Source: Candidatus Fraserbacteria bacterium (GTDB taxonomy: Bacteria > Bipolaricaulota > Bipolaricaulia > RBG-16-55-9 > DRXL01). Taken from it: DNA of 64,000 nucleotides. Positions 1 through 64,000 of the stretch are shown piece after piece (position 1 is the first letter of the stretch; each line of letters opens with the position of its first letter). The notes under the pieces were generated by a model. The model saw nothing but the letters and a program-made list of their open reading frames with translations. It did not search any database and was not told the origin of the DNA. The stretch spans positions 76,191 through 140,190 of the forward strand of contig CAMTVK010000007.1 of NCBI GenBank assembly GCA_947085185.1. The letters run 5' to 3'. Made by a program: the position numbers and the translations under genes.

Positions 1-194
1 GCCATGAGCATGGGGTCGGCCCTCACAAGCTGCCCAAACGCCACCCCGCCAAACGCGATGTGCCCCAAGCCGTCGCCGATCAGGCCGTAGCGCCGCAAGA
101 CCAAAAAGAGCCCGATCGTCGGGGCAAGCACCCCCATGATCGTCCCACCGATAAACGCCAGCCGCATGAACTCAAACGCAAAAATATCCAACAT
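1..194 (-). CDS. znuB: Zn/Mn ABC transporter permease, N-terminal part (runs off window)
   Basis: Manual translation MLDIFAFEFMRLAFIGG...LRRYGLIGDGLGHIAFGG; GGGAGG RBS; follows the ABC ATPase. Confidence 0.88.
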   Translation of the reverse strand, partial: MLDIFAFEFMRLAFIGGTIMGVLAPTIGLFLVLRRYGLIGDGLGHIAFGGVAFGQLVRADPMLM

Positions 195-214
195 CGTCCT
201 CCCGGCTCGCTTGA

Positions 215-302
215 GAATCACGGAAGGCACGGAATGGCCACGGAGTACACGGAAGAAGGTTTTCAGTGACTTCCGTGGGATCTCCAGTGCCTTCCGTGAT
301 TC
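215..302. repeat. Palindromic intergenic element, CACGGA family copy 1
   Basis: 16-bp perfect terminal inverted repeat GAATCACGGAAGGCAC...GTGCCTTCCGTGATTC with internal CACGGA/TCCGTG units. Confidence 0.85.
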
Positions 303-306
303 AAAC

Positions 307-1035
307 TCATCCCCACGGATGCCGATGCCGCACGAGCTTGCGTCCCGTATAGACTCTCTCTAAAAGATCGCTCGCTAAGCACTCTTGCAGCGTCCCGCAA
401 AAGAGCAGCCTTCTATTCAGACACGCGATCTTCGTCACCTCGGTGACGACCGCTTCAATGTCATGCGAGACCAAGACGATCGTCAAGCCCTGCTCCCGAC
501 TGAGCCTTCCCAAGAGCGCATAGAACTCCGCTTCGGCGTTGGGGTCCACAGAAGCTGTGGGCTCATCCAACAGCACGAGCTCTGGCTCTTGGGCCAGAAC
601 GCGAGCAAGAAAGACGCGCTGTTGCTGCCCCCCCGACAGCTCGCTGATGGGGCGAGCCCGCAGGTCTTCAAGGTGCACAGCGCGCAGGGCCCGCTCCACC
701 GCAGCGCTGTCGGAGGCGCTCCATCGTCCCCAGCGCAAGCGCGGCACCCGCCCCATGCGCACGATCTCTTCTACTGATGCTGGGAAATTGCGCTCAAAGT
801 CCCAGCTGCGCTGGCGCATGTAGCCGACCGAAGAGCGCTCGCACAAGACCCAAACCCTCCCACGCTGAGGCTCAAGCACCCCGGCGATGAGCTTGAGCAG
901 CGTGGTCTTGCCTGAGCCGTTGGGCCCGATCACCCCGAGAATATCTCCCCGCTGGACGGTGAGGGAGACGTCCTCGAGCACCGGCTCTGCGCCATAGCTG
1001 AACCAGAGATGTTCAATCGAGAGAATGGGCTTCAT
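307..1035 (-). CDS. znuC: Metal ABC transporter ATP-binding protein
   Basis: [22 protein letters not shown]; His-rich C-terminus. Confidence 0.9.
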
Positions 1036-1931
1036 GAGCACTCCAGCCCGATCCGCAGATTTTTCAGATTCTCCTCCATGAGCGTCAGATAGTTCTTCCC
1101 GGCGCGCTCTTCTTCGTCGGTCAGGCCCTCGATAGGGTCGAGAGTCAAGATCTGCGCGCCGAGCTCTCGTGCCAAGACTTCCAGCGCTTTAGGTCTTTCG
1201 AGCTTCTCGGCAAAGAGATACTTGATCCCCAGACGCCTGCCCAATTCGATCAGTTCTCTGAGTCGTTGGGGCGTGGGCTCGCCCGGCTCCAGCCCCGACA
1301 GCGCGTGAGCCGTCAGACGATAGCGCGCGGCAAAGTACTCCAAAAACCGATGCGAGATGATCAGATCACGCAGCCGGCAGTTCGCCAACCCTTGCTCGAT
1401 CTTTGCGTCGAGCGCGTCCAGTTTCTCTTGATAGCTTCGGGCGTTCGCCTCATAGACAGATCGACCGGCGCCATCGGCTTGGATGAGCCCATTCTTGATG
1501 TTCGTCACCATCCCTTTGGCTAAGATGGGATCGAGCCAGACGTGCGGATCGAACGTAAATTCTTCTTCGTCTTCGGGGGCTTTCCGCAGCGGCAGCCCCT
1601 GCGTCGCTTCAATGACGACCAACTTGTCGCGATTTCTGACGGCTCCCAGAATCTCTTGGGCCAACTTGGTGTCCATATCGGCTCCGTTGTAGACGAAGAC
1701 CTGGGCGGCTTCGACGGCTCGGATGTCCGCAGGCGTGGGCTCATAATCGTGCGAGTCCGCCCCGGGCGGCACCAAGACCTTCACCGAGACTCGATCGCCC
1801 CCGACTTGCGCAGTGAACTCATAGGGGATATAGAAGCTCGCGACCACATTGACCTTCTGCTGCGCAGCGAACCCCCAGGCTGCAATCGCGGTGAGCAGCC
1901 CCATCAACAGTACAGACTTTTTGAACGACAT
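1032..1931 (-). CDS. znuA: Zn ABC transporter substrate-binding protein
   Basis: Signal peptide; HDYEPT, DPHVWLDP and His ligand motifs of the ZnuA/TroA family. Confidence 0.9.
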   Translation of the reverse strand: MSFKKSVLLMGLLTAIAAWGFAAQQKVNVVASFYIPYEFTAQVGGDRVSVKVLVPPGADSHDYEPTPADIRAVEAAQVFVYNGADMDTKLAQEILGAVRNRDKLVVIEATQGLPLRKAPEDEEEFTFDPHVWLDPILAKGMVTNIKNGLIQADGAGRSVYEANARSYQEKLDALDAKIEQGLANCRLRDLIISHRFLEYFAARYRLTAHALSGLEPGEPTPQRLRELIELGRRLGIKYLFAEKLERPKALEVLARELGAQILTLDPIEGLTDEEERAGKNYLTLMEENLKNLRIGLECS

Positions 1932-1944
1932 CTGCGTACCTCCT

Positions 1945-1965
1945 TATTGAAAATTGTTTTCATTT
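1945..1965. promoter_or_regulatory. Putative Zur box upstream of znuA
   Basis: TATTGAAAA-TTG-TTTTCATTT palindrome next to the znuA RBS; second copy upstream of zur. Confidence 0.75.
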
Positions 1966-1986
1966 GGTGCGATATAAAAAATGCGC

Positions 1987-2409
1987 TCATCTCTTCTTGC
2001 AATCAGGGCATAACCCCATCACCTCCACCCGATGTTGGCTGATTTGGAAGCCGGTCTCTGCAGAGATCTCTTGCAGGGGCAACGCGCAGTCAGCCAACTC
2101 TTCTACTCGTCCGCAGTCTTGACAGATCACCTGATGATGGTGGCCTTCACCGTTGGTCGAGTCCGTGCGGGCGAAACTATGACACCCGTCGTTCAGATGA
2201 ACGCGCTGCACCAGTCCAAGCTCGTGCAGGAGCGCCAGCGTCCGGTAGACCGTGACCAGCCCGATCTTTCTATAGCGTCGCCGCGCGCGACGGTAGAGCT
2301 CCTCTGGGGTCAGGTGGGCCCGGCTCGATGCTAACGCTTCCAACACGGCGCGACGGGGCTGGGTCACCCTGTAGCCCTTCGCCTGGAGCTGAGTTATGAG
2401 ATCATCCAT
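1987..2409 (-). CDS. zur: Fur-family regulator (Zur)
   Basis: TVYRTL, HHHxxCxxC and CxxC motifs; heads the znu operon; start placed at ATG after RBS. Confidence 0.85.
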   Translation of the reverse strand: MDDLITQLQAKGYRVTQPRRAVLEALASSRAHLTPEELYRRARRRYRKIGLVTVYRTLALLHELGLVQRVHLNDGCHSFARTDSTNGEGHHHQVICQDCGRVEELADCALPLQEISAETGFQISQHRVEVMGLCPDCKKR

Positions 2410-2423
2410 AAGCTCTCCCTTCT

Positions 2424-2475
2424 TATTGAAAAGTATTTTCAGTTTCATTATACCCACCCCCATCCCCCTTGTCAA
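2424..2475 (-). promoter_or_regulatory. Consensus sigma70 promoter of zur plus Zur box
   Basis: Minus strand TTGACA-17bp-TATAAT (2475-2447); TATTGAAAAGTATTTTCAGTT at 2424-2444. Confidence 0.8.
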
Positions 2476-2480
2476 GGCAC

Positions 2481-2510
2481 TTGACGATCTATATAGCTAT
2501 ATATTACAAT
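2481..2510 (+). promoter_or_regulatory. Promoter of AbrB-PhoU gene with palindromic spacer
   Basis: TTGACG-18bp-TACAAT; TATATAGCTATATA palindrome at 2490-2503. Confidence 0.6.
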
Positions 2511-2526
2511 GCAGCAATCACGATAG

Positions 2527-3528
2527 ATGGGAGAAGCTATGGAGACCCGAAGAGTGCAGATCACCGGCGGCGCAACGTTCATGATCACGCTGCCTAAAGA
2601 GTGGGCAGAAGCGCAAAAACTCCATGCGGGCGCGGAGATCGAGCTCCACCCCCACGACCCCGATCTCTTGATCTTACGCCCGCATCGTGACTCCAAACCC
2701 ACACGGGGGGTCTTGGCCCTCGACGCCAAGACGGGCGATGCCCTCATGCGCGCGTTCATCTCGATGTACGTCGCAGGCTTCGATATCATCGAGGTGCGCG
2801 GCGAGCGCATCACCCCAGAACAACGCCAGACCATCAGAAAAGTCACACAAGCCCTCATCGGTCCGGAGATCATGGAAGAATCCCGAGATTCGATCATCAT
2901 TCACAATCTGCTCAACCTCGCTGAGCTCTCTGCCCCCAAGACGCTCGAGCGCATCTTCCTGATGGTGCACGACATGTTCGCCGACGCGGTGCGCGCCGCG
3001 GCAGAGCACGACGCCGAGCTGGCCCACGACATCGTGGCCCGCGATGAGGACGTGGACCGGCTCTATCTCATGCTCTATAGACAGTTTCGCATCGTCCTGC
3101 GCGATCTGTTGGCTGAGGAAGCCGCGGGGGTCAGTCGCCTCAAGCTCTTTGATATCCACACCGTGGCGCGCCAGCTCGAGCGTGTGGCCGATCATGCGGT
3201 CAAGATCGCCCATGTGACGACGTCTCTGGAGGAGGCGCCTCCCCTCAAAGTCGCCGAGGCCTTGCGCAAGGGCGGCGACCAGGTCAACACACTCTTGCGA
3301 GAGTCTGTAGAGGCGTTCCGCACGGCCACCCCCACCCTCGCCAGTCAAGTCATCGACACCGCTTTAGGGATGGAAGAACGCCTGAGAAAGGCCGTCAAAC
3401 TCCTGTGGAACTTGGACCCTCACGAAGCTCAGCTCATCGGGATCGCCTTCGACAGCATCGGGCGCGTCAAAGACTATTCGATCAACATAGCCGAAACGGC
3501 CCTCAACACATCAGTCCCCATGCCCTAG
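2527..3528 (+). CDS. phoU: Phosphate uptake regulator, AbrB-like N-terminus plus PhoU repeats (archaeal-type architecture)
   Basis: RRVQITGGATFMITLPKEWA AbrB-like motif; DEDVDRLY and LERVADHA PhoU motifs. Confidence 0.8.
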   Translation: MGEAMETRRVQITGGATFMITLPKEWAEAQKLHAGAEIELHPHDPDLLILRPHRDSKPTRGVLALDAKTGDALMRAFISMYVAGFDIIEVRGERITPEQRQTIRKVTQALIGPEIMEESRDSIIIHNLLNLAELSAPKTLERIFLMVHDMFADAVRAAAEHDAELAHDIVARDEDVDRLYLMLYRQFRIVLRDLLAEEAAGVSRLKLFDIHTVARQLERVADHAVKIAHVTTSLEEAPPLKVAEALRKGGDQVNTLLRESVEAFRTATPTLASQVIDTALGMEERLRKAVKLLWNLDPHEAQLIGIAFDSIGRVKDYSINIAETALNTSVPMP

Positions 3529-4577
3529 AACGACTCCCACTCGATAGGCCCACTGAAGTCCGGCAGACTGTCAGCCGTCACAGGCACCGAAGCCCGATAG
3601 ATCGTAGGAATGGGCACCTCCGTCCCAACGCGATAGATATAGACCCGCGCTTGGTCATCGATCGTGTGTCGGAAGTACTCGACGATCAGTTTGAACTTCT
3701 GGAGGAGCAAGGGCTTGCGGCGCTGGCTGCGCGTGATCGCTTCGTTGATATAGAGCTGACTGTCGGCGATATACGCCGAATACGTCACGGCAAAGTCTTC
3801 GTATTGATTGGTCATGGCGTAGAGCGACCGATCGATGGGGTCGCGCGCGAAGTTATCGGGATCTCGTCCGGACTCTTGGAAGAGTTTCTCCCAGCGCTCT
3901 CCTTGATCTGTGGTCGAGCGGGTGAAGTGCACCAGGTGCCCAAGCTCATGAAACGCCACGAGGGTGAAGGTACGGCCGGCGCGCAGGCCGGGAAGCTCAA
4001 TGAGACCAGGTGGGAAATACTGCCCATAGAGATAGATATTGGGTTCGCGGGCGCGGATCTCGCGCAGGCGCCTGAGATGGTCGCCAGGGAGCGAGCGCAA
4101 GACGCCATAGAGCTGCTGACAGTGCAGATCTTCGAGCTCCGTGCCGATCTCGTAGCTCACTTTCACTCTATACTGAGCAGAGATCTCTTTACAGAAGCGT
4201 CGAGGGTAAGTGAGCTCGAGGCGTCCTTCCACGGTTTGTTGGCCGAGATTCGTTACGATCAAGCGCCAGGGCCGGCCCACATCAGCTTCGGTGACTTGGG
4301 TCTTGGCGGTAGCTGAGCCCGTTTGGTCTACGACGGCTTTGTTGTCTAAAAAGAGCTGCACTCGGATGGTCATGGAATAGGGGTGCAGGGAGAGCTTCAG
4401 AGTAATCTCGCCCGTCGTAGTTGGGAGAAAATCGTACTCGAACTTCTCTTGGGATCTGAGGGAGAGCTCGCTGGAGCGCGCGGTGATCGTAGCGCTTGTG
4501 GGCAGGAGCGCGCCCCAGATCAAGAGCATAGCAAGCAAGAGCGTGGGAGCAAGTCGAGTCCGTGTCATAAGAGCCAT
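3525..4577 (-). CDS. Secreted putative zinc metallopeptidase
   Basis: Signal peptide, beta-rich N-domain, HELGH and downstream YAxTNxxEDFA motif. Confidence 0.65.
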   Translation of the reverse strand: MALMTRTRLAPTLLLAMLLIWGALLPTSATITARSSELSLRSQEKFEYDFLPTTTGEITLKLSLHPYSMTIRVQLFLDNKAVVDQTGSATAKTQVTEADVGRPWRLIVTNLGQQTVEGRLELTYPRRFCKEISAQYRVKVSYEIGTELEDLHCQQLYGVLRSLPGDHLRRLREIRAREPNIYLYGQYFPPGLIELPGLRAGRTFTLVAFHELGHLVHFTRSTTDQGERWEKLFQESGRDPDNFARDPIDRSLYAMTNQYEDFAVTYSAYIADSQLYINEAITRSQRRKPLLLQKFKLIVEYFRHTIDDQARVYIYRVGTEVPIPTIYRASVPVTADSLPDFSGPIEWESF

Positions 4578-4706
4578 CTCCTTTCTCGTGAGGTTAGAGT
4601 TATCTTAGCACAGAGTCTTCGGGAGTGCACGGGGAGAGGGTTCTCAGGGGAGCATGTTTGTGTTATAATGACGCAAGACGAGAAACAGACAAAGGAGCAA
4701 CACACA

Positions 4707-7700
4707 GTGACCCAGAAACTTCAAGCGAACCACATCATTGAATCGGATTTTTGGCCAGAACCGGTCCGGGTGCTGACGATAGAGCCCTTGGGCGATCGCA
4801 TGAAAGTGGAGGCCGTGGGCACAAGGACCCAGCGGTTCTATTCGCGCCTCCTCAGTCAGACCGACCTCGCTCTTGTTCGCATTGTCTCAGACACGCAGCG
4901 CGATTTCTTAGGAGATGCTGAGGGCTTTTTTCTCGCCATAGAGGCGCACCGCATCCGCTTCGCCCACCAGTTCGATCCGCTCCTGGCCGTCAACATCTCC
5001 CAAGTGGATCCCTTGCCCCACCAGATCGAGGCAGTTTATCACTACATTCTCCGCACTCCGCAGATCCGGTTTCTGCTGGCGGATGACCCCGGTGCTGGCA
5101 AAACCATCATGACTGGCCTTGTCCTCAAAGAGCTCAAGTATCGGGGACTCGTGCAGCGGACGCTTATCGTCGTCCCGGGGCATCTCAAGGACCAATGGCT
5201 CCGCGAAATGAAGGAGCGCTTTGGCGAGAGCTTCACGGTGATTGATCGTAGCACCATCCACGCTACTTGGGGACGCAATGTTTGGCAGGAGCATCCCCAA
5301 GTGATCACCTCTATGGACTTTGCCAAACAAGAAGATGTGCTGGCTACTTTGGCCGAGGTCCACTGGGACCTGGCGGTCGCGGACGAAGCCCACAAGATGG
5401 CAGCCTATCGATACGGAGACAAGACCAGCAAGACCGAACGCTATCGACTCGGCGAATTGCTTTCCCGCACCAGCCAGTTTCTGCTCTTCCTTACGGCGAC
5501 ACCGCACCGCGGCGACCCAGAAAATTTCCGCCTCTTTCTGGAGCTGCTTGAGCCAGGGATGTTCGCCAATACAGAGCTGTTGCTCGAATCTGTGCAAAAC
5601 CGGGAGAACCCTCTGTTCCTACGTCGGCTCAAGGAGGATTTGCGGGACTTTGAAAACCGCCCGCTCTTTCCGCCACGCAGGGTCTTCACCAAGCCCTATC
5701 GGCTGAGTGATACCGAGAAGCGGCTCTACAATGCCGTCACGGAGTACGTGGAGACGTCCTATAACAAGGCCCTGGCGACCGGAAAGCGCAATGTGGCGTT
5801 CGCGCTGCTCATCCTGCAGCGGCGCATGGCTTCCAGCGTGCGGGCAGTGCGCCGATCGCTCGAACGGCGCAAGGAGCGCCTCGAAAAGCTCCTCAAGCTC
5901 GGGCAGTGGCTGGCCCAAGGCGAGCGGATTGACGAGGACGAACTCGAAGATGCCCCCGAATCCGAGCGCCTCCGCCAAGAAGAAGAGCTCATCGAGCGTC
6001 TCACCTCCGCCGAAACGCGCGAGGAGCTTCAAGAAGAGATCCGCACGCTAGAGGAGCTGGTCCGCCTGGCCAACGAGGCCGAACGCCAGGAAGTGGAAAC
6101 CAAGCTCACGGAGCTTCGCCGCGTCATGGAAGACGAGAAGATTCGTGCCACGGGAGAAAAACTTCTGATCTTCACCGAGTCGCGCGAGACGCTGGAGTAC
6201 CTGTGCGAGAAACTCAGCGCCTGGGGCTATTCGGTCGTCCCCCTCCACGGCGGCATGAACCTGGATGCCCGCATTCGCGCCGAGCATGAGTTTCGTGAGA
6301 AAGCCCAAGTCATGGTCTCCACCGAAGCCGGTGGCGAGGGCATCAATCTCCAGTTCTGCGCCCTCATGGTGAACTACGACATTCCCTGGAACCCAAACCG
6401 CCTGGAGCAGCGCATGGGGCGCATCCATCGCTACGGTCAACACAAAGAAGTGCACATCTATAACCTGGTCGCTAGCGACACGCGCGAGGGAAGGGTACTG
6501 CATGAGCTCTTCCAAAAACTCCAAGAGATTCAAGCTGCCATGGGGTCCGACCGCGTCTTCGATGTGATCGGCGAGCTCGTGCCGGAACGCAGCCTGAAAG
6601 ACCTCATCGTGGAAGCCATTGCCCATCGGCGGACATTGGACGAGATCGTCGCGGAGATCGCAGCCATCCCTAACGAAGAAGCCCTGCGCAAGGTGCGCGC
6701 CGCAGCACTCGAAGCCCTGGCCACCCGGCACATCGAGTTGCACCGGATTCTCGGGGAAGACCGGAAGGCGCGCGAGCAGCGCCTGGTGCCAGAGTATATT
6801 GAGCGCTTCTTTGAGCGAAGCTGCGCCTTCTTGAACATTCGTCTGGAGCGGCGCCGCGATGGCTTCTGGCGGGTGCCCCAGGTGCCGCTTGAGGTGCGCC
6901 ATGTCTCCCGGGAGTTCAAGCACTGCTTTGGGGAACCGTTTCGGGAATACAACAAGCTCGCGTTCGACAAAGAAAAAGCCCGCCGCGGGGATGCTGTCTT
7001 TGTAGCCCCTGGACATCCCTTGTTAGAAGCGATCCTTGAGCGGGTGCTGGCGCAAGGCATCCCCGATGCAAGGCGCGGTGCCATCTTTGCCGACCCCGAC
7101 GGAAAGCTCGACGGCTGGCTGTGGTTCTTGGAGGGCGAGCTGCGCGACGGCACCAACCAGATCGCAGGAAGACGACTCTTCGTCCTCTTGCAACCGCGCC
7201 AGGGAGGCCTGCTCCGGCTGGTCAATAGCTCCATCCTCTGGGACCTCAAACCCTCGATCCCCTCTCAGAGCATAGAACCGTGCCCCCCCGAGGGCGAGAT
7301 CATCGCTTATGCAGCCGAGCATGTGTTGGAAGCTTATCGCCAGGAGCTCCTCGAGGAACGCCAGCGCCAGAACGAGATCAAGAGAAAATACGGTCTGCGC
7401 TCGCTGGAGCAGATGATCCTCGAGTCGGATGCTAAGCTGATCGAATACGAGACGCGCCGTGCCAAGGGCGAGCCGATCCCCGATGCGGAAATCCACAACG
7501 AGCAGCGCCGCAACGAGGAGCTCCGCGCTCGGAAGCACACACTGGAAGAAGAGATCCGCCGGTCCAGCAGCCTCTTACCCTCCGTCCCCAGGGTGCTTGG
7601 AGTCGCCCGTGTGCTCCCCATGATGTCCCCAGACCCGTCCATGCGCCCCGATGCCGACATCGAAGCCATCGGCATGGAGATTGCCATGAACTACGAACGC

Positions 7701-8021
7701 TCTCAAGGACGCGAGCCCGAAGACGTCTCGCTGCAGAACCTCGGCTATGATATTCGCTCTTACGCGCCCGATGGCACACTTCGCTCTATTGAGGTCAAAG
7801 CCCGTGCGACCACCGGTGCGATCGTGCTCACGCCCAACGAATGGGTCATGGCACAGCGTCTGGGCGACGAATACTGGCTCTACATCGTGGAGAACGCCGC
7901 CACAAAGCCCAGGCTCCATCGGATCCAGAACCCGGCGGCTCGGCTCCAGCCCGAAATGGAAGTGTCCATCGTCCGCTACATCATTACAGACTGGCAGAAG
8001 GGAGTGTCCTATGAAGCCTGA
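4707..8021 (+). CDS. SNF2-family helicase with C-terminal DUF3883-like nuclease domain
   Basis: LADDPGAGKT, DEAH, TATPH, GEGINLQ, EQRMGRIHR; C-terminal GYDIRS...IEVK; GTG start after AAGGAG. Confidence 0.9.
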   Translation: MTQKLQANHIIESDFWPEPVRVLTIEPLGDRMKVEAVGTRTQRFYSRLLSQTDLALVRIVSDTQRDFLGDAEGFFLAIEAHRIRFAHQFDPLLAVNISQVDPLPHQIEAVYHYILRTPQIRFLLADDPGAGKTIMTGLVLKELKYRGLVQRTLIVVPGHLKDQWLREMKERFGESFTVIDRSTIHATWGRNVWQEHPQVITSMDFAKQEDVLATLAEVHWDLAVADEAHKMAAYRYGDKTSKTERYRLGELLSRTSQFLLFLTATPHRGDPENFRLFLELLEPGMFANTELLLESVQNRENPLFLRRLKEDLRDFENRPLFPPRRVFTKPYRLSDTEKRLYNAVTEYVETSYNKALATGKRNVAFALLILQRRMASSVRAVRRSLERRKERLEKLLKLGQWLAQGERIDEDELEDAPESERLRQEEELIERLTSAETREELQEEIRTLEELVRLANEAERQEVETKLTELRRVMEDEKIRATGEKLLIFTESRETLEYLCEKLSAWGYSVVPLHGGMNLDARIRAEHEFREKAQVMVSTEAGGEGINLQFCALMVNYDIPWNPNRLEQRMGRIHRYGQHKEVHIYNLVASDTREGRVLHELFQKLQEIQAAMGSDRVFDVIGELVPERSLKDLIVEAIAHRRTLDEIVAEIAAIPNEEALRKVRAAALEALATRHIELHRILGEDRKAREQRLVPEYIERFFERSCAFLNIRLERRRDGFWRVPQVPLEVRHVSREFKHCFGEPFREYNKLAFDKEKARRGDAVFVAPGHPLLEAILERVLAQGIPDARRGAIFADPDGKLDGWLWFLEGELRDGTNQIAGRRLFVLLQPRQGGLLRLVNSSILWDLKPSIPSQSIEPCPPEGEIIAYAAEHVLEAYRQELLEERQRQNEIKRKYGLRSLEQMILESDAKLIEYETRRAKGEPIPDAEIHNEQRRNEELRARKHTLEEEIRRSSSLLPSVPRVLGVARVLPMMSPDPSMRPDADIEAIGMEIAMNYERSQGREPEDVSLQNLGYDIRSYAPDGTLRSIEVKARATTGAIVLTPNEWVMAQRLGDEYWLYIVENAATKPRLHRIQNPAARLQPEMEVSIVRYIITDWQKGVSYEA

Positions 8022-8077
8022 GCGCTATACGCTTACGAAGCACGGCAACTGTTATCAGTGCCGCAAGAGTAAAATCC

Positions 8078-8497
8078 ATGCGGGAACGTGAAGTCATCAG
8101 GACCGTCGCCGAGCGATTGCGCGCGGAAGGACTGATGGACCTGAAGGTGCGCTACGGGAGCGAACCCGGCCCGGACATCGAGGGGACGCTGCCCCGCTCG
8201 CGGCGGCACCTGTTCGTCGAGGCGAAAGGGGAACGGGCTCGCACCTCGCCGCGCATCACCGTGGGAGAGGCGCTCCTCCAGATTCTCTCCCGCTGGGACA
8301 GCGATGTGGTCTGCGCTCTTGCGGTGCCCTATAACAAGGAATTCGAGGAGGTCCTTCGAACCATCCTGCCCGGCCTGCGCTGCCTGGAACTGCATGTCCT
8401 GTTGGCGAAAGATGGTGAAGTGTGGTATCTTAGCCCTAACAAGGCCGGTTTTCTGGTGGAAAAGCCCCTGTCCATCATTGAGGTGCTCGAAAGATGA
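8078..8497 (+). CDS. Small PD-(D/E)XK nuclease-like protein
   Basis: GPDI...FVEAKG...GEALLQ pattern; ATGA overlap with next gene. Confidence 0.6.
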   Translation: MREREVIRTVAERLRAEGLMDLKVRYGSEPGPDIEGTLPRSRRHLFVEAKGERARTSPRITVGEALLQILSRWDSDVVCALAVPYNKEFEEVLRTILPGLRCLELHVLLAKDGEVWYLSPNKAGFLVEKPLSIIEVLER

Positions 8498-10098
8498 GCA
8501 AAGCACAAAAAGCTATGACCCGCGTGATCGAAACCGACTTTCCCCTGCGCGCGGTCTCCGAGGAGTCCGTGCGCGAGAAGAACATCCGCCACGGCCACAT
8601 CTCCACCCTGCACATCTGGTGGGCGCGCCGACCGCTGGCGGCCTCGCGGGCCACCGCATTGGCCGCACTGTTGCCCGATGACCCCAAGCGGCGCAACCAG
8701 TTCCTTGAACTCGTCCGAGGCATCGCCCCGTGGGAGGCCGTCTCCGCCAACAGGGCCGATTCAACCCACCTGCTGGAAAATGCCCGCGCCCTCATCCGCG
8801 AGGCCTTTGACGGCCGCGCCCCGCGGGTGCTCGACCCCTTCGCCGGCGGCGGGAGCATCCCCCTGGAGGCGCTGCGCCTGGGCTGCGAGACCTATGCGCT
8901 GGACTATAACCCGGTGGCCGTGCTGCTCAACAAGTGCGTGCTGGAATACCCGCAAAAGTTCGGCCAACCCGGTTCGGTGGCGCAGGTCCCTTTGCCGCCC
9001 TGTGCGAAGAAGGACGAGGCGGATCTTTTTGGAGCCCACAGGGATGTTCAGGAGAATCCGCCGGGGCGCAGCGGCGCTGCGCCCCTCCTGGTGGCCGTGC
9101 GCGCCTGGGGCGACTGGGTGCTGGAGGAAGCACGCAAGGAACTGGCGCGTTTCTACCCGCCGGACGCGGATGGTTCCGTGCCCGTTGGTTATATCTGGGC
9201 GCGCACGCTGCCCTGCCAGAACCCGGCCTGCGGCGCCGAAATCCCCCTCATGCGCCAGACCTGGCTGGCCAGAAAGGACAACAAGAAGGTCGCCCTGAAG
9301 CTACTGCCGAACCGCGCCGCCCGGCGGGTGGACGCGGCGATTGTGGAGGGCGCGGCCATTGACTTCGACCCGGAGGAGGGCACGACGGCCCGCGCCCACG
9401 TGCGCTGCCCGGCCTGCGGCGGGACGATAGACGATAAGACCACGCGCCGGCTCTTCCGCGAGGGCAAGGCCGGACAGCGCCTGATGGCGGTGGTGCTGCA
9501 CAGGCCCGGCCGCAGCGGCAAGACCTACCGCCTGGCCACCGAGGCGGACCTGGTGGCCTACCGCGCCGCCGAGCAGGCGCTCGTAGGGGCAAGGCAGCGC
9601 CTTGCCCAGGACTGGGGCCTGGACCCCGTGCCGGATGAGCCAACGCCTCTGGGTGGTGGCCCCGGCGCTGAAAGAGCCTTCTCTGTGCACAAGTATGGCC
9701 TGACCCGCTGGGGCGACCTCTTCAACCCCCGGCAGAAACTGGCGCTCATCACCTTTGCCGAGAAGGTGCGCCGCGCCCACGCCGAGATGCTCGCCCAGGG
9801 CGCCGACCCGGAATTCGCCCGGGCAGTGACGACTTATTTGGCGCTGGGGGTGGACATGATGGCGGCTTTCTGCAACTCTTTGGCGCGTTGGGAGAATACG
9901 TCGGAAGCGATAAAACAGCTATTCTCTCGGCAGGCGTTGCCCATGCTTTGGGATTACATAGAACTAAATCCATTCAGTGGCTCAACTGGAAGTTGGGAGG
10001 CCGGTTGGGAGTACTATTTGGAGACGCTCGCCCACCTCATCCAAATCCCGCCGGTATCGGCGGGCGGGTGCGAGGCAGGCACGGAGGGTTTGCCATGA
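8494..10098 (+). CDS. DUF1156 adenine methyltransferase, N-terminal chain (SAM-binding motif I, Zn finger)
   Basis: LHIWWARRPL, LDPFAGGGSIPLEA, two Cys pairs, LFNPRQ; stops before DPPY. Confidence 0.88.
   Translation: MSKAQKAMTRVIETDFPLRAVSEESVREKNIRHGHISTLHIWWARRPLAASRATALAALLPDDPKRRNQFLELVRGIAPWEAVSANRADSTHLLENARALIREAFDGRAPRVLDPFAGGGSIPLEALRLGCETYALDYNPVAVLLNKCVLEYPQKFGQPGSVAQVPLPPCAKKDEADLFGAHRDVQENPPGRSGAAPLLVAVRAWGDWVLEEARKELARFYPPDADGSVPVGYIWARTLPCQNPACGAEIPLMRQTWLARKDNKKVALKLLPNRAARRVDAAIVEGAAIDFDPEEGTTARAHVRCPACGGTIDDKTTRRLFREGKAGQRLMAVVLHRPGRSGKTYRLATEADLVAYRAAEQALVGARQRLAQDWGLDPVPDEPTPLGGGPGAERAFSVHKYGLTRWGDLFNPRQKLALITFAEKVRRAHAEMLAQGADPEFARAVTTYLALGVDMMAAFCNSLARWENTSEAIKQLFSRQALPMLWDYIELNPFSGSTGSWEAGWEYYLETLAHLIQIPPVSAGGCEAGTEGLP
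9063..9088 (-). repeat. In-frame REP-like palindrome
   Basis: GGGGCGCAGCG-G-CGCTGCGCCCC with GGAG foot on minus strand. Confidence 0.6.
9583..9607 (+). repeat. In-frame GTAG-type REP
   Basis: GTAG-GGGCAAGGC-AGC-GCCTTGCCC. Confidence 0.7.
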
Positions 10099-10403
10099 CC
10101 AAGCGCGTACCAAAGCGGTTGGAGGAAATCCTGGAGACGCTCCGCCAACACAAGACGGAACTGGCGGAGCGCTACGGGGTGCGGGAGATGGCCGTCTTCG
10201 GCTCCTATGCCCGCGGCGAGGCCGGGCCCGAGAGCGACCTGGACATTCTCGTGGAGTTCACCGACCCGCCGGGGCTCATTGGCTTCATCCGGCTGGAGAA
10301 CGAGCTCAGCGAACTCCTGGGCGTGCGGGTAGAACTGGTAACACGACAGGCGCTCAAGCGCCATATCGGCGAGCGAATTTTAGACGAGGCGGTGCCAGCA
10401 TGA
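10095..10403 (+). CDS. mntA: Minimal nucleotidyltransferase (MNT) antitoxin
   Basis: FGSYARGE...SDLD (GSX10DXD); ATGA overlap with methylase stop. Confidence 0.9.
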   Translation: MTKRVPKRLEEILETLRQHKTELAERYGVREMAVFGSYARGEAGPESDLDILVEFTDPPGLIGFIRLENELSELLGVRVELVTRQALKRHIGERILDEAVPA

Positions 10404-10744
10404 AGCGTGCGCTGAGGGATTATCTGGAAGATATGCTTTGCTCCGCTCGGGAAGCGCTGGAGTTCACCGAAGGGATGGACTTTGCCATGTTCTGCCATGA
10501 CCGGAAGACGTTCAATGCGGTGTTGCGTTCTTTGGAAGTGCTCGGCGAAGCGGCAAAGAAAATCCCGAAGCCGGTGCGCGCCAAATACCCCGACCTGCCC
10601 TGGCAGGAAATGGCGGGGATGCGCGATAAACTCATCCATGAGTATCACGGCGTGGATGAGCGAATCGTCTGGAAAACGGTTCGCGAGGACATTCCACCGT
10701 TGATACCTCTCTTGGAAAGAATCCTTCGGGAGGAGAGCCAATGA
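10400..10744 (+). CDS. hepT: HEPN (DUF86) RNase toxin
   Basis: RDKLIHEY (RX4HXY); coupled to MNT by ATGA. Confidence 0.9.
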   Translation: MKRALRDYLEDMLCSAREALEFTEGMDFAMFCHDRKTFNAVLRSLEVLGEAAKKIPKPVRAKYPDLPWQEMAGMRDKLIHEYHGVDERIVWKTVREDIPPLIPLLERILREESQ

Positions 10745-10834
10745 GCACTGGAAGTAGATTTGCTCACCCCCGGCTCATTTCGCCGCAAACCTCGCTTATG
10801 GGACCAGGTGAAGGAGGATTTGACCTATGTCTAA
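10741..10834 (+). pseudogene. Internally deleted second MNT
   Basis: ATG then out-of-frame EVDLLTPGSFRRKPRLWDQVKEDLTYV*, resembling an MNT C-terminus. Confidence 0.65.
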
Positions 10835-11012
10835 GCGCGATTGGACGTTCTTCCTTCAGGATATGCTGGAAAGCGTACAAGTGGGCTTGCGAAACCGTCT
10901 TGCCCATGCTTCCTTCGCTATCGACGACGAAATCGTCTGGGATATCGTGACTAACGAACTGCCCCTACTGAAAGAAAGATTGGAACGTATTCTCCGCGAG
11001 GTGCATGGATGA
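10827..11012 (+). pseudogene. Internally deleted second HEPN/DUF86 (61 aa, in frame)
   Basis: MSKRDWTFFLQDML joined to GLRNRLAH...DDEIVWDIV; middle of domain missing. Confidence 0.8.
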
Positions 11013-12283
11013 AGACCCTGCTGCTGCCACAGGTTACCCACGGCACCGCCACCGACCTGCCCTGGCCCGATAACTTCTTCGACGCCGTGCTCACCGACCC
11101 GCCCTACTACGATAACGTCCCCTACGCCGACCTTTCCGACTTTTTCTACGTCTGGCTCAAGCGCACCGTGGGCGACCTGTACCCCGACCTCTTCGCTACC
11201 CCGCTCACGCCGAAATCACAAGAGATGGTCGCCGACGCCAGCAAGGCGGGCGGTATGGATCAGGCCAAGCGCCGCTTTGAGGAGATGCTCACCCAGTCCT
11301 TCCGCGAGATCCACCGCGTGCTCAAGCCCGACGGGATCGCCGTGATCGTCTTTGCCCACAAGACGACCGCGGCCTGGGAGACGGTCATTCAAGCGCTCTT
11401 GGAGGCCGGCCTCTACATGACCGCCTCCTGGCCCATCCACACCGAGATGCAGGCGCGCTTGCGGGCGCAGGAGTCGGCGGCGCTGGCTTCTTCCATCTAC
11501 ATGGTCTGCCGCAAGCGCACTGTAGGGGCGGACGGCCGTCCGCCCATCGGCGAATTTGCCAAAGTGCGGCGGGAGATCGAAGAGCGGGTGCAGCGCAAAC
11601 TCGCCCAGTTCTGGGACGAGGGCATCCGCGGGGCGGACTTCTTCATGAGCGCCATAGGCCCGGCGGTGGAAGCCTTCGGCCGCTACGCCCGCGTGGAAAA
11701 ACTCTCCGGCGAGCCGGTCACGGTGACAGAACTGTTGGAGTACGTGCGCAAGGTGGTAAGCGAGTTTGCCTTGAGGCGCATCTTGAAAGAGGCGTACCGG
11801 GGCGGGGTGGATGCGCTCACGCAGTTGTATCTGCTGTGGCGCTGGACGTATAATCACGCGCGGGTGCCCTTTGATGAAGCCCGCAAACTCGCGGCCGGCG
11901 TCGGCGTGGAGCTCTCCCAACAGTGGGGTCCTGGAGGAATCGTGAGCAAACAGAAAGAGTACATCGTGATGCGCACCCCCCAAGACCGCGCCCAAGACGA
12001 GCGCTTCGCCCAGCACACGGAATTCCGCACCATGATCGATGCGCTCCATCGGGCTGTGGCCCTGTGGGAACGCAATCGGCAACGCGAGCTCCAGGAGCAC
12101 CTAGCGCAAACCTATGGGACCAATGAGGCGTTCTGGCAAGTGGCGCAAGCGATCAGCGAGGTGCTCCCCGACGGCGATAAAGAAAAACAAACGCTTCAGG
12201 GGCTTCTCTATAGGCACAGGTCCTATACCATACCCACCCCTGGCGAAACTCCACTCCCCTTTGAGAAAGGAGAGGCACCATGA
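11009..12283 (+). CDS. DUF1156-type adenine methyltransferase, C-terminal catalytic chain
   Basis: TDPPYYDNVPYADLSDFFYVW, RVLKPDG, SWPIHTE, ALASSI. Confidence 0.9.
   Translation: MKTLLLPQVTHGTATDLPWPDNFFDAVLTDPPYYDNVPYADLSDFFYVWLKRTVGDLYPDLFATPLTPKSQEMVADASKAGGMDQAKRRFEEMLTQSFREIHRVLKPDGIAVIVFAHKTTAAWETVIQALLEAGLYMTASWPIHTEMQARLRAQESAALASSIYMVCRKRTVGADGRPPIGEFAKVRREIEERVQRKLAQFWDEGIRGADFFMSAIGPAVEAFGRYARVEKLSGEPVTVTELLEYVRKVVSEFALRRILKEAYRGGVDALTQLYLLWRWTYNHARVPFDEARKLAAGVGVELSQQWGPGGIVSKQKEYIVMRTPQDRAQDERFAQHTEFRTMIDALHRAVALWERNRQRELQEHLAQTYGTNEAFWQVAQAISEVLPDGDKEKQTLQGLLYRHRSYTIPTPGETPLPFEKGEAP
11522..11545 (+). repeat. In-frame GTAG-type REP
   Basis: GTAG followed by perfect 20-bp palindrome GGGCGGACGGCCGTCCGCCC. 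Confidence 0.75.
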
Positions 12284-14901
12284 AGCCATGGTATCACACG
12301 ATCACCCCCCATCGGGACATCCGCGAGGGAAAGTTTGACGAATCGGTCTTCGCCGCCGATCTCTCGGACGTCATGGCCGGTCGAGCATCGGTGGAGTATC
12401 GCGATCCGGTCACGTTCTTTCGCAAGACCTACCCGACGCACGGCTTGAGGAACTTGCTTGCCGCGGTGCTGAAGCGGCTCTCCGGCTCAGGCCACGGGGA
12501 GAGCGTCATCCAAATCCAGACCCCCTTCGGCGGTGGCAAGACCCACAGCTTGATCGCGCTCTATCACGTGTTCAAGCACGCCCAAGAGCTTGAGGGTGTG
12601 GAGACCGTGGCGGAGATCCTCAAGGAAGCCCATACAGAAACAATCCCGCAGACACGGGTGGTGAGCTTTGTCGGGACCGCCCTTGATGCGCTTGGGGGCC
12701 GGACGCCCTGGGGCGAACTGGCGCATCAGTTGGAAGAGTACGAACAGCTCAAGGAGCATGATCGGCGGCGCCGCACCCCAGGGAAGGATCTCTTGCACAA
12801 GCTCTTGCACGGCGAGCCAACCCTGATCCTCATGGATGAGCTCGCTGAATATGCCGTGAAAGCCAAGGACTTCCGCGACCAGGTGGTGGCGTTCATGCAG
12901 GAGCTCACCGAGACCGTGAAGGTGCTGCCCCGCTGCGCACTGGTGGTGACGCTGCCCTCCAGTGCCCCCTACGGTGAAGAAGGCGAACGTGCGCTCCACG
13001 AACTGCAGCAGATCTTCAAGCGCGTGGAGACCATCAAAACCCCGGTGGAAGGGGAGGAGATCTACGAAGTCATCCGCAGGCGACTCTTTGAAGATCACGG
13101 GGATGAAAGAGAGATCAGGCGCGTCGCCGAAGCCTACTGGGAGCTGTACCAACGCTTAGGGGACGATGTGCCCCGCGAGGTGCGCGAGCTGGCATATCGG
13201 GAACGGATGCGCAAGGCCTATCCGTTTCATCCCGAACTGATCGACGTGCTGTTTGAGCGCTGGAGCACCTTTCCCGATTTTCAGCGCACGCGCGGCGTGT
13301 TGCGCCTGCTGGCCCAGATCGTGGCCGAGCTGTACCGGCAGCAGCATCCCGCGCCGCTCATCCAACCCTGCCACATCAACCTGACCGATCCGGCCATACG
13401 CGCCGAGTTCTTGCGACACATCGGCAACGAGTACCAGGGCGTGATCGCCTCGGACATCGGCGGCCCCAACGCCAAGGCTGAGAAGATCGATCGGGAGATG
13501 GGCTCGGAATACGCACGGTTCCGCATTGCCAGCGGGGTGGCACGAGCGATCTTCTTTGCTTCCTTCAGCGGCTCAGAGAAGAAAGGCGTCGGGATTCAGC
13601 GGCTGCGGCTTGCGGTACTCACCCCCGAAATACCCCCAGCGATCGTCAGCGATGCCCTGCGCCGCCTGGAAGATGAGCTATGGTATCTGCATACGGAAGG
13701 GGGGCTCTATTCGTTCTCCAGCCAGCCCAATCTCAACCGGGTGATCATCGAACGAGAGGAAGCGATCAAACCGGAGCAGATAGAAGAAGAGATCGAGAGA
13801 CGCCTGGAGCACCTGGCGGGCAGGGACATAGAGGTACGGCTCTTCCCCCACGATACGCACGATGTGCCCGATACCAAAGAGCTGAAGCTTGCTGTCCTTC
13901 CGCTGGACTATCCTCGCCAAGCCAGCCAAACGGAAGAATTCGCAAAGAACCTGCTCACCAAGTGTGGACAGACCTTCCGGGTCTATCGGAACACCTTGGT
14001 GCTGCTTGGTGCCGATGACAGAGAGCTCGCTTCCCTGCGCGAGAATGCCAAACGCTGGCTCGCGCTGCAGACTATTGCCGACGACAAGGAGCTGATGCGG
14101 CGGCTTTCGGATGAGAACAAGAGATGGCTGGAGACCAAGCGCAAGGATGCCGAAGGCAAGACGGGGTTTCAGCTCCTCAGTGCCTTCAGGCATCTTGCGA
14201 AAGCCGGTGTGGAGAGCACAGGCAGCGTGGAGTGGCACGATCTGGGCATTCCCACAGCAGGAGAAAAGACATCCCTGGCGTCTCGGGTGCGTGAGTACCT
14301 GCACACCCAGGAGCTCTTGCTGGAGAAGCTGTCTCCAAGGCGTCTTGTAGAAAAAGCCTGGCCCCCCGAAGACCAAGAAACACCGATCGAAGAGATCATC
14401 GAGGCGTTTCGCAAGTATCCGAACCTCCCCATGATCAGTGGGGCCCATGCCGTTTTGGATGCCATCGTCCAGGGGGTGCAAGAGGGTATATGGGGCGTGC
14501 GGGTTGGCGAGAAGATATACTTCCGTGAGGCCGTTCCCCGCTCGGCACTGGAAGGGGACGCGGTCTTGGTGCGGGCGGGGCATATCCCCGTATCGCCGCC
14601 AGCACCGCAAGAAATCGAATCTTCTACGACCCTACAGCCAACACCCGCCCCGCCGCCCCCTGCACCTCGCCAAGGGATCCAAACCTACTCTTTGCGGGCC
14701 AAAGTGCCATGGGACAAGCTCTCGGATTTTGTGCGCGGGGTCGTGACCCCCCTGCGGCAGGACGGCGCAGAGCTGGAGATTGAAGTCTCCCTCCAAGCCC
14801 ACACCCAATCCCAGGGGATCAAGAATCAGACGCTCGAACAGAAAGTGCGCGAGACACTCAAGCAGATCGGCGCCGAACTCCTAGATGAGTCGCAAGGGTG
14901 A
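12280..14901 (+). CDS. DUF499 AAA+ ATPase
   Basis: FAADL, FFRKTY, QTPFGGGKTH, ILMDE, YPFHPE, FQRTRGVLR. Confidence 0.9.
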   Translation: MKPWYHTITPHRDIREGKFDESVFAADLSDVMAGRASVEYRDPVTFFRKTYPTHGLRNLLAAVLKRLSGSGHGESVIQIQTPFGGGKTHSLIALYHVFKHAQELEGVETVAEILKEAHTETIPQTRVVSFVGTALDALGGRTPWGELAHQLEEYEQLKEHDRRRRTPGKDLLHKLLHGEPTLILMDELAEYAVKAKDFRDQVVAFMQELTETVKVLPRCALVVTLPSSAPYGEEGERALHELQQIFKRVETIKTPVEGEEIYEVIRRRLFEDHGDEREIRRVAEAYWELYQRLGDDVPREVRELAYRERMRKAYPFHPELIDVLFERWSTFPDFQRTRGVLRLLAQIVAELYRQQHPAPLIQPCHINLTDPAIRAEFLRHIGNEYQGVIASDIGGPNAKAEKIDREMGSEYARFRIASGVARAIFFASFSGSEKKGVGIQRLRLAVLTPEIPPAIVSDALRRLEDELWYLHTEGGLYSFSSQPNLNRVIIEREEAIKPEQIEEEIERRLEHLAGRDIEVRLFPHDTHDVPDTKELKLAVLPLDYPRQASQTEEFAKNLLTKCGQTFRVYRNTLVLLGADDRELASLRENAKRWLALQTIADDKELMRRLSDENKRWLETKRKDAEGKTGFQLLSAFRHLAKAGVESTGSVEWHDLGIPTAGEKTSLASRVREYLHTQELLLEKLSPRRLVEKAWPPEDQETPIEEIIEAFRKYPNLPMISGAHAVLDAIVQGVQEGIWGVRVGEKIYFREAVPRSALEGDAVLVRAGHIPVSPPAPQEIESSTTLQPTPAPPPPAPRQGIQTYSLRAKVPWDKLSDFVRGVVTPLRQDGAELEIEVSLQAHTQSQGIKNQTLEQKVRETLKQIGAELLDESQG

Positions 14902-14914
14902 TCGAAACCTCGTG

Positions 14915-15157
14915 CTACACACTCTCCGTCAGGGCACGACGCAGTCTCTCAACGTCCACCCGATGCCGACAGAGCTCTCCCCCCTCCAGCACCACCACGG
15001 GAATATCATACCGATAGCGCTCCAACAGCTCCGCGCTCTGAGTAATATCTTGCAACACCAACTCGAAGGGGATCTCCCTCTGAAGCTCGCGCAGCACCCG
15101 CTCGGCCTCATGACAGAGATGACAGTCGGGCTTCGTGTAGAGCGTGAGAGTCTTCAT
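14915..15157 (-). CDS. Glutaredoxin-like protein (DUF836 type)
   Basis: LYTKPDCHLC...IPVV. Confidence 0.85.
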   Translation of the reverse strand: MKTLTLYTKPDCHLCHEAERVLRELQREIPFELVLQDITQSAELLERYRYDIPVVVLEGGELCRHRVDVERLRRALTESV

Positions 15158-16122
15158 ACACCCTCCCTCAAAATAATGCGAAAGCGATGGGGCTCGACTT
15201 GACTCACTTTTCCGGCACGCTCAAGCTCCTCTAAATGAGCATAGACCTCTCCGGCTCCCAAGAGCACGTGATAGTCCTTGAGTCGGCCAAAGAGCTTCTG
15301 AGCGAGCTCAAACGCCGTGCGCGCCTGACCGTCGCTCAAGATCTTTACGATGCGCTCGGACCGCTCACGATGATGCTGAAGGATCCTCTCGATGCGCGGG
15401 CGGGGGTCGGTCCACGGGCGCCCATGGCCCGGCCAGATCTCCAGGCTACGGGCACCCGGCAACGCGAGAATCTTCTCCAATGAGCTCAAAAATTTCCCCA
15501 ACTGCCCCCCCGACGTGACGTCCGTCCCACCCACGTTCGACGTATACGTCGGCAACAGATGGTCCCCGGTGAAGAGCTTTTCTCCAAGGAGAAAGCACAC
15601 CGAGCCTTGGGTGTGGCCGGGAGTGTGCAGGACGTGTAATTCCAGATCGCCAAAGCGCAACAGTTGGCCGTCGCTCATCGTTTGTGCCCCAGGGACGGAG
15701 CGGGCAAGCCCCGCAAGGTGCGCACGAAAGCCCGCGATCTGCCCAATGATCTCGTCGGGAATTCCCCAGCGCCGCATCGCCTCAAGATAGAGCTGGGAGA
15801 CGAGCTCCTGGCGCTCCGCAAAGCACGCCACGTCGGCCCAATCGTCGCGGTGCACATAGACGGCGGCTCCGGACTCATCTTGAATGGCGCGGGCGAGCCC
15901 GCAGTGATCGATATGTTTATGGGTCAGCAAGATCGCCCCAATATCTTTGAGGGAGCAGCCGTGCTGGGCCAGCTCGCGACGCAATAAGTCCAAAGACTCT
16001 GCAGTGCCGATGCCCGTGTCTATGAGCACCGCGGGGCTGTGCGGGCTGCGAATCAAAAAGACGTTGGACGGATCCTCAAAATACGGGTTGGGAATGGCAA
16101 TCTGATGGAGAGCTACGCTCAT
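15154..16122 (-). CDS. MBL-fold metallo-hydrolase
   Basis: THKHIDH, TPGH, GDH, PGHG. Confidence 0.9.
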   Translation of the reverse strand: MSVALHQIAIPNPYFEDPSNVFLIRSPHSPAVLIDTGIGTAESLDLLRRELAQHGCSLKDIGAILLTHKHIDHCGLARAIQDESGAAVYVHRDDWADVACFAERQELVSQLYLEAMRRWGIPDEIIGQIAGFRAHLAGLARSVPGAQTMSDGQLLRFGDLELHVLHTPGHTQGSVCFLLGEKLFTGDHLLPTYTSNVGGTDVTSGGQLGKFLSSLEKILALPGARSLEIWPGHGRPWTDPRPRIERILQHHRERSERIVKILSDGQARTAFELAQKLFGRLKDYHVLLGAGEVYAHLEELERAGKVSQVEPHRFRIILREGV

Positions 16123-16244
16123 AGCACGTCTATCTTAGCAAGGACCAGAGAAAATCACAACATCCGGGTGGCAGCTTCCCACAAAACTCGATAGAATTTT
16201 TATGAATCTGCCAGAATGAACGAGATCGATGGAGAGGAGCCCTC

Positions 16245-16652
16245 ATGGAACGCGCGTTCGTCATGCTCAAACCCGATGCTGTCCGACGCCGACTGATCGG
16301 CGAAATTATTAAGCGCATCGAAGCGAAAAATCTCACCATCACGGCGATGAAGATGATACGTATAGACAGAGCACTTGCGGAAACCCACTACGGCGAACAT
16401 CGGGAAAAACCGTTCTTCAAAGAGCTTGTAGACTTTGTGACCAGCGGGCCTGCCGTCGCCATGATCGTCGAAGGCCCCCATGCGATCAGCGTGATGCGCA
16501 CCCTGATGGGGGCGACCAACCCGTTCACGGCTGCGCCTGGGACGATTCGCGGGGATTTTGGGCTCGATCTGACGCAAAATCTCATCCATGGCTCCGACTC
16601 CCCCCAGTCGGCCCAGCGCGAGCTCGCCCTGTTCTTCCCGGAAGAGACCTAA
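16245..16652 (+). CDS. ndk: Nucleoside-diphosphate kinase
   Basis: KPDAV, PGTIRGDF, NLIHGSDS. Confidence 0.97.
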   Translation: MERAFVMLKPDAVRRRLIGEIIKRIEAKNLTITAMKMIRIDRALAETHYGEHREKPFFKELVDFVTSGPAVAMIVEGPHAISVMRTLMGATNPFTAAPGTIRGDFGLDLTQNLIHGSDSPQSAQRELALFFPEET

Positions 16653-16789
16653 TCACCAGAGCAAGCGCCATTTGCACGGTCCTGGACTTTCTGCTATACT
16701 TGTCGGACCGATGGCGGTTTGTGGGTTGGACTCCGTGAGAACTCTCTCTCTTCCAGAACTTTGTGCATGAACTCCATGGGGGGATGCGT

Positions 16790-17023
16790 ATGCCGTTGTA
16801 TCGCTATCTCTGTGAGACGTGCGGACATAGCTTTAGCGTGCTCGACTCATTCGAGAGCCCCGACCAGCGCGATTGCGAGGAGTGCGGCGCCTCACGAGCC
16901 CGCCGTCTCCCCTCGCGCGTCGGCATCCAATACAAGGGCACAGGGTTTTACACGACCACCTATAGACGGAAAGGCTCGGAATCCAAAGACGCAGCCCAAA
17001 CGGCCAACCGAACAGACACCTAG
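16790..17023 (+). CDS. FmdB-family zinc ribbon protein
   Basis: MPLYRYLCxxC...CxxC...KGTGFY. Confidence 0.85.
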   Translation: MPLYRYLCETCGHSFSVLDSFESPDQRDCEECGASRARRLPSRVGIQYKGTGFYTTTYRRKGSESKDAAQTANRTDT

Positions 17024-17044
17024 CAGCGCGAAGGGGGAGCAGAC

Positions 17045-20000
17045 GTGATCAGCGGGGACGACATCGCCAAACTGCGTATTGGTTTGGCCTCACCTGAGGA
17101 GATCAAGAGCTGGTCTCGCGGGGAGGTCACCGAATCCGAGACGATCAATTACAGGACGCATAAGGCCGAGCGCGGCGGCCTCTTCGCCGAGGAGATCTTC
17201 GGCCCGGAGAACGACTACGAGTGCGCCTGCGGAAAGTACCGTGGGCGCAAGCACGAAGGGATCACATGCGAAAAGTGCGGGGTGCTCGTCACAAGCTCCG
17301 ACGTGCGCCGCTCCAATATGGCCCACGTGGAGCTCGCCAGCCCCGTCGTCCATTTTTGGTATCTGAAGGGGATCTCCTCGCCCTTGAGCACCTTGCTGGG
17401 CATCAAGCGCGCGACCCTCAAAAAGATCGCGTATTACGAAACAACCCCCATCGAAGAAGAGATGTACATCGTCACCCAGTCGGGCTCTGGGGATTTCTCC
17501 AAGGGCGACATCGTCTACGGGACGCAGTTGCATATCTTGGGGGAGAAGAAGAAATTCACGGCAGAGCGCCTGTACGCCCTCGAGAGCGACTTTACGATCT
17601 CCGCTGAGGGCGACGGGAAGGTCTCGTTTGAGAAGATCAAGCTCGAAAACGGCGAGGAGCTGAAGCTCATCAAGCTCGCCAATGCCACGAAAGCCTTCCC
17701 TGTGCCGCTCAACGCGGAGATGCTTGTGCAGTCCGGCGAGAAAGCCCAGGTCGGCCAGCCCCTGGCACGCCTGCTCAAAGAAGAGTATCTCAGCGAGACG
17801 ACTTTTAACTTCCTCAAGAGCGTCTACCCCGACCTCAAGGGCAAAAAAGTCATAGAAACCGTGGACAGCTTGATCTACCTCGTCACGAGCGTCAAGAGCC
17901 CCCACGTGCCTCTCAAAGTTGGGGATCGCCTCTGGGAGCTCGAAAAGAGCGCTTATGAGAAGCTCTACCCGGGGCAGTTTGAAGCCGAGACTGGGGCTGC
18001 AGGGATCAAGGGCGTCTTAGCGAACTTAGACTTAGCTGCTCTGGAAGCTGAACTCCATGCGATGATCGCGCAAGAGCCCACCGAGGGCAAGCGCAAACGC
18101 CTCCTCAAGCGCCTCGAGATCGTCCAGCAAGTGCGCCGCAGCGGCAACCACCCCCAAAATATGGTGCTCAGTGTTATCCCAATCTTGCCCCCGGAGCTGC
18201 GCCCCATCGTCCAATTAGAGGGCGGCAAGTTCGCCACCACCGATCTCAACGACCTCTACCGACGGATCATCAACAGAAATAACAGGCTGAAAAAGCTCTT
18301 AGAGATGGGCGCTCCCGAAGTGATCTTGCGCAACGAGCGCAGAATGCTCCAAGAGGCCGTGGACGCACTCATCCACAACGAGAAGAAAGACAACCCCATC
18401 TTAGGACGAGACAATCGCCCCTTAAAATCTTTGAGCGAACGCATCCAGGGCAAGCACGGGCGACTGCGAAGAAATCTCCTTGGCAAGAGAGTTGACTACT
18501 CTGGCCGCGCGGTCATCGTCGTCAACCCCAAGCTCAAACTTCATCAGTGTGGCCTGCCCAAGAAGATGGCCTTAGAGCTTTTTAAGCCCTTTATCCTCTC
18601 ACGCCTGGGCGTGACGGCCATCTCAAACTTTGACGACGTCAAGAACAAAGCGCTCTCCGGAGAGATGCCCGAGGTCTGGGATATCCTCGAGCAGCTCGTC
18701 AAAGAGCACCCGGTCCTGCTCAATCGCGCTCCCACCCTGCACCGCCTGGGCATCCAAGGGTTCGAGCCGGTCTTGGTCGACGGGGAGTCCATTCAGATTC
18801 ACCCGTTTGTCTGCCGCCCCTACAACGCTGACTTCGACGGCGACATGATGGCCGTGCATCTGCCCCTCAGCAAAGAAGCGATCCAAGAGACGCGCGAGAT
18901 CATGCTCTCGTCCAAGAATATCCTCTCCCCGGCCAACGGCAAGCCCCTCAGCATCCCCACCCAGGACGCGATCTTCGCCTATTACTATCTGTCCATACTC
19001 GATCCAAACGGCTTGGGCAAGGGCAAGTATTTTGCCAATCTTGCCGAAGCCCAGCGCGCCTACGAAGAGAAACTCATCTCGCTCCATGCCCCCATCAAAA
19101 TTCGCATAGACGGCAAGCTCATAGACACAACCCTTGGACGCGCCCTGCTCAATACGGCCTTCCCCCCGGATCTGCGCGACTACGGAAAAACTTTCGATTC
19201 CGATGCCATCAATGCGCTCATCATGGAATGCTATTTCAAGCACGGCTTAGAGCGCACCGTGCAGCTCCTCGATGACCTCAAAGACTTAGGGTTCTCGTTT
19301 GCGACCAGATCGGGATTGACCATCTCTGTGCGCGACTGCTTAATTCCCCCTGAAAAAGAAGCGATTCTCGCCGAAGCGCGGCAGCGCGTCGCCAAGATCA
19401 ACGAGCGCTACGAGCGCGGTCTCGTCACCGACGAAGAGCGCAAGACCAAGATCATAGAAGTCTGGATGGAAACCGTGGACAAGATCGCCGACGCCACCAT
19501 GAAGAACCTCGCCCAGCACCCATTCAACCCGATCTATATGATCGTGGAGTCTGGGGCGCGCGGCAGCGCCACCCAAGTGAAGCAGCTCTCCGGGATGCGC
19601 GGCCCCATGAGCGACCCCTCCGGACGCATCATCGAGATGCCGGTCATCTCCAACTTCCGTGAAGGGCTGAACGTCATCGAGTACTTCATCAGCACGCACG
19701 GCGGACGCAAGGGCACCGCCGACACGGCCTTGAAGACTGCCGACTCAGGATATCTGACCCGACGCTTAGTGGACGCCACAGAAGAGCTGATCGTGAAGGC
19801 TGAAGATTGTGGGACGACCGAGGGCATCGAGATAGACCCGCTCTATTATACCAAACCTCACGAGGTCATGGAGACTATCGAGGAACGCATCTACGGGCGT
19901 GTGCTGGCCCAAGATCTCGTCTTTCTGGGCCAGACCCTGATGAAGCGCGGTGAGGTCTTCGATCGTGAGAAAGCCCAGCGCATCGGAGGGCTCCAAGCCG

Positions 20001-21997
20001 AACTCTCCACCAGCGATCGCGCGTTCTACGAGCAGGTAGTGGGCACCAAGGCCGCCCAAGATATTCGCGATCCCAAGACCAACCACGTGGTCGTCTCCCA
20101 AGACGAGACCATCACGCGGGCACTAGCAGAGAAACTGCGCGCCCTCAAGATCGAGACGATCCGCGTGCGCCCTACGATCGTCGTCCGGTCACCCATGCGC
20201 TGCACCGTCCGACGCGGCGTCTGTCAACAGTGCTACGGCTACGATCTGAGCACCCATAAGTTAGTCGAGCTTGGTACGGCCGTGGGCGTCATCGCCGCGC
20301 AGTCTATTGGCGAGCCCGGCACCCAATTAACCATGAAGACCTTCCACACCGGGGGCGTAGCAGGCATAGATATCACCCAGGGTCTGCCTCGTGCAGAGGA
20401 GCTCTTTGAGGCGCGCAAGGCCGTGCGAAGCTCCCAGAGCGAGATCGCACCGATCAGCGGTGTCGTGACACACCTCACCCAGTCCCCACAGACCGGACGA
20501 CCGATGGTCACCTTGCACGGCGACGAGAGGCGCATCCGACTGCCCAAAACGCTCTGCGCCTCCCCAGGACAGGGCCCAGCCATACAGCTAGGCCAGCTGC
20601 TCCAGAGCCACAGCCCCCGCAGCGGCACAGTGCGGATCATCGAAACGGAAAAGCTCCGCAAGCTCTATATTCTCGAGGAGCACGATACTCTCTACACCGT
20701 GCCGGAGGGCGTCAAGCCCCTCGTGAGCCACGGCCAGAAAGTCCCTGCAGAGACGCTGCTCGCCGAGCCGTTCCATGAAGAGCCTCTGATCTCGACCGTG
20801 GACGGCGTCGTCGAGGAGGTCATAGAGAACGAGGAACGCGCCATCATCATCAAAGAGAAGGAGACCGGCAACCGCGTGCGCTACAAGATCCCCTACGGGG
20901 CACGCCGCTCCGTCAACCCCGGTGACAAGGTCGTGCAAGGCGAAAAACTCTCCACGAGCTCCAAGCCCATCGAGCTGCGCGCGCGCACCGCAGGCTACGC
21001 CATCGTCACCAAGAACCAGATTATCGTCTATCAGCCCGCCGAGGGCAAGGAGTTCACGCTCACCGAGGACGTCACCGTCTTAAAGGCCGACGGAGACTGG
21101 GTCGAAGCTGGAGAGCCGCTCTTCGCGCTCACCCTGCCCAGCGATGAGCTTGTGCACATTGACTCTATCAGATCTATAGACGACGAGCTCGTCGAGATCG
21201 CTTATCACCAAGAGACAACAGTCGAGCTGACCAACCCCCCAACGGTGCGCGTCGGCGATAAAGTACAAAAGGGCGAACTCCTCTCCAAAGGGGTGATCTC
21301 GCCCCATCGATTGCTGAGCATCGCTGGGGTGGACAAAACGAGAACATATCTGCTTGAAGAGATCCACAAAGTCTACAAGAGCCAGGGCGTGGATATCAAC
21401 GACAAGCATATCGAGCTGGTCATTCGGCAGATGCTCAACAACGTGCGCATCATTGACCCAGGAGATTCGCAATTCTTGCCCAACGAGCTGGTCCTGCTAG
21501 AAGAGTTCCAAGCGGAGAACAAGCGTCTGCTTGAGGAGAATCGTCAGATTCGTCTCCAGCGCGAGCAGATCATCGGCCTGACGGTGGCTGCGCCGATTAC
21601 CGATAAGACGGGAGCGGTCATCGCGGCGAAGGGCAGCACGGTGACGAGCGAGCTGCTCCGTGCGGCGCTGCGCGCCGGGGTGACGGAGATCGTGCTGGAG
21701 CGTGGCAAGGAGAAGGTGACACAGCGCATCGCGGAAAAGCGCCTGCCCAACGGCGAGCGCGTGCTGTTGCGCATCTCCAAAGCAGCCCTGGAGACCAAGT
21801 CGTGGCTCTCGGCCGCGTCGTTCCAGAGGACCACGACTGTGCTGGCCGAAGCGGCGCTCAAGGGCGCTGTGGACCGCTTAGAGAGTCTCAAGCCCGCCGT
21901 GATCGTGAGCAAGAGAATCCCTGCGGGGACGGGCTTCAAACGTCCGGCGCCTCAGCCAACGGCTATGCCCGCCCCTGAAGCGCAGCAGACTGCATGA
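17045..21997 (+). CDS. rpoC: DNA-directed RNA polymerase subunit beta-prime
   Basis: ETINYRT, Zn finger, [45 protein letters not shown]. Confidence 0.98.
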
Positions 21998-22553
21998 GCG
22001 CCTCGAGCGCTCGACGCCTGTGGCTGATGCGATTCTTGACGGTGGGCCCAAGCTCCGCAAGCGTCTGCTCGTAGCCGTCCGGTATGAAGACCGGGTCATA
22101 GCCAAAGCCCGCGGTGCCTCGCGGAGCCGTCGCGATCCGCCCTTCAAGAACTCCTGCACCCATAAGCTCTTTCCCATCGGGCCAGACGAGCACCGCGACG
22201 CAGCGAAAGCGCGCCCGACGATCGGTGCTCCCTTTCAGTGCGTCGAGAAGTTTTTCGATGTTCGCCCGGTCGTCTCTGTGCGCGCCGGCAAAGCGCGCCG
22301 ACTGCACCCCAGGTGCCCCACCGAGCGCATAGACCTCCAGCCCAGAATCCTCAGCGAGCACGGGCAAGCCCGTCTGAGCACAGATCTCGTGGGCCTTCTT
22401 GCGCGCGTTCTCCTCAAACGTCCGGCCGTCTTCGAGAACGTCCTCGAAAGGACACTCAGAGAACGTGAGCAGTTTCACATCTGAAACCCCAGCGAAGATC
22501 TCCTTGATCTCTCTGATCTTATTGGGGTTTTTTGTGCCGAGTACGAGGACCAT
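21963..22553 (-). CDS. rdgB: Non-canonical purine NTP pyrophosphatase
   Basis: [27 protein letters not shown]. Confidence 0.95.
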
Positions 22554-23588
22554 TCAGCGACGCTCGGCGATCTCGCCCACGCCCTTCAGCTGCAATGTCT
22601 TGGCGAAGTGACAGCTCACGAAGTGCTCCCCACCGATGTCCACGAACGCCGGCTCTTGCTCCTTACAGACGGGCTGGGCGTAAGGGCAGCGGGGATGGAA
22701 GTAACACCCTGAGGGCGGGTTGACCGGGCTGGGCACGTCGCCTTTTAAGATAATTCTCTCTCGCTGATAATCCGGATCGGGCACCGGAACTGCTGACAGC
22801 AGGGCTTCGGTGTAAGGATGCTTGGGATTCTGAAAGAGCTCTTCGGTCTCGGCCATCTCTACGATCTTGCCCAAGTACATCACCGCGACGCGGTCGCTGA
22901 TGTGGCGCACCACCGAGAGATCGTGCGCGATGAACAGATACGTCAGCCCAAACTCTTTCTGCAGATCCTCCAACAGATTGAGCACTTGGGCTTGGATGGA
23001 GACATCCAGCGCTGAGACGGGCTCATCACAAACGATCAATTTGGGGCCGAGGGCTAAGGCGCGGGCGATCCCGATGCGCTGGCGCTGCCCCCCGGAGAAC
23101 TCATGGGGGTAGCGCTTCATATACTGGGGGTTGAGCCCGACGGCTTCGAGGAGCTCTCTCACACGGGCTTCGCGCTCGGCAGGAGTGCCCACACGGTGGA
23201 CGACCAACGGCTCCCCAATAATATCCCCAATAGTCATCCTGGGGTTGAGCGAGCTATAGGGGTCCTGAAAGATGATCTGCATCTGGCGCCGCAGGGGCTT
23301 GAGCGCACGATTGGAGAGCTTCGCTATATCTACGGTGTGTCCGTTGGTGCGAAAGAGGATGCTCCCATCGGTGGGGTCAATCAAGCGGAGGATCGTGCGG
23401 CCAGCGGTGGTCTTGCCACAGCCGGACTCGCCTACCAGCCCCAACGTCTCCCCTTGGCGGATGAAAAAGCTCACGCCGTCCACGGCCTTCACGTGCGCCA
23501 CAACCCTGCGGAAGACCCCGCGCCGCACGGGAAAGTACTTCTTCAGGTTGCGTACTTCGAGCAAGATCTCGTTCTGTGTCGTTGCCAT
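22554..23588 (-). CDS. oppF: Oligopeptide ABC transporter ATPase
   Basis: [25 protein letters not shown]-terminal Cys domain. Confidence 0.9.
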
Positions 23589-23595
23589 AGTCACC

Positions 23596-24591
23596 TCAGA
23601 AGCGGGCCCAACACGCGACCTTGTGCTGCGCTTTGACCTCTTTGAGCTCGGGCATCTGTGTCCGACAGATATCCATCGCTTCGGGGCAGCGCGGCTCAAA
23701 CGGACACCCCTTGGGCAGATTGTACGGGTCTGGTACCATCCCTTTGATGGGCTTGAGCCGCTCCTTCTTGCGCGTGAGCGCCGGGATAGACTCCATCAGC
23801 CCGATCGTGTACGGGTGCAACGGATCGTGATAGATCTCCCGAACGGGAGCCTCTTCGACCACCTTGCCCATATACATAATCACCACGTCATCGGCCATCT
23901 CTGCGATCACCCCTAAATTATGGGTGATCATCATCAGGGCCATGTGGAACTCACTCTGGAGCTTTCTTATGAGATCTAAGATCTGTGCTTGGATGGTCAC
24001 ATCGAGGGCCGTCGTGGGCTCGTCGGCGATCAAGAGATGGGGGTTGCAACTGAGCGCCATGGCGATCATCGCTCGCTGTCTCATCCCCCCTGAGAGCTGA
24101 TGGGGGTATTCGTCAACGCGTTGCTCTGGGGAGGGGATGCCCACGGCCTTGAGCATCTCGATAGCGCGCGCGCGTGCCTCGCGCTTGCCCACCTTCTGGT
24201 GGAGCATGATCGCTTCCATGATCTGATTGCCAATCGTATAGACGGGGTTGAGCGAGGTCATGGGCTCTTGAAAGATCATGGCGATCTCGTTGCCGCGGAT
24301 CTCGCGATACTGCTTGCCCTTGGGGTCCAATTTTGTTAATTCGAGCTGTTGGCCATTGCGATAGTAGACGATTGAGCCCGAAAGAATCTTGCCTGGCGGC
24401 ATGGGGACAAGCCCCATAATCGAGAGGGCTGTGACCGATTTTCCGCAGCCGGACTCGCCTACTACTCCGAGGGTCTTCTGCCTCTCGATGGAGAAGCTGA
24501 CTCCGTCCACAGCCTTGACGACCCCGTCTTCGGTGTAAAAATACGTCTTGAGGTCGCGCAGCTCGATGAGCTTTTTAGTAGTGATCGCCAT
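23596..24591 (-). CDS. oppD: Oligopeptide ABC transporter ATPase
   Basis: [29 protein letters not shown]. Confidence 0.9.
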
Positions 24592-24597
24592 AGAGTC

Positions 24598-24849
24598 TCA
24601 CGGGCGAGATGCAAAATACGTGAGCACGAACGCGAGCCCTATGAACGCCGCGGCGAGCCACGCCGTGGCGGTGCGCTTGGGATCGGCCTCTTCTTCGCGA
24701 CCGAAGACCGTCGAGGTCGCGCCAGCCCCAAAGGCCCCTCCCAACCCCGCGTGCTTGCTCATCTGCAAGAGAATGATCCCGATCAACGCAACGCTCACCA
24801 AGACGAATACCACCTTGAGAGGGATCTCCAACGCTCTGAGTATCTCCAT
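24598..24849 (-). CDS. secG: Preprotein translocase subunit SecG
   Basis: Two TM helices; LLQ...GLGGAFG...FG pattern. Confidence 0.9.
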   Translation of the reverse strand: MEILRALEIPLKVVFVLVSVALIGIILLQMSKHAGLGGAFGAGATSTVFGREEEADPKRTATAWLAAAFIGLAFVLTYFASRP

Positions 24850-24912
24850 AAGTCTCCGTGATCACCTTCACTGTTGGTTGTGGAGAGATTGTATCATGAT
24901 TTGGGAAATTCT

Positions 24913-25563
24913 TCAACCGAAACGCTCTCCAAATAGCGTCGTCACCCAGGAGATGACGGGCATGAGCAGATGCTGGAGCACGCCCACATAGAGCAAGAAA
25001 AAGATGATCACAAAGCCGAAGGGCTCCAGCATCAGAAAGAGGCGCTTGCCCCCTTCAGGGAGCAGATAGAGCAAGACCCGCGAGCCGTCCAACGGCGGCA
25101 CAGGGATGAGATTAAACACGGCCAAGATCAGATTGATCGCGACGAAATAGAACACAAAGAACGAGAGCAGCTCTGGGAAGCTCGCGCCCAGCCCATACCA
25201 CACTCCCAAGCCCGCCCCAGCCAAAAGCACATTGGCTATCGGCCCAGCGAGGGCTACCACCATCATCCCTTGATAGGGATGACGAAAATAGACGGGATTG
25301 ACAGGGACGGGCTTGGCATAGCCTAAGATCGGGATATTCATCCCGAGGAGAAATCGTAAGGCCGCTATCAGCAAGGGCAAGAGCACCGTGCCGAAGGGGT
25401 CAATATGAGCGAGGGGATTGAGCGTCAAGCGTCGGGCATCGCGCGCCGTGGGGTCGCCCAACGCATAGGCGACGCGCCCGTGCGCATACTCGTGAAAGAC
25501 CACAGCAGCAAAGAACGCCACCAACGCCAGCGCTACCTCCACCATCGCTTCGAAAGACATCAC
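24913..25563 (-). CDS. Site-2 protease (M50 family)
   Basis: HEYAH, AGP, FNLIPVPPLDG. Confidence 0.92.
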   Translation of the reverse strand: MMSFEAMVEVALALVAFFAAVVFHEYAHGRVAYALGDPTARDARRLTLNPLAHIDPFGTVLLPLLIAALRFLLGMNIPILGYAKPVPVNPVYFRHPYQGMMVVALAGPIANVLLAGAGLGVWYGLGASFPELLSFFVFYFVAINLILAVFNLIPVPPLDGSRVLLYLLPEGGKRLFLMLEPFGFVIIFFLLYVGVLQHLLMPVISWVTTLFGERFG

Positions 25564-27215
25564 ACATCTCCTTTGGGAGCGACCATCAGCGTGCCCTCTT
25601 CTTGGGTCATCAAGACGAGCCCTGGGCGCCCGGCCTTGCGTAAGTACTTCACACGAGTATAGCTCACCGGGACCTTCTTTGCATCCCGACCCTTAGAATA
25701 ATACGCGGCAAGCTGCGCAGCTTGCTCTAAGACTTCTTGGGGGATTTCGCGCTGCGCGGGATTTTTGATAATCACGTGCGAGCCAGGACGATCCCGCGCA
25801 TGGAGCCAATAATCTTCGCGAGCGGCGCGACGGACCAGCTCGTCGTTCTGTCTGCTGGACCGCCCTACCCACACTCGATATCCCCTGATGACGAACTCGC
25901 GCGGGCCAAGCGCTTGAGCGTGAGCAAGCTCTTCCCTCGCGCGCGGCAGATACCCCGCAGCACGCAGCTCCTCACGAATCTCCCCAAGATCAGCATCGCT
26001 GGCCGCGTCCTCTAGAGACTGCGCGACGCCCTCAAGATATTCGATCTGTTGGCGTAGTTCTGCCACGCGCGCGGCGAGCTTCTCTTGGGCTCGCTTCAGC
26101 TTTTTATAGCGCTCGAACTTCTGCTGCGCGTTCTCTGCGGGGTCGAGAGCCGGATCGAGCTGTATAGTCTTTCTCGTCCCGTCGAGAAAATCTTCGAGTT
26201 CGATCTCGGTCATGCCCTTGCGCAGCTGCGACAGATGGGCCAAGAGCAGCTGGCCCTCGTGGCGAAGCCGCTCGCAGTCTTGAGATCTCCTCAAGTCTTG
26301 GGTGACGCGCTCCAGGGCGCGGCGCACCCTGACACAGTGTCCTCGCACGAGCTCGTGAAGCCGACGCTGTTCTTGAGCAAAGCTGCTTGGAGCAAGATAT
26401 CTATCCAGAGCTTCCGAGAGAGTTGGGTAACGTTCGCAGCGGAGATGGGCATAGAGTTTCAAGGGGATGGGAGCGACATCGTAGGGCCTTTCGCCATCGA
26501 AGTACAGACACGGGGAGAAGCTGACGCTCTCGAAGAGCTGGCGCGCAAGAGCCCAGAGGGCTGTACGCTGCTGCGCTGGGAGCGCTCGGGCGGGCTGAGT
26601 CGGATCGAGGGCTGCTCGCAGGGCGATCTCTTTGGCCAAGCGCGGTCCGATCCCGTCTACAGTCTGCAAAAGCGCGTGGGTGATGTCCTGACTTGAGAGC
26701 TCCAGTCGCTGAGAAAATTCTTGTTGGGGCATCGTCCGCGGGTCGAGCTTGCTTTGGGAGGGCGGAGCTTGATAGACTTCCCCAGGGCGAAACGATCGCT
26801 GCCCCACAGAAGATTTCAGAGCCCCTAGGATCATGTCGTTGCGCAATAAAATAATATTCGCGTGCTTTCCCAGGAGCTCCGTTCTCAGAATATACTCTTC
26901 GCCATGTCGGATGTGCACGTCGAGGATGCGCTCCAGGCCCGGCTGGGAAACCCTGAAGATCATGCCGTTGTGCAGGTATTTTCGCAAGAGCATACAGAAG
27001 GCCGACGGCTGTTGGGGATGAGAAAACAGGTGGCGTGTGAGATGGACGCGCGCGTTCTCTCCAGCTTCGATGAGCAAGCGCTGCTCTTCGCCAACCCACA
27101 GCTCAAGGGTGAGGAGCTCGGGCTGGGGGTGAAAGATCTTTTGGATGCGGCTGCCGGGGAGCTGTTCGCCCAACTCGGCGGCAAGCGCGGCGACCGTCAG
27201 ACCGTCTATAGTCAT
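25560..27215 (-). CDS. rqcH: Ribosome quality control NFACT protein (FbpA/RqcH)
   Basis: DG at N-terminus, FCMLLRKYL, ENAQ...YKK, GRxxxQND, WLHA...GSHV. Confidence 0.92.
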   Translation of the reverse strand: MTIDGLTVAALAAELGEQLPGSRIQKIFHPQPELLTLELWVGEEQRLLIEAGENARVHLTRHLFSHPQQPSAFCMLLRKYLHNGMIFRVSQPGLERILDVHIRHGEEYILRTELLGKHANIILLRNDMILGALKSSVGQRSFRPGEVYQAPPSQSKLDPRTMPQQEFSQRLELSSQDITHALLQTVDGIGPRLAKEIALRAALDPTQPARALPAQQRTALWALARQLFESVSFSPCLYFDGERPYDVAPIPLKLYAHLRCERYPTLSEALDRYLAPSSFAQEQRRLHELVRGHCVRVRRALERVTQDLRRSQDCERLRHEGQLLLAHLSQLRKGMTEIELEDFLDGTRKTIQLDPALDPAENAQQKFERYKKLKRAQEKLAARVAELRQQIEYLEGVAQSLEDAASDADLGEIREELRAAGYLPRAREELAHAQALGPREFVIRGYRVWVGRSSRQNDELVRRAAREDYWLHARDRPGSHVIIKNPAQREIPQEVLEQAAQLAAYYSKGRDAKKVPVSYTRVKYLRKAGRPGLVLMTQEEGTLMVAPKGDV

Positions 27216-27524
27216 AACTAAATTATAGCGAGCGCGAGGCTCCCTTGCAGCTGAGCCCCCAGAGCAAAATTATAAAAACTCTCATGGGAAGCTAAGAATC
27301 GAACAAAAACCGAGCAAAACTGTCAGATGGTGGAGTCCATTTGTTACAATATAGCTGATGTAAAAATGTCCAGACTCAGCAAGAAAGGAGGGATATCGTC
27401 GGGGGAAGGCAGCGCATCAATGTTGGACGCGGTATCGTACTGGAAAGCCATAAACGAAGACCGGCTGGTATGCGCAGCCAGCCGAAAGTCAGTTTGATAA
27501 TGCACAAAGGAGGTATCACAGGCT

Positions 27525-29984
27525 ATGAGAAAAGCGTTGGTATTTCTGGTGGCGGTAGCGGTTCTCGTTCCCACAGTGGCTGTGGTTGGCTTTGCTCAGC
27601 CCAAATGCGTCCCCGCTTGTTCGGAGAACCCCAAGGTGATGGATCGCGACCCCATCGAAGCATCGGCGGAGTTCAAGGGTGGTCAAGTCCAAGCTGGAGG
27701 CCTCAAGCCTATTGACCTGGAGCCCAACCAAGAGCAGACCTTCGGGCTGCCCTCGGGCACCAAGACTGTCGTCATCACTGCTGGGGAGGGCGATCTCACC
27801 TATGTGCTCACGAAAGTGGTGGGCACGGGCGCGCGCGCAGTGCGCACTAAGATCACCGACGGGGCTGTCCCGGCAAAGCAATCCGTGACCGTGACCGTCC
27901 CGGCGTTCGATCGTGCCAAGCAGGAAGCTATGGAGCTGACTGTCACGGCTGGCTCTAAGAAGACCTCGGTCTCGCTGGTCTTCCAAGGGGCTCCCGCCGA
28001 TGAGACCGTCCTGCCACGCGTTGCGGTAGAATTAGAGATTTCCAACCAGGGGCCTGAGGCCGTCAATTACGAAGTGAAGGACGCGCTCAACAGGACTGTG
28101 AAGAACGCCGGCAAGGATGTGAAGGGCTCTATCGGCAAGGGCGAGAAGGCTGTTGTCGGCATCGAAGAGAGCCTTGGGCCCAATCGCGTCCTGCAGATCA
28201 GCACCAAGGGTGATGCCAAAGTAGATATTAAGATCTACTTTGAGCAGATCCCGCAAGCCCATGAGATCGGCAAAGGCATCTATGCCGCGACGTCGATCGC
28301 TCGGCCGCGCACCCTCAATCCCATCACTTTAACGGATACAGCAAGTGCGCTCATCGCCGACCGGCTCCATGACACGCTCTTGGATGGGCCGGTGGGCGCG
28401 GAGACCGGCGCGATCGCCGAAGCGTTCGAAGTCACCCCCGATCGCAAGACCGTCACGTACACCCTGCGCAAGGGCGTCAAGTTCTCCGACGGCACGCCCA
28501 TCACTTCAGAGGACGTGCGCTTCACCTTCGAGAACTTGGTCTACCCCACGGATATCGCCACCAGCATCCGCGATGTGCTCTACTGCAAAGGCGGGAAAGA
28601 CCTGCCCACCGTCAAGGTGATCGATGAGCGCAAGATCAGCTTCACCTGCGCTGCTCCGGCTGCACAGGTGCCCTTCCCCATGACGGGCTTTGTGGAGATC
28701 CTCTCCAAGAAGAACATCTTGAAGCTCGCCCCAAACGTGGAAAAGAGCCCGAAAGACTTCAACAACGTCTATGGGGTGAACACCAAGCCCGAGGACATCG
28801 TGGGCGCGGGGCCGTTCAAACTGAAGAAGCTCGACCCCAACACGATCGCGGAGTTTGAGCGCAACCCCTTCACCTTCCGCGTCGATGAGAAGGGCAATCA
28901 ACTGCCGTACATCGCGGGCATTCGCATTCTGCTGGCGCCCACCCAAGGGCTAGAGCTGGCGCTGCAGCAGTTCCGTAACGGCCAGACGGACTTCTTGGGT
29001 CCGCGCCCGGCAGATATCGCGATCTTGCAGTCGGACAAGGCCGCCGGACGACTCCCCATCAACGACGACATTGACTCCGGCCAAGCGGTGTTCGGCACGG
29101 AGTTCTGGGTGGTGAGCTGGACCACGAAGAACCCCACGCTGCGCGCGGCGTTTGCCAACAAGCAAGTGCGCTTCGCGTTCTCCCATGCGTCGGATCGCGC
29201 TTCGATCGTGAAGAACATCCGGCTCGGCTTGGGTACGGAGATCTACTCGCAGTACTCGGTTCCCAGCCCCTACCACATCGAGCGGCCCGGCCAGAAAGCG
29301 GACGTCCTAGCCCGCTGGGAGCAAGCGAAGAAGCGCTTTGACTTAAAGAAGGCCGCGGAGATCTTAGATAGCTTGGGGATCAAGGACACGAATAACGACG
29401 GCATCCGCGAGATCCCTGCGAACTTCGCCAACGACTTCGGGCCGCAGACCAACCCCGCAGGGCCGTTCAAGTTTGAATTGAACACCAACGTCGGCAACAC
29501 CCTGCGCGAGGAGATGATCAAGCTGCTCGCTTCCGATCTGAAGAAGATCGGCATCGAAGTCACGGCTGTGCCCAAGGACTTCGCGGCTCTTGTTGATCAG
29601 TTGACGGTCGGTGACTACGAGGCGATCTTGATCGGGTTGACGGGTGGTCCAAGCGCTGCCAGCGGGATCAACGTCTACACGTGCGACGGCAACCTGCACT
29701 TCTGGAACGTCAACGCCGGTCCAGGCTGCGCCAACGCCACCGAAGACGAGAAGAAGCTCGATGCGCTCTATCGTCAACTCGCCGATGAGACCGATGAGGA
29801 GAAGCTGCGCCAGCTGGCGGATGAGGCCCAGTTCGTCTTTGCCAATCACCTGCCGTATATCCCGTTGACAGTGGGGAACGGCTTGGCGGCCTTCCGCACG
29901 GACACGATCCGCAATCACGGGCGTGCGCCGTTGGGCAACCAGCTCGTGCTCTTCTGTAAAGGCGGGCGCTGCCGCGGTGGGTAA
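27525..29984 (+). CDS. Family 5 ABC substrate-binding protein with long N-terminal extension
   Basis: LRKGVKFSDGTPITSEDVRFT, GPF, GNQLPY; about 240 extra beta-rich residues after the signal peptide. Confidence 0.85.
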   Translation: MRKALVFLVAVAVLVPTVAVVGFAQPKCVPACSENPKVMDRDPIEASAEFKGGQVQAGGLKPIDLEPNQEQTFGLPSGTKTVVITAGEGDLTYVLTKVVGTGARAVRTKITDGAVPAKQSVTVTVPAFDRAKQEAMELTVTAGSKKTSVSLVFQGAPADETVLPRVAVELEISNQGPEAVNYEVKDALNRTVKNAGKDVKGSIGKGEKAVVGIEESLGPNRVLQISTKGDAKVDIKIYFEQIPQAHEIGKGIYAATSIARPRTLNPITLTDTASALIADRLHDTLLDGPVGAETGAIAEAFEVTPDRKTVTYTLRKGVKFSDGTPITSEDVRFTFENLVYPTDIATSIRDVLYCKGGKDLPTVKVIDERKISFTCAAPAAQVPFPMTGFVEILSKKNILKLAPNVEKSPKDFNNVYGVNTKPEDIVGAGPFKLKKLDPNTIAEFERNPFTFRVDEKGNQLPYIAGIRILLAPTQGLELALQQFRNGQTDFLGPRPADIAILQSDKAAGRLPINDDIDSGQAVFGTEFWVVSWTTKNPTLRAAFANKQVRFAFSHASDRASIVKNIRLGLGTEIYSQYSVPSPYHIERPGQKADVLARWEQAKKRFDLKKAAEILDSLGIKDTNNDGIREIPANFANDFGPQTNPAGPFKFELNTNVGNTLREEMIKLLASDLKKIGIEVTAVPKDFAALVDQLTVGDYEAILIGLTGGPSAASGINVYTCDGNLHFWNVNAGPGCANATEDEKKLDALYRQLADETDEEKLRQLADEAQFVFANHLPYIPLTVGNGLAAFRTDTIRNHGRAPLGNQLVLFCKGGRCRGG

Positions 29985-30007
29985 AGCTTAAAAAAGAGCA
30001 AGTCGGT

Positions 30008-30050
30008 GCGAGGGTGCGAAGGTGACTTCGCGCCCTCGCTTGTTTTTGTT
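30008..30050 (+). terminator. Intrinsic terminator
   Basis: GCGAGGGTGCGAAG / CTTCGCGCCCTCGC stem followed by T-rich tract. Confidence 0.75.
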
Positions 30051-30054
30051 GCCT

Positions 30055-30348
30055 TACTACTACTACTACTACAGAATATATATTCTATATAGTAGTAGTA
30101 GAGGGGGCCAAACCCTGTGGAAAACTTTTCGACCGACCGGTCAGTCGACGATTTTTCTTTTTCTTAAGAAGAAAAAGAAGAATTACTATACAGATGTCGG
30201 GCTGTGGAAAACCCTGTGGAAAACCTGTGGAAATCCTGTGGAAAACTCCTGTGGAAAACTCGGCGGGAAAGTTTTCCACAGGCGATTTCCACAGGTTTGG
30301 GGGAGTTATCCACAGGTTTTCCACAGCTTTATCCACAGGTTTTCCACA
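30055..30348. other. Candidate replication origin oriC
   Basis: 12 DnaA-box-like 9-mers (two perfect TTATCCACA, rest TTTTCCACA-like), TAC/TAG trio tracts, GC cluster, AT-rich segments, intergenic. Confidence 0.85.
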
Positions 30349-30442
30349 GGACTGTGTCCCCTCTTCACGTGATGGCAGCGGTCACTACGAGAGTTCGGTA
30401 TAATGGTCCCAACAGAATAAGCAAGAACAAAGGAGGCTTAGG

Positions 30443-31921
30443 ATGCTCTACAAGAACTACATTGACGGCCAGTGGGGCGACTCTGCGACGGGCAAGACGT
30501 TCAAGTCTATCAATCCTGCGGACACCAGCGACGAGCTTGGGGAATTTCCCGCTTCTGACGCGCGCGACGTCGAACGCGCCGTGGACGCTGCCGATCGAGC
30601 CTTCCACGAGTGGAGCAAAGTGCCCGCCCCCAAGCGCGGCGAGCTTCTCTTTGAGATCGGCGAGCGCCTCAAGCGTCACAAAGAAGATTTAGCACAAATT
30701 ATGACCCGCGAGATGGGCAAGGTCCTCAAAGAAGCCCGCGGCGACGTCCAGGAAGCGATCGATATGGCGTACTATATCGCCGCGGAGGGCCGGCGGCTCT
30801 TCGGACACACGACGCCCTCGGAGCTGCCCCTCAAGCATTGTCTGAGCTTCCGACGCCCCGTGGGGCGCGTCGGGGTGATCACCCCGTGGAACTTCCCCGT
30901 TGCTATCCCAGCGTGGAAGATCTTTCCGGCGCTAGTCGCGGGCAACACAGTCGTCTGGAAGCCAGCGACCGACACCCCGCGCTGCGCCTACGAGCTCGTC
31001 AAAATCTTAGAGTCAGCGGGGCTGCCCAAAGGCGTTGTCAATCTCGTCTTTGGAGGAGGCCGCGACGTCGGTATCCCCTTGGCCCAGCACCCTAAGATCG
31101 ATATGCTCTCGTTTACTGGGTCTACTGAGACCGGACGCGAGATCTATCAGTATGGGGCAGCCAAGCTCATCCGGGTGCACTTAGAGATGGGCGGGAAGAA
31201 CCCGATTATCGTGCTCGAAGATGCCGATCTCGATCTCGCTGTCGATGGGATTCTCTGGAGCGCCTTCGGCACGACGGGCCAGCGCTGCACCGCGTGCTCG
31301 CGCTTAATTGTCGAAGACGGCGTCTATGAAAGACTTTTAGAGAAGCTCGTCGAGCGCACCAAGAGGCTGCGCTTGGGCAACGGGCTTGATCCCCAGACGG
31401 ACGTCGGCCCTGTGGTCAATCGCTCTGCGCTAGAGAAGATCGCGCGCTACGTCGAGCTGGGCATCAAAGAGGGCGCCAAGCTCTTATGTGGCGGCCAGAT
31501 CGCCAAAGACGGGGCTTTAGCCAAGGGCTTCTTCTTCCAGCCCACGATCTTCGCCGACGTCACCCCTACTATGCGCATCTTCCAAGAGGAGATCTTCGGC
31601 CCGGTGCTCTCGGTCGCCAAGGCCAAAGACTACGACGAGGCGATTGCGCTTGCGAATCACACTTCGTATGGGCTCTCGTCGTCCATCTATACGCGCGATG
31701 TCTTTAAGGCCCATCGGGCGATGGACGATCTGGAAGCGGGGATCACGTATATTAACAGCGGGACGATCGGAGCCGAAGTGCACCTGCCCTTTGGTGGGAT
31801 AAAGAACACCGGCAACGGCGGGCGGGAGTCGGGCTGGACGGCTATTGAAGAGTACACCGAGTGGAAGACCATTTATATAGACTTTTCAGGGCGCTTGCAA
31901 AAAGCTCAGGGGATCGATTAG
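30443..31921 (+). CDS. Aldehyde dehydrogenase family protein
   Basis: ITPWNFP, FTGS, LEMGGKN, GQRCTA, EEIFGP. Confidence 0.95.
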
Positions 31922-32040
31922 CGTAATTCACATCACATACAGTGGGGCGCGGCGCTCGGTATAATGGAGCCCAAAGCAAGAGAGCAGTCTGTAGCTTACT
32001 GGACTTTGAAGACCAAGATGTCTTGTGAAGGAGGTTTACC

Positions 32041-34458
32041 GTGAGGTCCGACGCAGCCAGACGCGCAGCACAGGTTTTTTTTCTGGTGATTCTCTCGCTG
32101 GTGATGCTGAGAGGGGGCACGAGCGGAGCGCCCGTTGTGCTCGATATCGCTGACGCCAACCAAGATGTCACGATCTTTGGCGCGAACGCCAAAGACTTTC
32201 TGACGGACTTCAACTCGATAGCTATCGGCGATGTGAACGGGGACGGGGTCAATGATCTGATCTTAGGCGATCCTGCGGCCGATGTCGAAGAGGGCGACCG
32301 CCGCGACGCCGGAAAAGTCTATATTATATTCGGCCGAGCCAGGCTTGAGAAGACGTATGACTTGGCCAAATCCCACGCGGATATCGTCGTGACGGGGGCG
32401 CGTGCGGGGGATATGCTGGGCACGGCAGTCGCTGTCGGCGACATCAACGGCGACGGTCGGCTCGATTTAATTATTGGCGCATCGGGAGTTGACGGCCCCG
32501 ATGGGCTGCCTGAGCGCCGCCGCGACGCCGGAGCGGTCTACGTGCTTTTTGGGCGCCCCACCCCCAACAAAGTGATCGATATCTTTGATGGTGACCAAGA
32601 TATGACGATCCACGGCGAGTCTCCTGGGGATCGTCTTGGCGCTGCGGTGGCCGCAGGGGATCTCAACGGCGACGGCATCGCTGATATAATTCTCTCTGCG
32701 ACCGACGCCGATGGCCCGCGCAAGGAGCGAGCCAACGCCGGACAAGTCTATGTGCTCTTTGGCAGCACGAGCCTGCCGCGCACGATCGACCTAGCCCGCC
32801 AGAACGCCGATATGACGGTCTTTGGCCGCAACGCGACCGATCAGGTGGGCAGCGTCGTGGTGAGCGCCAACGTCAATGGGGACGGCTTTGAAGATGTGAT
32901 CATCGCGGCGCCTCAGGCCGACGGCCCCGGCAACGGGCGCAACAACGCCGGGGAGGTCTATATAATTTTTGGGGCGACCACGCTGCCTGCCCGTGTAGAC
33001 TTGGCCAAGGATCGTCCGGACGTGTTGATCTACGGGGCCGACGCGGGGGATACCCTGGGGGTCTCGGTGGCGTTTGGCGACGTTGACGGTGACGGTGTGC
33101 ATGATGTGATTCTTGGTGCTCCTGGGGCGAGCGGGCCCCAAAATAAGCGCTCTGGCGCCGGTGAGGTCTATGTGCTCCTGGGCAGTTCTGTGAGAGGGGG
33201 AGTTCATGACTTCGCTTTAGGACAATACGATATGATCGTCTACGGTGCGGAGGCTGGGGATCGGCTGGGGCGGGCGGTCGCCTCGGGGCAGATCGGCGGG
33301 GCGAGCTTCGCTGAGCCCTTCTGGGATATGGTGCTTGGTGCAGACTCCGCCGACGGGCCGGAGAACAAGAGATTCAACGCTGGGGAGGCATATCTGATCT
33401 TAGGGCAGAGCCCCTTGCCCAGGACGGTCGATCTTGCGGCCAAGGACGCGCCCGTGACGGCAAGCTTTCTCGGCGCCCAGAGCGATGATCGTCTGGGGAG
33501 CGCCGTGATTGCTGGGGACTTAGACGGCGACGGCTTCGCCGAGGTCATCTTGGGCGCGCTCAACGCTGATGGGGAAGGGAATTTAAAGCCCGATTCTGGC
33601 GAAGCGTATATCTTTTTTGGGAGTCGCTTTGGCCCGCCCAAGCCACCCAATCAGCCCCCGGTTGCCAACGCCGGAGCTGATCAGACTGTGACCGTCGGGA
33701 CGCGTGTGACGCTCAACGGGACTCAATCGAGAGATCCCGACGGTGATCCCATCGCATTCCAATGGCGCTTCGTCTCGGTTCCTGAGGGGAGCGCGGCTGA
33801 ATTGACAGACGCAGACACGGCCAAACCGACGTTCACCCCTGACGTCGTGGGGGAGTATATTCTTGAGCTGGTCGTGACCGATCCTGACGGGGCCACAGGG
33901 TCCGATCAAGTGAAGGTCACCGCTACGGCAGCGCCGACACGCATGAAGGGCGATGTGAACGGCGACGGCAAAGTTGATATTGTGGACGCCAAGCTCGCGG
34001 CCGAATTTATCGTGGGCTTGCGCGATCTTGATGGGCCATCTCGCTGGGCCGCGGACGTGCGCGAGCCGTGTCAGCCTGCCCCAGGAAGCCCCCAGAATAT
34101 TGACGTGACCGACGTGCGCTGGATCGCGGAGTTTGCTATTGGCGTGCGCACGGAGATGTTCTGTCTTGAGGTGCCCATGCCTACAGCGTCAACGAGGGAG
34201 CTGGCGCCGTTGCGCGTGCGCCCGCTGCATAGAACTGTAGAATTCTCGGCTCCCGCAGGCACCCAGATCTCCGTGAAGATCTTCGACATGCTGGGTCGGG
34301 TCGTCTATTTTGCAGAATCGGCTTCGGGGGTGCTGCGGTGGGCGCTCGACGATGTCGGCGGTCGACCCGTGGCCAACGGCGTCTATCTGGCAGTGCTGGA
34401 GCTTTGGGACGGGACGTATGGCACGCGCGCGGTGCGCAAGCTCATCGTGCGTCGGTGA
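32041..34458 (+). CDS. Secreted FG-GAP repeat, PKD-like, dockerin and T9SS/FlgD-like CTD protein
   Basis: Repeated GDxNGDG...GAP; NQPPVANAG; GDVNGDGKVDIVDA; IFDMLGR...ANGVYL...KLIVRR. Confidence 0.8.
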   Translation: MRSDAARRAAQVFFLVILSLVMLRGGTSGAPVVLDIADANQDVTIFGANAKDFLTDFNSIAIGDVNGDGVNDLILGDPAADVEEGDRRDAGKVYIIFGRARLEKTYDLAKSHADIVVTGARAGDMLGTAVAVGDINGDGRLDLIIGASGVDGPDGLPERRRDAGAVYVLFGRPTPNKVIDIFDGDQDMTIHGESPGDRLGAAVAAGDLNGDGIADIILSATDADGPRKERANAGQVYVLFGSTSLPRTIDLARQNADMTVFGRNATDQVGSVVVSANVNGDGFEDVIIAAPQADGPGNGRNNAGEVYIIFGATTLPARVDLAKDRPDVLIYGADAGDTLGVSVAFGDVDGDGVHDVILGAPGASGPQNKRSGAGEVYVLLGSSVRGGVHDFALGQYDMIVYGAEAGDRLGRAVASGQIGGASFAEPFWDMVLGADSADGPENKRFNAGEAYLILGQSPLPRTVDLAAKDAPVTASFLGAQSDDRLGSAVIAGDLDGDGFAEVILGALNADGEGNLKPDSGEAYIFFGSRFGPPKPPNQPPVANAGADQTVTVGTRVTLNGTQSRDPDGDPIAFQWRFVSVPEGSAAELTDADTAKPTFTPDVVGEYILELVVTDPDGATGSDQVKVTATAAPTRMKGDVNGDGKVDIVDAKLAAEFIVGLRDLDGPSRWAADVREPCQPAPGSPQNIDVTDVRWIAEFAIGVRTEMFCLEVPMPTASTRELAPLRVRPLHRTVEFSAPAGTQISVKIFDMLGRVVYFAESASGVLRWALDDVGGRPVANGVYLAVLELWDGTYGTRAVRKLIVRR

Positions 34459-34605
34459 CGCGTGCTACTTCTATGCCGTGACTTAAGTTACATACAGGGT
34501 GCACGGCATGGGCTACAATGGCAATGATGAAAACACTGACAAGGCAGGTCATCACTTATGATGAGAGACTCTAGTCGGCGCACCGGTGAAGGGAGGTCCT
34601 CAAGC

Positions 34606-36696
34606 GTGGGTATGAGAAAGAGAAGCTGGTTGCTCGTGCTGATGCCGATATTCGTGCTGGGGTGGGCGGTGGGAGCGTTGGCCGACGACGAAACCGACGT
34701 GTTCAACGCCAACGCGGGCAACACCGAGCCCAATCCCAACCCAGGAGAGAACTTCGTCGTCATCCAGGACGTCATCGTGGCTGATCCAGGACCCTTCGGG
34801 GATACGACTCCCGATAGCTTCCCCACGGCGATCGAGACGGTGACGGTTCGCAAGGCCGGTGGGACTCTTGAAGATCACTTTGTCTTAGCGTTGCGGCTCT
34901 ATCTCGATGACGGCGATGGGCTCTTTGACCCCACGGTGGACCGACTCTTAGGGGCGGTCAACGCGCCCCGGCTGAGCGCAGGGGTTGTCTTCGGCACCCG
35001 AGGGCAGCTCTTGGTGCTGGTGCCCAACAGCGGCTCAGTGGAGTTCTTCGTCGTTGCTGATTTTGCCAACGACGCGCCCGATGGGGCAACCCTGCGCACC
35101 AGTTTTGACTTGACCGTCGGGGATAGCTTGATCGGCGGGCCGACGACGAGCTCGCGCATTGACAGCGCGACGTCGCTGCCCATCTTAAATTTCGATGCGG
35201 GGCTGCCTGTGCCCGTGGGGTTCATTCGCATCACCGCGGCGACGGGCGACGCCGAAACGGACGTCATTGATGAGACCCCCGCGCGCACGGCCAACCCCGG
35301 AGATTCTATCGTCCTGCAAGAGTTCTTGGTCTCCGATCCCGGCGTGTCGGGCGATGCCGTGCCTGATGGGCTGGGCACGCTCATCCGCACGGTCACGGTC
35401 AGAAAAGTTGGCGGGACGATCTCCAGCGATAAGATCTTGAGATTGAGGCTCTTTCGGGCGAGCCCGCGCACCCCGCCAGGGTGGGATGAGCAAGACGAGC
35501 TGTTAGCTGTTGTGAATGCGCCCAATCTGGAGCGCGGCGTTGTCTTCGGCGACGGCGGCCGACGCTTGGTCCGCATCAACGACAACTCCGAAGAGAGATT
35601 GTACGTCGTCGCCGATCTGGCGCCGGTGGGCTTCGTAGACGGCGACACGCTGCGCACCAGCGTGGAGATCGTGGCCCGCGACGACAAGACCGACCCGGGC
35701 GAACAATCTTCGGCGATCGAGACGCCCATGCCGGTCGCGGCTTCCAATCAGCTTGTCGTGAAAGTTCCCCCGCCGACGCTCATCGTTGGCTCAGCGTCGA
35801 TCGTGGGCAAGACGAAGATCCCCATCTCGATCAGATTTGTGCCTGGGCCGGGGCTGGGCGAGCTCCAGATCGGCCCCGACGGCGCCCTGACGTTCGATCC
35901 CACAGTCGTCCAGGTGCTCAACATCAAGGGCGTTGGGCCGTATATCGTTGACTCGGTCAATATTGATTCGATCGAGGGTCGGGCGCAATTTGCGCTCACG
36001 CTCAAGCCGGGACGGACAGCCCTCAACGAAGGGGTCATCGCTGAGATCGAGGTGGACAAAGCCCCCGGGGCTCCCCCAGGCGAGTCCGTGCGCATAGATA
36101 TCGAAGACATCGAGGGCCTTGAGGTCGTCGATGTCTTTCGTGACGCGGCCGGGCGCGATCTGTTGCCCGATATCGTCCCTGGGGTGGTCACGATCAAGCT
36201 GCTCAAGGGCGATGTGGACGGCGACGGGGTCGTGACGGTGAGCGATGCGCGCTTGGCGGCGCGGTTCATTCTGGGCATGGAGACGCTCTCCCCCGAGCAA
36301 GAAGAAGCCGCGGATGTGGCGCCGCCCTTGGGAGTGATCGATGCGACCGATGTGCGCTATATCGCCCAAGCGGCGACGGGCCTGCGCCGGCTGGAGCAGC
36401 CAACGAGCGCGACGCTCACCCCGCAAGCACGCCCGACGCATCGCGTGACGGCGAAGCTGCGCGCCGGCACCCTCGAAGTGCGCGTCGCAAGCCAAGCCGT
36501 CGCCGAGACGACCGTCAGAGTCTTCACGCTCACCGGAAAGTCTGTGACGACGGTGCAGGCCTCCGGACCGACGGTGCGTCTTAGCGAAGGCGATCTTGCC
36601 GGACTGCCTAACGGCGTCTATCTCTATACAGTCACGGTCTTAGGCCCTGATGGAGTCTGGCAGAGCGACGTGCGCAAGTTCTTGTTGATACGCTAA
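34606..36696 (+). CDS. Secreted protein: two tandem beta repeats, cohesin-like, dockerin, CTD
   Basis: Internal repeat of about 180 aa; LTFDPTVVQV; GDVDGDGVVTVSDA...ADV...DATD; LPNGVYLY...KFLLIR. Confidence 0.75.
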   Translation: MGMRKRSWLLVLMPIFVLGWAVGALADDETDVFNANAGNTEPNPNPGENFVVIQDVIVADPGPFGDTTPDSFPTAIETVTVRKAGGTLEDHFVLALRLYLDDGDGLFDPTVDRLLGAVNAPRLSAGVVFGTRGQLLVLVPNSGSVEFFVVADFANDAPDGATLRTSFDLTVGDSLIGGPTTSSRIDSATSLPILNFDAGLPVPVGFIRITAATGDAETDVIDETPARTANPGDSIVLQEFLVSDPGVSGDAVPDGLGTLIRTVTVRKVGGTISSDKILRLRLFRASPRTPPGWDEQDELLAVVNAPNLERGVVFGDGGRRLVRINDNSEERLYVVADLAPVGFVDGDTLRTSVEIVARDDKTDPGEQSSAIETPMPVAASNQLVVKVPPPTLIVGSASIVGKTKIPISIRFVPGPGLGELQIGPDGALTFDPTVVQVLNIKGVGPYIVDSVNIDSIEGRAQFALTLKPGRTALNEGVIAEIEVDKAPGAPPGESVRIDIEDIEGLEVVDVFRDAAGRDLLPDIVPGVVTIKLLKGDVDGDGVVTVSDARLAARFILGMETLSPEQEEAADVAPPLGVIDATDVRYIAQAATGLRRLEQPTSATLTPQARPTHRVTAKLRAGTLEVRVASQAVAETTVRVFTLTGKSVTTVQASGPTVRLSEGDLAGLPNGVYLYTVTVLGPDGVWQSDVRKFLLIR

Positions 36697-36703
36697 ACCC
36701 TCT

Positions 36704-37675
36704 ATGCGAAAGATTCTTCTCAACGCTCTGCTTGCTCTTGGCATAGCGGTCTTGGTCGTGGGGTGCTTTCCAAAGCCCAGTGGGCCCCAGCCCCCACAGG
36801 CCCTCTTTTCGTTCAATCCCATCACCCCCAAAGTCGGCGATGACGTCGTCTTCGACGCTTCGGAATCGAAGGACCCCGACGGACAGATTATTGAGTATCT
36901 GTGGGATTTTGGCGACGGCTCGCCCACCGAGAGCGGCCCTATCGTCCTTCATGCCTACGAGAGCGCCGGACAATACACGGTCAAGCTCACCGTCACCGAC
37001 GATCAGGGGCTGTCGAACAGCTCAGAGAAGAGCATTACGGTCGTGGCCAGCCAAGCGAGCGCCGTGAAGAGATCTCTGCCCGCGCCGGCCCAAGGCCCCG
37101 GGGGGATCGCCTGGGACGGCTCAGCCTTGTGGGTCGTGGACTCCCTCGATTTGATGAATTATAAAATTTACAAAGTAGACCCGCAAAGCGGGAGCGTGCT
37201 CAGCTCCTTTGAGGTGCCCACGATCGAGCCCGATGGGCTGGCGTGGGACGGCAGTCGCTTATGGCTCGTAGACGGTGTCGAAGGGAAGCTCTTACAGATT
37301 GATCCGTCGAGCGGGAAAGTCTTAAAGACGCTCAACGCGCCGGGGCCGTATCCCACGGGGATCGCCTGGGATGGCGCGGCCCTGTGGGTCGCCGACGCCG
37401 ACACGCTCAAGATTTACAAGATCAATCCTGTGACAGGGAAAGTGATCGACTCGTTCGACGCCCCAGGGGACTTTCCGACGGGGCTGGCCTGGGATGGGAA
37501 GTTCCTCTGGCACCTAGACGCAGTCAGTATCTATAAGCTCGATCCTAACGGTGGAGCGGTCTTGGCCGAATACGAAGCGCCGCGGGATCGGCTCTCTGAC
37601 TTGACGTGGGACGGGCAGTTCTTGTGGGCCACCGACGAAGAGGGCAAGCAGCTGGTGCAGCTTGGGTTTGAGTAG
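36704..37675 (+). CDS. Lipoprotein with PKD domain and beta-propeller repeats
   Basis: VVG-C lipobox; WDFGDG; five GxAWDG/LTWDG repeats. Confidence 0.8.
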   Translation: MRKILLNALLALGIAVLVVGCFPKPSGPQPPQALFSFNPITPKVGDDVVFDASESKDPDGQIIEYLWDFGDGSPTESGPIVLHAYESAGQYTVKLTVTDDQGLSNSSEKSITVVASQASAVKRSLPAPAQGPGGIAWDGSALWVVDSLDLMNYKIYKVDPQSGSVLSSFEVPTIEPDGLAWDGSRLWLVDGVEGKLLQIDPSSGKVLKTLNAPGPYPTGIAWDGAALWVADADTLKIYKINPVTGKVIDSFDAPGDFPTGLAWDGKFLWHLDAVSIYKLDPNGGAVLAEYEAPRDRLSDLTWDGQFLWATDEEGKQLVQLGFE

Positions 37676-37681
37676 TATTGT

Positions 37682-37755
37682 TTGAATCACGGAGAGCACG
37701 GAAGTGGGGCATTCTTCCGTGCTTTTTATATCTCTCCGTGCCTTCCGTGATTCAA
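37682..37755. repeat. CACGGA palindromic element copy 2
   Basis: TTGAATCACGGA...TCCGTGATTCAA terminal inverted repeat. Confidence 0.85.
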
Positions 37756-37877
37756 TCCCCCATAGTAACGTAGATTACTGACGTCTGGCCCCTGGCAGGG
37801 TATCATAGGTCCAGCTGGCAGGGAAACGAGCGGACGCGCCAACAGCGCGATCTCCCTGAAAACACAGGAGGTGCCTT

Positions 37878-40031
37878 GTGAGCAAGAGTTCAGTTGTTTT
37901 GAGCATAGTCCTTGTCCTAGGGGCAATGGCGAGCGTAGTAGTAGTGGGGGTGGCCTCCACGTCAGGTAATCCCGAGACGATGGTCTTGAGGGACTTCTCC
38001 GGGGCGGTGGAGCCGGTGGCCCGTCCGGGCCAGACGTTCGTCGTCGCTGGGGCTATCAGAGTGTTCGATCCAGGGGATGACGGAGCGCCTACAGCGATCG
38101 AGACGATCTCCCTCTGCTTAGCGCCAACAAGCACCCTGAGCAGTCGATATATCAGTGGGCTGCGGCTCTACGTTGATGAAGGGTTCAATGGCTTTTTCGA
38201 TCGGCGCGAGAGCACACTCTTAGGTTCGGTGGTGCGGCCCAAGCTCGATGACTGTGAGAACCCCGTCACGTTCGGGCGACCGGGGAATCTATTTGTGCTC
38301 GTGCCTGATCGTGGGGCGAAGCTCTTCTTCGTCGTCGTTGATATCGCTTCCGATGCGCCTGATGGCGCAAGCCTTGTGCTGAGCTTCGACGCGGAAGCGT
38401 CCGATGGGCTGCGCGGCGGCCCGGCGATCAGCTCTGGCTTCAGTGCTGATCAAGGCCCGCCAGTATTTACTGATACTATAACAATTCGTGCCACAGGCGG
38501 CGACGCCGAAGCCGACGTCGTCGACGAGACCCCAGCTCTCACAACTCGCCCCGGCACGAGCGTTGTCGTCCAGCAGTTTGTCATCGCTGATCCCGGCTCT
38601 GACGGTGATACCGAAGATGACGACTTAGCGACTCTCGTGCGCAGCATCACCGTGCAAGCCGTACGCGAAGAGACGACGATAGATCTCTCGCCGGGTGTGG
38701 GGCTGATTCAGAGAGTCAGATTATTCCGGGAGAGCGGGCGCACCGGCCCGGGCTGGCAAGAGGGCGACGAACTTTTAGGAGAAGTCGTGCGGCCCGACTT
38801 GGCTGCCGGGGTGACGTTTGGCAGCGGCGGCCGGAGATTGCTCCGAGTAGGACGGAACAACATCTTCGGCACGGGCGGCGTAGAGCGGCTCTATGTCGTC
38901 GTGGATTTGGCTTCCGGCGGCTTTGCCCACGCTCCTACAGAGAATCTCTTGCGCACGCAGATCACCGTTGTGGCCAGCGACGACAGCTCCGAAGACGGCG
39001 AAGAGTCTTCAGGGATCGAGACCCCTATGCCCGTGATAGCCAATAACGCTATTCAGATTGTGACAGTCAACCCCGGCGGCACGGCGGGGAGTGCTCGAGT
39101 CGTCCTGGGAGACGTGAGCCTGCTACGTGCTGGCAAGGCCGTGATGCGTGTGGAGGGCGTGCCCTTGCCCGGCCTAGCGAGCGTAATGGGCATGGTTAGT
39201 TTCGATCCCGATATCATTCAGGTAGCCGCGACGAAGCAGGGGGGCTATCGTGTGCGCGGCCTGGGCAATTATCGCGTAGATTTTCTCGATGTGAACAACG
39301 AAGGCGGCACGATAGAGTTTCTCTTGACTCTCAAGGGGGGGCGCAAGCCCTTGATCGGCGACGGCAGTGTCATGGAGATCGAGTTCGTCTCTGTGGAGGA
39401 TATAAACCCGGGAGATGAGTCATATCTTAATGTTGAGATTGAAGACGCGCGGGACGCTCGCGGGGGTGAGCTGGTCTTCGACGAGGTGAGCGGCAGGGTG
39501 CGCATTCAGCTCATCATGGGCGACGTGGACGGCAACGGAGTTGTGACCCGCCGCGATGCCAGGCTGCTGGCGCGCTGGCTCCTGGGCCGTGCCGTGCTTA
39601 CTCCCCTTCAAAAGAAAGTCGCCGACGTTGATCACTCCTGTCCGCCTGGCACCGACTGGGCGGCGCTCGCTCCGGGTGGCTGCGTGAACGAGACCGACGT
39701 GCGCTGGATCAAAGAAGCCGCGGCCGGCCTGCGCACCCTCAGCTCGAGTGCGAACTTACAGGCGCTCGGTCGCGGGCTGACGGTCTTGACGCTGCCGTCG
39801 GGCGGTCTGGAGTTCCGAGCCCTGAATGCTGAGCGTCTGAGCGTGCAGGTCTTCGGTCTATCGGGGAGCTTGGTCTTCAATGCCGAGACTACGACCGGAA
39901 CCCTGCGCTTCGAGGGCGTCTCCAACAAGGGCGCTCGTCTTGCCAAGGGCGTCTATCTGTACGTGGTGACGCTCTACGGGCGCGACGGAGCCGTGTGGCG
40001 CAGTGAAGTGAGAAAGCTCGTAGTGCGATAG
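37878..40031 (+). CDS. Paralog of 34606 gene: tandem repeats, cohesin-like, dockerin, CTD
   Basis: Shared DETP, ADPG, ERLYVV, IETPMPV motifs; VSFDPDIIQV; GDVDGNGVVTRRDA; LAKGVYLY...KLVVR. Confidence 0.75.
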   Translation: MSKSSVVLSIVLVLGAMASVVVVGVASTSGNPETMVLRDFSGAVEPVARPGQTFVVAGAIRVFDPGDDGAPTAIETISLCLAPTSTLSSRYISGLRLYVDEGFNGFFDRRESTLLGSVVRPKLDDCENPVTFGRPGNLFVLVPDRGAKLFFVVVDIASDAPDGASLVLSFDAEASDGLRGGPAISSGFSADQGPPVFTDTITIRATGGDAEADVVDETPALTTRPGTSVVVQQFVIADPGSDGDTEDDDLATLVRSITVQAVREETTIDLSPGVGLIQRVRLFRESGRTGPGWQEGDELLGEVVRPDLAAGVTFGSGGRRLLRVGRNNIFGTGGVERLYVVVDLASGGFAHAPTENLLRTQITVVASDDSSEDGEESSGIETPMPVIANNAIQIVTVNPGGTAGSARVVLGDVSLLRAGKAVMRVEGVPLPGLASVMGMVSFDPDIIQVAATKQGGYRVRGLGNYRVDFLDVNNEGGTIEFLLTLKGGRKPLIGDGSVMEIEFVSVEDINPGDESYLNVEIEDARDARGGELVFDEVSGRVRIQLIMGDVDGNGVVTRRDARLLARWLLGRAVLTPLQKKVADVDHSCPPGTDWAALAPGGCVNETDVRWIKEAAAGLRTLSSSANLQALGRGLTVLTLPSGGLEFRALNAERLSVQVFGLSGSLVFNAETTTGTLRFEGVSNKGARLAKGVYLYVVTLYGRDGAVWRSEVRKLVVR

Positions 40032-40150
40032 AACCACGGAAGGCACGGAAGTGTCCCACGGAGGGCACGGAAGAACGGCGCTTCCGTGCTTTCCGTGGCC
40101 TTTCTGTGTGCTCCGTGGTTCCAAGCTTGCACGGCTAGGGAGCACCCGCG
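39963..40150 (+). repeat. Direct repeat of about 188 bp, copy 1 (gene 3-prime end plus CACGGA element copy 3)
   Basis: Near-identical to 41927-42113. Confidence 0.9.
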
Positions 40151-40240
40151 GGGGCGTGTTTTAAAGTCGTACGCAGGGCAATGTAAAGCCCCACCATAAA
40201 ATCTTCAGTGAGCTTAGCAGGAACGCTTGAAAGATTCAAA

Positions 40241-40276
40241 CGGCCGAGGGTCTCGCGCACGCCGCGAGGCCCTTGG
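40241..40276 (+). repeat. GAGGGTCTC hairpin repeat copy 1
   Basis: CCGAGGGTCTCGCG-CACGC-CGCGAGGCCCTTGG; relatives at 42152, 42885, 43272, 45616. Confidence 0.8.
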
Positions 40277-40388
40277 GGAATGTACAGCGTTTGACGAGGC
40301 TGTCACTCGAGCAGTATAATGCTCCAGTGCGCGTTGCCAGCGCTCAGATGAAGAAGAGCAAGAGAAGCCAGCGAATAGTCTACCTCCG
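40270..40388 (+). pseudogene. Deleted remnant of brnT-antitoxin cassette (promoter plus fused gene starts)
   Basis: 40270-40341 matches 42179-42250; 40342-40388 matches 42489-42536. Confidence 0.8.
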
Positions 40389-40432
40389 CAGCAGCAGAAT
40401 AGCACCCTTGAGCTCATGGTGGAGGGAGAGTC

Positions 40433-40792
40433 ATGCCCAAGGTGACTGTAAGAGGACAGATTCTGTGCCCGGCTCCTATCTTGACGGTCCTGCTGGTCCG
40501 GGATGGGGAGCGGTTCATGGCCAAATGCGTCGAGCTGGATTTGGTCACGGAGATGGACACCCCCCAAGAAGCCTTGCAAGCTATGGTGGAGATGATCCGG
40601 GAGTATGCGGAGGATTATCGCGCCCGCGAGAGCCTGTTTTTGGCCAGCCCCAACCGAGCTCATCATAAGCCCTATGTTGATCGCATCCTAGCCTGCCAAG
40701 ACGAATGGGAGCTGTGGGAGCTCCTTGAGGTGCGGCATGGCCGTTTACACCTACCGGCAAGTGCGAAGCGTGCTCCGAAAGCTCGGCTTTAA
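40433..40792 (+). CDS. HicB-like antitoxin
   Basis: FMAKCVELDLVTEMDTPQEAL pattern; overlaps hicA-like gene. Confidence 0.7.
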   Translation: MPKVTVRGQILCPAPILTVLLVRDGERFMAKCVELDLVTEMDTPQEALQAMVEMIREYAEDYRARESLFLASPNRAHHKPYVDRILACQDEWELWELLEVRHGRLHLPASAKRAPKARL

Positions 40793-40961
40793 GCTGGTGC
40801 GCAGTCGCAAGCACGAGACATGGGAGAAGGTGTTGGAAGATGGCAGTGTGCTGCAAGTGCGGCTTAGTCACAGAGGCGGGCGGGATGTTCCACCAGGAAC
40901 CTTTGCTGAGATGCTGCGGCAAATGGGAATTAGTCGTGAAACCTTCGAGGGATTGGTGTAA
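40737..40961 (+). CDS. hicA: HicA-family toxin
   Basis: LRKLGF...KHETW...H...DVPPGTFAEMLRQMG. Confidence 0.85.
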   Translation: MAVYTYRQVRSVLRKLGFKLVRSRKHETWEKVLEDGSVLQVRLSHRGGRDVPPGTFAEMLRQMGISRETFEGLV

Positions 40962-41045
40962 GTCAGAGTACCATCGGTGAAAAGCTCCCTCGCTAACCTT
41001 TCTGCGTAGGGAGCATCCTTATCTACTTCGGAGGTGACTGAACAT

Positions 41046-41150
41046 ATGACTTCCGCTATCTGGTTTTTGGTGGCGATCGCGGCGGCAGCAATAGCGATTG
41101 GGCTCTTCACGTTCGTGCTCGGACGCACGCCTCAGGCACCGCAAAAGTAG
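41046..41150 (+). CDS. 34-aa single-TM small protein (not in ORF track)
   Basis: MTSAIWFLVAIAAAAIAIGLFTFVLGRTPQAPQK with GGAGGTGA RBS. Confidence 0.65.
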   Translation: MTSAIWFLVAIAAAAIAIGLFTFVLGRTPQAPQK

Positions 41151-41325
41151 ATAGTAGAGCCACTGCGCCGCCCGCCGCCCGTTGTACCCCTCCTCTCTGA
41201 GCACTCTGCCACAGTCGTGCCCCTGAGAGGATGCCCGCTTTCTTGAGCCATTGCCACACCGCGCAGGGACCATTCGAGCTTGACCAGCGCGCATGTGGAA
41301 GGGTAGAATAACAAGGTGATGGCGC

Positions 41326-41889
41326 ATGACCTCCAAAGCCCAGATTAAATTCACTTATGAAGACTACAAGAGCCTGCCCTACGTGGAGCGCCAGCGCTAT
41401 GAGCTGCTCGAAGGAGAATTGATCCCTATGACGCCATCGCCGGGGGAATCCCATCAGCGCACCTTGGCCAATGTGGGGTTTTACTTGCAGATGTTCGTCC
41501 GGCACCACCGGCTCGGCTCTCTCTATTATGCCCCCTTGGACGTGGTGCTGGGGGAGCCTGGGGAGGAGCAGGTCGTCCAGCCCGACATTCTCTTTGTGGC
41601 CAAAGGGCGGCGCCGTATCATCCGCGAGGAGGAGATTCGCGGGGCGCCGGATTTGGTGGTGGAGGTGCTCTCGGCTTCTACAGAGGAGCGGGATCGGGTC
41701 TTCAAGCGGCGCCTCTACGCCAAGTACGGCGTGAGAGAGTATTGGATCGTTGACCCTGAGGCCAAGACCATTGAGGTTTTGACGTTCAGGGCGCGGGGGT
41801 ACGAGCGGGCGGGGCTCTACACCAAGGGCGAGATTCTCCAATCGCCGCTCTTGGCGGGGTTGCAGATTCCCCTCGACGAGGTCTTTTGA
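41326..41889 (+). CDS. Uma2-family endonuclease
   Basis: YELLEG, QPDI, PDLVVEVLS, YAKYGVREYWIVDP. Confidence 0.92.
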   Translation: MTSKAQIKFTYEDYKSLPYVERQRYELLEGELIPMTPSPGESHQRTLANVGFYLQMFVRHHRLGSLYYAPLDVVLGEPGEEQVVQPDILFVAKGRRRIIREEEIRGAPDLVVEVLSASTEERDRVFKRRLYAKYGVREYWIVDPEAKTIEVLTFRARGYERAGLYTKGEILQSPLLAGLQIPLDEVF

Positions 41890-41926
41890 ATCACGGAAGG
41901 CACGGGATCGCGCGGAGAGCACGGAA

Positions 41927-42113
41927 GTGGTGACGCTCTACGGGCGCGACGGGGCTGCGTGGCGCAGTGAAGTGAGAAAGCTCGTGGTGCGATAGAATCA
42001 CGGGAGGCGCGGAAGTGTCCCACGGAGGGCACGGAAGAACGGTGCTTCCGTGCTTTCCGTGGCCTTTCTGTGTGCTCCGTGGTTCTAGCTTGCACGGCTA
42101 GGGAGCACCCGCG
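41927..42113 (+). repeat. Direct repeat of about 188 bp, copy 2
   Basis: Duplicate of 39963-40150, preceded by a half CACGGA element (41887-41927). Confidence 0.9.
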
Positions 42114-42235
42114 TGATCGCTGGTATTGACGATCCCGAGCGCCCTTGAGGAGCCGAGGGGGTCTCGCAGGTACGCGGGCCCTTGGGGAATGTACAGCGTT
42201 TGACGAGGCTGTCACTCGAGCAGTATAATGCTCCA

Positions 42236-42498
42236 GTGCGCGTTGCCAGCTTTGAGTGGGATCGTGCTAATATCGCTCTCGGCACCAGGTTCAAGCCCAA
42301 GAAGTCGAGGAAGTCTTCTATGGCAATCTCCGCGTGTTTAAAGGACGTCACCGAAGATTTCTGGCCTATGGGCAGAGTTTCTCCGGAAGATATCTCTTTG
42401 TAGTCTTCGAGCAGCGAGGCCGGGGGAGGATTCGTGTGATCACGGCGCGAGAGATGAGCGCAAAAGAGAAGCGACGCTTCCGACGATGGCTCAGATGA
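42236..42498 (+). pseudogene. brnT: BrnT-family toxin, frameshifted
   Basis: MRVASFEWDRANIA, frame change, then RHQVQAQEVEEVF...GRYLFVVF...IRVITAREM. Confidence 0.8.
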
Positions 42499-42815
42499 AG
42501 AAGAGCAAGAGCAGCCAGCGAATAGTCTACCTCCGCTCGGTGGAGGAGATCCCGGAGTTTGAGAGCCTCGAAGAAGAGGCGGCGTTTTGGGATACTCATA
42601 GCCCGGTCGAGATTCTGGATCAGTTGGAGCCGGTCAAGCTGGAGTTGACCAGCGCGCTGCGACGGAAGTTGGAGGAGCGTTATCAAGAGCGGCTGCTTTC
42701 CGTATGGCTGAAGCCGCACCAGATTAAACGGCTCAAGGAGATCGCCAAAGAGCAAGGGATTGATTGCTTCACGTTAGTGAAGCGATGGATTGAAGCGGGG
42801 ATAGAGACTCAGTAG
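42486..42815 (+). CDS. CopG-like (BrnA-type) antitoxin
   Basis: IPEFESLEEEAAFWDTH and C-terminal RHH-like region. Confidence 0.8.
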   Translation: MAQMKKSKSSQRIVYLRSVEEIPEFESLEEEAAFWDTHSPVEILDQLEPVKLELTSALRRKLEERYQERLLSVWLKPHQIKRLKEIAKEQGIDCFTLVKRWIEAGIETQ

Positions 42816-42996
42816 CCCTTGAGCTGATGTTCGCTGTGTTCATTGCTTTTTCGGCGATTAGCAGACACGCTTGAAAGATTCAAACGGCCGAGGGTCTCGC
42901 GCACGCCGCAGGGCTCCCGGATGGTTTTGGGGAAGTGTTGTAGGCATTTGCTCGTTCGTGATGCTCATGCTATAGTAAGGTGTTAGTGAAAAAGCC

Positions 42997-43257
42997 ATGA
43001 TCACGCGTCAAGAACTGGCCCAGAAGGTGATTGATTATCTGCAGCATCGTATGGCGCTGGTCGAACTGGTGGACTGGGCCGAGAGGGCGCTGATGGAGAG
43101 CGATCTTGACGAGCGCGATCTTGACGTTCTGCGTGAGGCTCTGGCGCGCCTGGGCCTAGCCGACGTCAAGGCGTTTGGCTTGAGCTGGGAAGAGTGCGAG
43201 CAGCTTCTGGCGCGCTTGGGGTACCGTATCCACGTAGAGGTCTCACCAGTGCCCTAA
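42997..43257 (+). CDS. Hypothetical protein (86 aa)
   Basis: Clean ORF with an upstream -10-like TATAGT, between two hairpin repeats. Confidence 0.65.
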   Translation: MITRQELAQKVIDYLQHRMALVELVDWAERALMESDLDERDLDVLREALARLGLADVKAFGLSWEECEQLLARLGYRIHVEVSPVP

Positions 43258-43556
43258 TCCCTAGCGGCGCAGCCGAGGGTCTCACGCACGCCGCAGGGCT
43301 CCTTGTGTAACATAGATTACAGACACCTGACCCCAAGCGAGATATCATAGCTCCATAGGAAGGTTGGCGAATCCCTAGGGCGTTCAGCACAGGGGTCTTG
43401 ACTTATGGACGGAGAAAGTGCTAAGATAACGGACGTCAAAAATACTCTCTTCGCTGCAAAAGGAGGTGTCGGCGCGCGTACAGAATATCGGAGTCACAGT
43501 CGTTCAGGCAGGCGGAAGTCGTTCAACCTAAAAGCTTCACAAAAAAGGAGGATGCG

Positions 43557-44429
43557 ATGAAGCTCAAGAACATTGCAGTCATCGGGTTGGTGTTGGTTGG
43601 CGCAGTCGGAGCGGTCATCAGCTTTATGGTCTTGGCGGCGATCATCAACGGCGGGCCGGGTGACGATACGTTGACGGACACGGGGGGTAACGACGTCATT
43701 CGCGGCTTTGCGGGCGATGACGACATCACCGTGACTGGCGGGAACGATCGTGTGGACGCTGGCGATGACGACGATCAGATCGAGATTCAGGCCGGTGCCG
43801 GACGCGTTTACGTCGTCGGTGGCGAGGGCAATGACGTCATTGACGCTCAAGGTGGCGCAAACCATCGGATCTTCGGCAACGACGGGGATGACAACATTCT
43901 CATTGGGAGCGCCGTCTCCGGTGCCCGCGTGGATGCTGGCGATGGCGACGATGTCATTGATCTTACCGAAGTGGGCACTGCTGCCGGTGTCACGGCGAAT
44001 GTCGTGGTCTACGGCGGCAACGGCGACGACGAGATCGAAGCGATCGGCTGTGGTACTACTATCGCCTGTAATCTCAAGATTTACGGCGGCCCTGGTGTGG
44101 ACAACATCACGCTCGGCACTGGCCGCTCTTTTGTCGAGCCGGGCGAGGACGCCGACGTGGTCGTGGCTGGTACTGACCCAGATAGCCGTGACATCATCAA
44201 CATCCGTGTCGGCGACGTGCCCGCAGGGGAGACTGAGAAAATCACCTGCGCGCAAGAATCTGATGCGGAGACAACCGTGATCCTCAAGCGCAACTCCTTA
44301 GGGTTTTTCCCTCGGGGAACGCCGACGCAGTTTGACACCAGCGGCGTCTTGACGATCATTGACCCACTTACAGGGGGAATCTACGAAATACGGCAAGGAG
44401 ATGGCATCTGTCGGGTCGTGCGACGATAG
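43557..44429 (+). CDS. Signal-peptide RTX/hemolysin-type Ca-binding repeat protein 1
   Basis: GGxGxD nonapeptide repeats; AAGGAGG RBS. Confidence 0.85.
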   Translation: MKLKNIAVIGLVLVGAVGAVISFMVLAAIINGGPGDDTLTDTGGNDVIRGFAGDDDITVTGGNDRVDAGDDDDQIEIQAGAGRVYVVGGEGNDVIDAQGGANHRIFGNDGDDNILIGSAVSGARVDAGDGDDVIDLTEVGTAAGVTANVVVYGGNGDDEIEAIGCGTTIACNLKIYGGPGVDNITLGTGRSFVEPGEDADVVVAGTDPDSRDIINIRVGDVPAGETEKITCAQESDAETTVILKRNSLGFFPRGTPTQFDTSGVLTIIDPLTGGIYEIRQGDGICRVVRR

Positions 44430-44577
44430 TCGTTAGCTGTGGGGCACATTGGTATGTGATCTATTTTGTTGGATATGCCAATGTGCCACACGTGCTTTTA
44501 TGATGAAGGGGAGGTGATCGTCGTTAATATTGCTGGGGTTTACATCAGGGTCAACCACAAAAAAGGAGGTTTTACCA

Positions 44578-45576
44578 ATGAAGCGAAGCAAATGGCAGGT
44601 CTTAGGAAGTTTGGCGGCCGCAGTAACTTGTTTGGTCGGGCTTGTTGCGCTGGCAGCGGTCATCATTGGCACGCCAAATGATGACGTGATTGTTGGCACT
44701 CCTTCAGGAGATCTGATCAAAGGCTTGGAAGGGAACGACGATATCTCCGGTGGGTTCGGAAACGACCGAATTGAAGGCGGCCCAGGTGATGACACCATAG
44801 ACGGTGAAGAAGGATCTGACCGAATCTCTGGTGATTCCGGGAACGACACTTTGACAGGAGGGGACGGCAGCGATCTCATTGATGGTGGCAGCGATGACGA
44901 TAGTATTGATGGTGGCGATGGAAACGATCGGCTCTTAGGTGGCTCAGATGGTGATGTTATCATAGCTGGTAGTGGTAATGATCGCCTCGAGGGGGGTACC
45001 GGCAACGATGGGCTCAATGGTGGACCGGGCAACGATCTCCTCAATGGAGGAGAGGGTGATGAAGATGCTCTTGCTGGCGGCATCGTTGGCGGCGACGGCA
45101 ACGATCGGCTGATCGGTGGGTCAGGTGATGACAATCTAGGTGATACCAACGGAGACTGTACGGACGACGAAGAACCGGGCAACGATCGGCTGGAAGGCGG
45201 CGAAGGCGACGATGTGCTCTGTGGAGGCAGCGGCAACGATCTGCTGGTGGGCGGGCCGGGCGCTGACGACAATGGGGGCATCACTCCCATTACTGGAGGC
45301 TTCGCCGATGCTCTACCTGAAACCGACACATACTGGATCCGTCAAGGAGACGTGCCGGAGTTAGAAGTAGAGACCTATCTTTGCACTACTGAAGCAGGTG
45401 ATACCGGGATCATCATCTTCTTTGGGCGGCAGTTCAACTTCCCGCCGGGCGTCATTGTGCCCGGGCAGCTCTTCGACAACGCTCCAGGTCCCGATCTCGT
45501 CGTTACTGATCCTTCGACTTTCGGGATGTACGAGATAGACGCAGGCCCCGGGACGTGCTTAATCAGGAAGCGCTAA
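44578..45576 (+). CDS. Signal-peptide RTX repeat protein 2
   Basis: Many GGxGNDxL repeats; AAGGAGG RBS. Confidence 0.85.
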   Translation: MKRSKWQVLGSLAAAVTCLVGLVALAAVIIGTPNDDVIVGTPSGDLIKGLEGNDDISGGFGNDRIEGGPGDDTIDGEEGSDRISGDSGNDTLTGGDGSDLIDGGSDDDSIDGGDGNDRLLGGSDGDVIIAGSGNDRLEGGTGNDGLNGGPGNDLLNGGEGDEDALAGGIVGGDGNDRLIGGSGDDNLGDTNGDCTDDEEPGNDRLEGGEGDDVLCGGSGNDLLVGGPGADDNGGITPITGGFADALPETDTYWIRQGDVPELEVETYLCTTEAGDTGIIIFFGRQFNFPPGVIVPGQLFDNAPGPDLVVTDPSTFGMYEIDAGPGTCLIRKR

Positions 45577-45793
45577 CTTCGGCAGTAGATTGAGCTGAGC
45601 AAAGATCGGATAACACCGGGGGTCTCGCGGGTGCGGGGCCCCCGGAGTGGTTTTAAGACCGTACGAAGGGCCGCGAAAGCACCTATGGATGCCGCGACTC
45701 GCGCCAGTCCTGGATGATCGTGGGGAGCGCTAGGATTAGAGCAACTAGCACAACTCCCCCCAGCAGGACGTAAAGGCCAAGATACTCCATAAT

Positions 45794-45991
45794 TCATTCA
45801 CTCCTCTTCTTGGGTCGAGTGAGCATGTAAGCCAGCCAGGCAAGGATACCGTAGGTCAAGATGCCGATTGTCCCCAGCGATAGCCGGAAGCCCTCTGGGC
45901 TCAAGATTTGTCCGAAGACTAACGCTCCCACCGCTATGTTCGCTGTATCCATCAGCTTTTCCGCGAAGAGTCGCCGTTGCTCTGGAGTCAT
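45794..45991 (-). CDS. Small two-TM hypothetical protein
   Basis: 65 aa, two hydrophobic segments, TGn-TAAGCT upstream. Confidence 0.6.
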   Translation of the reverse strand: MTPEQRRLFAEKLMDTANIAVGALVFGQILSPEGFRLSLGTIGILTYGILAWLAYMLTRPKKRSE

Positions 45992-46160
45992 AGACGCAAT
46001 TAGCTTAGCAAGAGAGATTCAAGAATTCAAGGCGGTTGGGCGTGACGCGCGTCACCGACGCTGGGGGCCCTTGTCCCGTATAATAGTGCCATGAGCGATC
46101 CATGCGCTGCGCTGAGAAGCGCGGGCCGGCACAAGCTAACACTTTGGAAGGAGGCATGCG

Positions 46161-47060
46161 ATGACACAACGACAATTTTACCGAACGGCGATCGCAATCT
46201 TGGGGATCTCAGCGCTGGCAGCGCTGGGGATTGTCAGCTATCTGGTGCTGGCGCTGAACTTCACTTGCCCACCCGCTGGAACGAGCGGCACAACAGTCAC
46301 CCTCTGCCAGGGAACAGATAGAAGCGATACAATTGTGTTCGCCTCCGGAATTTCTGCCAGTACCATCACAACCATCAATGGTGGAGGTGGCAGCGATCGC
46401 ATCATTCTAGACTCAAGGGGCACAACAACGCTCGCTATCGGTTCCAATCCGCAAGTCAATGGAGGAGATGGCAACGATAGTATCACGGTTGATTCTCGCG
46501 TGACCAATAATATACAGATAAACGGTGGGGCAGGCAATGATGTGATTTTCGATGGCGGTGGCGGTACTGCAACGCTCCCGTTGAGAGGCGAGGCTGGCAA
46601 CGATATCATCCGAGGGAATGGAGGAAACGACACGATTGAGGGGGGAGATGGCAACGATTTCCTGCTAGGTGGAACGGGCACTGACACAATCAATGGTGGA
46701 CCAGGCAACGATATAATTGACCCTGGCCCAGACGGGGATGGAACCACTTTCCCAGCGACAGCCACAGCCGGCCCCATAGATGGCGGCGGAGGCAATGATG
46801 TTTTTATTCTTCGGCGAGGAGATTCCGGTAATGTTCAAGAGAATATCATCTGCACGCGTAACTCGTCAGATCGCAGCGTGGTGAGATTGGTCGGTTACTC
46901 CAAAGACGATCCAGCCTTAGCGGGGATCGCGCCTAGCGTGTTGCCGCCTGATCCGTCTCCGTTACCGACGATTCCTGGAGCGATTATTCGCGACGGTACA
47001 GGAAGCTTCAGGATCTTCGCTGGGCCGGGCCGTTGTTCGATTGTGGTCGGCACGCGTTAG
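46161..47060 (+). CDS. Signal-peptide RTX repeat protein 3
   Basis: GGxGND repeats; AAGGAGG RBS. Confidence 0.85.
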   Translation: MTQRQFYRTAIAILGISALAALGIVSYLVLALNFTCPPAGTSGTTVTLCQGTDRSDTIVFASGISASTITTINGGGGSDRIILDSRGTTTLAIGSNPQVNGGDGNDSITVDSRVTNNIQINGGAGNDVIFDGGGGTATLPLRGEAGNDIIRGNGGNDTIEGGDGNDFLLGGTGTDTINGGPGNDIIDPGPDGDGTTFPATATAGPIDGGGGNDVFILRRGDSGNVQENIICTRNSSDRSVVRLVGYSKDDPALAGIAPSVLPPDPSPLPTIPGAIIRDGTGSFRIFAGPGRCSIVVGTR

Positions 47061-47093
47061 ATTTATAACGAAAGCTCTTGAAGGAGGTTCGCA

Positions 47094-47960
47094 ATGTTGG
47101 AGCGCTTTAAGGAGCAAACTAGTCTCGGTCTGGTGCTTGTCTTCGCTCTTGTCGGAGTGATAGGCTTTATCGCTTGGGCTGCCGTGATCAACGGCACTCC
47201 GGGGGATGATGATATTGAAGGAACGTCTGCGAATGACAACATCAAGGGATTCGCTGGCGACGATGTCATAAGCGGTAAGGGCGGAAATGACTTCATAGAC
47301 GGCGGTCTGCACGATGATATGATCGCCGGTGACTTCGGAAACGATACCATCTTCGGTGGCGACGGCGATGACACCATCTGCGGTGGTGGCTACGAAGATC
47401 CTTCCGGTAAGTCTGGATGCGATTTCACTTCCCCCAATTTCCCGGTTACCAGTGATGTGATCAACGGTGGTCGCGGCAACGACATGATCTTCGGCAGCAG
47501 TGGCAACGACCGTCTTATGGGCGGCCCCGGCCACGACACGCTCGTCGGCGGGGCCGGGAATGACTATATTGACGGTGGCACCGGCAATGACACCATTGAT
47601 GAATTAGTGGACGATGGCAGTATAAGCGATTGCGGGAACAACACTCTCATCGGCGGAGCGGGCAACGATGTCATCACCGGCGGCTGCGGCAACGACTTTA
47701 TAGATCCTGGGCAAGGGCTCGATCAAGTAGACGCCGGCCCGGGCGATGACACGATCATCATCCGTCCTGGGGACGTCACGGGATTCCAGACAGAGATCAT
47801 CGCCTGTGGCGAAGGCGACAACGATACGGTGCTGCTCTCCGGCTTCCCGCGAGGGATCCAGCTTCCCACTGGCACCAACCCGCCGGTGACAGTCACCGAT
47901 CCCTGGACACGGGGGACGTATCTTATTGACGCCAGCTGCGAGATCATCGCCCGACGCTAG
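47094..47960 (+). CDS. Signal-peptide RTX repeat protein 4
   Basis: GGxGND repeats; AAGGAGGT RBS. Confidence 0.85.
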   Translation: MLERFKEQTSLGLVLVFALVGVIGFIAWAAVINGTPGDDDIEGTSANDNIKGFAGDDVISGKGGNDFIDGGLHDDMIAGDFGNDTIFGGDGDDTICGGGYEDPSGKSGCDFTSPNFPVTSDVINGGRGNDMIFGSSGNDRLMGGPGHDTLVGGAGNDYIDGGTGNDTIDELVDDGSISDCGNNTLIGGAGNDVITGGCGNDFIDPGQGLDQVDAGPGDDTIIIRPGDVTGFQTEIIACGEGDNDTVLLSGFPRGIQLPTGTNPPVTVTDPWTRGTYLIDASCEIIARR

Positions 47961-48133
47961 CCCTAGCGAGGTTGGCAGGAGCGACGCGCATCAGAAGTCT
48001 GAAGAGTCCATAGAGTCTCGGGAGTCGGACTCTATGGACTCTCTTGACTCTCCTCAGGGACCGCCGTGACGTCGAGGAAGGACAGCCGGCCTTGCACCCC
48101 GCTCCCTAAACACCCTACAATGTGCCACAGCTT

Positions 48134-49432
48134 ATGAGCGGAAAAATACGGCGCGTCATGATCGGCCTCGGCTGGCTCGGCCTCGCCTTGCTCAGCTTGC
48201 TCTCTTCTGATAAGAATATTCACGCCCAACAGGCCCTCGCCGAAGTCAGCGTCGAGAGCAAAACTCTCGCGCCTAACTCCACCGGCTCCGTCACTATTAG
48301 CATCAGCGAAGGCCCCAACGCCGGCGTCGCCGACATCCAAGGGACCCTGCGGTTCGATCCCAGAGTCCTCAAAGCGACTAAAGTCGAGGGCCAGCAGGAC
48401 TACGAGGTCTTCGCTTCTAAGCTCGATAACAACGCCGGCGAAGCGAAGTTCGTCGTCACCAAGCTGCGCGCCCCCTACGCGAAAGCCGGCCCACTTATCA
48501 AGATCGAATTCCAAGCGATCGGCAGATCGGGCGATAGATCAGATCTTCGGCTCACTTTAGATAAGCTGGGCGATCCCACCGATCGCACTATACCCCATAA
48601 GATCATCAACGGGCTGATCACGCTGGGAATGGTGCAGAATCAGCCGCCCACTGCGAATTTTAGTTTCACCCCCGCCGCGCCCAAGGTGGACGAAGAGATC
48701 TCGTTCAAGGACGAATCTACTGATCCTGACGGCCCAACAGACATCGTCAGTTGGGAGTGGGACTTCGGCGATGGCACCACGAGCACCGAACAGAACCCCA
48801 AGAAGAAATACGCTCAGAAGAAAGTCTACGACGTCAAGCTCACGGTGAAGGACAGAGCGGGGCTGCCCAGCTTTGTGGTGAAGAAAGTTCCGGTGGGCAT
48901 CGTGCCGCCCAAAGCTGATTTTGTGTTCAGCCCCACAAGCCCCGAAGTCGGCGACGAGGTTCAGTTTACGGATAAGTCTACCGACGACGGCAAGATCGTT
49001 GGGTGGCGCTGGGACTTTGGTGACGGCACCACGAGCACTGAACAAAACCCCAAGAAGAAATACGCTCAGGCGGGAACTTTTAAAGTCAAGCTCACCGCGC
49101 GGGATAACGATGGCGCCGAGAGCACCGTTGAGAAGAGCATCACTGTGAAGGCTTCAAGTAGGCCGATCATCGGGGTCTTTCCCAATCCGGCGCGCGACAG
49201 TGCGACGTTTGTGTTCACCTTGCCGCCTGGGGCGACCGGCGGGACGTTGCTTGTCTTCAATATCGCTGGGAGGGTCGTGCTGCGCAAGGAGAAGCTGACG
49301 GGAACCCAATTTGTGTGGGACATCAAGAGGGACGATGTGCCCAGCGGCCCCTATTACTATCTCATGATCGCGTTCAAGGAGAACTCTGTGATAGGCCGCT
49401 CGCGCATTGAGAAACTCATCATTCAGCGTTAG
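48134..49432 (+). CDS. Cohesin-like, two PKD, T9SS-like CTD protein
   Basis: IQGTLRFDPRVLK; two WDFGDG; FPNPA...FNIAGR...SGPYYY...KLIIQR. Confidence 0.8.
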   Translation: MSGKIRRVMIGLGWLGLALLSLLSSDKNIHAQQALAEVSVESKTLAPNSTGSVTISISEGPNAGVADIQGTLRFDPRVLKATKVEGQQDYEVFASKLDNNAGEAKFVVTKLRAPYAKAGPLIKIEFQAIGRSGDRSDLRLTLDKLGDPTDRTIPHKIINGLITLGMVQNQPPTANFSFTPAAPKVDEEISFKDESTDPDGPTDIVSWEWDFGDGTTSTEQNPKKKYAQKKVYDVKLTVKDRAGLPSFVVKKVPVGIVPPKADFVFSPTSPEVGDEVQFTDKSTDDGKIVGWRWDFGDGTTSTEQNPKKKYAQAGTFKVKLTARDNDGAESTVEKSITVKASSRPIIGVFPNPARDSATFVFTLPPGATGGTLLVFNIAGRVVLRKEKLTGTQFVWDIKRDDVPSGPYYYLMIAFKENSVIGRSRIEKLIIQR

Positions 49433-49442
49433 GGAGGAGCCG

Positions 49443-50387
49443 ATGCGCCGTGCGTTTTGGCTGCTAGGACTGACTCTTATAGGGCTTGGGGGTGTGGGGC
49501 AGGCCCGCCCGCTCGTCACGGTCTTCGATATTGGCGCGGGGGTGCGCCCGGTGAGCTTGGGCGAGGCGTTCACGGGCCTGGCCGACGACGAATACGCGCT
49601 CTTCTATAACCCCGCAGGATTAGCTCTGCTCACCGGCGGTCGGGCGAGTCTCTTATATCAGTCGCACTTTGGCGCGTCCACGTATCTCAGCGCATTGGGG
49701 AGTTTTGGGAATATCGGGGGCGGACTGATATTCTTTGATTTTGGTCAAGTGCCCTGTCTGACGGCGCAGAACCAGCCCTGTAAAGACGCTCAAGGCAAGA
49801 CGATTAGCTCGTTCGGGTATTCGAGCTTCGCTCTGGCGGTCGGCTGGGGCGCTCCAATGCGCTCGTTGCCGTTCTTGAGCAATCTTCCCCAAGGGTTGGC
49901 GCTGGGGCTGAGAGTAAAATTCGTCTCGATCACGAGTTTCGATCCCGTCAAGTTTCAGTCTTTAGGGATCAGCGGGTTTGTGTTTGACCCGTCGTTGTTG
50001 TGGGAGCTCGGGGCGTTTGGGCCGGTTGAGGCCGTTCGTGTGGGCGTGGTCTTAGAGAATTTGCTCGGTTTGGCGTTTGGCGCTTCAGCAGAAGAGAATT
50101 TCCCGATGGGGCTGCGCCTGGGGGCCTCGGCACGCGCGCTCGATTTGGTCACGGTGAGCGCGGATCTTTCACTGAATGACGGGTTTCATCTGGGAGCTGA
50201 ATATACTCTGACGAAGCTAGGCCCTCTGGAGAGCTTGAGCATTCGTGCGGGGATGCTCACTCGGACGGGGCTGGGAGTGAGCGTGGGGCTGGGGGTCGTC
50301 TTCGGCACGCTGCAGATAGATTACGCGTTTCTCTTTCATCCCGATTTTGAGGGCTCGCACTGGCTCTCCGCGTCGTTTCGCTTCTAG
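49443..50387 (+). CDS. PorV/PorQ-like (UPF0164/FadL-fold) outer-membrane barrel
   Basis: GVRPVSLGEAFTGLADD...YNPAGL N-motif; IDYAF; terminal SFRF. Confidence 0.78.
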   Translation: MRRAFWLLGLTLIGLGGVGQARPLVTVFDIGAGVRPVSLGEAFTGLADDEYALFYNPAGLALLTGGRASLLYQSHFGASTYLSALGSFGNIGGGLIFFDFGQVPCLTAQNQPCKDAQGKTISSFGYSSFALAVGWGAPMRSLPFLSNLPQGLALGLRVKFVSITSFDPVKFQSLGISGFVFDPSLLWELGAFGPVEAVRVGVVLENLLGLAFGASAEENFPMGLRLGASARALDLVTVSADLSLNDGFHLGAEYTLTKLGPLESLSIRAGMLTRTGLGVSVGLGVVFGTLQIDYAFLFHPDFEGSHWLSASFRF

Positions 50388-50486
50388 TGCGCGGACGTGA
50401 TCTCCATCACTTCCCCAATGCTTGAGATTCAGTACAATAGATGTGTTCTTATTCGGGCCTGTGTGGCCCGCTGATGAGGAGGTCTC

Positions 50487-51536
50487 ATGAAGCGCACAGA
50501 GCGATGGGCGATCTTCGTCGTCTTGCTGGGGTGGAGCACGATGGCGTTCGCGCAGGAAGCCGCGGTGCTCACGGTGGAGAGCGTGACCGTGCCCCCAGCG
50601 GCCAAGACGACCATATCCGTCACGGTAGCACACGTCCCTGCGCCGGGCATCGCCAGCATCCAAGGACGATTCTCATACGATCCGAAAGTGCTCAAAGTCA
50701 CCGATGTGGCATTTCCGCAGATTGTGGGTGCCAACGTCACGGTCTTTAATAATACTCCGGAGTCCGGTCTGGTCCGATTTGCCGCGACGCTTGCCGGCGC
50801 AGACATCGCAGGGATCACCGAGGGGACGCTCTTAGAGTTTTCCGTAGAAGCCGTGGGCAAAAACGGCGACAAGAGCACGCTCACCCTCACCGTCGAAGTC
50901 CTGAGCGATGTCGGGTACAACGCCGTGCCGTATCAGATTATTAATGGGACTTTCGAGATCAAAGAAGTCGTCAATCAGCCACCGGTTGCGGACTTTGAGT
51001 TTGCTCCGGCGCAGCCGGCTGCGGGGCAGACCGTCAAGTTTACCGACAGATCCAAAGACCCCGACGGCCAAGTGAAGTCTTGGCAGTGGGACTTCGGCGA
51101 CGGCACCACAAGCACCGAACAGAATCCGTCGCACGTCTATCGCACTGCGGGGACGTTTACAGTAAAGCTCATCGTGACCGACGACAAGGGCGCGCCAAGC
51201 CCGCCCACCGAAAAGAAGATCACCGTGGGGCCGCCGGCGCAGATTGCTGTCACGATCACAAACTTCCCCAATCCCGCGAAAGATCGCACAAAGTTCGTCT
51301 ACGGCTGGACGCTGCCTGCGCCCGCCCGCCAAGCGACCTTGAGAATCTTCACCATCAAGGGCGAATTGGCCTTCACCAAAGACTTAGATACGAACAAGAC
51401 GGAGTTCATCTACGATCTGAAAGATAGTGTCGGTCGGCCCTTGCCCAACGGGCCGTACTTCTATGTGCTCTCTGTGACGGCGCAGGACAACAGTATCGTG
51501 CGCTCGGCAATCGGCGTCTTGGCCGTCCAACGATAA
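50487..51536 (+). CDS. Cohesin-like, PKD, T9SS-like CTD protein
   Basis: IQGRFSYDPKVLKV; WDFGDG; NFPNPA...FTIKGE...LPNGPYFY...LAVQR. Confidence 0.8.
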   Translation: MKRTERWAIFVVLLGWSTMAFAQEAAVLTVESVTVPPAAKTTISVTVAHVPAPGIASIQGRFSYDPKVLKVTDVAFPQIVGANVTVFNNTPESGLVRFAATLAGADIAGITEGTLLEFSVEAVGKNGDKSTLTLTVEVLSDVGYNAVPYQIINGTFEIKEVVNQPPVADFEFAPAQPAAGQTVKFTDRSKDPDGQVKSWQWDFGDGTTSTEQNPSHVYRTAGTFTVKLIVTDDKGAPSPPTEKKITVGPPAQIAVTITNFPNPAKDRTKFVYGWTLPAPARQATLRIFTIKGELAFTKDLDTNKTEFIYDLKDSVGRPLPNGPYFYVLSVTAQDNSIVRSAIGVLAVQR

Positions 51537-51547
51537 AGGGGGCTGCA

Positions 51548-52702
51548 ATGAGAGAGTTCCAAGTTCGAAGTTTCAAAGTTTGGGTGAGCCAGGGCTTAGT
51601 CTTTATAGCTCTGCTGGTTGCGATGACAAGCGTTGGGTCAGTTTTTGGGCAGACGCTGCTGTCGCTCTATGAGCTCGAGCGTGGGGCGCGCCCGGCGGCC
51701 CTGGGCGGCGCGTTCACCGGGCTCGCCGATGACGCCTATGCGCTCGTCTATAACCCGGCAGCGTTGGCGTTCTTAGAGCGAGCCAGCGCGCACGCGCTGA
51801 TCGAATCTCGCTTCGGAAGAGCTGTGTACGGTTCGGTCGTCGCCGGAGGACGCCATCTTGGGGTGGGCTTGGTCTTCTTGAATGTCTCGAATATTCCCTG
51901 GCGCGATGAGAATAACAAGCCCGTGCAAGGGGGCACGTTCGATTTCAGTCAATTGGGGCTCACCGTTGCTGGGGGGATCTCTTTGGCGGATCTCCCTTTG
52001 GGAGCGGGCTTGGGGGCTCTGCAGAATTTCGCTGTTGGGCTTCGGGCCAAGATCATAACTGTGAGCACATTGCCTGAGGGCAGCGGTGCGGGGTTCTCGC
52101 TCGAGCCGGCGCTCTTCTATAAGCTCAATAATGTAGGGAGCCTAGGGGGATTGCGCATCGGCGTTGTCATTGAGAATCTTGTGGGTTTGGGAGTGAGCTA
52201 TGGCAGTGGGCATAGCGAAAATTTCCCCATTGGGCTGCGTTTGGGAGCCTCGCTCAGCCCGGTGCCCGGGGCGATCCTGAGTGCTGATGTCGAAGCCAAC
52301 GGCACGGTGCACCTTGGGGGAGAATATAAGCTCTCTAACGCACAATTTGTTCGATTCGGCTTGCTCCAGCTTGCAGTGCGCGGTGGGGTGCTCGTGAGCC
52401 CATCGTTAGTACAAGCGAGCGTGGGGTTTGGCACGAGAATACGCGGTGGCCTGCAGCTCGATTACACGGCGCTGACGCACTCGGAATTGCCGATGACGCA
52501 TCGCGTGGAAGTTGCGTTTCGCTTTGGGTTTCAGAGTTTTCTCTGTCTGATACTGGGGCGATCGTGTCCGGCTCCCGAGGAAGAAGTGATACTTCCTCCC
52601 ACGGAGGAGCCGCAGCCTCCTGATGATCCTCCTGGTGACTCTCCGGAGTGCCCCGGCGATGACCCGAACGTAGACTGCGAAAACGATCCGTTCTGGCCGT
52701 AG
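51548..52702 (+). CDS. PorV/PorQ-like barrel with acidic Pro/Cys-rich C-terminal tail
   Basis: GARPAALGGAFTGLADD...YNPAAL; LDY; AFRF then about 58 extra residues. Confidence 0.78.
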   Translation: MREFQVRSFKVWVSQGLVFIALLVAMTSVGSVFGQTLLSLYELERGARPAALGGAFTGLADDAYALVYNPAALAFLERASAHALIESRFGRAVYGSVVAGGRHLGVGLVFLNVSNIPWRDENNKPVQGGTFDFSQLGLTVAGGISLADLPLGAGLGALQNFAVGLRAKIITVSTLPEGSGAGFSLEPALFYKLNNVGSLGGLRIGVVIENLVGLGVSYGSGHSENFPIGLRLGASLSPVPGAILSADVEANGTVHLGGEYKLSNAQFVRFGLLQLAVRGGVLVSPSLVQASVGFGTRIRGGLQLDYTALTHSELPMTHRVEVAFRFGFQSFLCLILGRSCPAPEEEVILPPTEEPQPPDDPPGDSPECPGDDPNVDCENDPFWP

Positions 52703-52719
52703 GGTGATGCTCCTTAATT

Positions 52720-53184
52720 TTAGAGATAGTCTTCCAAGAGCAAGATTGCGAGCCCCTCTTTGCGGTGAGCTCGCTTCAGCTCTGCATCGTTGGTGAGAAA
52801 AGCTTTGGCCTTCTCTACTACAGCCGTGCTCAGCAAGAGCGCATCAGGAGTGCGCAGCCCGTAGTAGGCCCGCAAGCGGGCGGCCTCCCGAGCAATCGCG
52901 CTATGGGGAGCAACGATGGTCGTGTGAGGCAGCCCTTGGAGAAAGCGCTCGCAGGCCGTAATAGCTGTTTCATTGCCCTCAACAAAGGGCTTGACCAGAA
53001 GCTCTGTTATGGAAATTGTGGAGATCACCGCTGTGAACGTGCCTTTGGCCAGCAGGGAGAAGACCGTCTCTGTTAGGCTGGCATAGGGGGCAAGGCCCTC
53101 CAAATGATAGATCAAGACGGAGCTATCGAGCCCGACCTTCCCTGCGCGAGCTAAGTCGGCTGCTAGGCCTTTGCTTTGTCCCAT
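52720..53184 (-). CDS. vapC: PIN-domain VapC toxin
   Basis: LDSSVLIY, E, LRTPDAL, TND acidic motifs. Confidence 0.88.
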   Translation of the reverse strand: MGQSKGLAADLARAGKVGLDSSVLIYHLEGLAPYASLTETVFSLLAKGTFTAVISTISITELLVKPFVEGNETAITACERFLQGLPHTTIVAPHSAIAREAARLRAYYGLRTPDALLLSTAVVEKAKAFLTNDAELKRAHRKEGLAILLLEDYL

Positions 53185-53420
53185 GTAGCTCGCTCTCTCC
53201 GGAGGTAACGTTCGAGCTCTTCTGGGGTCTGTCCCCACGTCCCTCGGAGCATCCCGCGCGTGAGAGCGGCATAGCGTTCCGGCGTAGTAAGTACGGCTTG
53301 GCCATCGTGAAGGACAATCAGCACGGAATCACCCTCTTCGAGCTTAAGGGCCTCTCGAACCTCCTTAGGCAAGACCATCTGACCCTTCCTGCCAAGTCTG
53401 ACTATCTTGGTTAGAGTCAT
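53163..53420 (-). CDS. AbrB/MazE-type antitoxin
   Basis: KGQMVLPKEVREALKL; overlaps PIN gene. Confidence 0.88.
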   Translation of the reverse strand: MTLTKIVRLGRKGQMVLPKEVREALKLEEGDSVLIVLHDGQAVLTTPERYAALTRGMLRGTWGQTPEELERYLRRERATWDKAKA

Positions 53421-53564
53421 ACTATGATACCTCGGTCTGATTATAGTGAAGATAGTCCGGTGATTGCAAGGAGATAGGGAACAAATCTCGTGGCACAGGG
53501 GCCGCAGAGCCCGCTTGCACGGCCCAGACGGACAGAGTAACATAACTCTTAAGGGTGATCGCGC

Positions 53565-54128
53565 ATGGCGACCCAGGCCCAGATGAAGTTCACTTACGAA
53601 GACTATAAAAGCTTGCCCTATGTGGAGCGCCAACGGTATGAGCTTCTCGAAGGAGAGCTGATCCCCATGACGCCATCGCCAGGAGAGGCCCATCAAGCGG
53701 TCTCTATTGCCCTATCGTCGGCATTGTACAGATTCGTTCGGGAGCAGCGTCTTGGCCGTGTCTACGAAGCCCCGTTCGACGTGGTGCTAGGGGAGAGGGG
53801 CGAAGAGCAAGTCGTCCAGCCCGATATTCTCTTCATCGCTCAAGAGCGACGGGATATCATTCACGAGGAGGAGATTCGCGGCGCGCCTGATCTTGTCATA
53901 GAAATTCTCTCCCCGGCGACAGCCGAAAAGGACCGAGTCTTCAAGCGTCGGCTCTATGCTAAGTATGGAGTGAAAGAGTACTGGATCGTAGATCCCCATG
54001 AAGGGACTCTGGAAGTCCTGACGCTGGGCGAGCAAGGATATGAGCGATACGGACTCTATAGAAAAGATGAGGCGCTCACGTCGCCGCTTTTGCCGGGATT
54101 GCGAATCTCACTTACTGAAATCTTTTGA
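53565..54128 (+). CDS. Uma2-family endonuclease (close paralog of 41326)
   Basis: Same motifs; N-terminal segment nearly identical. Confidence 0.92.
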   Translation: MATQAQMKFTYEDYKSLPYVERQRYELLEGELIPMTPSPGEAHQAVSIALSSALYRFVREQRLGRVYEAPFDVVLGERGEEQVVQPDILFIAQERRDIIHEEEIRGAPDLVIEILSPATAEKDRVFKRRLYAKYGVKEYWIVDPHEGTLEVLTLGEQGYERYGLYRKDEALTSPLLPGLRISLTEIF

Positions 54129-55659
54129 GCGGCGGCCAAAAGCGGCCTAGCCGTCCCAGCCCCACATATATACTCGCTCCCGATGCTACGCTGAGCCCCA
54201 CAGCGAAAAATTCTCCAAACAAGCTCGCCCACCCTGCAAGAATATACACAAGAATCCCCATCAGGACCGACGCGCCGATCATCTTGGCGATGGGACAAGC
54301 TGAATCGGGTTCTCTGAGTTGGAGCGCCCCGTTGAGGCGTCTCTGCAGGAGCAGAAAGAGCAAGAACGCATGAGCGATACCAGCCAGCGACGTAGCCAGT
54401 GCCAGCCCACCCACCCCCAACGGCCCCACGAGTGCATAGTCTAAGACGACATTGAGCGCTACTGTGAGGGCCCCGGTAAAGAGCGGCGTGCGCGTGTCTT
54501 GCAGGGCGTAGAACGCCCGCGTCAGCAGATACGCCAGAGCATAGCCGATCAGTCCCGGCAGGTAATTTCTGAGCGCATACGCTGTCAGCAGTGTGTCTTC
54601 GCGGGTGAAGCGGCCGTGCTCAAAAAGCACTTGGATGATGGGTTGGGCGAGCGCGAACAATCCCACGGTCGCGGGCAAAAGAATGGAGAGCGAAAATACC
54701 GCGCTCTCGCGGAGCGTCCGAGCGAACAGACGCGTGTCGTTCTCGGCAGCGTGCGCCGACAGTCGTGGCAGAATCACGCTGCCTACCGAGACGACAAAGA
54801 GCCCCAAGGGCAGCTGAAAGAGCCTGATAGCATACTGCAACGCTGAGATGCTCCCCTCGGCCAAGTGCGAAGCTAATTTGTTGTCTACGATAGTGTTGAT
54901 CTGGAAGATCGCAAGCCCCACCACCGAAGGGAGCATCAGTCGGAAGAGTCTTTGGAGACCCTCGTCGCGCAGGTCGAGCTGCGGACGATAGCGCCAGCGA
55001 TCTTTCACATAAGGGATTTGGAAGAGCAATTGCCCTAGCCCCCCAAGCAGCACTCCTACAGCGAGAGCATAGATCGGCTCGACGAAGAGCTGGGCGAACG
55101 CCCACGCTGAGAGGATCACCCCGACGTTGAAGAGCACCGGTGCAAACGCCGGAGCGAAAAAGCGCTCGTAGCTGTTGAGCACGCCCATGACGATCGCCGC
55201 GATCCCCACAAGCGCAATGAACGGGAATGTGATCTGAGTGAGTCTCACTGTCAGCTCGAGCTGTTCGGCAGAGAATCCGTCGGCGAAGAACGGCACATAG
55301 AATGGGGCGAGGAGGATTCCCAAGATAACTGCGCCGGGGAAGAAGATGAGCGCCGCCGTGACGACGGTGTTGGCGAAGCGCGTTGCTTTCTCGGGGCCGT
55401 CTTTGGTGAGGCGCTCGGTGAAGATGGGGATGAACGCGCTGGAGAGCGCGCCTTCGGCTAAGAGCTTTCGCAGCAGATGAGGGATCATGAATGCGATCAG
55501 ATAGGCGTCATACACGCGACTGGCCCCAAAGAGATCAGCGATGACTACGTCCCGAGCGAGCCCCAAGACCCGACTGAGCCCCGTCGAGCCGGAGGTCACC
55601 AAGACGCTCTTGAGTAGGGAAGCCTGGGGCCGTCTTGTCTGGGCGTCCGAATGGGTCAT
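54112..55659 (-). CDS. murJ: Lipid II flippase
   Basis: SRVLGLARD, AEGALSSAFIP, RLFQLPLG, FYALQDTRTP. Confidence 0.95.
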   Translation of the reverse strand: MTHSDAQTRRPQASLLKSVLVTSGSTGLSRVLGLARDVVIADLFGASRVYDAYLIAFMIPHLLRKLLAEGALSSAFIPIFTERLTKDGPEKATRFANTVVTAALIFFPGAVILGILLAPFYVPFFADGFSAEQLELTVRLTQITFPFIALVGIAAIVMGVLNSYERFFAPAFAPVLFNVGVILSAWAFAQLFVEPIYALAVGVLLGGLGQLLFQIPYVKDRWRYRPQLDLRDEGLQRLFRLMLPSVVGLAIFQINTIVDNKLASHLAEGSISALQYAIRLFQLPLGLFVVSVGSVILPRLSAHAAENDTRLFARTLRESAVFSLSILLPATVGLFALAQPIIQVLFEHGRFTREDTLLTAYALRNYLPGLIGYALAYLLTRAFYALQDTRTPLFTGALTVALNVVLDYALVGPLGVGGLALATSLAGIAHAFLLFLLLQRRLNGALQLREPDSACPIAKMIGASVLMGILVYILAGWASLFGEFFAVGLSVASGASIYVGLGRLGRFWPPLKRFQ

Positions 55660-55665
55660 AGTGAG

Positions 55666-57318
55666 TTATTTTCGCACGAGGGCCAGCCCCACCGCGATGG
55701 GACGCCGGCCTCCGATCGTCTGCACCGTCGCGCCCTGACGGACAAGCAGCGTGCTGGAAGACCCTCCGTCGAGCGCCAAAGCCGACTGTGCCCCGAGCGA
55801 TTGGGCGAGGATCGCTACTGTGCGTAGATCTGCGCCGACGCTTCGCCCGTCTTTGAGAATCACGATGAAGAGCAAGTCTCCCGATTCGGTGAGCGCCAGG
55901 GCGCTGCGGGCGGCCTTGGCGTTTATGAGCTCTTCAGAGAATCGTTCGGCCTTCGGATCGAGCACGATCTGGCCATCTTTCAGTAACAATGGTCCGGCGC
56001 TGATCGCCTCGCGCAAGAAGAGCACCTGGGGATCGAGCGCGTATGAAATGTTTACGCGATCTCCCGGACGGAGTCCGCCCAAGCGACGTCGTGCCGCACC
56101 CGTCGCAACGAGGAGCGTAGACTCGCCGTCGGGGAGCACTACGCCGTTTTCTGTGACGCTGACGACGAAATTATGTCGGAGCCGCACGGCTTTGAGTGGA
56201 GCGTTGCTGCGGATGGGCAATGCATAGCGATCTGTGTAGAGAAAGAGCCCGTCAAAAGATGGCGGGCGATTCAGCCCGTCAATAGCGACGGGCTGTCCAA
56301 ACACCGAAGCGGAGAGCAAGAGATTTGGGGCGAAGAAGTACAGATCGCCAAAGAGCGAGACCCCAAGAGCGCCACGACGCCCATAGGGCGCGCTGTGCAC
56401 AACCCCGTCCTTGACCAAAAGCCCGATGGGCAGTTGAGTGCTGGGATCGAAGAAGTTCGCGTTGATTGCCACAAGGGCAGTGTTCGCCATCTTCTCCAAC
56501 GGCTCGAGCGCGCCGATGCCGTCGCGCGGCAGCGTCACTGTCAGCCTATAGCGTTCCTTCCAGTTCTGGACTCTCACATAGTGAACGCTCACAGGGCCGT
56601 CGACGGTGAGCGCCCGAGCTTGCACGTAGAGCATATCGTCGCTCACTCGTGTTTGAGATTCCGTGCGCATGAGCACTCTGGGCTCAGGGGCCTTCGGCGC
56701 TGCACGCACCCACACGAGAAATTTTTCAGACTCGACGGCAGTCGCTTGCGCCGTCTGGGAAGCTTCAAGCTGGAGATGAACTCTGAGCGTTTCGGGCGGC
56801 TCTTGAGTGATCGTGACGGGTGCGTCGGAGAGCGCGCTGACGGTGTGAAAGAAGCGCACGGTGACTAAATTATTCTGGGTTTTGAGCTCGAAGGGGGCGC
56901 GAGCTGAGAGCGTGAAAAAGACCCCACTTGAAGAGACAATGATAGAGACTAAGCGTGCCGGCGTGCTGAACAGATAATAGGCGCTGCCGACTTTAAGAGT
57001 CTTTATGCGCAGAAGCTGTGTCAGCTGAGGGAGCGCGATATAGAGCAGCGGGCCGCGGGCGACCAGCTCTTGGGGAGAGAGCGTCGCTGACTGTCGTGCG
57101 CCCCAGCGCAGCGTCACGCTCTCGTCACTGACGTCTGCTTCGGCGCCGAGTATTTTAGCAAACTCGACCAAGGGCACAAAGATGTGGTCGCCTTCAACAA
57201 GTACTCTATTTTTGAGGGAGATCGGCTGATTGTTCAAAAAGACCTGAGGGGCTTGCGCCGGCGCAGCTTGCGCGCCGACGACAAGCCCAAGAGCAACACT
57301 GAGGATCAGTCGTGTCAA
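55666..57318 (-). CDS. Secreted phosphodiester glycosidase (NAGPA-like) family protein
   Basis: AINANFF, AGPLLL, ARSA, LDGGSS. Confidence 0.85.
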   Translation of the reverse strand: MTRLILSVALGLVVGAQAAPAQAPQVFLNNQPISLKNRVLVEGDHIFVPLVEFAKILGAEADVSDESVTLRWGARQSATLSPQELVARGPLLYIALPQLTQLLRIKTLKVGSAYYLFSTPARLVSIIVSSSGVFFTLSARAPFELKTQNNLVTVRFFHTVSALSDAPVTITQEPPETLRVHLQLEASQTAQATAVESEKFLVWVRAAPKAPEPRVLMRTESQTRVSDDMLYVQARALTVDGPVSVHYVRVQNWKERYRLTVTLPRDGIGALEPLEKMANTALVAINANFFDPSTQLPIGLLVKDGVVHSAPYGRRGALGVSLFGDLYFFAPNLLLSASVFGQPVAIDGLNRPPSFDGLFLYTDRYALPIRSNAPLKAVRLRHNFVVSVTENGVVLPDGESTLLVATGAARRRLGGLRPGDRVNISYALDPQVLFLREAISAGPLLLKDGQIVLDPKAERFSEELINAKAARSALALTESGDLLFIVILKDGRSVGADLRTVAILAQSLGAQSALALDGGSSSTLLVRQGATVQTIGGRRPIAVGLALVRK

Positions 57319-57773
57319 TCGGCCGATGGCTCTTCCTCCACGTGGACGCGAATGCTCGCCGTAATATCTTTGTACAGGGAGATCGTGACGGGGTGGACGC
57401 CCAAGGTCTCGATGGGAGTCTCTACTTCGATGCGATCTTTGGGGATCTCGATGCCGAGCTTCTCTAAGATCTGTTGGGCGATCTCTTCGCGGCGCACCGA
57501 GCTGTAGAGCTTGCCGTCATGAGCTTTACGCAAGAACGTGAGCGCGAACCCGTCGAGCTTCGCGTGTGCGGCGCGCGCCCACTCCTCGCGGGCTGCAAGC
57601 TCCAGCGCGCGCTGCTCGCGCACCTTCTTAAATTGGTTGATGTAATGGGGCGTAGGCAGGACGGCGAGCTTGCGCGGCAGAAGATAGTTTCTCGCGTACC
57701 CGTCAGCGACTTTGACGATATCCCCAGGCTCGCCTAGCTTCTCGACGCTTTGGGTCAACAAGACTTCGATCAT
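57315..57773 (-). CDS. rplI: 50S ribosomal protein L9
   Basis: LGEPGDIVKVADGYARNYLLP; GKLY. Confidence 0.96.
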   Translation of the reverse strand: MIEVLLTQSVEKLGEPGDIVKVADGYARNYLLPRKLAVLPTPHYINQFKKVREQRALELAAREEWARAAHAKLDGFALTFLRKAHDGKLYSSVRREEIAQQILEKLGIEIPKDRIEVETPIETLGVHPVTISLYKDITASIRVHVEEEPSAD

Positions 57774-57895
57774 ATGGGATCCCTCCTGGTGAAGTACAAT
57801 TGGGATGGGCCTATTGTACTGACCAGGCCTGTCATGCGCAAGATGCTTGAGCATCCAATACTGTGTTATAGTATAGTAAGCGGGGGTGGCTTGGA

Positions 57896-58747
57896 ATGAC
57901 CGATGTCCTTTCGGATTTAGGAAGACGTACCCTGATCATGGGAATTGTGAATGTCACGCCTGATTCTTTTTCGGACGGGGGGCGCTTTTTCTCGACAGAG
58001 CGTGCTGTGGCACATGCCCGTCAGCTTGTCTGTGAAGGGGCGGATATTCTCGATATTGGGGGAGAGTCGAGTCGGCCAGGCGCGCAGCCCGTCCCTTTTG
58101 AAGAAGAGCTGCGCCGGGTTATCCCCGTCATCCGCGCGATCCGCAGAGAGTTTTCTGTTCCCATCTCGATTGACACGTATAAGGCTTCGGTAGCGGAAGC
58201 AGCTCTCGACGCTGGGGCCAATATCGTCAACGACATCAGTGCGTTGCGCTTCGACAGCCGTATGGTCGAAGTGGTCGCTCGTGCGGGTGTCCCCGTAGTG
58301 CTGATGCACATGCAGGGCGACCCCAGAACGATGCAACAGAACCCTACGTATACGGACGTGGTGAGGGAGATTAAAGAATTTCTCAGGGAGCGCATCGCGT
58401 ACGCTCTTGAGCACGGCATCGAGAAAAGACGGATCATTATTGATCCGGGGATCGGCTTTGGCAAGACCGTGGAGCACAACATTGAGATTTTGCAGAGGCT
58501 GAGCGAGCTCAAGGAGCTGGGCTGTCCCATCTTGATCGGCACATCAAGAAAGTCTTTTATCGGGCGGCTGGGGAGCACGACGTCTGAACCACTGCCGATG
58601 CATGAGCGCTTAGAGGGGACGATCGCCAGCAATGTGATCGCGGTGATGAACGGGGCGCAGATCGTGCGGGTGCACGATGTCGCTCCGATGAAGAGGGCAT
58701 TAGCAATTGCAGATGCCATGCGCTATGATAAAGCACAGTGGAGGTAA
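57896..58747 (+). CDS. folP: Dihydropteroate synthase
   Basis: NVTPDSFSDGG, GGESSRPG, DPGIGFGK, SRKSF, RVHDV. Confidence 0.97.
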   Translation: MTDVLSDLGRRTLIMGIVNVTPDSFSDGGRFFSTERAVAHARQLVCEGADILDIGGESSRPGAQPVPFEEELRRVIPVIRAIRREFSVPISIDTYKASVAEAALDAGANIVNDISALRFDSRMVEVVARAGVPVVLMHMQGDPRTMQQNPTYTDVVREIKEFLRERIAYALEHGIEKRRIIIDPGIGFGKTVEHNIEILQRLSELKELGCPILIGTSRKSFIGRLGSTTSEPLPMHERLEGTIASNVIAVMNGAQIVRVHDVAPMKRALAIADAMRYDKAQWR

Positions 58748-58754
58748 TGAGACA

Positions 58755-59261
58755 ATGGCGATTAATTTGAAGAAGCTGCGTGAGATGTCGGGGCGAGTGG
58801 TCCTCGTGGATGAAATCTATCCAGCGTTGAGCGTTGCTTGGGGGCACGCGTTTGCTCTGCGTGGGAGGGTGCATGTGCAGGGGCAGGCGGTCCATCGCGA
58901 CCGCGCGATCTTTCTCGACCTGCGCATTCAGGCCACCGCGGTGCAGCCATGCAGTCGCTGTTTGGCGGACGTGATCTCGCCCTTAGATTGGGAGGAGCAT
59001 CTGGAGTTTCAGCCGGAAGAGCGCGGGGGGCTGCTGGAGCAGGAGGCGTTCACGTATCGTCTTGAGGATACGGAGTTGAGCTTGCAGCCGTATATTGTGG
59101 GGTTGATCGGGAGCGTGCTCGATCCCAAGCCACTCTGTCGGCCGGACTGCAAGGGGCTTTGTCCCGTGTGCGGGCAGGACCTCAATGTCAAAGAGTGCGC
59201 GTGCGGGGCGCGCCGCGAGGGCGACCCGCGCTTGAAGATATTGAAAGAGCTTTTGAGATAG
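58755..59261 (+). CDS. DUF177/YceD family protein
   Basis: CSRCL; PLCRPDCKGLCPVCGQDLN; DPR. Confidence 0.9.
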   Translation: MAINLKKLREMSGRVVLVDEIYPALSVAWGHAFALRGRVHVQGQAVHRDRAIFLDLRIQATAVQPCSRCLADVISPLDWEEHLEFQPEERGGLLEQEAFTYRLEDTELSLQPYIVGLIGSVLDPKPLCRPDCKGLCPVCGQDLNVKECACGARREGDPRLKILKELLR

Positions 59262-59265
59262 TGCC

Positions 59266-59742
59266 ATGCGCGTTCTGGGGATAGACCCTGGCCTGGCGAC
59301 GACAGGGTACGCCATCATAGAGACTCAATCTGGGCGCGTGCGCGTGCTCGAAGCCGGGGTGATTCGCACCCCCGCTGATAAAGAGCTGCCTCACCGATTG
59401 CACACGCTCTACGAAGATACACGGCGCCTCTTGAGAGAATACCAGCCCGATGCTCTCGCTATTGAGGAGCTCTTCTTCGCGCAGAACCGCACCACAGCGA
59501 TGGCTGTCGCTTGCGCCCGTGGGGTCGTTCTGCTAGCAGCACATGATGTAACTGAGATGAAGGGCTACACGCCGTTGCAGATCAAGCGGCGCATTGCTGG
59601 CCACGGCCGCGCAAAAAAGCCCCAAATCCAAAAGATGATGAAGCAGCTCTTGCACTTGAGAGAGATCCCCAAGCCCGATGATGCCGCCGACGCGCTGGCT
59701 GTGGCGCTCTGCTATCTGCTTGAGGCTTGCAAGAGACGCTGA
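59266..59742 (+). CDS. ruvC: Holliday junction resolvase
   Basis: LGIDPG, IEELFF, DDAADALAVA. Confidence 0.96.
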   Translation: MRVLGIDPGLATTGYAIIETQSGRVRVLEAGVIRTPADKELPHRLHTLYEDTRRLLREYQPDALAIEELFFAQNRTTAMAVACARGVVLLAAHDVTEMKGYTPLQIKRRIAGHGRAKKPQIQKMMKQLLHLREIPKPDDAADALAVALCYLLEACKRR

Positions 59743-59864
59743 GTTGCTTTTTCCCCCAAAATGTGCTATAGTGAGTCTAAGGACGATTTCCAGCACGAGC
59801 CCATCTGTCACACCAGATAGGTCACGGCGAAACCTTCCTACATAACCCCAAGGGGGTGACAGAT

Positions 59865-60059
59865 GTGAGCTTCGAACGCAGGATGTACGACGTCAGCAGC
59901 ATGAACCTCAAGTGCGCCCAGTGCAATAAGGCGATCACTGAGCTCCCGTTCCAGCCGGATGGGAGCCGTCCGGTCTATTGCCAAGAGTGCAATCGTGGGC
60001 GGGCGCGCTCTGGCGGATTCCGCAGCGGGTACAATCGCGGCGGCTACCGCGGACGATAG
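59865..60059 (+). CDS. CxxC-x17-CxxC-type zinc ribbon protein with RG-rich tail
   Basis: CAQC...LPFQPDGSRPVYCQEC. Confidence 0.8.
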   Translation: MSFERRMYDVSSMNLKCAQCNKAITELPFQPDGSRPVYCQECNRGRARSGGFRSGYNRGGYRGR

Positions 60060-60072
60060 AAGCGCACCAAGA

Positions 60073-60113
60073 GAAGGCCGCTAGGGAGACCCTGGCGGCC
60101 TTCATGCTTTTTC
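60073..60113 (+). terminator. Intrinsic terminator
   Basis: GAAGGCCGCTAGGG / CCCTGGCGGCCTTC stem with downstream T run. Confidence 0.7.
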
Positions 60114-60130
60114 TGAGAATGAGAGCGAAG

Positions 60131-60796
60131 ATGAAGCACACTTCACACCCCGATGACGCCCACGGGCCTTACAGCGCCAGCGAAGAGATCGTCCACAGCC
60201 TCACGCACGGCATCGGGACCGGCTTGAGCGTGATCGGCGGCATCGCGCTGATCGTCTTAGCTGCGCTGTATGGGGACATCTGGCGCATCGTGAGTTTCAG
60301 CATCTACAGCATCACGCTCGTTATCCTGTATCTTGCTTCGACGCTGTATCATAGCGCGCGCGATCCTCACCTCAAGCAAGCCTTGAAGATCCTCGATCAC
60401 GCGTGTATCTATCTCTTGATTGCTGGGACGTATACGCCCTTTCTGTTGGTGAGCTTACGTGGCCCGTGGGGCTGGACGCTGCTGGGGGTCATCTGGGTGC
60501 TGGCGTTGGTGGGCATTATTTTTAAGATCGTTTCGGCTCAGCGGTTTCGTCGCTTCTTCGTGCTCGGGTATCTGCTGATGGGCTGGTTGGCTGTCATAGC
60601 AGGGCGCGAGCTCTTAGCGCGTGTGCCGACAGAGGGGCTCTTCTGGCTCATAGTAGGTGGAGTGCTCTACACCGTGGGTGTGCTCTTCTATGCGTGGCGC
60701 AAACTCCCCTTTAGCCACGCGATCTGGCACCTCTTCGTGTTAGGCGGCAGTCTCTGTCATTATCTTGCAGTGCTCTCGCTGGTGCCGAAAGCTTGA
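60131..60796 (+). CDS. Hemolysin III / PAQR family membrane protein
   Basis: STLYH, DHACIYLLIAGTYTP, HAIWHLFV. Confidence 0.93.
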   Translation: MKHTSHPDDAHGPYSASEEIVHSLTHGIGTGLSVIGGIALIVLAALYGDIWRIVSFSIYSITLVILYLASTLYHSARDPHLKQALKILDHACIYLLIAGTYTPFLLVSLRGPWGWTLLGVIWVLALVGIIFKIVSAQRFRRFFVLGYLLMGWLAVIAGRELLARVPTEGLFWLIVGGVLYTVGVLFYAWRKLPFSHAIWHLFVLGGSLCHYLAVLSLVPKA

Positions 60797-60827
60797 CGGT
60801 CCCCCTGAGGCGGAGTATGCTAAAGAT

Positions 60828-63488
60828 ATGGCCGATCGTATGCTCTTGATTGACGCGAGTTCGCTCATCTATCCCGCGTTTCACGTCATGGGCAATCTGA
60901 AGACGAGCGCCGGCTTTCCCACAGGGGCCATCTATGGGTACGCCCGCACGCTCTTTATGCTCTTGCGGGAGTACCCGTCGCCGTATATCGCCGTAGCGTT
61001 TGACAGTCGTGGGCCCACGCACCGACATCACATCTTTGCAGAGTACAAAGCGCACCGTCCGGCGATGGACGAGGCCCTCGCCATGCAGATCCCAAAAATA
61101 AAAGAGCTGACGGACGCGCTGAAGTTAAAGAGATTGGAGCAACCGGGCTACGAAGCCGACGATATCATCGCGTTGCTGGTGCCGCTGGCCAAAGCTGCGG
61201 GGCTGGAAGTCCTGATCGTCAGCGGCGACAAAGACTTATTACAGCTTGTTGGCGATGGTGTGCAGGTGCTCAAGCCGGGGCGTGACGTCACAAAAGACTT
61301 AAAAATTCTCGATTCTGAAGGAGTGCGCGAGTACTTGGGCGTGCGCCCCACCCAAGTGATGGACTTTCTCGCGCTCGTTGGGGACAGCTCCGATAACGTT
61401 CCGGGGGTGCCGGGGATCGGCGAGAAGACTGCACAGAAGCTTTTGAGCGAGTTTGGCTCGCTTGAGACGCTCTTAGAGAATCTCGACCGAGTCGAGCCTA
61501 AGAAGCTCCGTGAGAAGCTCAAAAGCTTTCAAGAGCAAGCGCTGCTCAGCCGGGAGCTGGTCAAGCTAACGCCGCCGCCGCTGGCGATCTCTTTGGAGGA
61601 GTGTCGGGCGCAATCTCCCGATGTGGAGCGTCTGCGGGTGCTCTTAGAGGAGCTCGAGTTTCGGAGCTTACTGAGGGACCTTTCCCCTCACCCGGGGAGA
61701 GGAGCCGGGGGTGAGGGTGGAACTGGAGGGGCAGGTCTTCACACTGAAATCATTCTCACAGAAAGCCAGCTCGACGCGCTGCTTGAGAAGCTTAGGGGCG
61801 CTCCAGAGATCTCCCTCGATACCGAGACGACCAGCGAAGACGCGATGACCGCTGAGCTTGTCGGGCTCTCGCTCGCTGTTGAGCCCGGAGGGGGCTTTTA
61901 TATCCCCGTGGCGCACGAGTATCTTGGCGCGCCTCAGCAGCTTGCTCGTGATCTTGTGCTGGCTCGGCTCCAGAGCATTCTTGAGACCAAGCCTATCCTA
62001 GGGCAGAACCTCAAGTACGATGCCAAAGTGCTCAAACGTGCCGGGATCGAGCTCAAGAATCTCGTCTTCGACTCGATGCTCGCGGCGTATCTGCTCGATC
62101 CGGAGGGTCGCAAAGATCTGAACGAGCTGGCGCGGCGCTATCTGGGGCACAGCGTGATGGATTTCTCTGAGCTTGGGGCGGAACGTATAGATATCGTGCC
62201 GGTGGAGCAAGCCGCGGCATATTCGGTTGCCGACGCTGAAGTCGTGATCCGACTCAAAGAGAAGATGGTGCCGGAGCTGCGCTCCAGAAACCAAGAAAAA
62301 TTGTTTTATGAGCTCGAGCTGCCCTTAGTGCACGTGCTCATCGAGATGGAGCTGAACGGGATTTTGTTGGACAAAGAAGTCTTACGCGAACAAGCCAAAG
62401 AGCTAGAAACGCTCGCGACGCAGCTGTTGCAAGATATCTTTCACGTAGCTGGGCAAGATTTTAATCCCAACTCCCCCAAGCAAGTCGCGCATATTCTCTT
62501 TGAGAGGCTCAAGCTGCCCGTGCTGCGCAAGACCAAGACCGGCCCCTCTACTGATGCGTATGTCCTGCAAGAGCTCGCGGGGATCCATCCCCTCCCTGAG
62601 AAGCTCTTAGCATATCGGGAGCTTGAGAAGCTGTTGAGCACTTATGTCAAGAAGCTCCCAGAGTATATCAATCCTCAGACGGGCCGGGTGCACACGACGT
62701 TCCAGCAGCACGTCACTGTAACAGGCAGACTCAGCTCGACCGACCCGAATTTACAGAACATCCCAGTGCGCACCGAGCTGGGCGGACAGATCCGAAAAGC
62801 ATTTGTCGCACCGCCGGGACGGGTGCTCATCGGGGCAGACTACTCTCAGATCGAGCTGCGGGTCTTGGCGCATCTTTCGGAAGATCCGGGGCTGATTGGG
62901 GCATTCGAGCGCGACGAGGACATCCACGCCCGCACCGCCGCAACGATCTTCAATATCTCTTTAGAGAGCGTAGGGCCGCGGGAGCGCCGCATCGCCAAGA
63001 TGATCAACTTTGGGCTTTCTTATGGGATGACCGGCTATGGGCTGGCGCAGCGCACGGGGCTGTCGCGCTCCGAAGCCGAGCGATTTATCAAAAATTATTT
63101 CGAGAGATACCCAGGGGTGCAGGCGTATATGGAGCGTGTCGTGCAAGAAGCTGACGAGAAGGGCTATTTGGAGACGCTCCTGGGACGGCGACGGTATTTC
63201 CCAGAGCTGTCCAGCCATGCCAAGCGCGAAGCGATCAACTTTCCCGTGCAAGGGACGGCTGCTGATATTATGAAGCTCGCCATGCTGCGCGTCTACGAGA
63301 AGATCAAAGTGGGAACAATCAGAGCTGATATGCTCTTGCAGATCCACGACGAGCTGATCTTTGAGGCCGACGCTATAGAAGCCGAGCGTGCTGCCCAGAT
63401 CATCAAACAGACTATGGAAGAAGCGTTTCAGCTGCGCGTGCCCTTGAAGGTCGAGGCGCGCATCGGAGCCAACTGGGGCGAGATATAG
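60828..63488 (+). CDS. polA: DNA polymerase I
   Basis: EADD, GDSSDN, DTETT, TGRLSS, DYSQIELR, QIHDEL; start placed 6 nt after TTGACG-17-TATGCT. Confidence 0.97.
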   Translation: MADRMLLIDASSLIYPAFHVMGNLKTSAGFPTGAIYGYARTLFMLLREYPSPYIAVAFDSRGPTHRHHIFAEYKAHRPAMDEALAMQIPKIKELTDALKLKRLEQPGYEADDIIALLVPLAKAAGLEVLIVSGDKDLLQLVGDGVQVLKPGRDVTKDLKILDSEGVREYLGVRPTQVMDFLALVGDSSDNVPGVPGIGEKTAQKLLSEFGSLETLLENLDRVEPKKLREKLKSFQEQALLSRELVKLTPPPLAISLEECRAQSPDVERLRVLLEELEFRSLLRDLSPHPGRGAGGEGGTGGAGLHTEIILTESQLDALLEKLRGAPEISLDTETTSEDAMTAELVGLSLAVEPGGGFYIPVAHEYLGAPQQLARDLVLARLQSILETKPILGQNLKYDAKVLKRAGIELKNLVFDSMLAAYLLDPEGRKDLNELARRYLGHSVMDFSELGAERIDIVPVEQAAAYSVADAEVVIRLKEKMVPELRSRNQEKLFYELELPLVHVLIEMELNGILLDKEVLREQAKELETLATQLLQDIFHVAGQDFNPNSPKQVAHILFERLKLPVLRKTKTGPSTDAYVLQELAGIHPLPEKLLAYRELEKLLSTYVKKLPEYINPQTGRVHTTFQQHVTVTGRLSSTDPNLQNIPVRTELGGQIRKAFVAPPGRVLIGADYSQIELRVLAHLSEDPGLIGAFERDEDIHARTAATIFNISLESVGPRERRIAKMINFGLSYGMTGYGLAQRTGLSRSEAERFIKNYFERYPGVQAYMERVVQEADEKGYLETLLGRRRYFPELSSHAKREAINFPVQGTAADIMKLAMLRVYEKIKVGTIRADMLLQIHDELIFEADAIEAERAAQIIKQTMEEAFQLRVPLKVEARIGANWGEI

Positions 63489-63510
63489 AGAGTCTAAGAG
63501 CCTATGGAGT

Positions 63511-63816
63511 CTAGGGCCGGAGTCTGTCTAAGATGATCCGGACGATGATGAGCAGCCACCCTAGACCAACTATCCCATAGATGGCTTTCTTGAGGGCTTC
63601 GAAGATCCCGATGAGCACGAGCACGATCGTGAGCAGGGCTAAGTACCCAATGGGGTCAACGAGCCCCTCGGAGATGAGATCAGGGACGATTCTATTGACC
63701 AGCCCCACGATGAGCTGGCCTAGCCAGTGCGCGATCGTCGAGAGAAACGTCAGGGCTTGATCGAGCCAGCTGCGTTCTGGTTGTGGTGGGACGTGCACGC
63801 CGTTCAGATTCTCCAT
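63511..63816 (-). CDS. Hypothetical membrane protein
   Basis: 101 aa hydrophobic ORF with TG-n-TAAAAT upstream. Confidence 0.7.
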   Translation of the reverse strand: MENLNGVHVPPQPERSWLDQALTFLSTIAHWLGQLIVGLVNRIVPDLISEGLVDPIGYLALLTIVLVLIGIFEALKKAIYGIVGLGWLLIIVRIILDRLRP

Positions 63817-63862
63817 AAAAAGAATTTTAGCACTCTTTTGGGAGCCAGGGCAAATGGGCCGA

Positions 63863-64000
63863 GTTGACTCATTGAAACTGTTACCGAAAGGGTCATCGAT
63901 TCCTCATAAACTTGGTTACCAAAAGGAGGAACCGATGACCCAAGCCAGTATAGCCGAGCTGGTGGAGTCCTGGCGACCTAGGTATCTTCGCGCCAGCCGA
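63863..64000 (+). mobile_element. Probable left end of an IS-like element; transposase starts at 63935 (truncated by window)
   Basis: AAGGAGG plus MTQASIAELVESWRPRYLRASR resembles N-termini of integrase-core transposases; putative end GTTGACTCATTGAAACTGTTACCGA; RBS-sequestering stem. Confidence 0.55.

Follow-up and report, generated by a model that had tools for sequence, protein, structure and literature searches.

The window, the whole stretch of 64,000 nucleotides from a Candidatus Fraserbacteria contig that we analysed, carries at 4668-14901 what its gene content identifies as an Hma (type-1 BREX-related) anti-phage defence operon, made up of hmaA, a small embedded gene, hmaB and hmaC. 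Its features are as follows.

4668..8021, + strand: hmaA, a SNF2 helicase with a C-terminal NOV_C/DUF3883 nuclease-like domain (PADLOC HmaA, 712.9 bits; Pfam SNF2-rel_dom, Helicase_C and NOV_C)
8078..8497, + strand: 139-aa gene embedded between hmaA and hmaB (homologues at the equivalent place in 30 related loci)
8494..10098, + strand: hmaB N chain, with the DUF1156 helical domain, core strands 1-2 with motif I (DPFAGGG), and a target-recognition insert with a CxxC...CxxC zinc ribbon (Pfam, PADLOC, model of a fused homologue)
10095..10403, + strand: mntA, an intact minimal nucleotidyltransferase (MNT) antitoxin, GSYARGE...SDLDILV (Pfam NTP_transf_2, 67.2 bits; PADLOC PDC-S09, 101.8 bits)
10400..10744, + strand: hepT, an intact HEPN RNase toxin with an Rx4H motif (RDKLIH) followed by EY (Pfam HepT-like, 97.4 bits)
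10745..10834, + strand: remnant of a second, "type A" mntA, the C-terminal 29 codons without a start codon (57-61% identity to relatives' MNTs)
10827..11012, + strand: "type A" hepT remnant, a 61-aa ORF with an in-frame internal deletion (Pfam HepT-like positions 84-120 only)
11009..12283, + strand: hmaB C chain, with core strand 3, motif IV (DPPY), the remaining core strands and a C-terminal domain (PADLOC, model of a fused homologue)
12280..14901, + strand: hmaC, a DUF499 AAA+ ATPase (PADLOC HmaC, 548.8 bits; Pfam DUF499)

The longest hmaA frame opens at 4383, and the translation points to the ATG at 4668 (MTQDEK...) as the likely start. The 139-aa gene had no match in Pfam, PADLOC or NCBIfam; its protein-atlas feature score of 0.94 to clusters named Mrr-like restriction endonuclease is a lead that it is possibly a small Mrr-like PD-(D/E)xK nuclease. 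The hmaC start overlaps the stop of the hmaB C chain at 12280-12283, and hmaC shares both operon and strand with hmaA. The HmaB of the window is the sole HmaB of the genome.

The preliminary description had placed motif I of the methyltransferase in one intact ORF and the catalytic DPPY in another, and the ORFs, Pfam and PADLOC confirmed this. The first ORF encodes 534 residues, contains RVLDPFAGGGS and DUF1156 (77.8 bits), and ends in ...LAHLIQIPPVSAGGCEAGTEGLP and a stop codon. The second encodes 424 residues, begins with MKTLLLPQVTHGTATDLPW and contains the DPPY motif in LTDPPYYDNVPY. The 973-position PADLOC HmaB profile is matched at 5-550 by the N chain and at 572-920 by the C chain. All parts of HmaB are present, but as two genes 911 nt apart instead of the one hmaB gene expected of Hma, and the NCBIfam DUF1156_antiphage model, which has a cut-off of 1000 bits, gives the two halves weak matches of 116.6 and 79.8 bits. 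The split is not a misassembly, as contigs from two public runs (possibly including that of the source sample) span 8702-10688 and 10215-11079 and show 0 differences.

The position of the break was examined by alignment and in a structural model of a fused homologue (mean pLDDT 92.6, pTM 0.92). In the split loci that we compared, all N chains stop a few codons past ...HLTxIPP and all C chains start just ahead of ...GSATxLPWPD, and in the aligned fused homologues the break corresponds to a short, variable linker, as had been proposed. In the model it lies at residues 512-518, in a proline-rich surface loop between helix 491-506 and strand 521-524 that has a local pLDDT minimum of 81, with the target-recognition insert on one side and core strand 3 on the other. 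The window N chain maps to residues 5-511 of the model and the C chain to residues 519-915. The insert occupies about 150-506 of the model, after strands 102-105 and 123-128 and before strands 521-524 and 537-542. The single-domain methylases Trm11, Trm14 and TrmN aligned with Z of 15-16 over 170-181 residues, in a model range of about 10-684 that spans the break. The order of elements is that of group alpha, with motif I in the N chain, a central target-recognition insert and DPPY in the C chain, in one Rossmann domain. Because the break falls inside the Rossmann fold of the model, a single Rossmann domain would be built from both chains. A natural two-subunit DNA methyltransferase with a catalytic domain from two polypeptides is M.AquI, a C5-cytosine enzyme that is split in its variable region and is not known to have cargo between its genes.

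Between the hmaB halves lie one intact MntA-HepT pair and a second, decayed one, an arrangement that Pfam and comparison with the related loci L006, L022 and L037 upheld as first described; two of the three HepT-like matches in the whole genome lie in this gap. HepT covers positions 2-120 of the 120-position HepT-like profile and scores above its cut-off of 23.5 bits, while the NCBIfam models HepT_toxin (35.6 bits) and MntA_antitoxin (45 bits) score under their cut-offs of 60. The pair has the features of a type VII system, namely a HEPN Rx4-6H motif and, directly upstream, an MNT with GS...DxD whose gene overlaps hepT by 4 nt. In type VII MntA-HepT systems, MntA neutralises the toxic HepT by AMPylating a tyrosine, and the motif His of the window HepT is followed, two residues on, by a Tyr (IHEY). 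The second MNT remnant (ALEVDLLTPGSFRRKPRLWDQVKEDLTYV, then a stop codon) lies in the hepT frame immediately past the hepT stop and shares its identity with the C-termini of the L006, L022 and L037 MNTs over 28 residues. The 69-aa ORF at 10741-10950, which overlaps the hepT stop, lies in a different frame from this remnant and has no Pfam family match. The 61-aa HepT remnant (63-69% identity to the type A HepT of L006, L022 and L037) has retained roughly 16 residues at its N-terminus along with the C-terminal third (RNRLAH...). Compared with the L006 homologue it lacks about 54 residues, and the deletion is in frame, in line with the initial reading, with the stop overlapping the start of hmaB-C.

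Every junction had also been described as a start/stop overlap. This holds for four of the five, since the MNT remnant has no start codon and simply follows the hepT stop. The hmaB-N stop and mntA start share ATGA at 10095-10098, as do the mntA stop and hepT start at 10400-10403 and the HepT-remnant stop and hmaB-C start at 11009-11012. The N/MNT junction is an ATGA-type overlap in the window and in L026, L033 and L037, and a near-overlap elsewhere. The HepT remnant retains a ribosome-binding site and start (GGAGG upstream of the ATG at 10827), and GAGGTG precedes the hmaB-C ATG at 11009. No excess of terminator-like sites was found.

The same loop is split in about a fifth of the informative related loci (27 of 129, comprising 56 from a genome collection and 73 from a metagenome collection), so the split is not unique, and the proposal that the linker is a cassette hotspot holds. 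In the genome collection, 56 of 79 loci had both halves: 47 in one frame, 8 split at the linker with inserted DNA, and L017 with adjacent halves but stops in the N part. The 80 metagenome loci were 54 fused, 19 split and 7 uninformative, and include the near-duplicates L095/096/097, L131/133, L006/098 and L114/120. Pfam and tblastn found MNT and/or HepT in the gap of 25 of the 27 split loci; the other two hold an IS transposase (L030) and a 257-nt remnant (L010). The cargo comprises at least four subfamilies of 35-56% mutual identity, in one to three tandem pairs. In three further loci, L015, L022 and L041, an MNT/HEPN lies directly upstream of the C half, and the N half is absent from the contig. 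Among the 120 best relatives of each half in the protein database, 58 of those of the N half have lengths of 483-545 aa, and 67 of those of the C half begin 20-45 residues before DPPY. Of the 30 listed split loci, 28 have hmaC downstream of the C half, mostly immediately and in several farther on, and hmaA lies upstream of split hmaB wherever the contig extends that far. MNT/HEPN also occurs at intergenic junctions of related operons (24 ORF matches downstream of hmaB and 7 upstream); the hmaB loop is one of several landing places for these modules.

To assess selection, we compared dN/dS for all pairs with dS of 0.3-1.5, which are not independent of one another. The median for the N half was 0.167 in split-split and 0.190 in fused-fused pairs, and that for the C half was 0.141 and 0.183, respectively. 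Between split loci that share a cargo type, dN/dS was 0.20-0.32 for the N half (0.45-0.51 in two low-divergence pairs) and 0.07-0.25 for the C half. The codon comparisons thus indicate that purifying selection acts on both halves at least as strongly as on fused alleles; the relaxed selection that the preliminary description would have held against its own reading is absent. This selection could reflect a function other than protective methylation. Because gain and loss are frequent, part of the divergence behind these dN/dS values may stem from times when the alleles were fused. Decay is seen in the N half of L015, which is lost, and in HepT, which is truncated or lost in L006, L038, L066, L083, L098, L099 and the second pair of the window.

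The cassettes and their flanks have discordant histories. In the L090/L095/L138/L116 pairs, cargo dS was 0.06-0.19 versus 0.49-0.95 for the flanks, and cassettes 95-99% identical adjoin flanks that are 53-90% identical. A near-identical empty site is provided by fused L093 and split L038, whose C halves are 97% identical; L093 reads ...LAHLTRIPPVE-DL-PQVKQGSAT at the position of the L038 cassette. Stacked cassettes are separated by 50-aa chimeric ORFs (a C head plus an N tail) and a 45-nt direct repeat, and C-chain heads co-vary with the adjoining cargo type. Metagenome contigs may be strain chimeras joined at the conserved cassette, which would inflate the mosaic pattern.

Taken together, these observations make it probable that the locus encodes a methylase that works as two chains and carries embedded cargo of a toxin-antitoxin or back-up kind, its function being read from selection. 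The group-alpha adenine methylase gene hmaB would have been opened at a single permissive surface loop in which MntA-HepT cassettes lodged. The cassette would supply a few codons and a stop to the N chain, together with its own ribosome-binding site, and its 3' end would equip the C chain with a start codon, a ribosome-binding site upstream of it and a small number of new codons. From one operon transcript, stop/start-coupled translation would yield the N chain, MntA, HepT, the C chain and HmaC, and the two HmaB chains would reassemble non-covalently into one Rossmann methylase domain that acts as fused HmaB. The role of the latter, by homology with MANTIS MtsC/MtsA, may be DNA adenine methylation aided by the DUF499 ATPase. 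The cargo would be an embedded module of the kind usual in these operons. MntA would hold the HepT RNase inactive, and HepT may serve in addiction or, should the locus cease to be expressed, as a back-up effector of growth arrest. Cassettes would be gained, lost, stacked and swapped among hmaB alleles by homologous recombination through conserved flanks and would decay in place; the window has an intact pair next to what is left of an older one.

If insertion of the toxin-antitoxin module had instead killed hmaB, the operon would be decaying and the ORFs would be intact only through recency. Decayed cases do exist (L015 without its N half, L017 with stops in the N part), the cargo often decays, and HmaB seems dispensable to HmaA-mediated defence in the Halomonas system as described (PMC11232893). 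On the other hand, all 27 splits fall in one loop and leave both ORFs open on every contig that has the two, dN/dS is not above that of fused alleles, and the split outlasts decay of the cargo to MNT only or to 257 nt (L038, L083, L010). The stop/start overlaps and ribosome-binding sites are conserved, and hmaA and hmaC are kept. We therefore regard pseudogenisation as improbable. Restoration of a full-length HmaB by protein trans-splicing, ribosomal bypass or DNA excision of the cargo is more improbable still. Relatives carry inteins in this gene, although elsewhere (C-half residue 47/48), and an empty-site allele exists, but neither window hmaB ORF matched Hint, Intein_splicing or LAGLIDADG and the extra tails are only 5-15 residues long. 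The direct and inverted repeats around the cargo are short chance matches, the gap contains no recombinase, and the contigs of four public runs showed no cargo-less N-C joint.

It is also conceivable, although unlikely, that the cassette is a regulator or guard instead of passive cargo, with HepT/MntA tied to HmaB as PrrC is to EcoprrI, so that a phage block of the methylase or of hma translation frees the RNase and the split enforces the coupling. MNT/HepT cargo lies in 25 of 27 split loci in one orientation and translationally linked, a second-line effector role has been suggested for HEPN RNases inside R-M operons (PMC3710099; PMC12839542), and the proteins P0183 and P0216 fuse an N half to a HEPN domain (PF06634 plus PF05168). 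However, equivalent modules sit at intergenic junctions of these operons and free-standing elsewhere, loci that stay split lose HepT more often than any other part, and the presence of at least four unrelated subfamilies at one site argues against a specific protein-protein interface. Like the hmaB cargo, PrrC is a HEPN RNase nested within a modification/restriction operon, the type Ic R-M operon EcoprrI, where it is a proposed second defence line; it lies between genes, is fused to an ABC-ATPase and is kept inactive by the R-M proteins (PMC3710099), whereas the window RNase has its own MntA antitoxin and sits within the methylase reading frame.

A parallel to the two-chain methylase is found in Aeromonas phage Aeh1, where the homing endonuclease gene mobE interrupts nrdA (Crona et al. 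2010, PMC3045599). In both cases a selfish insert in a conserved enzyme gene leaves two ORFs with short new tails. The two Aeh1 products still work together, and their function and tail dependence were shown biochemically. The Aeh1 insert is a homing endonuclease, whereas that in hmaB is a toxin-antitoxin pair without a known mobility enzyme, up to three deep, and function is inferred. Split hmaB shows two ORFs and novel tail and head codons, and selection is what suggests retained function. MANTIS MtsC, a BREX-related type 2 methylase, resembles HmaB in its motif I, central target-recognition domain, motif IV DPPY and DUF499 ATPase partner, but it is one polypeptide and belongs to a different, four-gene system whose effector is a PLD-helicase; adenine hemimethylation was demonstrated for MtsC and not for Hma (bioRxiv 10.64898/2026.09.23.753747). 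In the one Hma system studied by experiment, that of Halomonas, HmaA alone defended against T4 and was non-toxic without HmaB, and overexpression of HmaB gave no modification phenotype (PMC11232893), so that a protective-methylase role of HmaB is putative.

Small defence or toxin modules nested on the same strand in Hma operons have been reported in 62.7% of 1,485 systems in one study and in 66.5% in another (bioRxiv 10.1101/2024.01.29.577857, Payne et al.; PMC11232893), and an "insertion hotspot in hmaABC" was described (PMC11232893). Embedding between hma genes is thus already published; in the window, by contrast, the cargo lies inside hmaB and yields two chains. A split hmaB is excluded from the published curated Hma set, because each hma gene had to be present once and no pseudogene was allowed. 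The main text of the preprint on Hma embedding makes no mention of hmaB splitting or interruption (bioRxiv 10.1101/2024.01.29.577857), and we did not find hmaB splitting in print. The split hmaB extends the nesting of defence genes from between genes to inside one gene.

The window carries a run of same-strand genes whose stops overlap the next starts in the ORF list and the sequence, and profile searches with Pfam, PADLOC and NCBIfam identified its members as an hma defence operon.

Genes of the hma operon in the window
4668-8021 (longest ORF from 4383), + strand: hmaA, SNF2 helicase with NOV_C (Pfam; PADLOC, 712.9 bits)
8078-8497, + strand: 139-aa gene without family match (Pfam, PADLOC, NCBIfam)
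8494-10098, + strand: hmaB N piece, 534 aa, with DPFAGGG (HmaB profile positions 5-550 of 973)
10095-10403, + strand: minimal nucleotidyltransferase (MNT), 102 aa (NTP_transf_2, 67.2 bits)
10400-10744, + strand: HepT-like HEPN RNase, 114 aa (HepT-like, 97.4 bits, full profile)
10745-10834, + strand: remnant of a second antitoxin gene, 29 codons, in the hepT frame, no start codon
10827-11012, + strand: 61-aa ORF, its HepT profile match confined to the final third
11009-12283, + strand: hmaB C piece, 424 aa, with DPPY (HmaB profile positions 572-920 of 973)
12280-14901, + strand: hmaC, DUF499 ATPase, 873 aa (548.8 bits)

As the preliminary description had proposed, hmaB is divided into two ORFs, with DPFAGGG on the N piece, DPPY on the C piece and an MNT-HepT pair between them. 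The decayed second pair it had noted is also present, with the antitoxin remnant at 10745-10834 and not in the 69-aa ORF at 10741-10950. Because this remnant has no start codon, four of the five junctions described as start/stop overlaps are real gene-to-gene overlaps and the fifth is not. A GGAGG-like sequence lies 7-12 nt 5' of each start in the window, that of the C chain included, inside the last codons of the preceding gene; terminator-like sites were no more frequent than in shuffled sequences. When misassembly was checked, contigs from two public runs, which may include the source sample, bridged 8702-10688 and 10215-11079 with zero differences, and no joint skipping the cargo was seen among them. 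At the hmaA/hmaB junction, the 139-aa gene (8078-8497) gave a protein-atlas lead (feature score 0.94) to small Mrr-like restriction endonucleases; it displays a PD...EAK pattern, and 30 related loci, fused and split alike, have a homologue in the corresponding place. Elsewhere in the window, 16763-21997 holds an 86-aa zinc-ribbon ORF and, after it, a 1,650-aa RNA-polymerase beta-prime-like ORF, apparently of unusual length.

Alignment to fused homologues placed the break, as anticipated, in a linker of 6-20 residues that varies in length and sequence. In every split allele the N chain stops a few codons past ...LAHLTxIPP, and the C chain begins just ahead of ...V-x-x-G-S-A-T-x-L-P-W-P-D. On a structural model of the fused homologue P0132 (mean pLDDT 92.6, pTM 0.92, from an alignment of 90 sequences), the two window chains correspond to residues 5-511 (N) and 519-915 (C), and therefore the break lies in the proline-rich loop 507-520. 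This loop joins the last helix of an inserted domain (491-506) to core strand 521-524 and holds the lowest confidence value in its surroundings (81). A model built beforehand on 39 close sequences was of poor quality (pLDDT 63.3) and was set aside. The single-domain methylases Trm11, Trm14 and TrmN align with the model over a range of about 10-684 (Z 15-16, 170-181 residues, rmsd 2.1-2.9), that is, across the break, and thus one Rossmann domain would be formed from both chains; on the model it would comprise strands 1-2 from the N chain and strands 3-7 from the C chain. A Foldseek search of the PDB returned no hit with E <= 0.001, and PDB sequence searches yielded nothing useful. The predicted arrangement agrees with the 'TRD insert after core strand 2' noted for type-1 BREX-related methylases (PMC12839542), and with the MANTIS methylase MtsC, a group-alpha enzyme in which a central TRD separates motif I (241-245) from DPPY (621-624) (bioRxiv 10.64898/2026.09.23.753747). 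We also considered whether the conserved N tail (LAHLTRIPP...) is brought in by the cassette and rejected this, as the tail is found in 26 of 48 fused relatives, in the fused consensus and in the empty-site allele L093; only its last few codons are new.

The split is not unique to the window. The genome collection, which holds one genome per species, yielded 79 loci when searched with the C half. Both halves are visible in 56 of these, and 47 have one open frame; in eight (L006, L010, L026, L030, L033, L037, L038 and L066) the halves are separated at the same place by 257-1,300 nt, and in L017 they are contiguous with stops within. The N half is absent from 23 loci, mostly through contig ends. 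The metagenome collection added 80 loci (19 split, 54 fused, 7 uninformative), and over both collections the linker is split in 27 of 129 informative loci (21%), or about 22 distinct cases once near-duplicates (L095/096/097, L131/133, L006/098, L114/120) are counted once. MNT and/or HepT occupies the gap in 25 of the 27 (gap content by Pfam for genome loci and by tblastn at E < 1e-6 for all). The gap of L030 holds an IS transposase, and that of L010 has no content recognisable by Pfam or by tblastn at E < 1e-6. Three further loci (L015, L022, L041) carry MNT/HEPN immediately 5' of the C half, the HEPN of L041 being of the other family, PF05168. Among the best 120 N-half relatives in the protein database, 58 are 483-545 aa long, 48 reach 880 aa or more and the remaining 14 fall outside both ranges, and 51 of the 58 short proteins carry H-[LVI]-[TSA]-x-I-P-P just before the C-terminal end. 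Likewise, 67 of the best 120 C-half relatives are 400-445 aa long and start 20-45 residues ahead of DPPY. The best 150 representatives at 50% identity are mostly fused; about 12 start at the C half, some of which may be truncated gene calls. Sixty relatives were examined, and none of the 15 HmaB carriers among them has the same split.

Both halves are under purifying selection. Nei-Gojobori dN/dS between split loci of the same cargo type was 0.20-0.32 for the N half, with 0.45-0.51 in two low-divergence pairs, and the C half gave 0.07-0.25. When all pairs with dS 0.3-1.5 were taken together, N-half medians were 0.167 in split-split pairs (n=52) and 0.190 in fused-fused pairs (n=739), and C-half medians were 0.141 (n=103) and 0.183 (n=897), respectively, a descriptive comparison in which pairs are non-independent and some divergence may be older than the split. 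These ratios suggest no relaxation in split alleles. Furthermore, hmaC lies 3' of the C half in 28 of 30 listed split loci, usually directly and in several farther off, and hmaA lies 5' of hmaB wherever the contig extends that far. The split outlasts decay of the cargo, leaving the antitoxin gene alone in L038, L083 and L066 and 257 nt in L010. The ATGA-type stop/start overlap between the N chain and MNT recurs at L026, L033 and L037 in addition to the window, and other loci have close variants of it. From this we infer that the operon genes are co-translated and that the two HmaB chains assemble. The split is real, the preliminary reading of it is supported, and hmaB probably encodes a working two-chain methylase.

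A tree built from 66 C halves places every split allele within one thermophile-rich clade of 39 rows, where they are scattered among fused alleles, and parsimony gives 8 changes, of which at least 3 are forced by well-supported branches alone. The cargo comprises at least four subfamilies (A, B, C and that of the window) with 35-56% mutual identity, and the PF05168 type is a fifth. Tree and cargo types together point to many separate events. Pairs are stacked up to three deep, in the order C-A-B in L125 and L131/133. Cassettes and flanks are discordant, with far greater similarity between cassettes: in comparisons among L090, L095, L138 and L116, dS was 0.06-0.19 in the cargo versus 0.49-0.95 in the halves, and sliding windows gave 95-99% identity over the cassette and 53-90% beside it. 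For many split alleles the nearest fused relative is not the same for the two flanks, a mosaicism that metagenome assemblers can exaggerate by merging strains at a common cassette.

Fused L093 and split L038 share 97% identity in the 5'-most 900 nt of the C half. The former reads ...LAHLTRIPPVE-DL-PQVKQGSAT at the site, and the latter reads ...LAHLTRIPPVEGDSDG and a stop, then MNT, then MLKQILVPQVKQGSAT, so that the two are an empty and an occupied site between the same flanks. At L115:3078-3230, L131:3429-3581 and L133:3572-3724, stacked cassettes are separated by a 50-aa ORF in which a C-chain head runs into an N-chain tail, and in L086:2042-2386 such a chimeric ORF is additionally fused to a HepT; these ORFs are recombination relics of two loaded alleles. 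Both stacked cassettes are preceded by a directly repeated 45-nt piece of the N tail, and the C chain's initial residues vary in step with the neighbouring cargo type. A repeat search found no transposon-like terminal repeats and no flanking direct or inverted repeats marking a transposon or site-specific cassette, and no recombinase lies in the gap of the window's hmaB. The simplest account of cassette spread is homologous recombination between hmaB alleles, through which, with unequal exchange, cassettes would be gained, lost, stacked and exchanged; the first insertion falls outside this account.

The linker is one landing place among several for the same kind of cargo. A census of MNT/HEPN ORF matches counted 68 in the linker, 24 downstream of hmaB and 7 upstream, on the operon strand in all but one case; about 19 related loci have MNT or MNT-HEPN at the hmaB/hmaC junction on the same strand (e.g., L004:9471-10018, L027:2297-2940, L055:7778-8532). 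Because the window genome holds only three HepT-like matches, two of them in the hmaB gap, the association with hmaB does not arise from HepT abundance in this genome. We rejected the idea that the window cassette type is specific to hmaB, as the nearest relative of its intact pair is in the L173 array (69% identity) and other relatives are free-standing; the pair is a member of the general MNT-HepT pool. In L173 itself (1363-2842, a Thermoflexus MAG), two MNT-HepT pairs flank a 27-aa fragment of an hmaB C half with no hmaB nearby, an arrangement suggestive of a vanished Hma locus whose cargo was retained.

The hmaB genes of this clade collect several kinds of selfish insert. LAGLIDADG/Hint inteins lie directly after ...SDFFY, at C-half residue 47/48 and about 17 residues past DPPY (L023:3-2453, L033:2117-4687, L060:1-2787, L022:269-3155); that of L022 is frameshifted, and L033 has intein and cassette split together. 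An in-frame DUF559 (Vsr-like endonuclease) domain lies in the N half of L021:5949-9248, L100:2700-6254 and L013:7035-9221, at two insertion points near residues 158 and 430, and L013 has, in addition, a broken gene at its insertion point. A C-terminal PF05168 HEPN domain is carried by the N-half HmaB proteins P0183 and P0216 (638-639 aa), and also in L041:2-442; the 2013 HEPN survey states that such methylase-HEPN fusions were not seen (PMC3710099). Just ahead of the LAHLTxIPP tail, about 200 nt are hypervariable (N-half residues ~440-505, window ~9810-10010; L090:4118-4318), with 53-65% nucleotide identity versus 85-92% elsewhere between otherwise similar alleles, and fall into a few discrete sequence types common to fused and split alleles.

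In MANTIS, the DUF499 ATPase loads the methylase (bioRxiv 10.64898/2026.09.23.753747), and by homology HmaB would methylate DNA adenine with the help of HmaC. The cargo may act as a guard or as a back-up RNase, or it may be a selfish addiction module. Comparative work favours a back-up effector role for HEPN genes in R-M-like operons (PMC3710099; PMC12839542), and in the Halomonas Hma system HmaA alone provides defence and is non-toxic, with no HmaB phenotype found (PMC11232893). A more elaborate and rather unlikely reading is that the MntA-HepT cassettes of thermophile Hma loci form a specialised gene-splitting element that accommodates itself, supplying a stop, a start codon, ribosome-binding sites and short head and tail peptides of its own so that the cut methylase survives. 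Such an element would spread from allele to allele through one permissive loop, homing-like but without its own nuclease, and its in-frame position would tie HepT/MntA synthesis obligatorily to hmaB translation. If this were true, it would constitute a built-in sensor, in which loss of the modification arm, or its shut-off by a phage, leads to RNase-mediated arrest.

Embedding of genes between hma genes is already published, for 62.7% of 1,485 systems (Payne 2024, bioRxiv 10.1101/2024.01.29.577857) or, in a second figure, 66.5% (PMC11232893); what is new here is embedding that is intragenic and splits the gene. Searches of the literature on Hma, DUF1156/DUF499, HEPN/MNT, HepT/MntA and split methyltransferases, covering the main texts of the preprints, turned up no account of an hmaB divided by cargo; the word 'split' is absent from the main text of Payne 2024 and from PMC12839542, and has one unrelated use in the MANTIS preprint text (10.64898/2026.09.23.753747). 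In kind, the closest parallel is nrdA interrupted by mobE, where the two gene products function by way of tails derived from the insertion (PMC3045599).

The curated hma sets of Payne 2024 contain each hma gene once and bar pseudogenes (bioRxiv 10.1101/2024.01.29.577857), and pipelines built on such a requirement, a single intact copy of every system gene, would drop about one fifth of the close relatives studied here. The hmaB loop is a natural, repeatedly validated split point in a large group-alpha DNA methylase, of use in split-enzyme design, and L093 (empty) and L038 (occupied), together with arrays of one to three cassettes, provide ready-made constructs. The family offers a tractable case of how toxin-antitoxin modules without a mobility gene repeatedly hit the same few nucleotides, and a direct test bed for whether embedded RNase toxins guard modification enzymes. 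It also widens 'guilt by embedding' so that it covers the interior of a defence gene as well as the gaps separating such genes.

Follow-up and report, generated by a model that had tools for sequence, protein, structure and literature searches.

A putative cohesin–dockerin surface scaffold with PorV-like barrels in a Bipolaricaulota bacterium

The window analysed here is a 64,000-nucleotide stretch of the genome of an uncultured Bipolaricaulota bacterium (1.72 Mb, 32 contigs, 96.8% complete). The original prediction placed it in a host probably outside Bacteroidota; in accordance, its close homologues are labelled Candidatus Bipolaricaulota. Eight ORFs (A, B, C, D, I, J, K, and L) are confirmed at the positions given below, all on the + strand. 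They include the five secreted proteins with a C-terminal domain (CTD) and the two barrel genes already recognized in that prediction. The range 32041..52702 had been taken as one unbroken system. It is interrupted by toxin-antitoxin and Uma2 genes at 40.0–43.5 kb, and by the genes of four paralogous RTX-repeat proteins of 288–348 aa, E–H (43557..47960, + strand; HemolysinCabind 47–133 bits). E–H have a hydrophobic N-terminal anchor and, in the alignment, a common two-Cys C-terminal domain with a final Arg. In a related locus (L019), G- and H-like genes lie immediately 5' of the I orthologue. We regard E–H as neighbours whose part in the display system is uncertain.

Protein A (32041..34458) is a secreted protein of 805 aa with Pfam matches to FG-GAP (179.4 bits) and K319L-like_PKD (63.1 bits), a dockerin-like module, and a type-A-like CTD (E 1.3e-34 with the CTD HMM described below; PorZ/Por_Secre_tail matches at the tail are under cut-off). 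It was predicted to be an FG-GAP protein with a dockerin. The FG-GAP part holds, but the dockerin falls just short of the Dockerin_1 cut-off of 22.9 bits (16.9 bits, or 21.4 bits in a six-frame search).

Protein B (34558..36696) is secreted and 712 aa long; its domains are assigned by Pfam and a predicted structure (pLDDT 84.2). Two CBM-like β-sandwiches (aa 45–227 and 230–375), which resemble the N-terminal domain of a sialidase (6myv_C, Z 12.3), are followed by a cohesin (aa 403–548; nt 35764–36201), a dockerin (aa 550–610; nt 36205–36387), and a CTD assigned by the CTD HMM and by fold (aa 628–712; nt 36439–36693). The cohesin superimposes on 4fl4_I (Z 17.0, rmsd 2.1 Å, 134 aa aligned) and is similar in sequence to the cohesin of K (BLASTP E 2e-7). 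The dockerin scores 27.6 bits with Dockerin_1 and matches the PDB dockerin 4uyq_B (E 1.1e-4). Protein D (37878..40031; 717 aa) is 44% identical to its paralogue B and has the same order of cohesin-like part, dockerin (Dockerin_1 24.0 bits), and CTD (CTD HMM E 6e-31; CHU_C 24.3 bits in the protein). B and D were each predicted to combine a cohesin-like part with a dockerin. Both dockerins are above cut-off and the cohesin of B is borne out by its fold, whereas the cohesin of D is indicated by paralogy and a weak match to Pfam Cohesin (19 bits, E 0.0015, six-frame search).

Between B and D lies gene C (36704..37675), which does not figure in the original prediction. It encodes a 323-aa putative lipoprotein with a PKD domain (PKD_4 83.3 bits) and a β-propeller (SGL 36.3 bits; DUF6923 37.5 bits) by Pfam. 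A Cys after the signal sequence reads as a lipobox.

In A, B, D, and a further protein of the genome (C3_183456), the dockerin immediately precedes the CTD. In the alignment consensus of the dockerins, a conserved ADVAPPxGxxDxTD stretch stands in place of the second calcium-binding loop. A dockerin-like module (Dockerin_1 21.2 bits, or 23.1 bits with neighbours in frame) is also carried by an S8 peptidase (Peptidase_S8 102 bits). This module and the CBM-like sandwiches of B and D would suit a cellulosome-like degradative complex, in which the cohesin–dockerin set gathers polymer-degrading enzymes rather than a structural or adhesive layer, and something similar has been proposed in Cloacimonadota (PMC8542988). 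We consider such a complex improbable here. As originally predicted, no glycoside hydrolase is matched by Pfam among the 12 window proteins scanned; there is one cohesin per protein, so no multi-cohesin scaffoldin; and six of the seven dockerin carriers in the genome are of a non-enzymatic repeat or adhesin type (FG-GAP, DUF11, lamin-tail, and B/D).

The C-termini of A, B, D, I, and K constitute one homologous domain that resembles the type-A CTD of the T9SS. All five contain the motifs previously pointed out, namely (I/V)F..xG, xG(V/P)Y, and a hydrophobic strand leading to Arg, and all five proteins begin with Sec-type signal sequences, as read from the sequence. An HMM built from the five CTDs recovers them at E 1e-28 to 1e-36 and detects seven more at C-termini encoded elsewhere in the genome; three of these seven (24.0, 23.8, and 30.6 bits) exceed the TIGR04183 cut-off of 23 bits. 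All five window CTDs are under the curated TIGR04183 and PF18962 cut-offs, which counts against the reading that we favour; that of I is slightly under each (TIGR04183 22.1 bits; Por_Secre_tail PF18962 21.0 bits). By fold, the CTD of B matches the C-terminal region of PorU (6za2_A, Z 9.1), and the CTD fold also resembles fibronectin-type domains (Z about 8).

Proteins I and K were predicted to join a cohesin to PKD domains, each with a PorV-like barrel gene directly after it, and this arrangement is found. I (48122..49432; 436 aa) comprises a cohesin (aa 41–154; 34.4 bits), two PKD domains (PKD_4 126.6 bits), and a CTD (aa 352–436). K (50487..51536; 349 aa) comprises a cohesin (aa 28–158; 41.4 bits), a PKD domain (aa 163–242; PKD_4 85.5 bits), and a CTD (aa 255–349; FlgD_ig 27.9 bits, cut-off 27). 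Both cohesins are over the Pfam cut-off, and the orthologues of K carry precomputed PF00963 and PF18962 annotations. The gene after I encodes J (49443..50387), a PorV/PorQ-like 14-stranded outer-membrane barrel (PorV_fam 57.9 bits, profile positions 6–320 of 326; model pLDDT 87.9). Judged from the sequence, its start is most likely the ATG at 49443 (alternative start 49407), which is preceded by a GGAGGAG ribosome-binding site and lies 10 nt past the stop of I; J is probably translationally coupled to I. The gene after K encodes L (51548..52702), a PorV/PorQ-like barrel, likewise 14-stranded (aa about 35–327; PorV_fam 73.3 bits), whose C-terminal tail (aa 328–384), acidic and rich in Pro and Cys, is kept in four orthologues (P0040, P0042, P0044, and P0050).

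PorV is the top match in both structure comparisons of the barrels. For J, the PorV structures 8gl6_F and 6h3i_F give Z 30.4 and 30.1, and FadL/TodX give Z 25–27.6. In a complex prediction, the CTD of K (aa 250–349) is modelled sitting on L (aa 35–384) with a score of 0.89; the best of three controls scores 0.00. Of 157 solved complexes, 116 attain the mark applied to this score, as against 2 among 215 mismatched pairs; these counts apply here approximately, since our own alignments were used. The modelled interface has 102–105 contacts, a partner pLDDT of at least 91, and at least 98% contact agreement between runs. In particular, the predicted contacts are made by the alternate strand connections L1–L4, L6, and L7 of the barrel. 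PorV binds type-A CTDs by that loop face, as in the substrate-bound translocon (PMC10994853). The score may mirror the solved PorV–CTD complex 8gl6 rather than specific binding within the pair.

The cohesin-PKD-CTD gene and its partner barrel gene form a conserved pair. Gene order is maintained in related loci, and in three of them (L019, L020, and L021) all five barrel-adjacent CTD genes are above the Pfam Cohesin cut-off. A K-type cohesin turned up in 17 of the 18 genomes sampled from the order and in 0 of 62 genomes from other families of the class; as read from the table, 15 of 18 matching genomes, the source genome included, have two such matches 2.0–2.5 kb apart. Four of the five PorV-like barrels of the source genome adjoin a CTD gene. 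Across phyla (80 loci), 44 of 90 PorV-like barrel ORFs are flanked on the same strand by a CTD gene (33 upstream, 17 downstream), with nine of the 90 at a locus edge where the upstream neighbour is not visible. Pairing is not one-to-one, because there are five barrels and twelve CTD proteins.

All PorV-like barrels of the genome score under the PorV_fam cut-off of 90 bits, which also counts against the reading that we favour. This shortfall, the narrow lead of PorV over FadL/TodX (only 2.5–5 Z), and the fibronectin-type match of the CTD could be accounted for if the barrels were uptake channels of the FadL type that import hydrophobic compounds, the CTDs were generic Ig-like stalks, and their adjacency were mechanistically empty. 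However, the 44 barrel genes adjoin a CTD gene despite the rarity of the CTD (of the 8252 six-frame ORFs in the source genome that are 60 aa or longer, 12 end in a copy), the cohesin/CTD genes are spaced 10–11 nt from barrel genes that begin with a ribosome-binding site and ATG, PorV ranks first, and the K–L score far exceeds its controls. We consider uptake channels quite improbable.

A canonical T9SS elsewhere in the genome, named in the original prediction as a counter-explanation, was looked for. SprA is over cut-off in 0 of 7 Bipolaricaulota-type genomes and in 3 of 3 control genomes. Full-length PorU is likewise not found in the seven, in which the CTD part alone matches, and is present in the three controls. 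In the source genome, no secretin and no FGE-sulfatase/PorK fold of a PorK-type protein are found; a BamA-like protein (117 bits) is encoded. The system is not free of T9SS-type parts. Contig C19 encodes a 1401-aa outer-membrane protein whose N-terminal third is common with SprA, beside an S8 peptidase-CTD gene and a third PorV-like barrel. Alignment-to-alignment comparison (hhalign) relates it to SprA at 97.9% probability (E 3.7e-13, 465 columns; controls 0.3% and 0.1%). The SprA family model has no match to it in the source genome, and its profile searched against the PDB returns propeller matches and no SprA. All 21 sampled genomes of the order have one copy of the gene, and in four related genomes (G018, G027, G029, and G045) the gene lies at most 2 kb from a cohesin/barrel tandem.

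These searches bear on the idea that a canonical T9SS was overlooked through assembly gaps or divergence and that the locus encodes ordinary cargo with PorV/PorQ paralogues. The assembly is incomplete, an SprA-related protein is encoded, and the PorL, PorM, and PorN models fail in the control genomes as well. Even so, we consider it most improbable, given that SprA and PorU exceed their cut-offs in all three controls and in none of the seven Bipolaricaulota-type genomes, and given the unfound FGE-sulfatase fold in the source genome and the conserved single copy of the SprA relative, which at 1320–1460 aa across four phylum-level lineages is not a fragment.

We favour, with somewhat better than even confidence, a reduced T9SS-like sorting in which cognate barrels anchor cohesin proteins and dockerin proteins dock on these. 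All five proteins would be exported by their Sec-type signals and sorted by their type-A-like CTDs. I and K would be the anchors, each co-transcribed with its own barrel (J or L), whose outer face would bind the retained CTD, similar to the association of PorV and PorQ with PorU and PorZ in the Porphyromonas attachment complex and to the hold of PorP/SprF-like barrels on type-B CTD proteins. The N-terminal cohesins of I and K would accept dockerin proteins, within the window A, B, and D, and elsewhere in the genome the S8 peptidase, the lamin-tail protein, and the DUF11-repeat protein. B and D, with cohesins of their own, could lengthen the assembly as adaptors. The outer membrane would probably be crossed via the half-size SprA relative, whose S8-peptidase-CTD neighbour stands at the position of PorU in Calditrichota and Coatesbacteria.

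A barrel-held anchor with a docked passenger is too simple to explain why A, B, and D carry a CTD as well as a dockerin. A variant accounts for this, and for the barrels being fewer than the CTD proteins: the CTD would be an export signal only and the barrels transient carriers like PorV; a protease such as the S8-CTD protein would trim A, B, and D, whose dockerins then attach to cohesins, while I and K stay on barrels. Trimming would leave a C-terminal dockerin on A, B, D, and C3_183456, and dockerins of classical cellulosomal proteins are at the C-terminus. In five loci, an S8-CTD gene lies upstream of the PorV-like barrel gene, where the C25/PorU gene would stand. However, no sortase-type PorU is found, the cleavage is putative, and the large K–L interface suits stable binding no less than transient binding. 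We consider it unlikely, though worth keeping in view.

Our favoured arrangement of retained CTDs resembles known systems in part. The one cohesin per protein and the lack of glycoside hydrolases differ from the cellulosomes of Clostridia, as does the proposed attachment, by CTD and outer-membrane barrel in a diderm here and by SLH or sortase in a monoderm there. The cohesin of B is close to type I folds (4fl4_I and 1aoh_A, Z 16–17) and to a non-cellulosomal Archaeoglobus cohesin (2xdh, Z 14.6), and the dockerins have PDB matches among type I dockerins. Cohesin and dockerin on one protein recall adaptor scaffoldins. PorU, PorV, PorQ, and PorZ form the surface attachment complex of Porphyromonas gingivalis (PMC10947112), and one PorV serves all type-A CTDs in Flavobacterium johnsoniae (PMC12618676). 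Our locus shares with these a 14-stranded barrel for which PorV is the nearest fold (Z 30) and a type-A-like CTD predicted on its outer-face loops, and Caldithrix/Coatesbacteria loci have a CTD-bearing peptidase gene directly 5' of a PorV-type gene. It differs in lacking the PorU sortase and full-length SprA, in having several barrels, each beside its own type-A-like CTD gene, and in belonging to a phylum outside those sampled with full-length SprA and PorU. The same genetic logic of cargo and cognate barrel is described for type-B CTD cargo (SprB–SprF; PG1035–PorP), whose gene is linked to that of its own outer-membrane barrel; this barrel binds the CTD and serves to anchor or target the cargo (PMC9143113, PMC12618676). 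Here, in contrast, the CTD is type-A-like (Por_Secre_tail/FlgD_ig matches) and the barrel is a PorV/PorQ family member rather than a PorP/SprF one.

The idea of cohesin–dockerin combined with a T9SS CTD has been published before, in Cloacimonadota: the cellulosome-like complex proposed for Ca. Stygibacter has one scaffoldin of 3,755 aa, which bears CBMs, cohesins in tandem, and a T9SS-type CTD for self-attachment, together with dockerin-bearing secreted proteins, which include an S8 peptidase and GH18 and GH57 enzymes (PMC8542988). Cognate barrels and a missing T9SS core distinguish our locus; neither is described in the available part of that account (PMC8542988).

The hybrid surface-display interpretation in the original prediction is thus partly supported: the host, the barrels, the K–L model, the gene pairing, and the failure to find full-length SprA and PorU speak for it, but its independence from T9SS parts does not hold. 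As a whole, the best reading is of a diderm Bipolaricaulota that encodes a cell-surface display scaffold, which we judge modestly probable. We know of no T9SS described in Bipolaricaulota. If our reading is true, this organism would have barrel-held surface proteins joined by cohesin–dockerin contacts, delivered via a pared-down relative of the T9SS.

The locus spans window positions 32041–52702 on the + strand and comprises twelve sizeable genes arranged in three blocks. The first block (32041–40031, +) contains genes A–D. The second block (40.0–48.0 kb) contains a HicA toxin gene with a PHD_like/RelB-type antitoxin gene, a BrnT/CopG-antitoxin pair, and a Uma2 gene, followed by the RTX-repeat genes E–H. 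The third block (48122–52702, +) consists of I, J, K, and L, of which I and K encode cohesin–PKD proteins and J and L encode PorV-like barrels. The ATG start codon of J is preceded by GGAGGAG and lies 10 nt after the stop codon of I, and the start codon of L lies 11 nt from the stop codon of K.

Insertions of toxin–antitoxin modules and Uma2 genes lie between the surface-protein blocks and behind the last of them: HicA with its PHD-like antitoxin at 40433–40961, BrnT with its CopG-type antitoxin at 42334–42815, and the two Uma2 genes at 41326–41889 and 53565–54128. In a related locus (L019), the I–L block abuts MurJ without an intervening Uma2 gene. Two near-identical GC-rich palindromes of 43 nt (CCACGGAGGGCACGGAAG...) are present at 40056–40098 and 42020–42062; ~200 nt after each of them come a promoter-like site and the start of a short ORF (MGNVQRLTRLSLEQYNAPVRVAS), both shared by the two copies (40273–40345 and 42182–42254). 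Elsewhere in the window, a set of genes resembling a defence island (4383–14901, +) encodes two methyltransferase-like proteins, one of them a DUF1156 protein, along with a DUF499 protein of 873 aa and a 1212-aa SNF2/ResIII helicase that has a NOV_C domain.

Genes E–H (43557–47960, +) encode four paralogous RTX-repeat proteins of 288–348 aa with an N-terminal hydrophobic anchor. They share a C-terminal domain of ~70 aa that has two invariant Cys residues and an Arg at its end and is covered by no Pfam family. E–H were considered as cargo carrying the T9SS (type IX secretion system) C-terminal sorting domain (CTD) and were rejected, because their C-terminal domain belongs to a different, Cys-containing family that is unmatched by the CTD HMM. 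In the related locus L019, the I orthologue has copies resembling G and H as its immediate upstream neighbours.

Five secreted proteins, A, B, D, I, and K, had been predicted to end in a T9SS-like CTD. In accordance, their last 80–95 residues align on the motifs originally named, and an HMM built from the five CTDs recovers all of them at E values of 1e-28 to 1e-36. In the rest of the host genome, the same HMM finds seven more C-terminal copies and two internal FlgD-like copies. The matches of the window CTDs to TIGR04183 and PF18962 are just below the cut-offs; for TIGR04183 (cut-off 23), I scores 22.1 bits, K 18.1, B 17.0, and A 16.7, and D gives no match. On contigs C19 and C14, homologues of these CTDs exceed the TIGR04183 cut-off (24.0, 23.8, and 30.6 bits), PF18962 is found in precomputed annotation of K orthologues, and K itself exceeds the FlgD_ig (PF13860) cut-off of 27 with 27.9 bits. 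In the structure model of B, residues 628–712 form a seven-strand sandwich resembling the C-terminal region of PorU (6za2_A, Z 9.1). A type-A CTD is a beta-sandwich of ~80 aa that sits on the extracellular loops of PorV, and the modelled fold of B, together with the modelled K–L complex described below, points to a CTD of this type.

The barrels J and L had been described as PorV-like, a description that holds for J in its modelled fold and coverage and for neither barrel in the family score. Both fall under the 90-bit cut-off of PorV_fam (NF033709), with 57.9 bits for J and 73.3 bits for L, and the other three barrels of the genome score 39–60 bits. J aligns nearly end to end with the profile (positions 6–320 of 326). 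The model of J (pLDDT 87.9) is read as having 14 long strands, a count derived from 16 DSSP elements by merging 207–217 with 220–224 and omitting the loop strand 124–126. PorV is the top Foldseek match (8gl6_F, E 5e-11; 6h3i_F, 7e-9) and ranks first in VIA-align (Z 30.4 for 8gl6_F and 30.1 for 6h3i_F), with FadL/TodX next at Z 25–27.6. The model is thus consistent with a 14-stranded FadL-type barrel closest to PorV. L carries in addition an acidic, proline-rich tail (residues 328–384, window 52529–52702) ending in CPGDDPNVDCENDPFWP, which is kept in four orthologues and missing in J-type barrels.

A CTD gene adjoins four of the five PorV-like barrels in the host genome. A scan with one genome per species yielded 460 barrel relatives, from which 80 loci of many phyla were kept. 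A same-strand neighbour ending in a CTD lies beside 44 of the 90 barrel ORFs in these loci (33 upstream and 17 downstream), a count that is probably low because the CTD model was trained on the host genome only; nine of the 90 barrels are at a locus edge. Upstream of the barrel in the loci from Caldithrix and Coatesbacteria lies a gene for a Peptidase_C25 protein with a CTD, that is, the porU–porV arrangement.

The barrel L (residues 35–384) and the CTD of K (residues 250–349), each supplied with an alignment, are predicted to form a complex with a score of 0.89, compared with 0.00 for the best of three controls. The model has 102–105 contacts, a partner pLDDT of at least 91, and a contact agreement between runs of at least 98%. 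Among 157 solved complexes, 116 attain this mark, as do 2 of 215 mismatched pairs; these counts hold only roughly here because we used our own alignments. The score may also stem partly from likeness to 8gl6, since a PorV–CTD complex has already been solved. On the CTD of K, the modelled interface comprises the last strand together with the motifs NFPNP, (I/V)F..xG, and NGPY; on the barrel, it comprises the strand connections L1, L2, L3, L4, L6, and L7 and the mature N-terminus. We take connections L1–L4, L6, and L7 to be on the outer face, following standard outer-membrane-protein topology. PorV binds type-A CTDs on the same face in the solved translocon, according to the accessible text of PMC10994853.

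Of the modules originally predicted, the cohesins of I, K, and B are confirmed, and the dockerin-like modules of B and D exceed the profile cut-off; the cohesin-like part of D and the dockerin-like module of A stay below the cut-offs. A cohesin was recognised by a profile score over the cut-off or by its fold. For Pfam Cohesin (PF00963, cut-off 24.1), I and K score 34.4 and 41.4 bits; Pfam also places two PKD domains in I and one in K. For the model of B (pLDDT 84.2), the input alignment comprised 24 relatives. Whole-model Foldseek gives generic Ig-chain matches for B, and its domains are resolved only by VIA-align. The N-terminus of B consists of two beta-sandwiches, the first of which (residues 45–227) resembles sialidase N-terminal domains (6myv_C, Z 12.3). 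Residues 403–548 have a cohesin fold (4fl4_I, Z 17.0, rmsd 2.1 Å over 134 aa; 1aoh_A, Z 16.6), which also resembles the non-cellulosomal Archaeoglobus cohesin 2xdh (Z 14.6), and this domain is related to the cohesin of K by BLASTP (E 2e-7). It is followed in the model by a three-helix dockerin and the C-terminal sandwich. The cohesin of D reaches only 19 bits against PF00963, and its assignment draws further on paralogy to B.

For Dockerin_1 (PF00404), B (27.6 bits) and D (24.0 bits) pass the cut-off of 22.9, and A is under it with 16.9 bits in hmmscan and 21.4 in a six-frame search. A has otherwise an FG-GAP match (179 bits) and a K319L/PKD-like domain in Pfam. The first dockerin loop is canonical (GDVDGDG), and the second is degenerate (ADVAPPxGxxDxTD in the alignment consensus). 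The dockerin of B is modelled as three helices at residues 561–606 and matches PDB dockerins (4uyq_B, E 1e-4).

Across the genome, Pfam cohesin matches are confined to K, I, and, weakly, D; with B added by fold, all four recognised cohesins are within the window. Further weak cohesin-like ORFs are present on contigs C3 and C1. Dockerin matches number seven: A, B, D, a DUF11-repeat CTD protein, a lamin-tail (LTD) protein, a 343-aa sandwich protein, and an S8 peptidase. The cohesin–dockerin–CTD cassette of B occurs behind differing N-terminal parts in many of 524 representative proteins. As originally noted, no glycoside hydrolase family is matched by any of the 12 window proteins in Pfam or NCBIfam. 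Each cohesin protein has a single cohesin. The locus lacks the tandem-cohesin scaffoldin and, in the window, the dockerin-borne glycoside hydrolases that define a cellulosome.

On contig C1, two lamin-tail domains share a single open frame (74689–76857) with a strong dockerin (36.6 bits), which is followed by a hydrophobic-basic stretch and, behind it, by a lipobox-like signal (LTGC) with a cohesin-like domain; the frame represents a fusion or else a pair of genes. On contig C3, a small ORF (182992–183450, −) without a Pfam match is weakly similar to the cohesin of K (E 9e-6) and sits immediately downstream of the gene encoding the DUF11-repeat dockerin–CTD protein.

The association of cohesins with barrels is conserved. 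In three related loci (L019, L020, and L021), all five CTD genes beside barrels encode proteins over the Pfam Cohesin cut-off, and L019 keeps the order of G/H-like RTX genes, I, J, K, L, and MurJ. Matches to the cohesin of K (E up to 1e-5) occur in 17 of the 18 genomes sampled within the order, against none in 62 genomes of the class's other families. As read from the result table, two cohesin matches are 2.0–2.5 kb apart in 15 of 18 matching genomes, the host included.

The host had been thought not to belong to Bacteroidota, and proteins closely homologous to J and K indeed carry the name Candidatus Bipolaricaulota. Its genome (1.72 Mb, 32 contigs, 96.8% complete), in which the window occupies C7:76191–140190, encodes a BamA-like protein (117 bits), so an outer membrane is likely, judging from sequence. 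To look for a canonical T9SS, seven Bipolaricaulota-type genomes (G000–G006, the host included) were compared with three positive controls reached via PorV-like loci: a Cytophagia MAG, a Caldithrix abyssi record, and an Ignavibacteriales MAG. SprA (TIGR04189), a translocon (SprA/Sov) of about 2000–2600 aa at full length, is over the cut-off in 0/7 genomes versus 3/3 controls, and PorU (NF033707) is found at full length in 0/7 versus 3/3; in the seven genomes, NF033707 is matched only at positions 946 and beyond, its CTD part. Neither a full-length SprA nor a PorU C25-type sortase is thus found. Proteins with a type-A CTD rely on SprA/Sov for their export, and PorU cuts the CTD off. SprA_N (PF14349), run on the host genome only, without a control genome, has no match there. 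No secretin is found in the host genome, with matches in 6 of 14 of the control set, and no GldK/FGE-sulfatase (the PorK fold) in the host or one further genome (G001), with matches in two of three controls. The GldL, GldM, and GldM_1st models match no genome, controls included, and are uninformative on PorL and PorM.

A relative of SprA is nevertheless encoded on contig C19. At 68276–75485, three genes lie in a row: one for an S8 peptidase with a CTD, then one for a third PorV-like barrel, and then one for a 1401-aa protein with a central, inserted propeller and barrel-type ends. This triad is also seen at L044 and L056 (Bipolaricaulota), at L029 (Fraserbacteria), and at L023, from a MAG with the label Bacillota; at a further locus, L071, the sequence ends after the first 289 aa of the ORF behind the barrel. 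In hhalign, a five-member alignment of the 1401-aa protein family matches an alignment of three control SprAs with a probability of 97.9% (E 3.7e-13, 465 columns), compared with 0.3% and 0.1% in two control comparisons. The match spans positions 52–553 versus 157–743, i.e., the N-terminal region only, and includes the common stretch SEKVYLNGKLL.RD.DY.IDYE.G.L. Searched against PDB sequences, the profile of the relative finds two-component-regulator propellers only and no SprA, so the link to SprA comes from hhalign alone. The relative is present in all 21 sampled genomes of the order and lies <2 kb from cohesin genes in four (G018, G027, G029, and G045). With full-length SprA and PorU not found and a SprA relative found, the locus is neither served by a canonical T9SS nor independent of T9SS-type parts.

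These features suggest how the system may be assembled. I and K would be anchored on their cognate barrels J and L via retained CTDs, and their cohesins would take up dockerin proteins, with B and D as possible adaptors. Export would probably proceed via the SprA relative. The CTD on the dockerin proteins is addressed by a rival explanation, in which it would be a signal cut off A, B, and D after export. Taken together, what was observed at the locus is confirmed, and the hybrid surface-display interpretation is partly supported. The proposed anchoring of I and K on barrels draws on the CTD–barrel model of K and L; the presence of a SprA relative in the genome, and the prior proposal of a cohesin with a T9SS CTD in the accessible text of PMC8542988, count against the interpretation as first worded.

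That text proposes, for Ca. Stygibacter, a cohesin scaffoldin with a T9SS CTD together with dockerin enzymes, and it is the only comparable proposal in the accessible literature on cohesin, dockerin, and T9SS, supplementary files aside. For Bipolaricaulota or Acetothermia, the literature searched, supplementary files again aside, has incidental mentions only, and no paper in it ties either name to T9SS parts (PorV, SprA) or to cohesin–dockerin. As far as the accessible parts of the sources go, the attachment complex consists of PorU/V/Q/Z (PMC10947112), and type-B CTDs have cognate barrels (PMC9143113, PMC12618676). In Flavobacterium, according to PMC12618676, one PorV serves all type-A CTDs and cognate barrels serve type-B CTDs, whereas in the host genome a type-A-like CTD has its own PorV-like barrel, which joins the two rules.

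We tentatively propose, as a reading somewhat less probable than its denial, that Bipolaricaulota and lineages labelled Fraserbacteria and others, judged by locus structure, have a minimal T9SS-related sorting system without a sortase and possibly without a motor. It would comprise a half-size SprA homologue, an S8 peptidase–CTD protein replacing PorU, and a family of PorV-like barrels, each holding the type-A CTD protein cognate to it, and in this order it would have been recruited to anchor single-cohesin proteins that nucleate a cohesin–dockerin layer on the outer membrane. In the accessible parts of reviews and papers, the T9SS is said to be restricted to Bacteroidota or to the FCB group. 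If the minimal-sorting proposal is true, CTD–barrel anchoring would predate the Bacteroidota T9SS and be more widespread than it. A system made of type-A-like CTDs, PorV-like barrels, and a half-size relative of SprA, without PorU, secretin, or a PorK-type protein, would reveal which T9SS parts form its ancient core, and such a reduced system would be a small model for the handover of CTDs to, and their retention by, a barrel. Small barrel–CTD and cohesin–dockerin pairs might also serve surface display in diderm bacteria. For Bipolaricaulota, the locus gives a concrete, testable picture of the cell surface.
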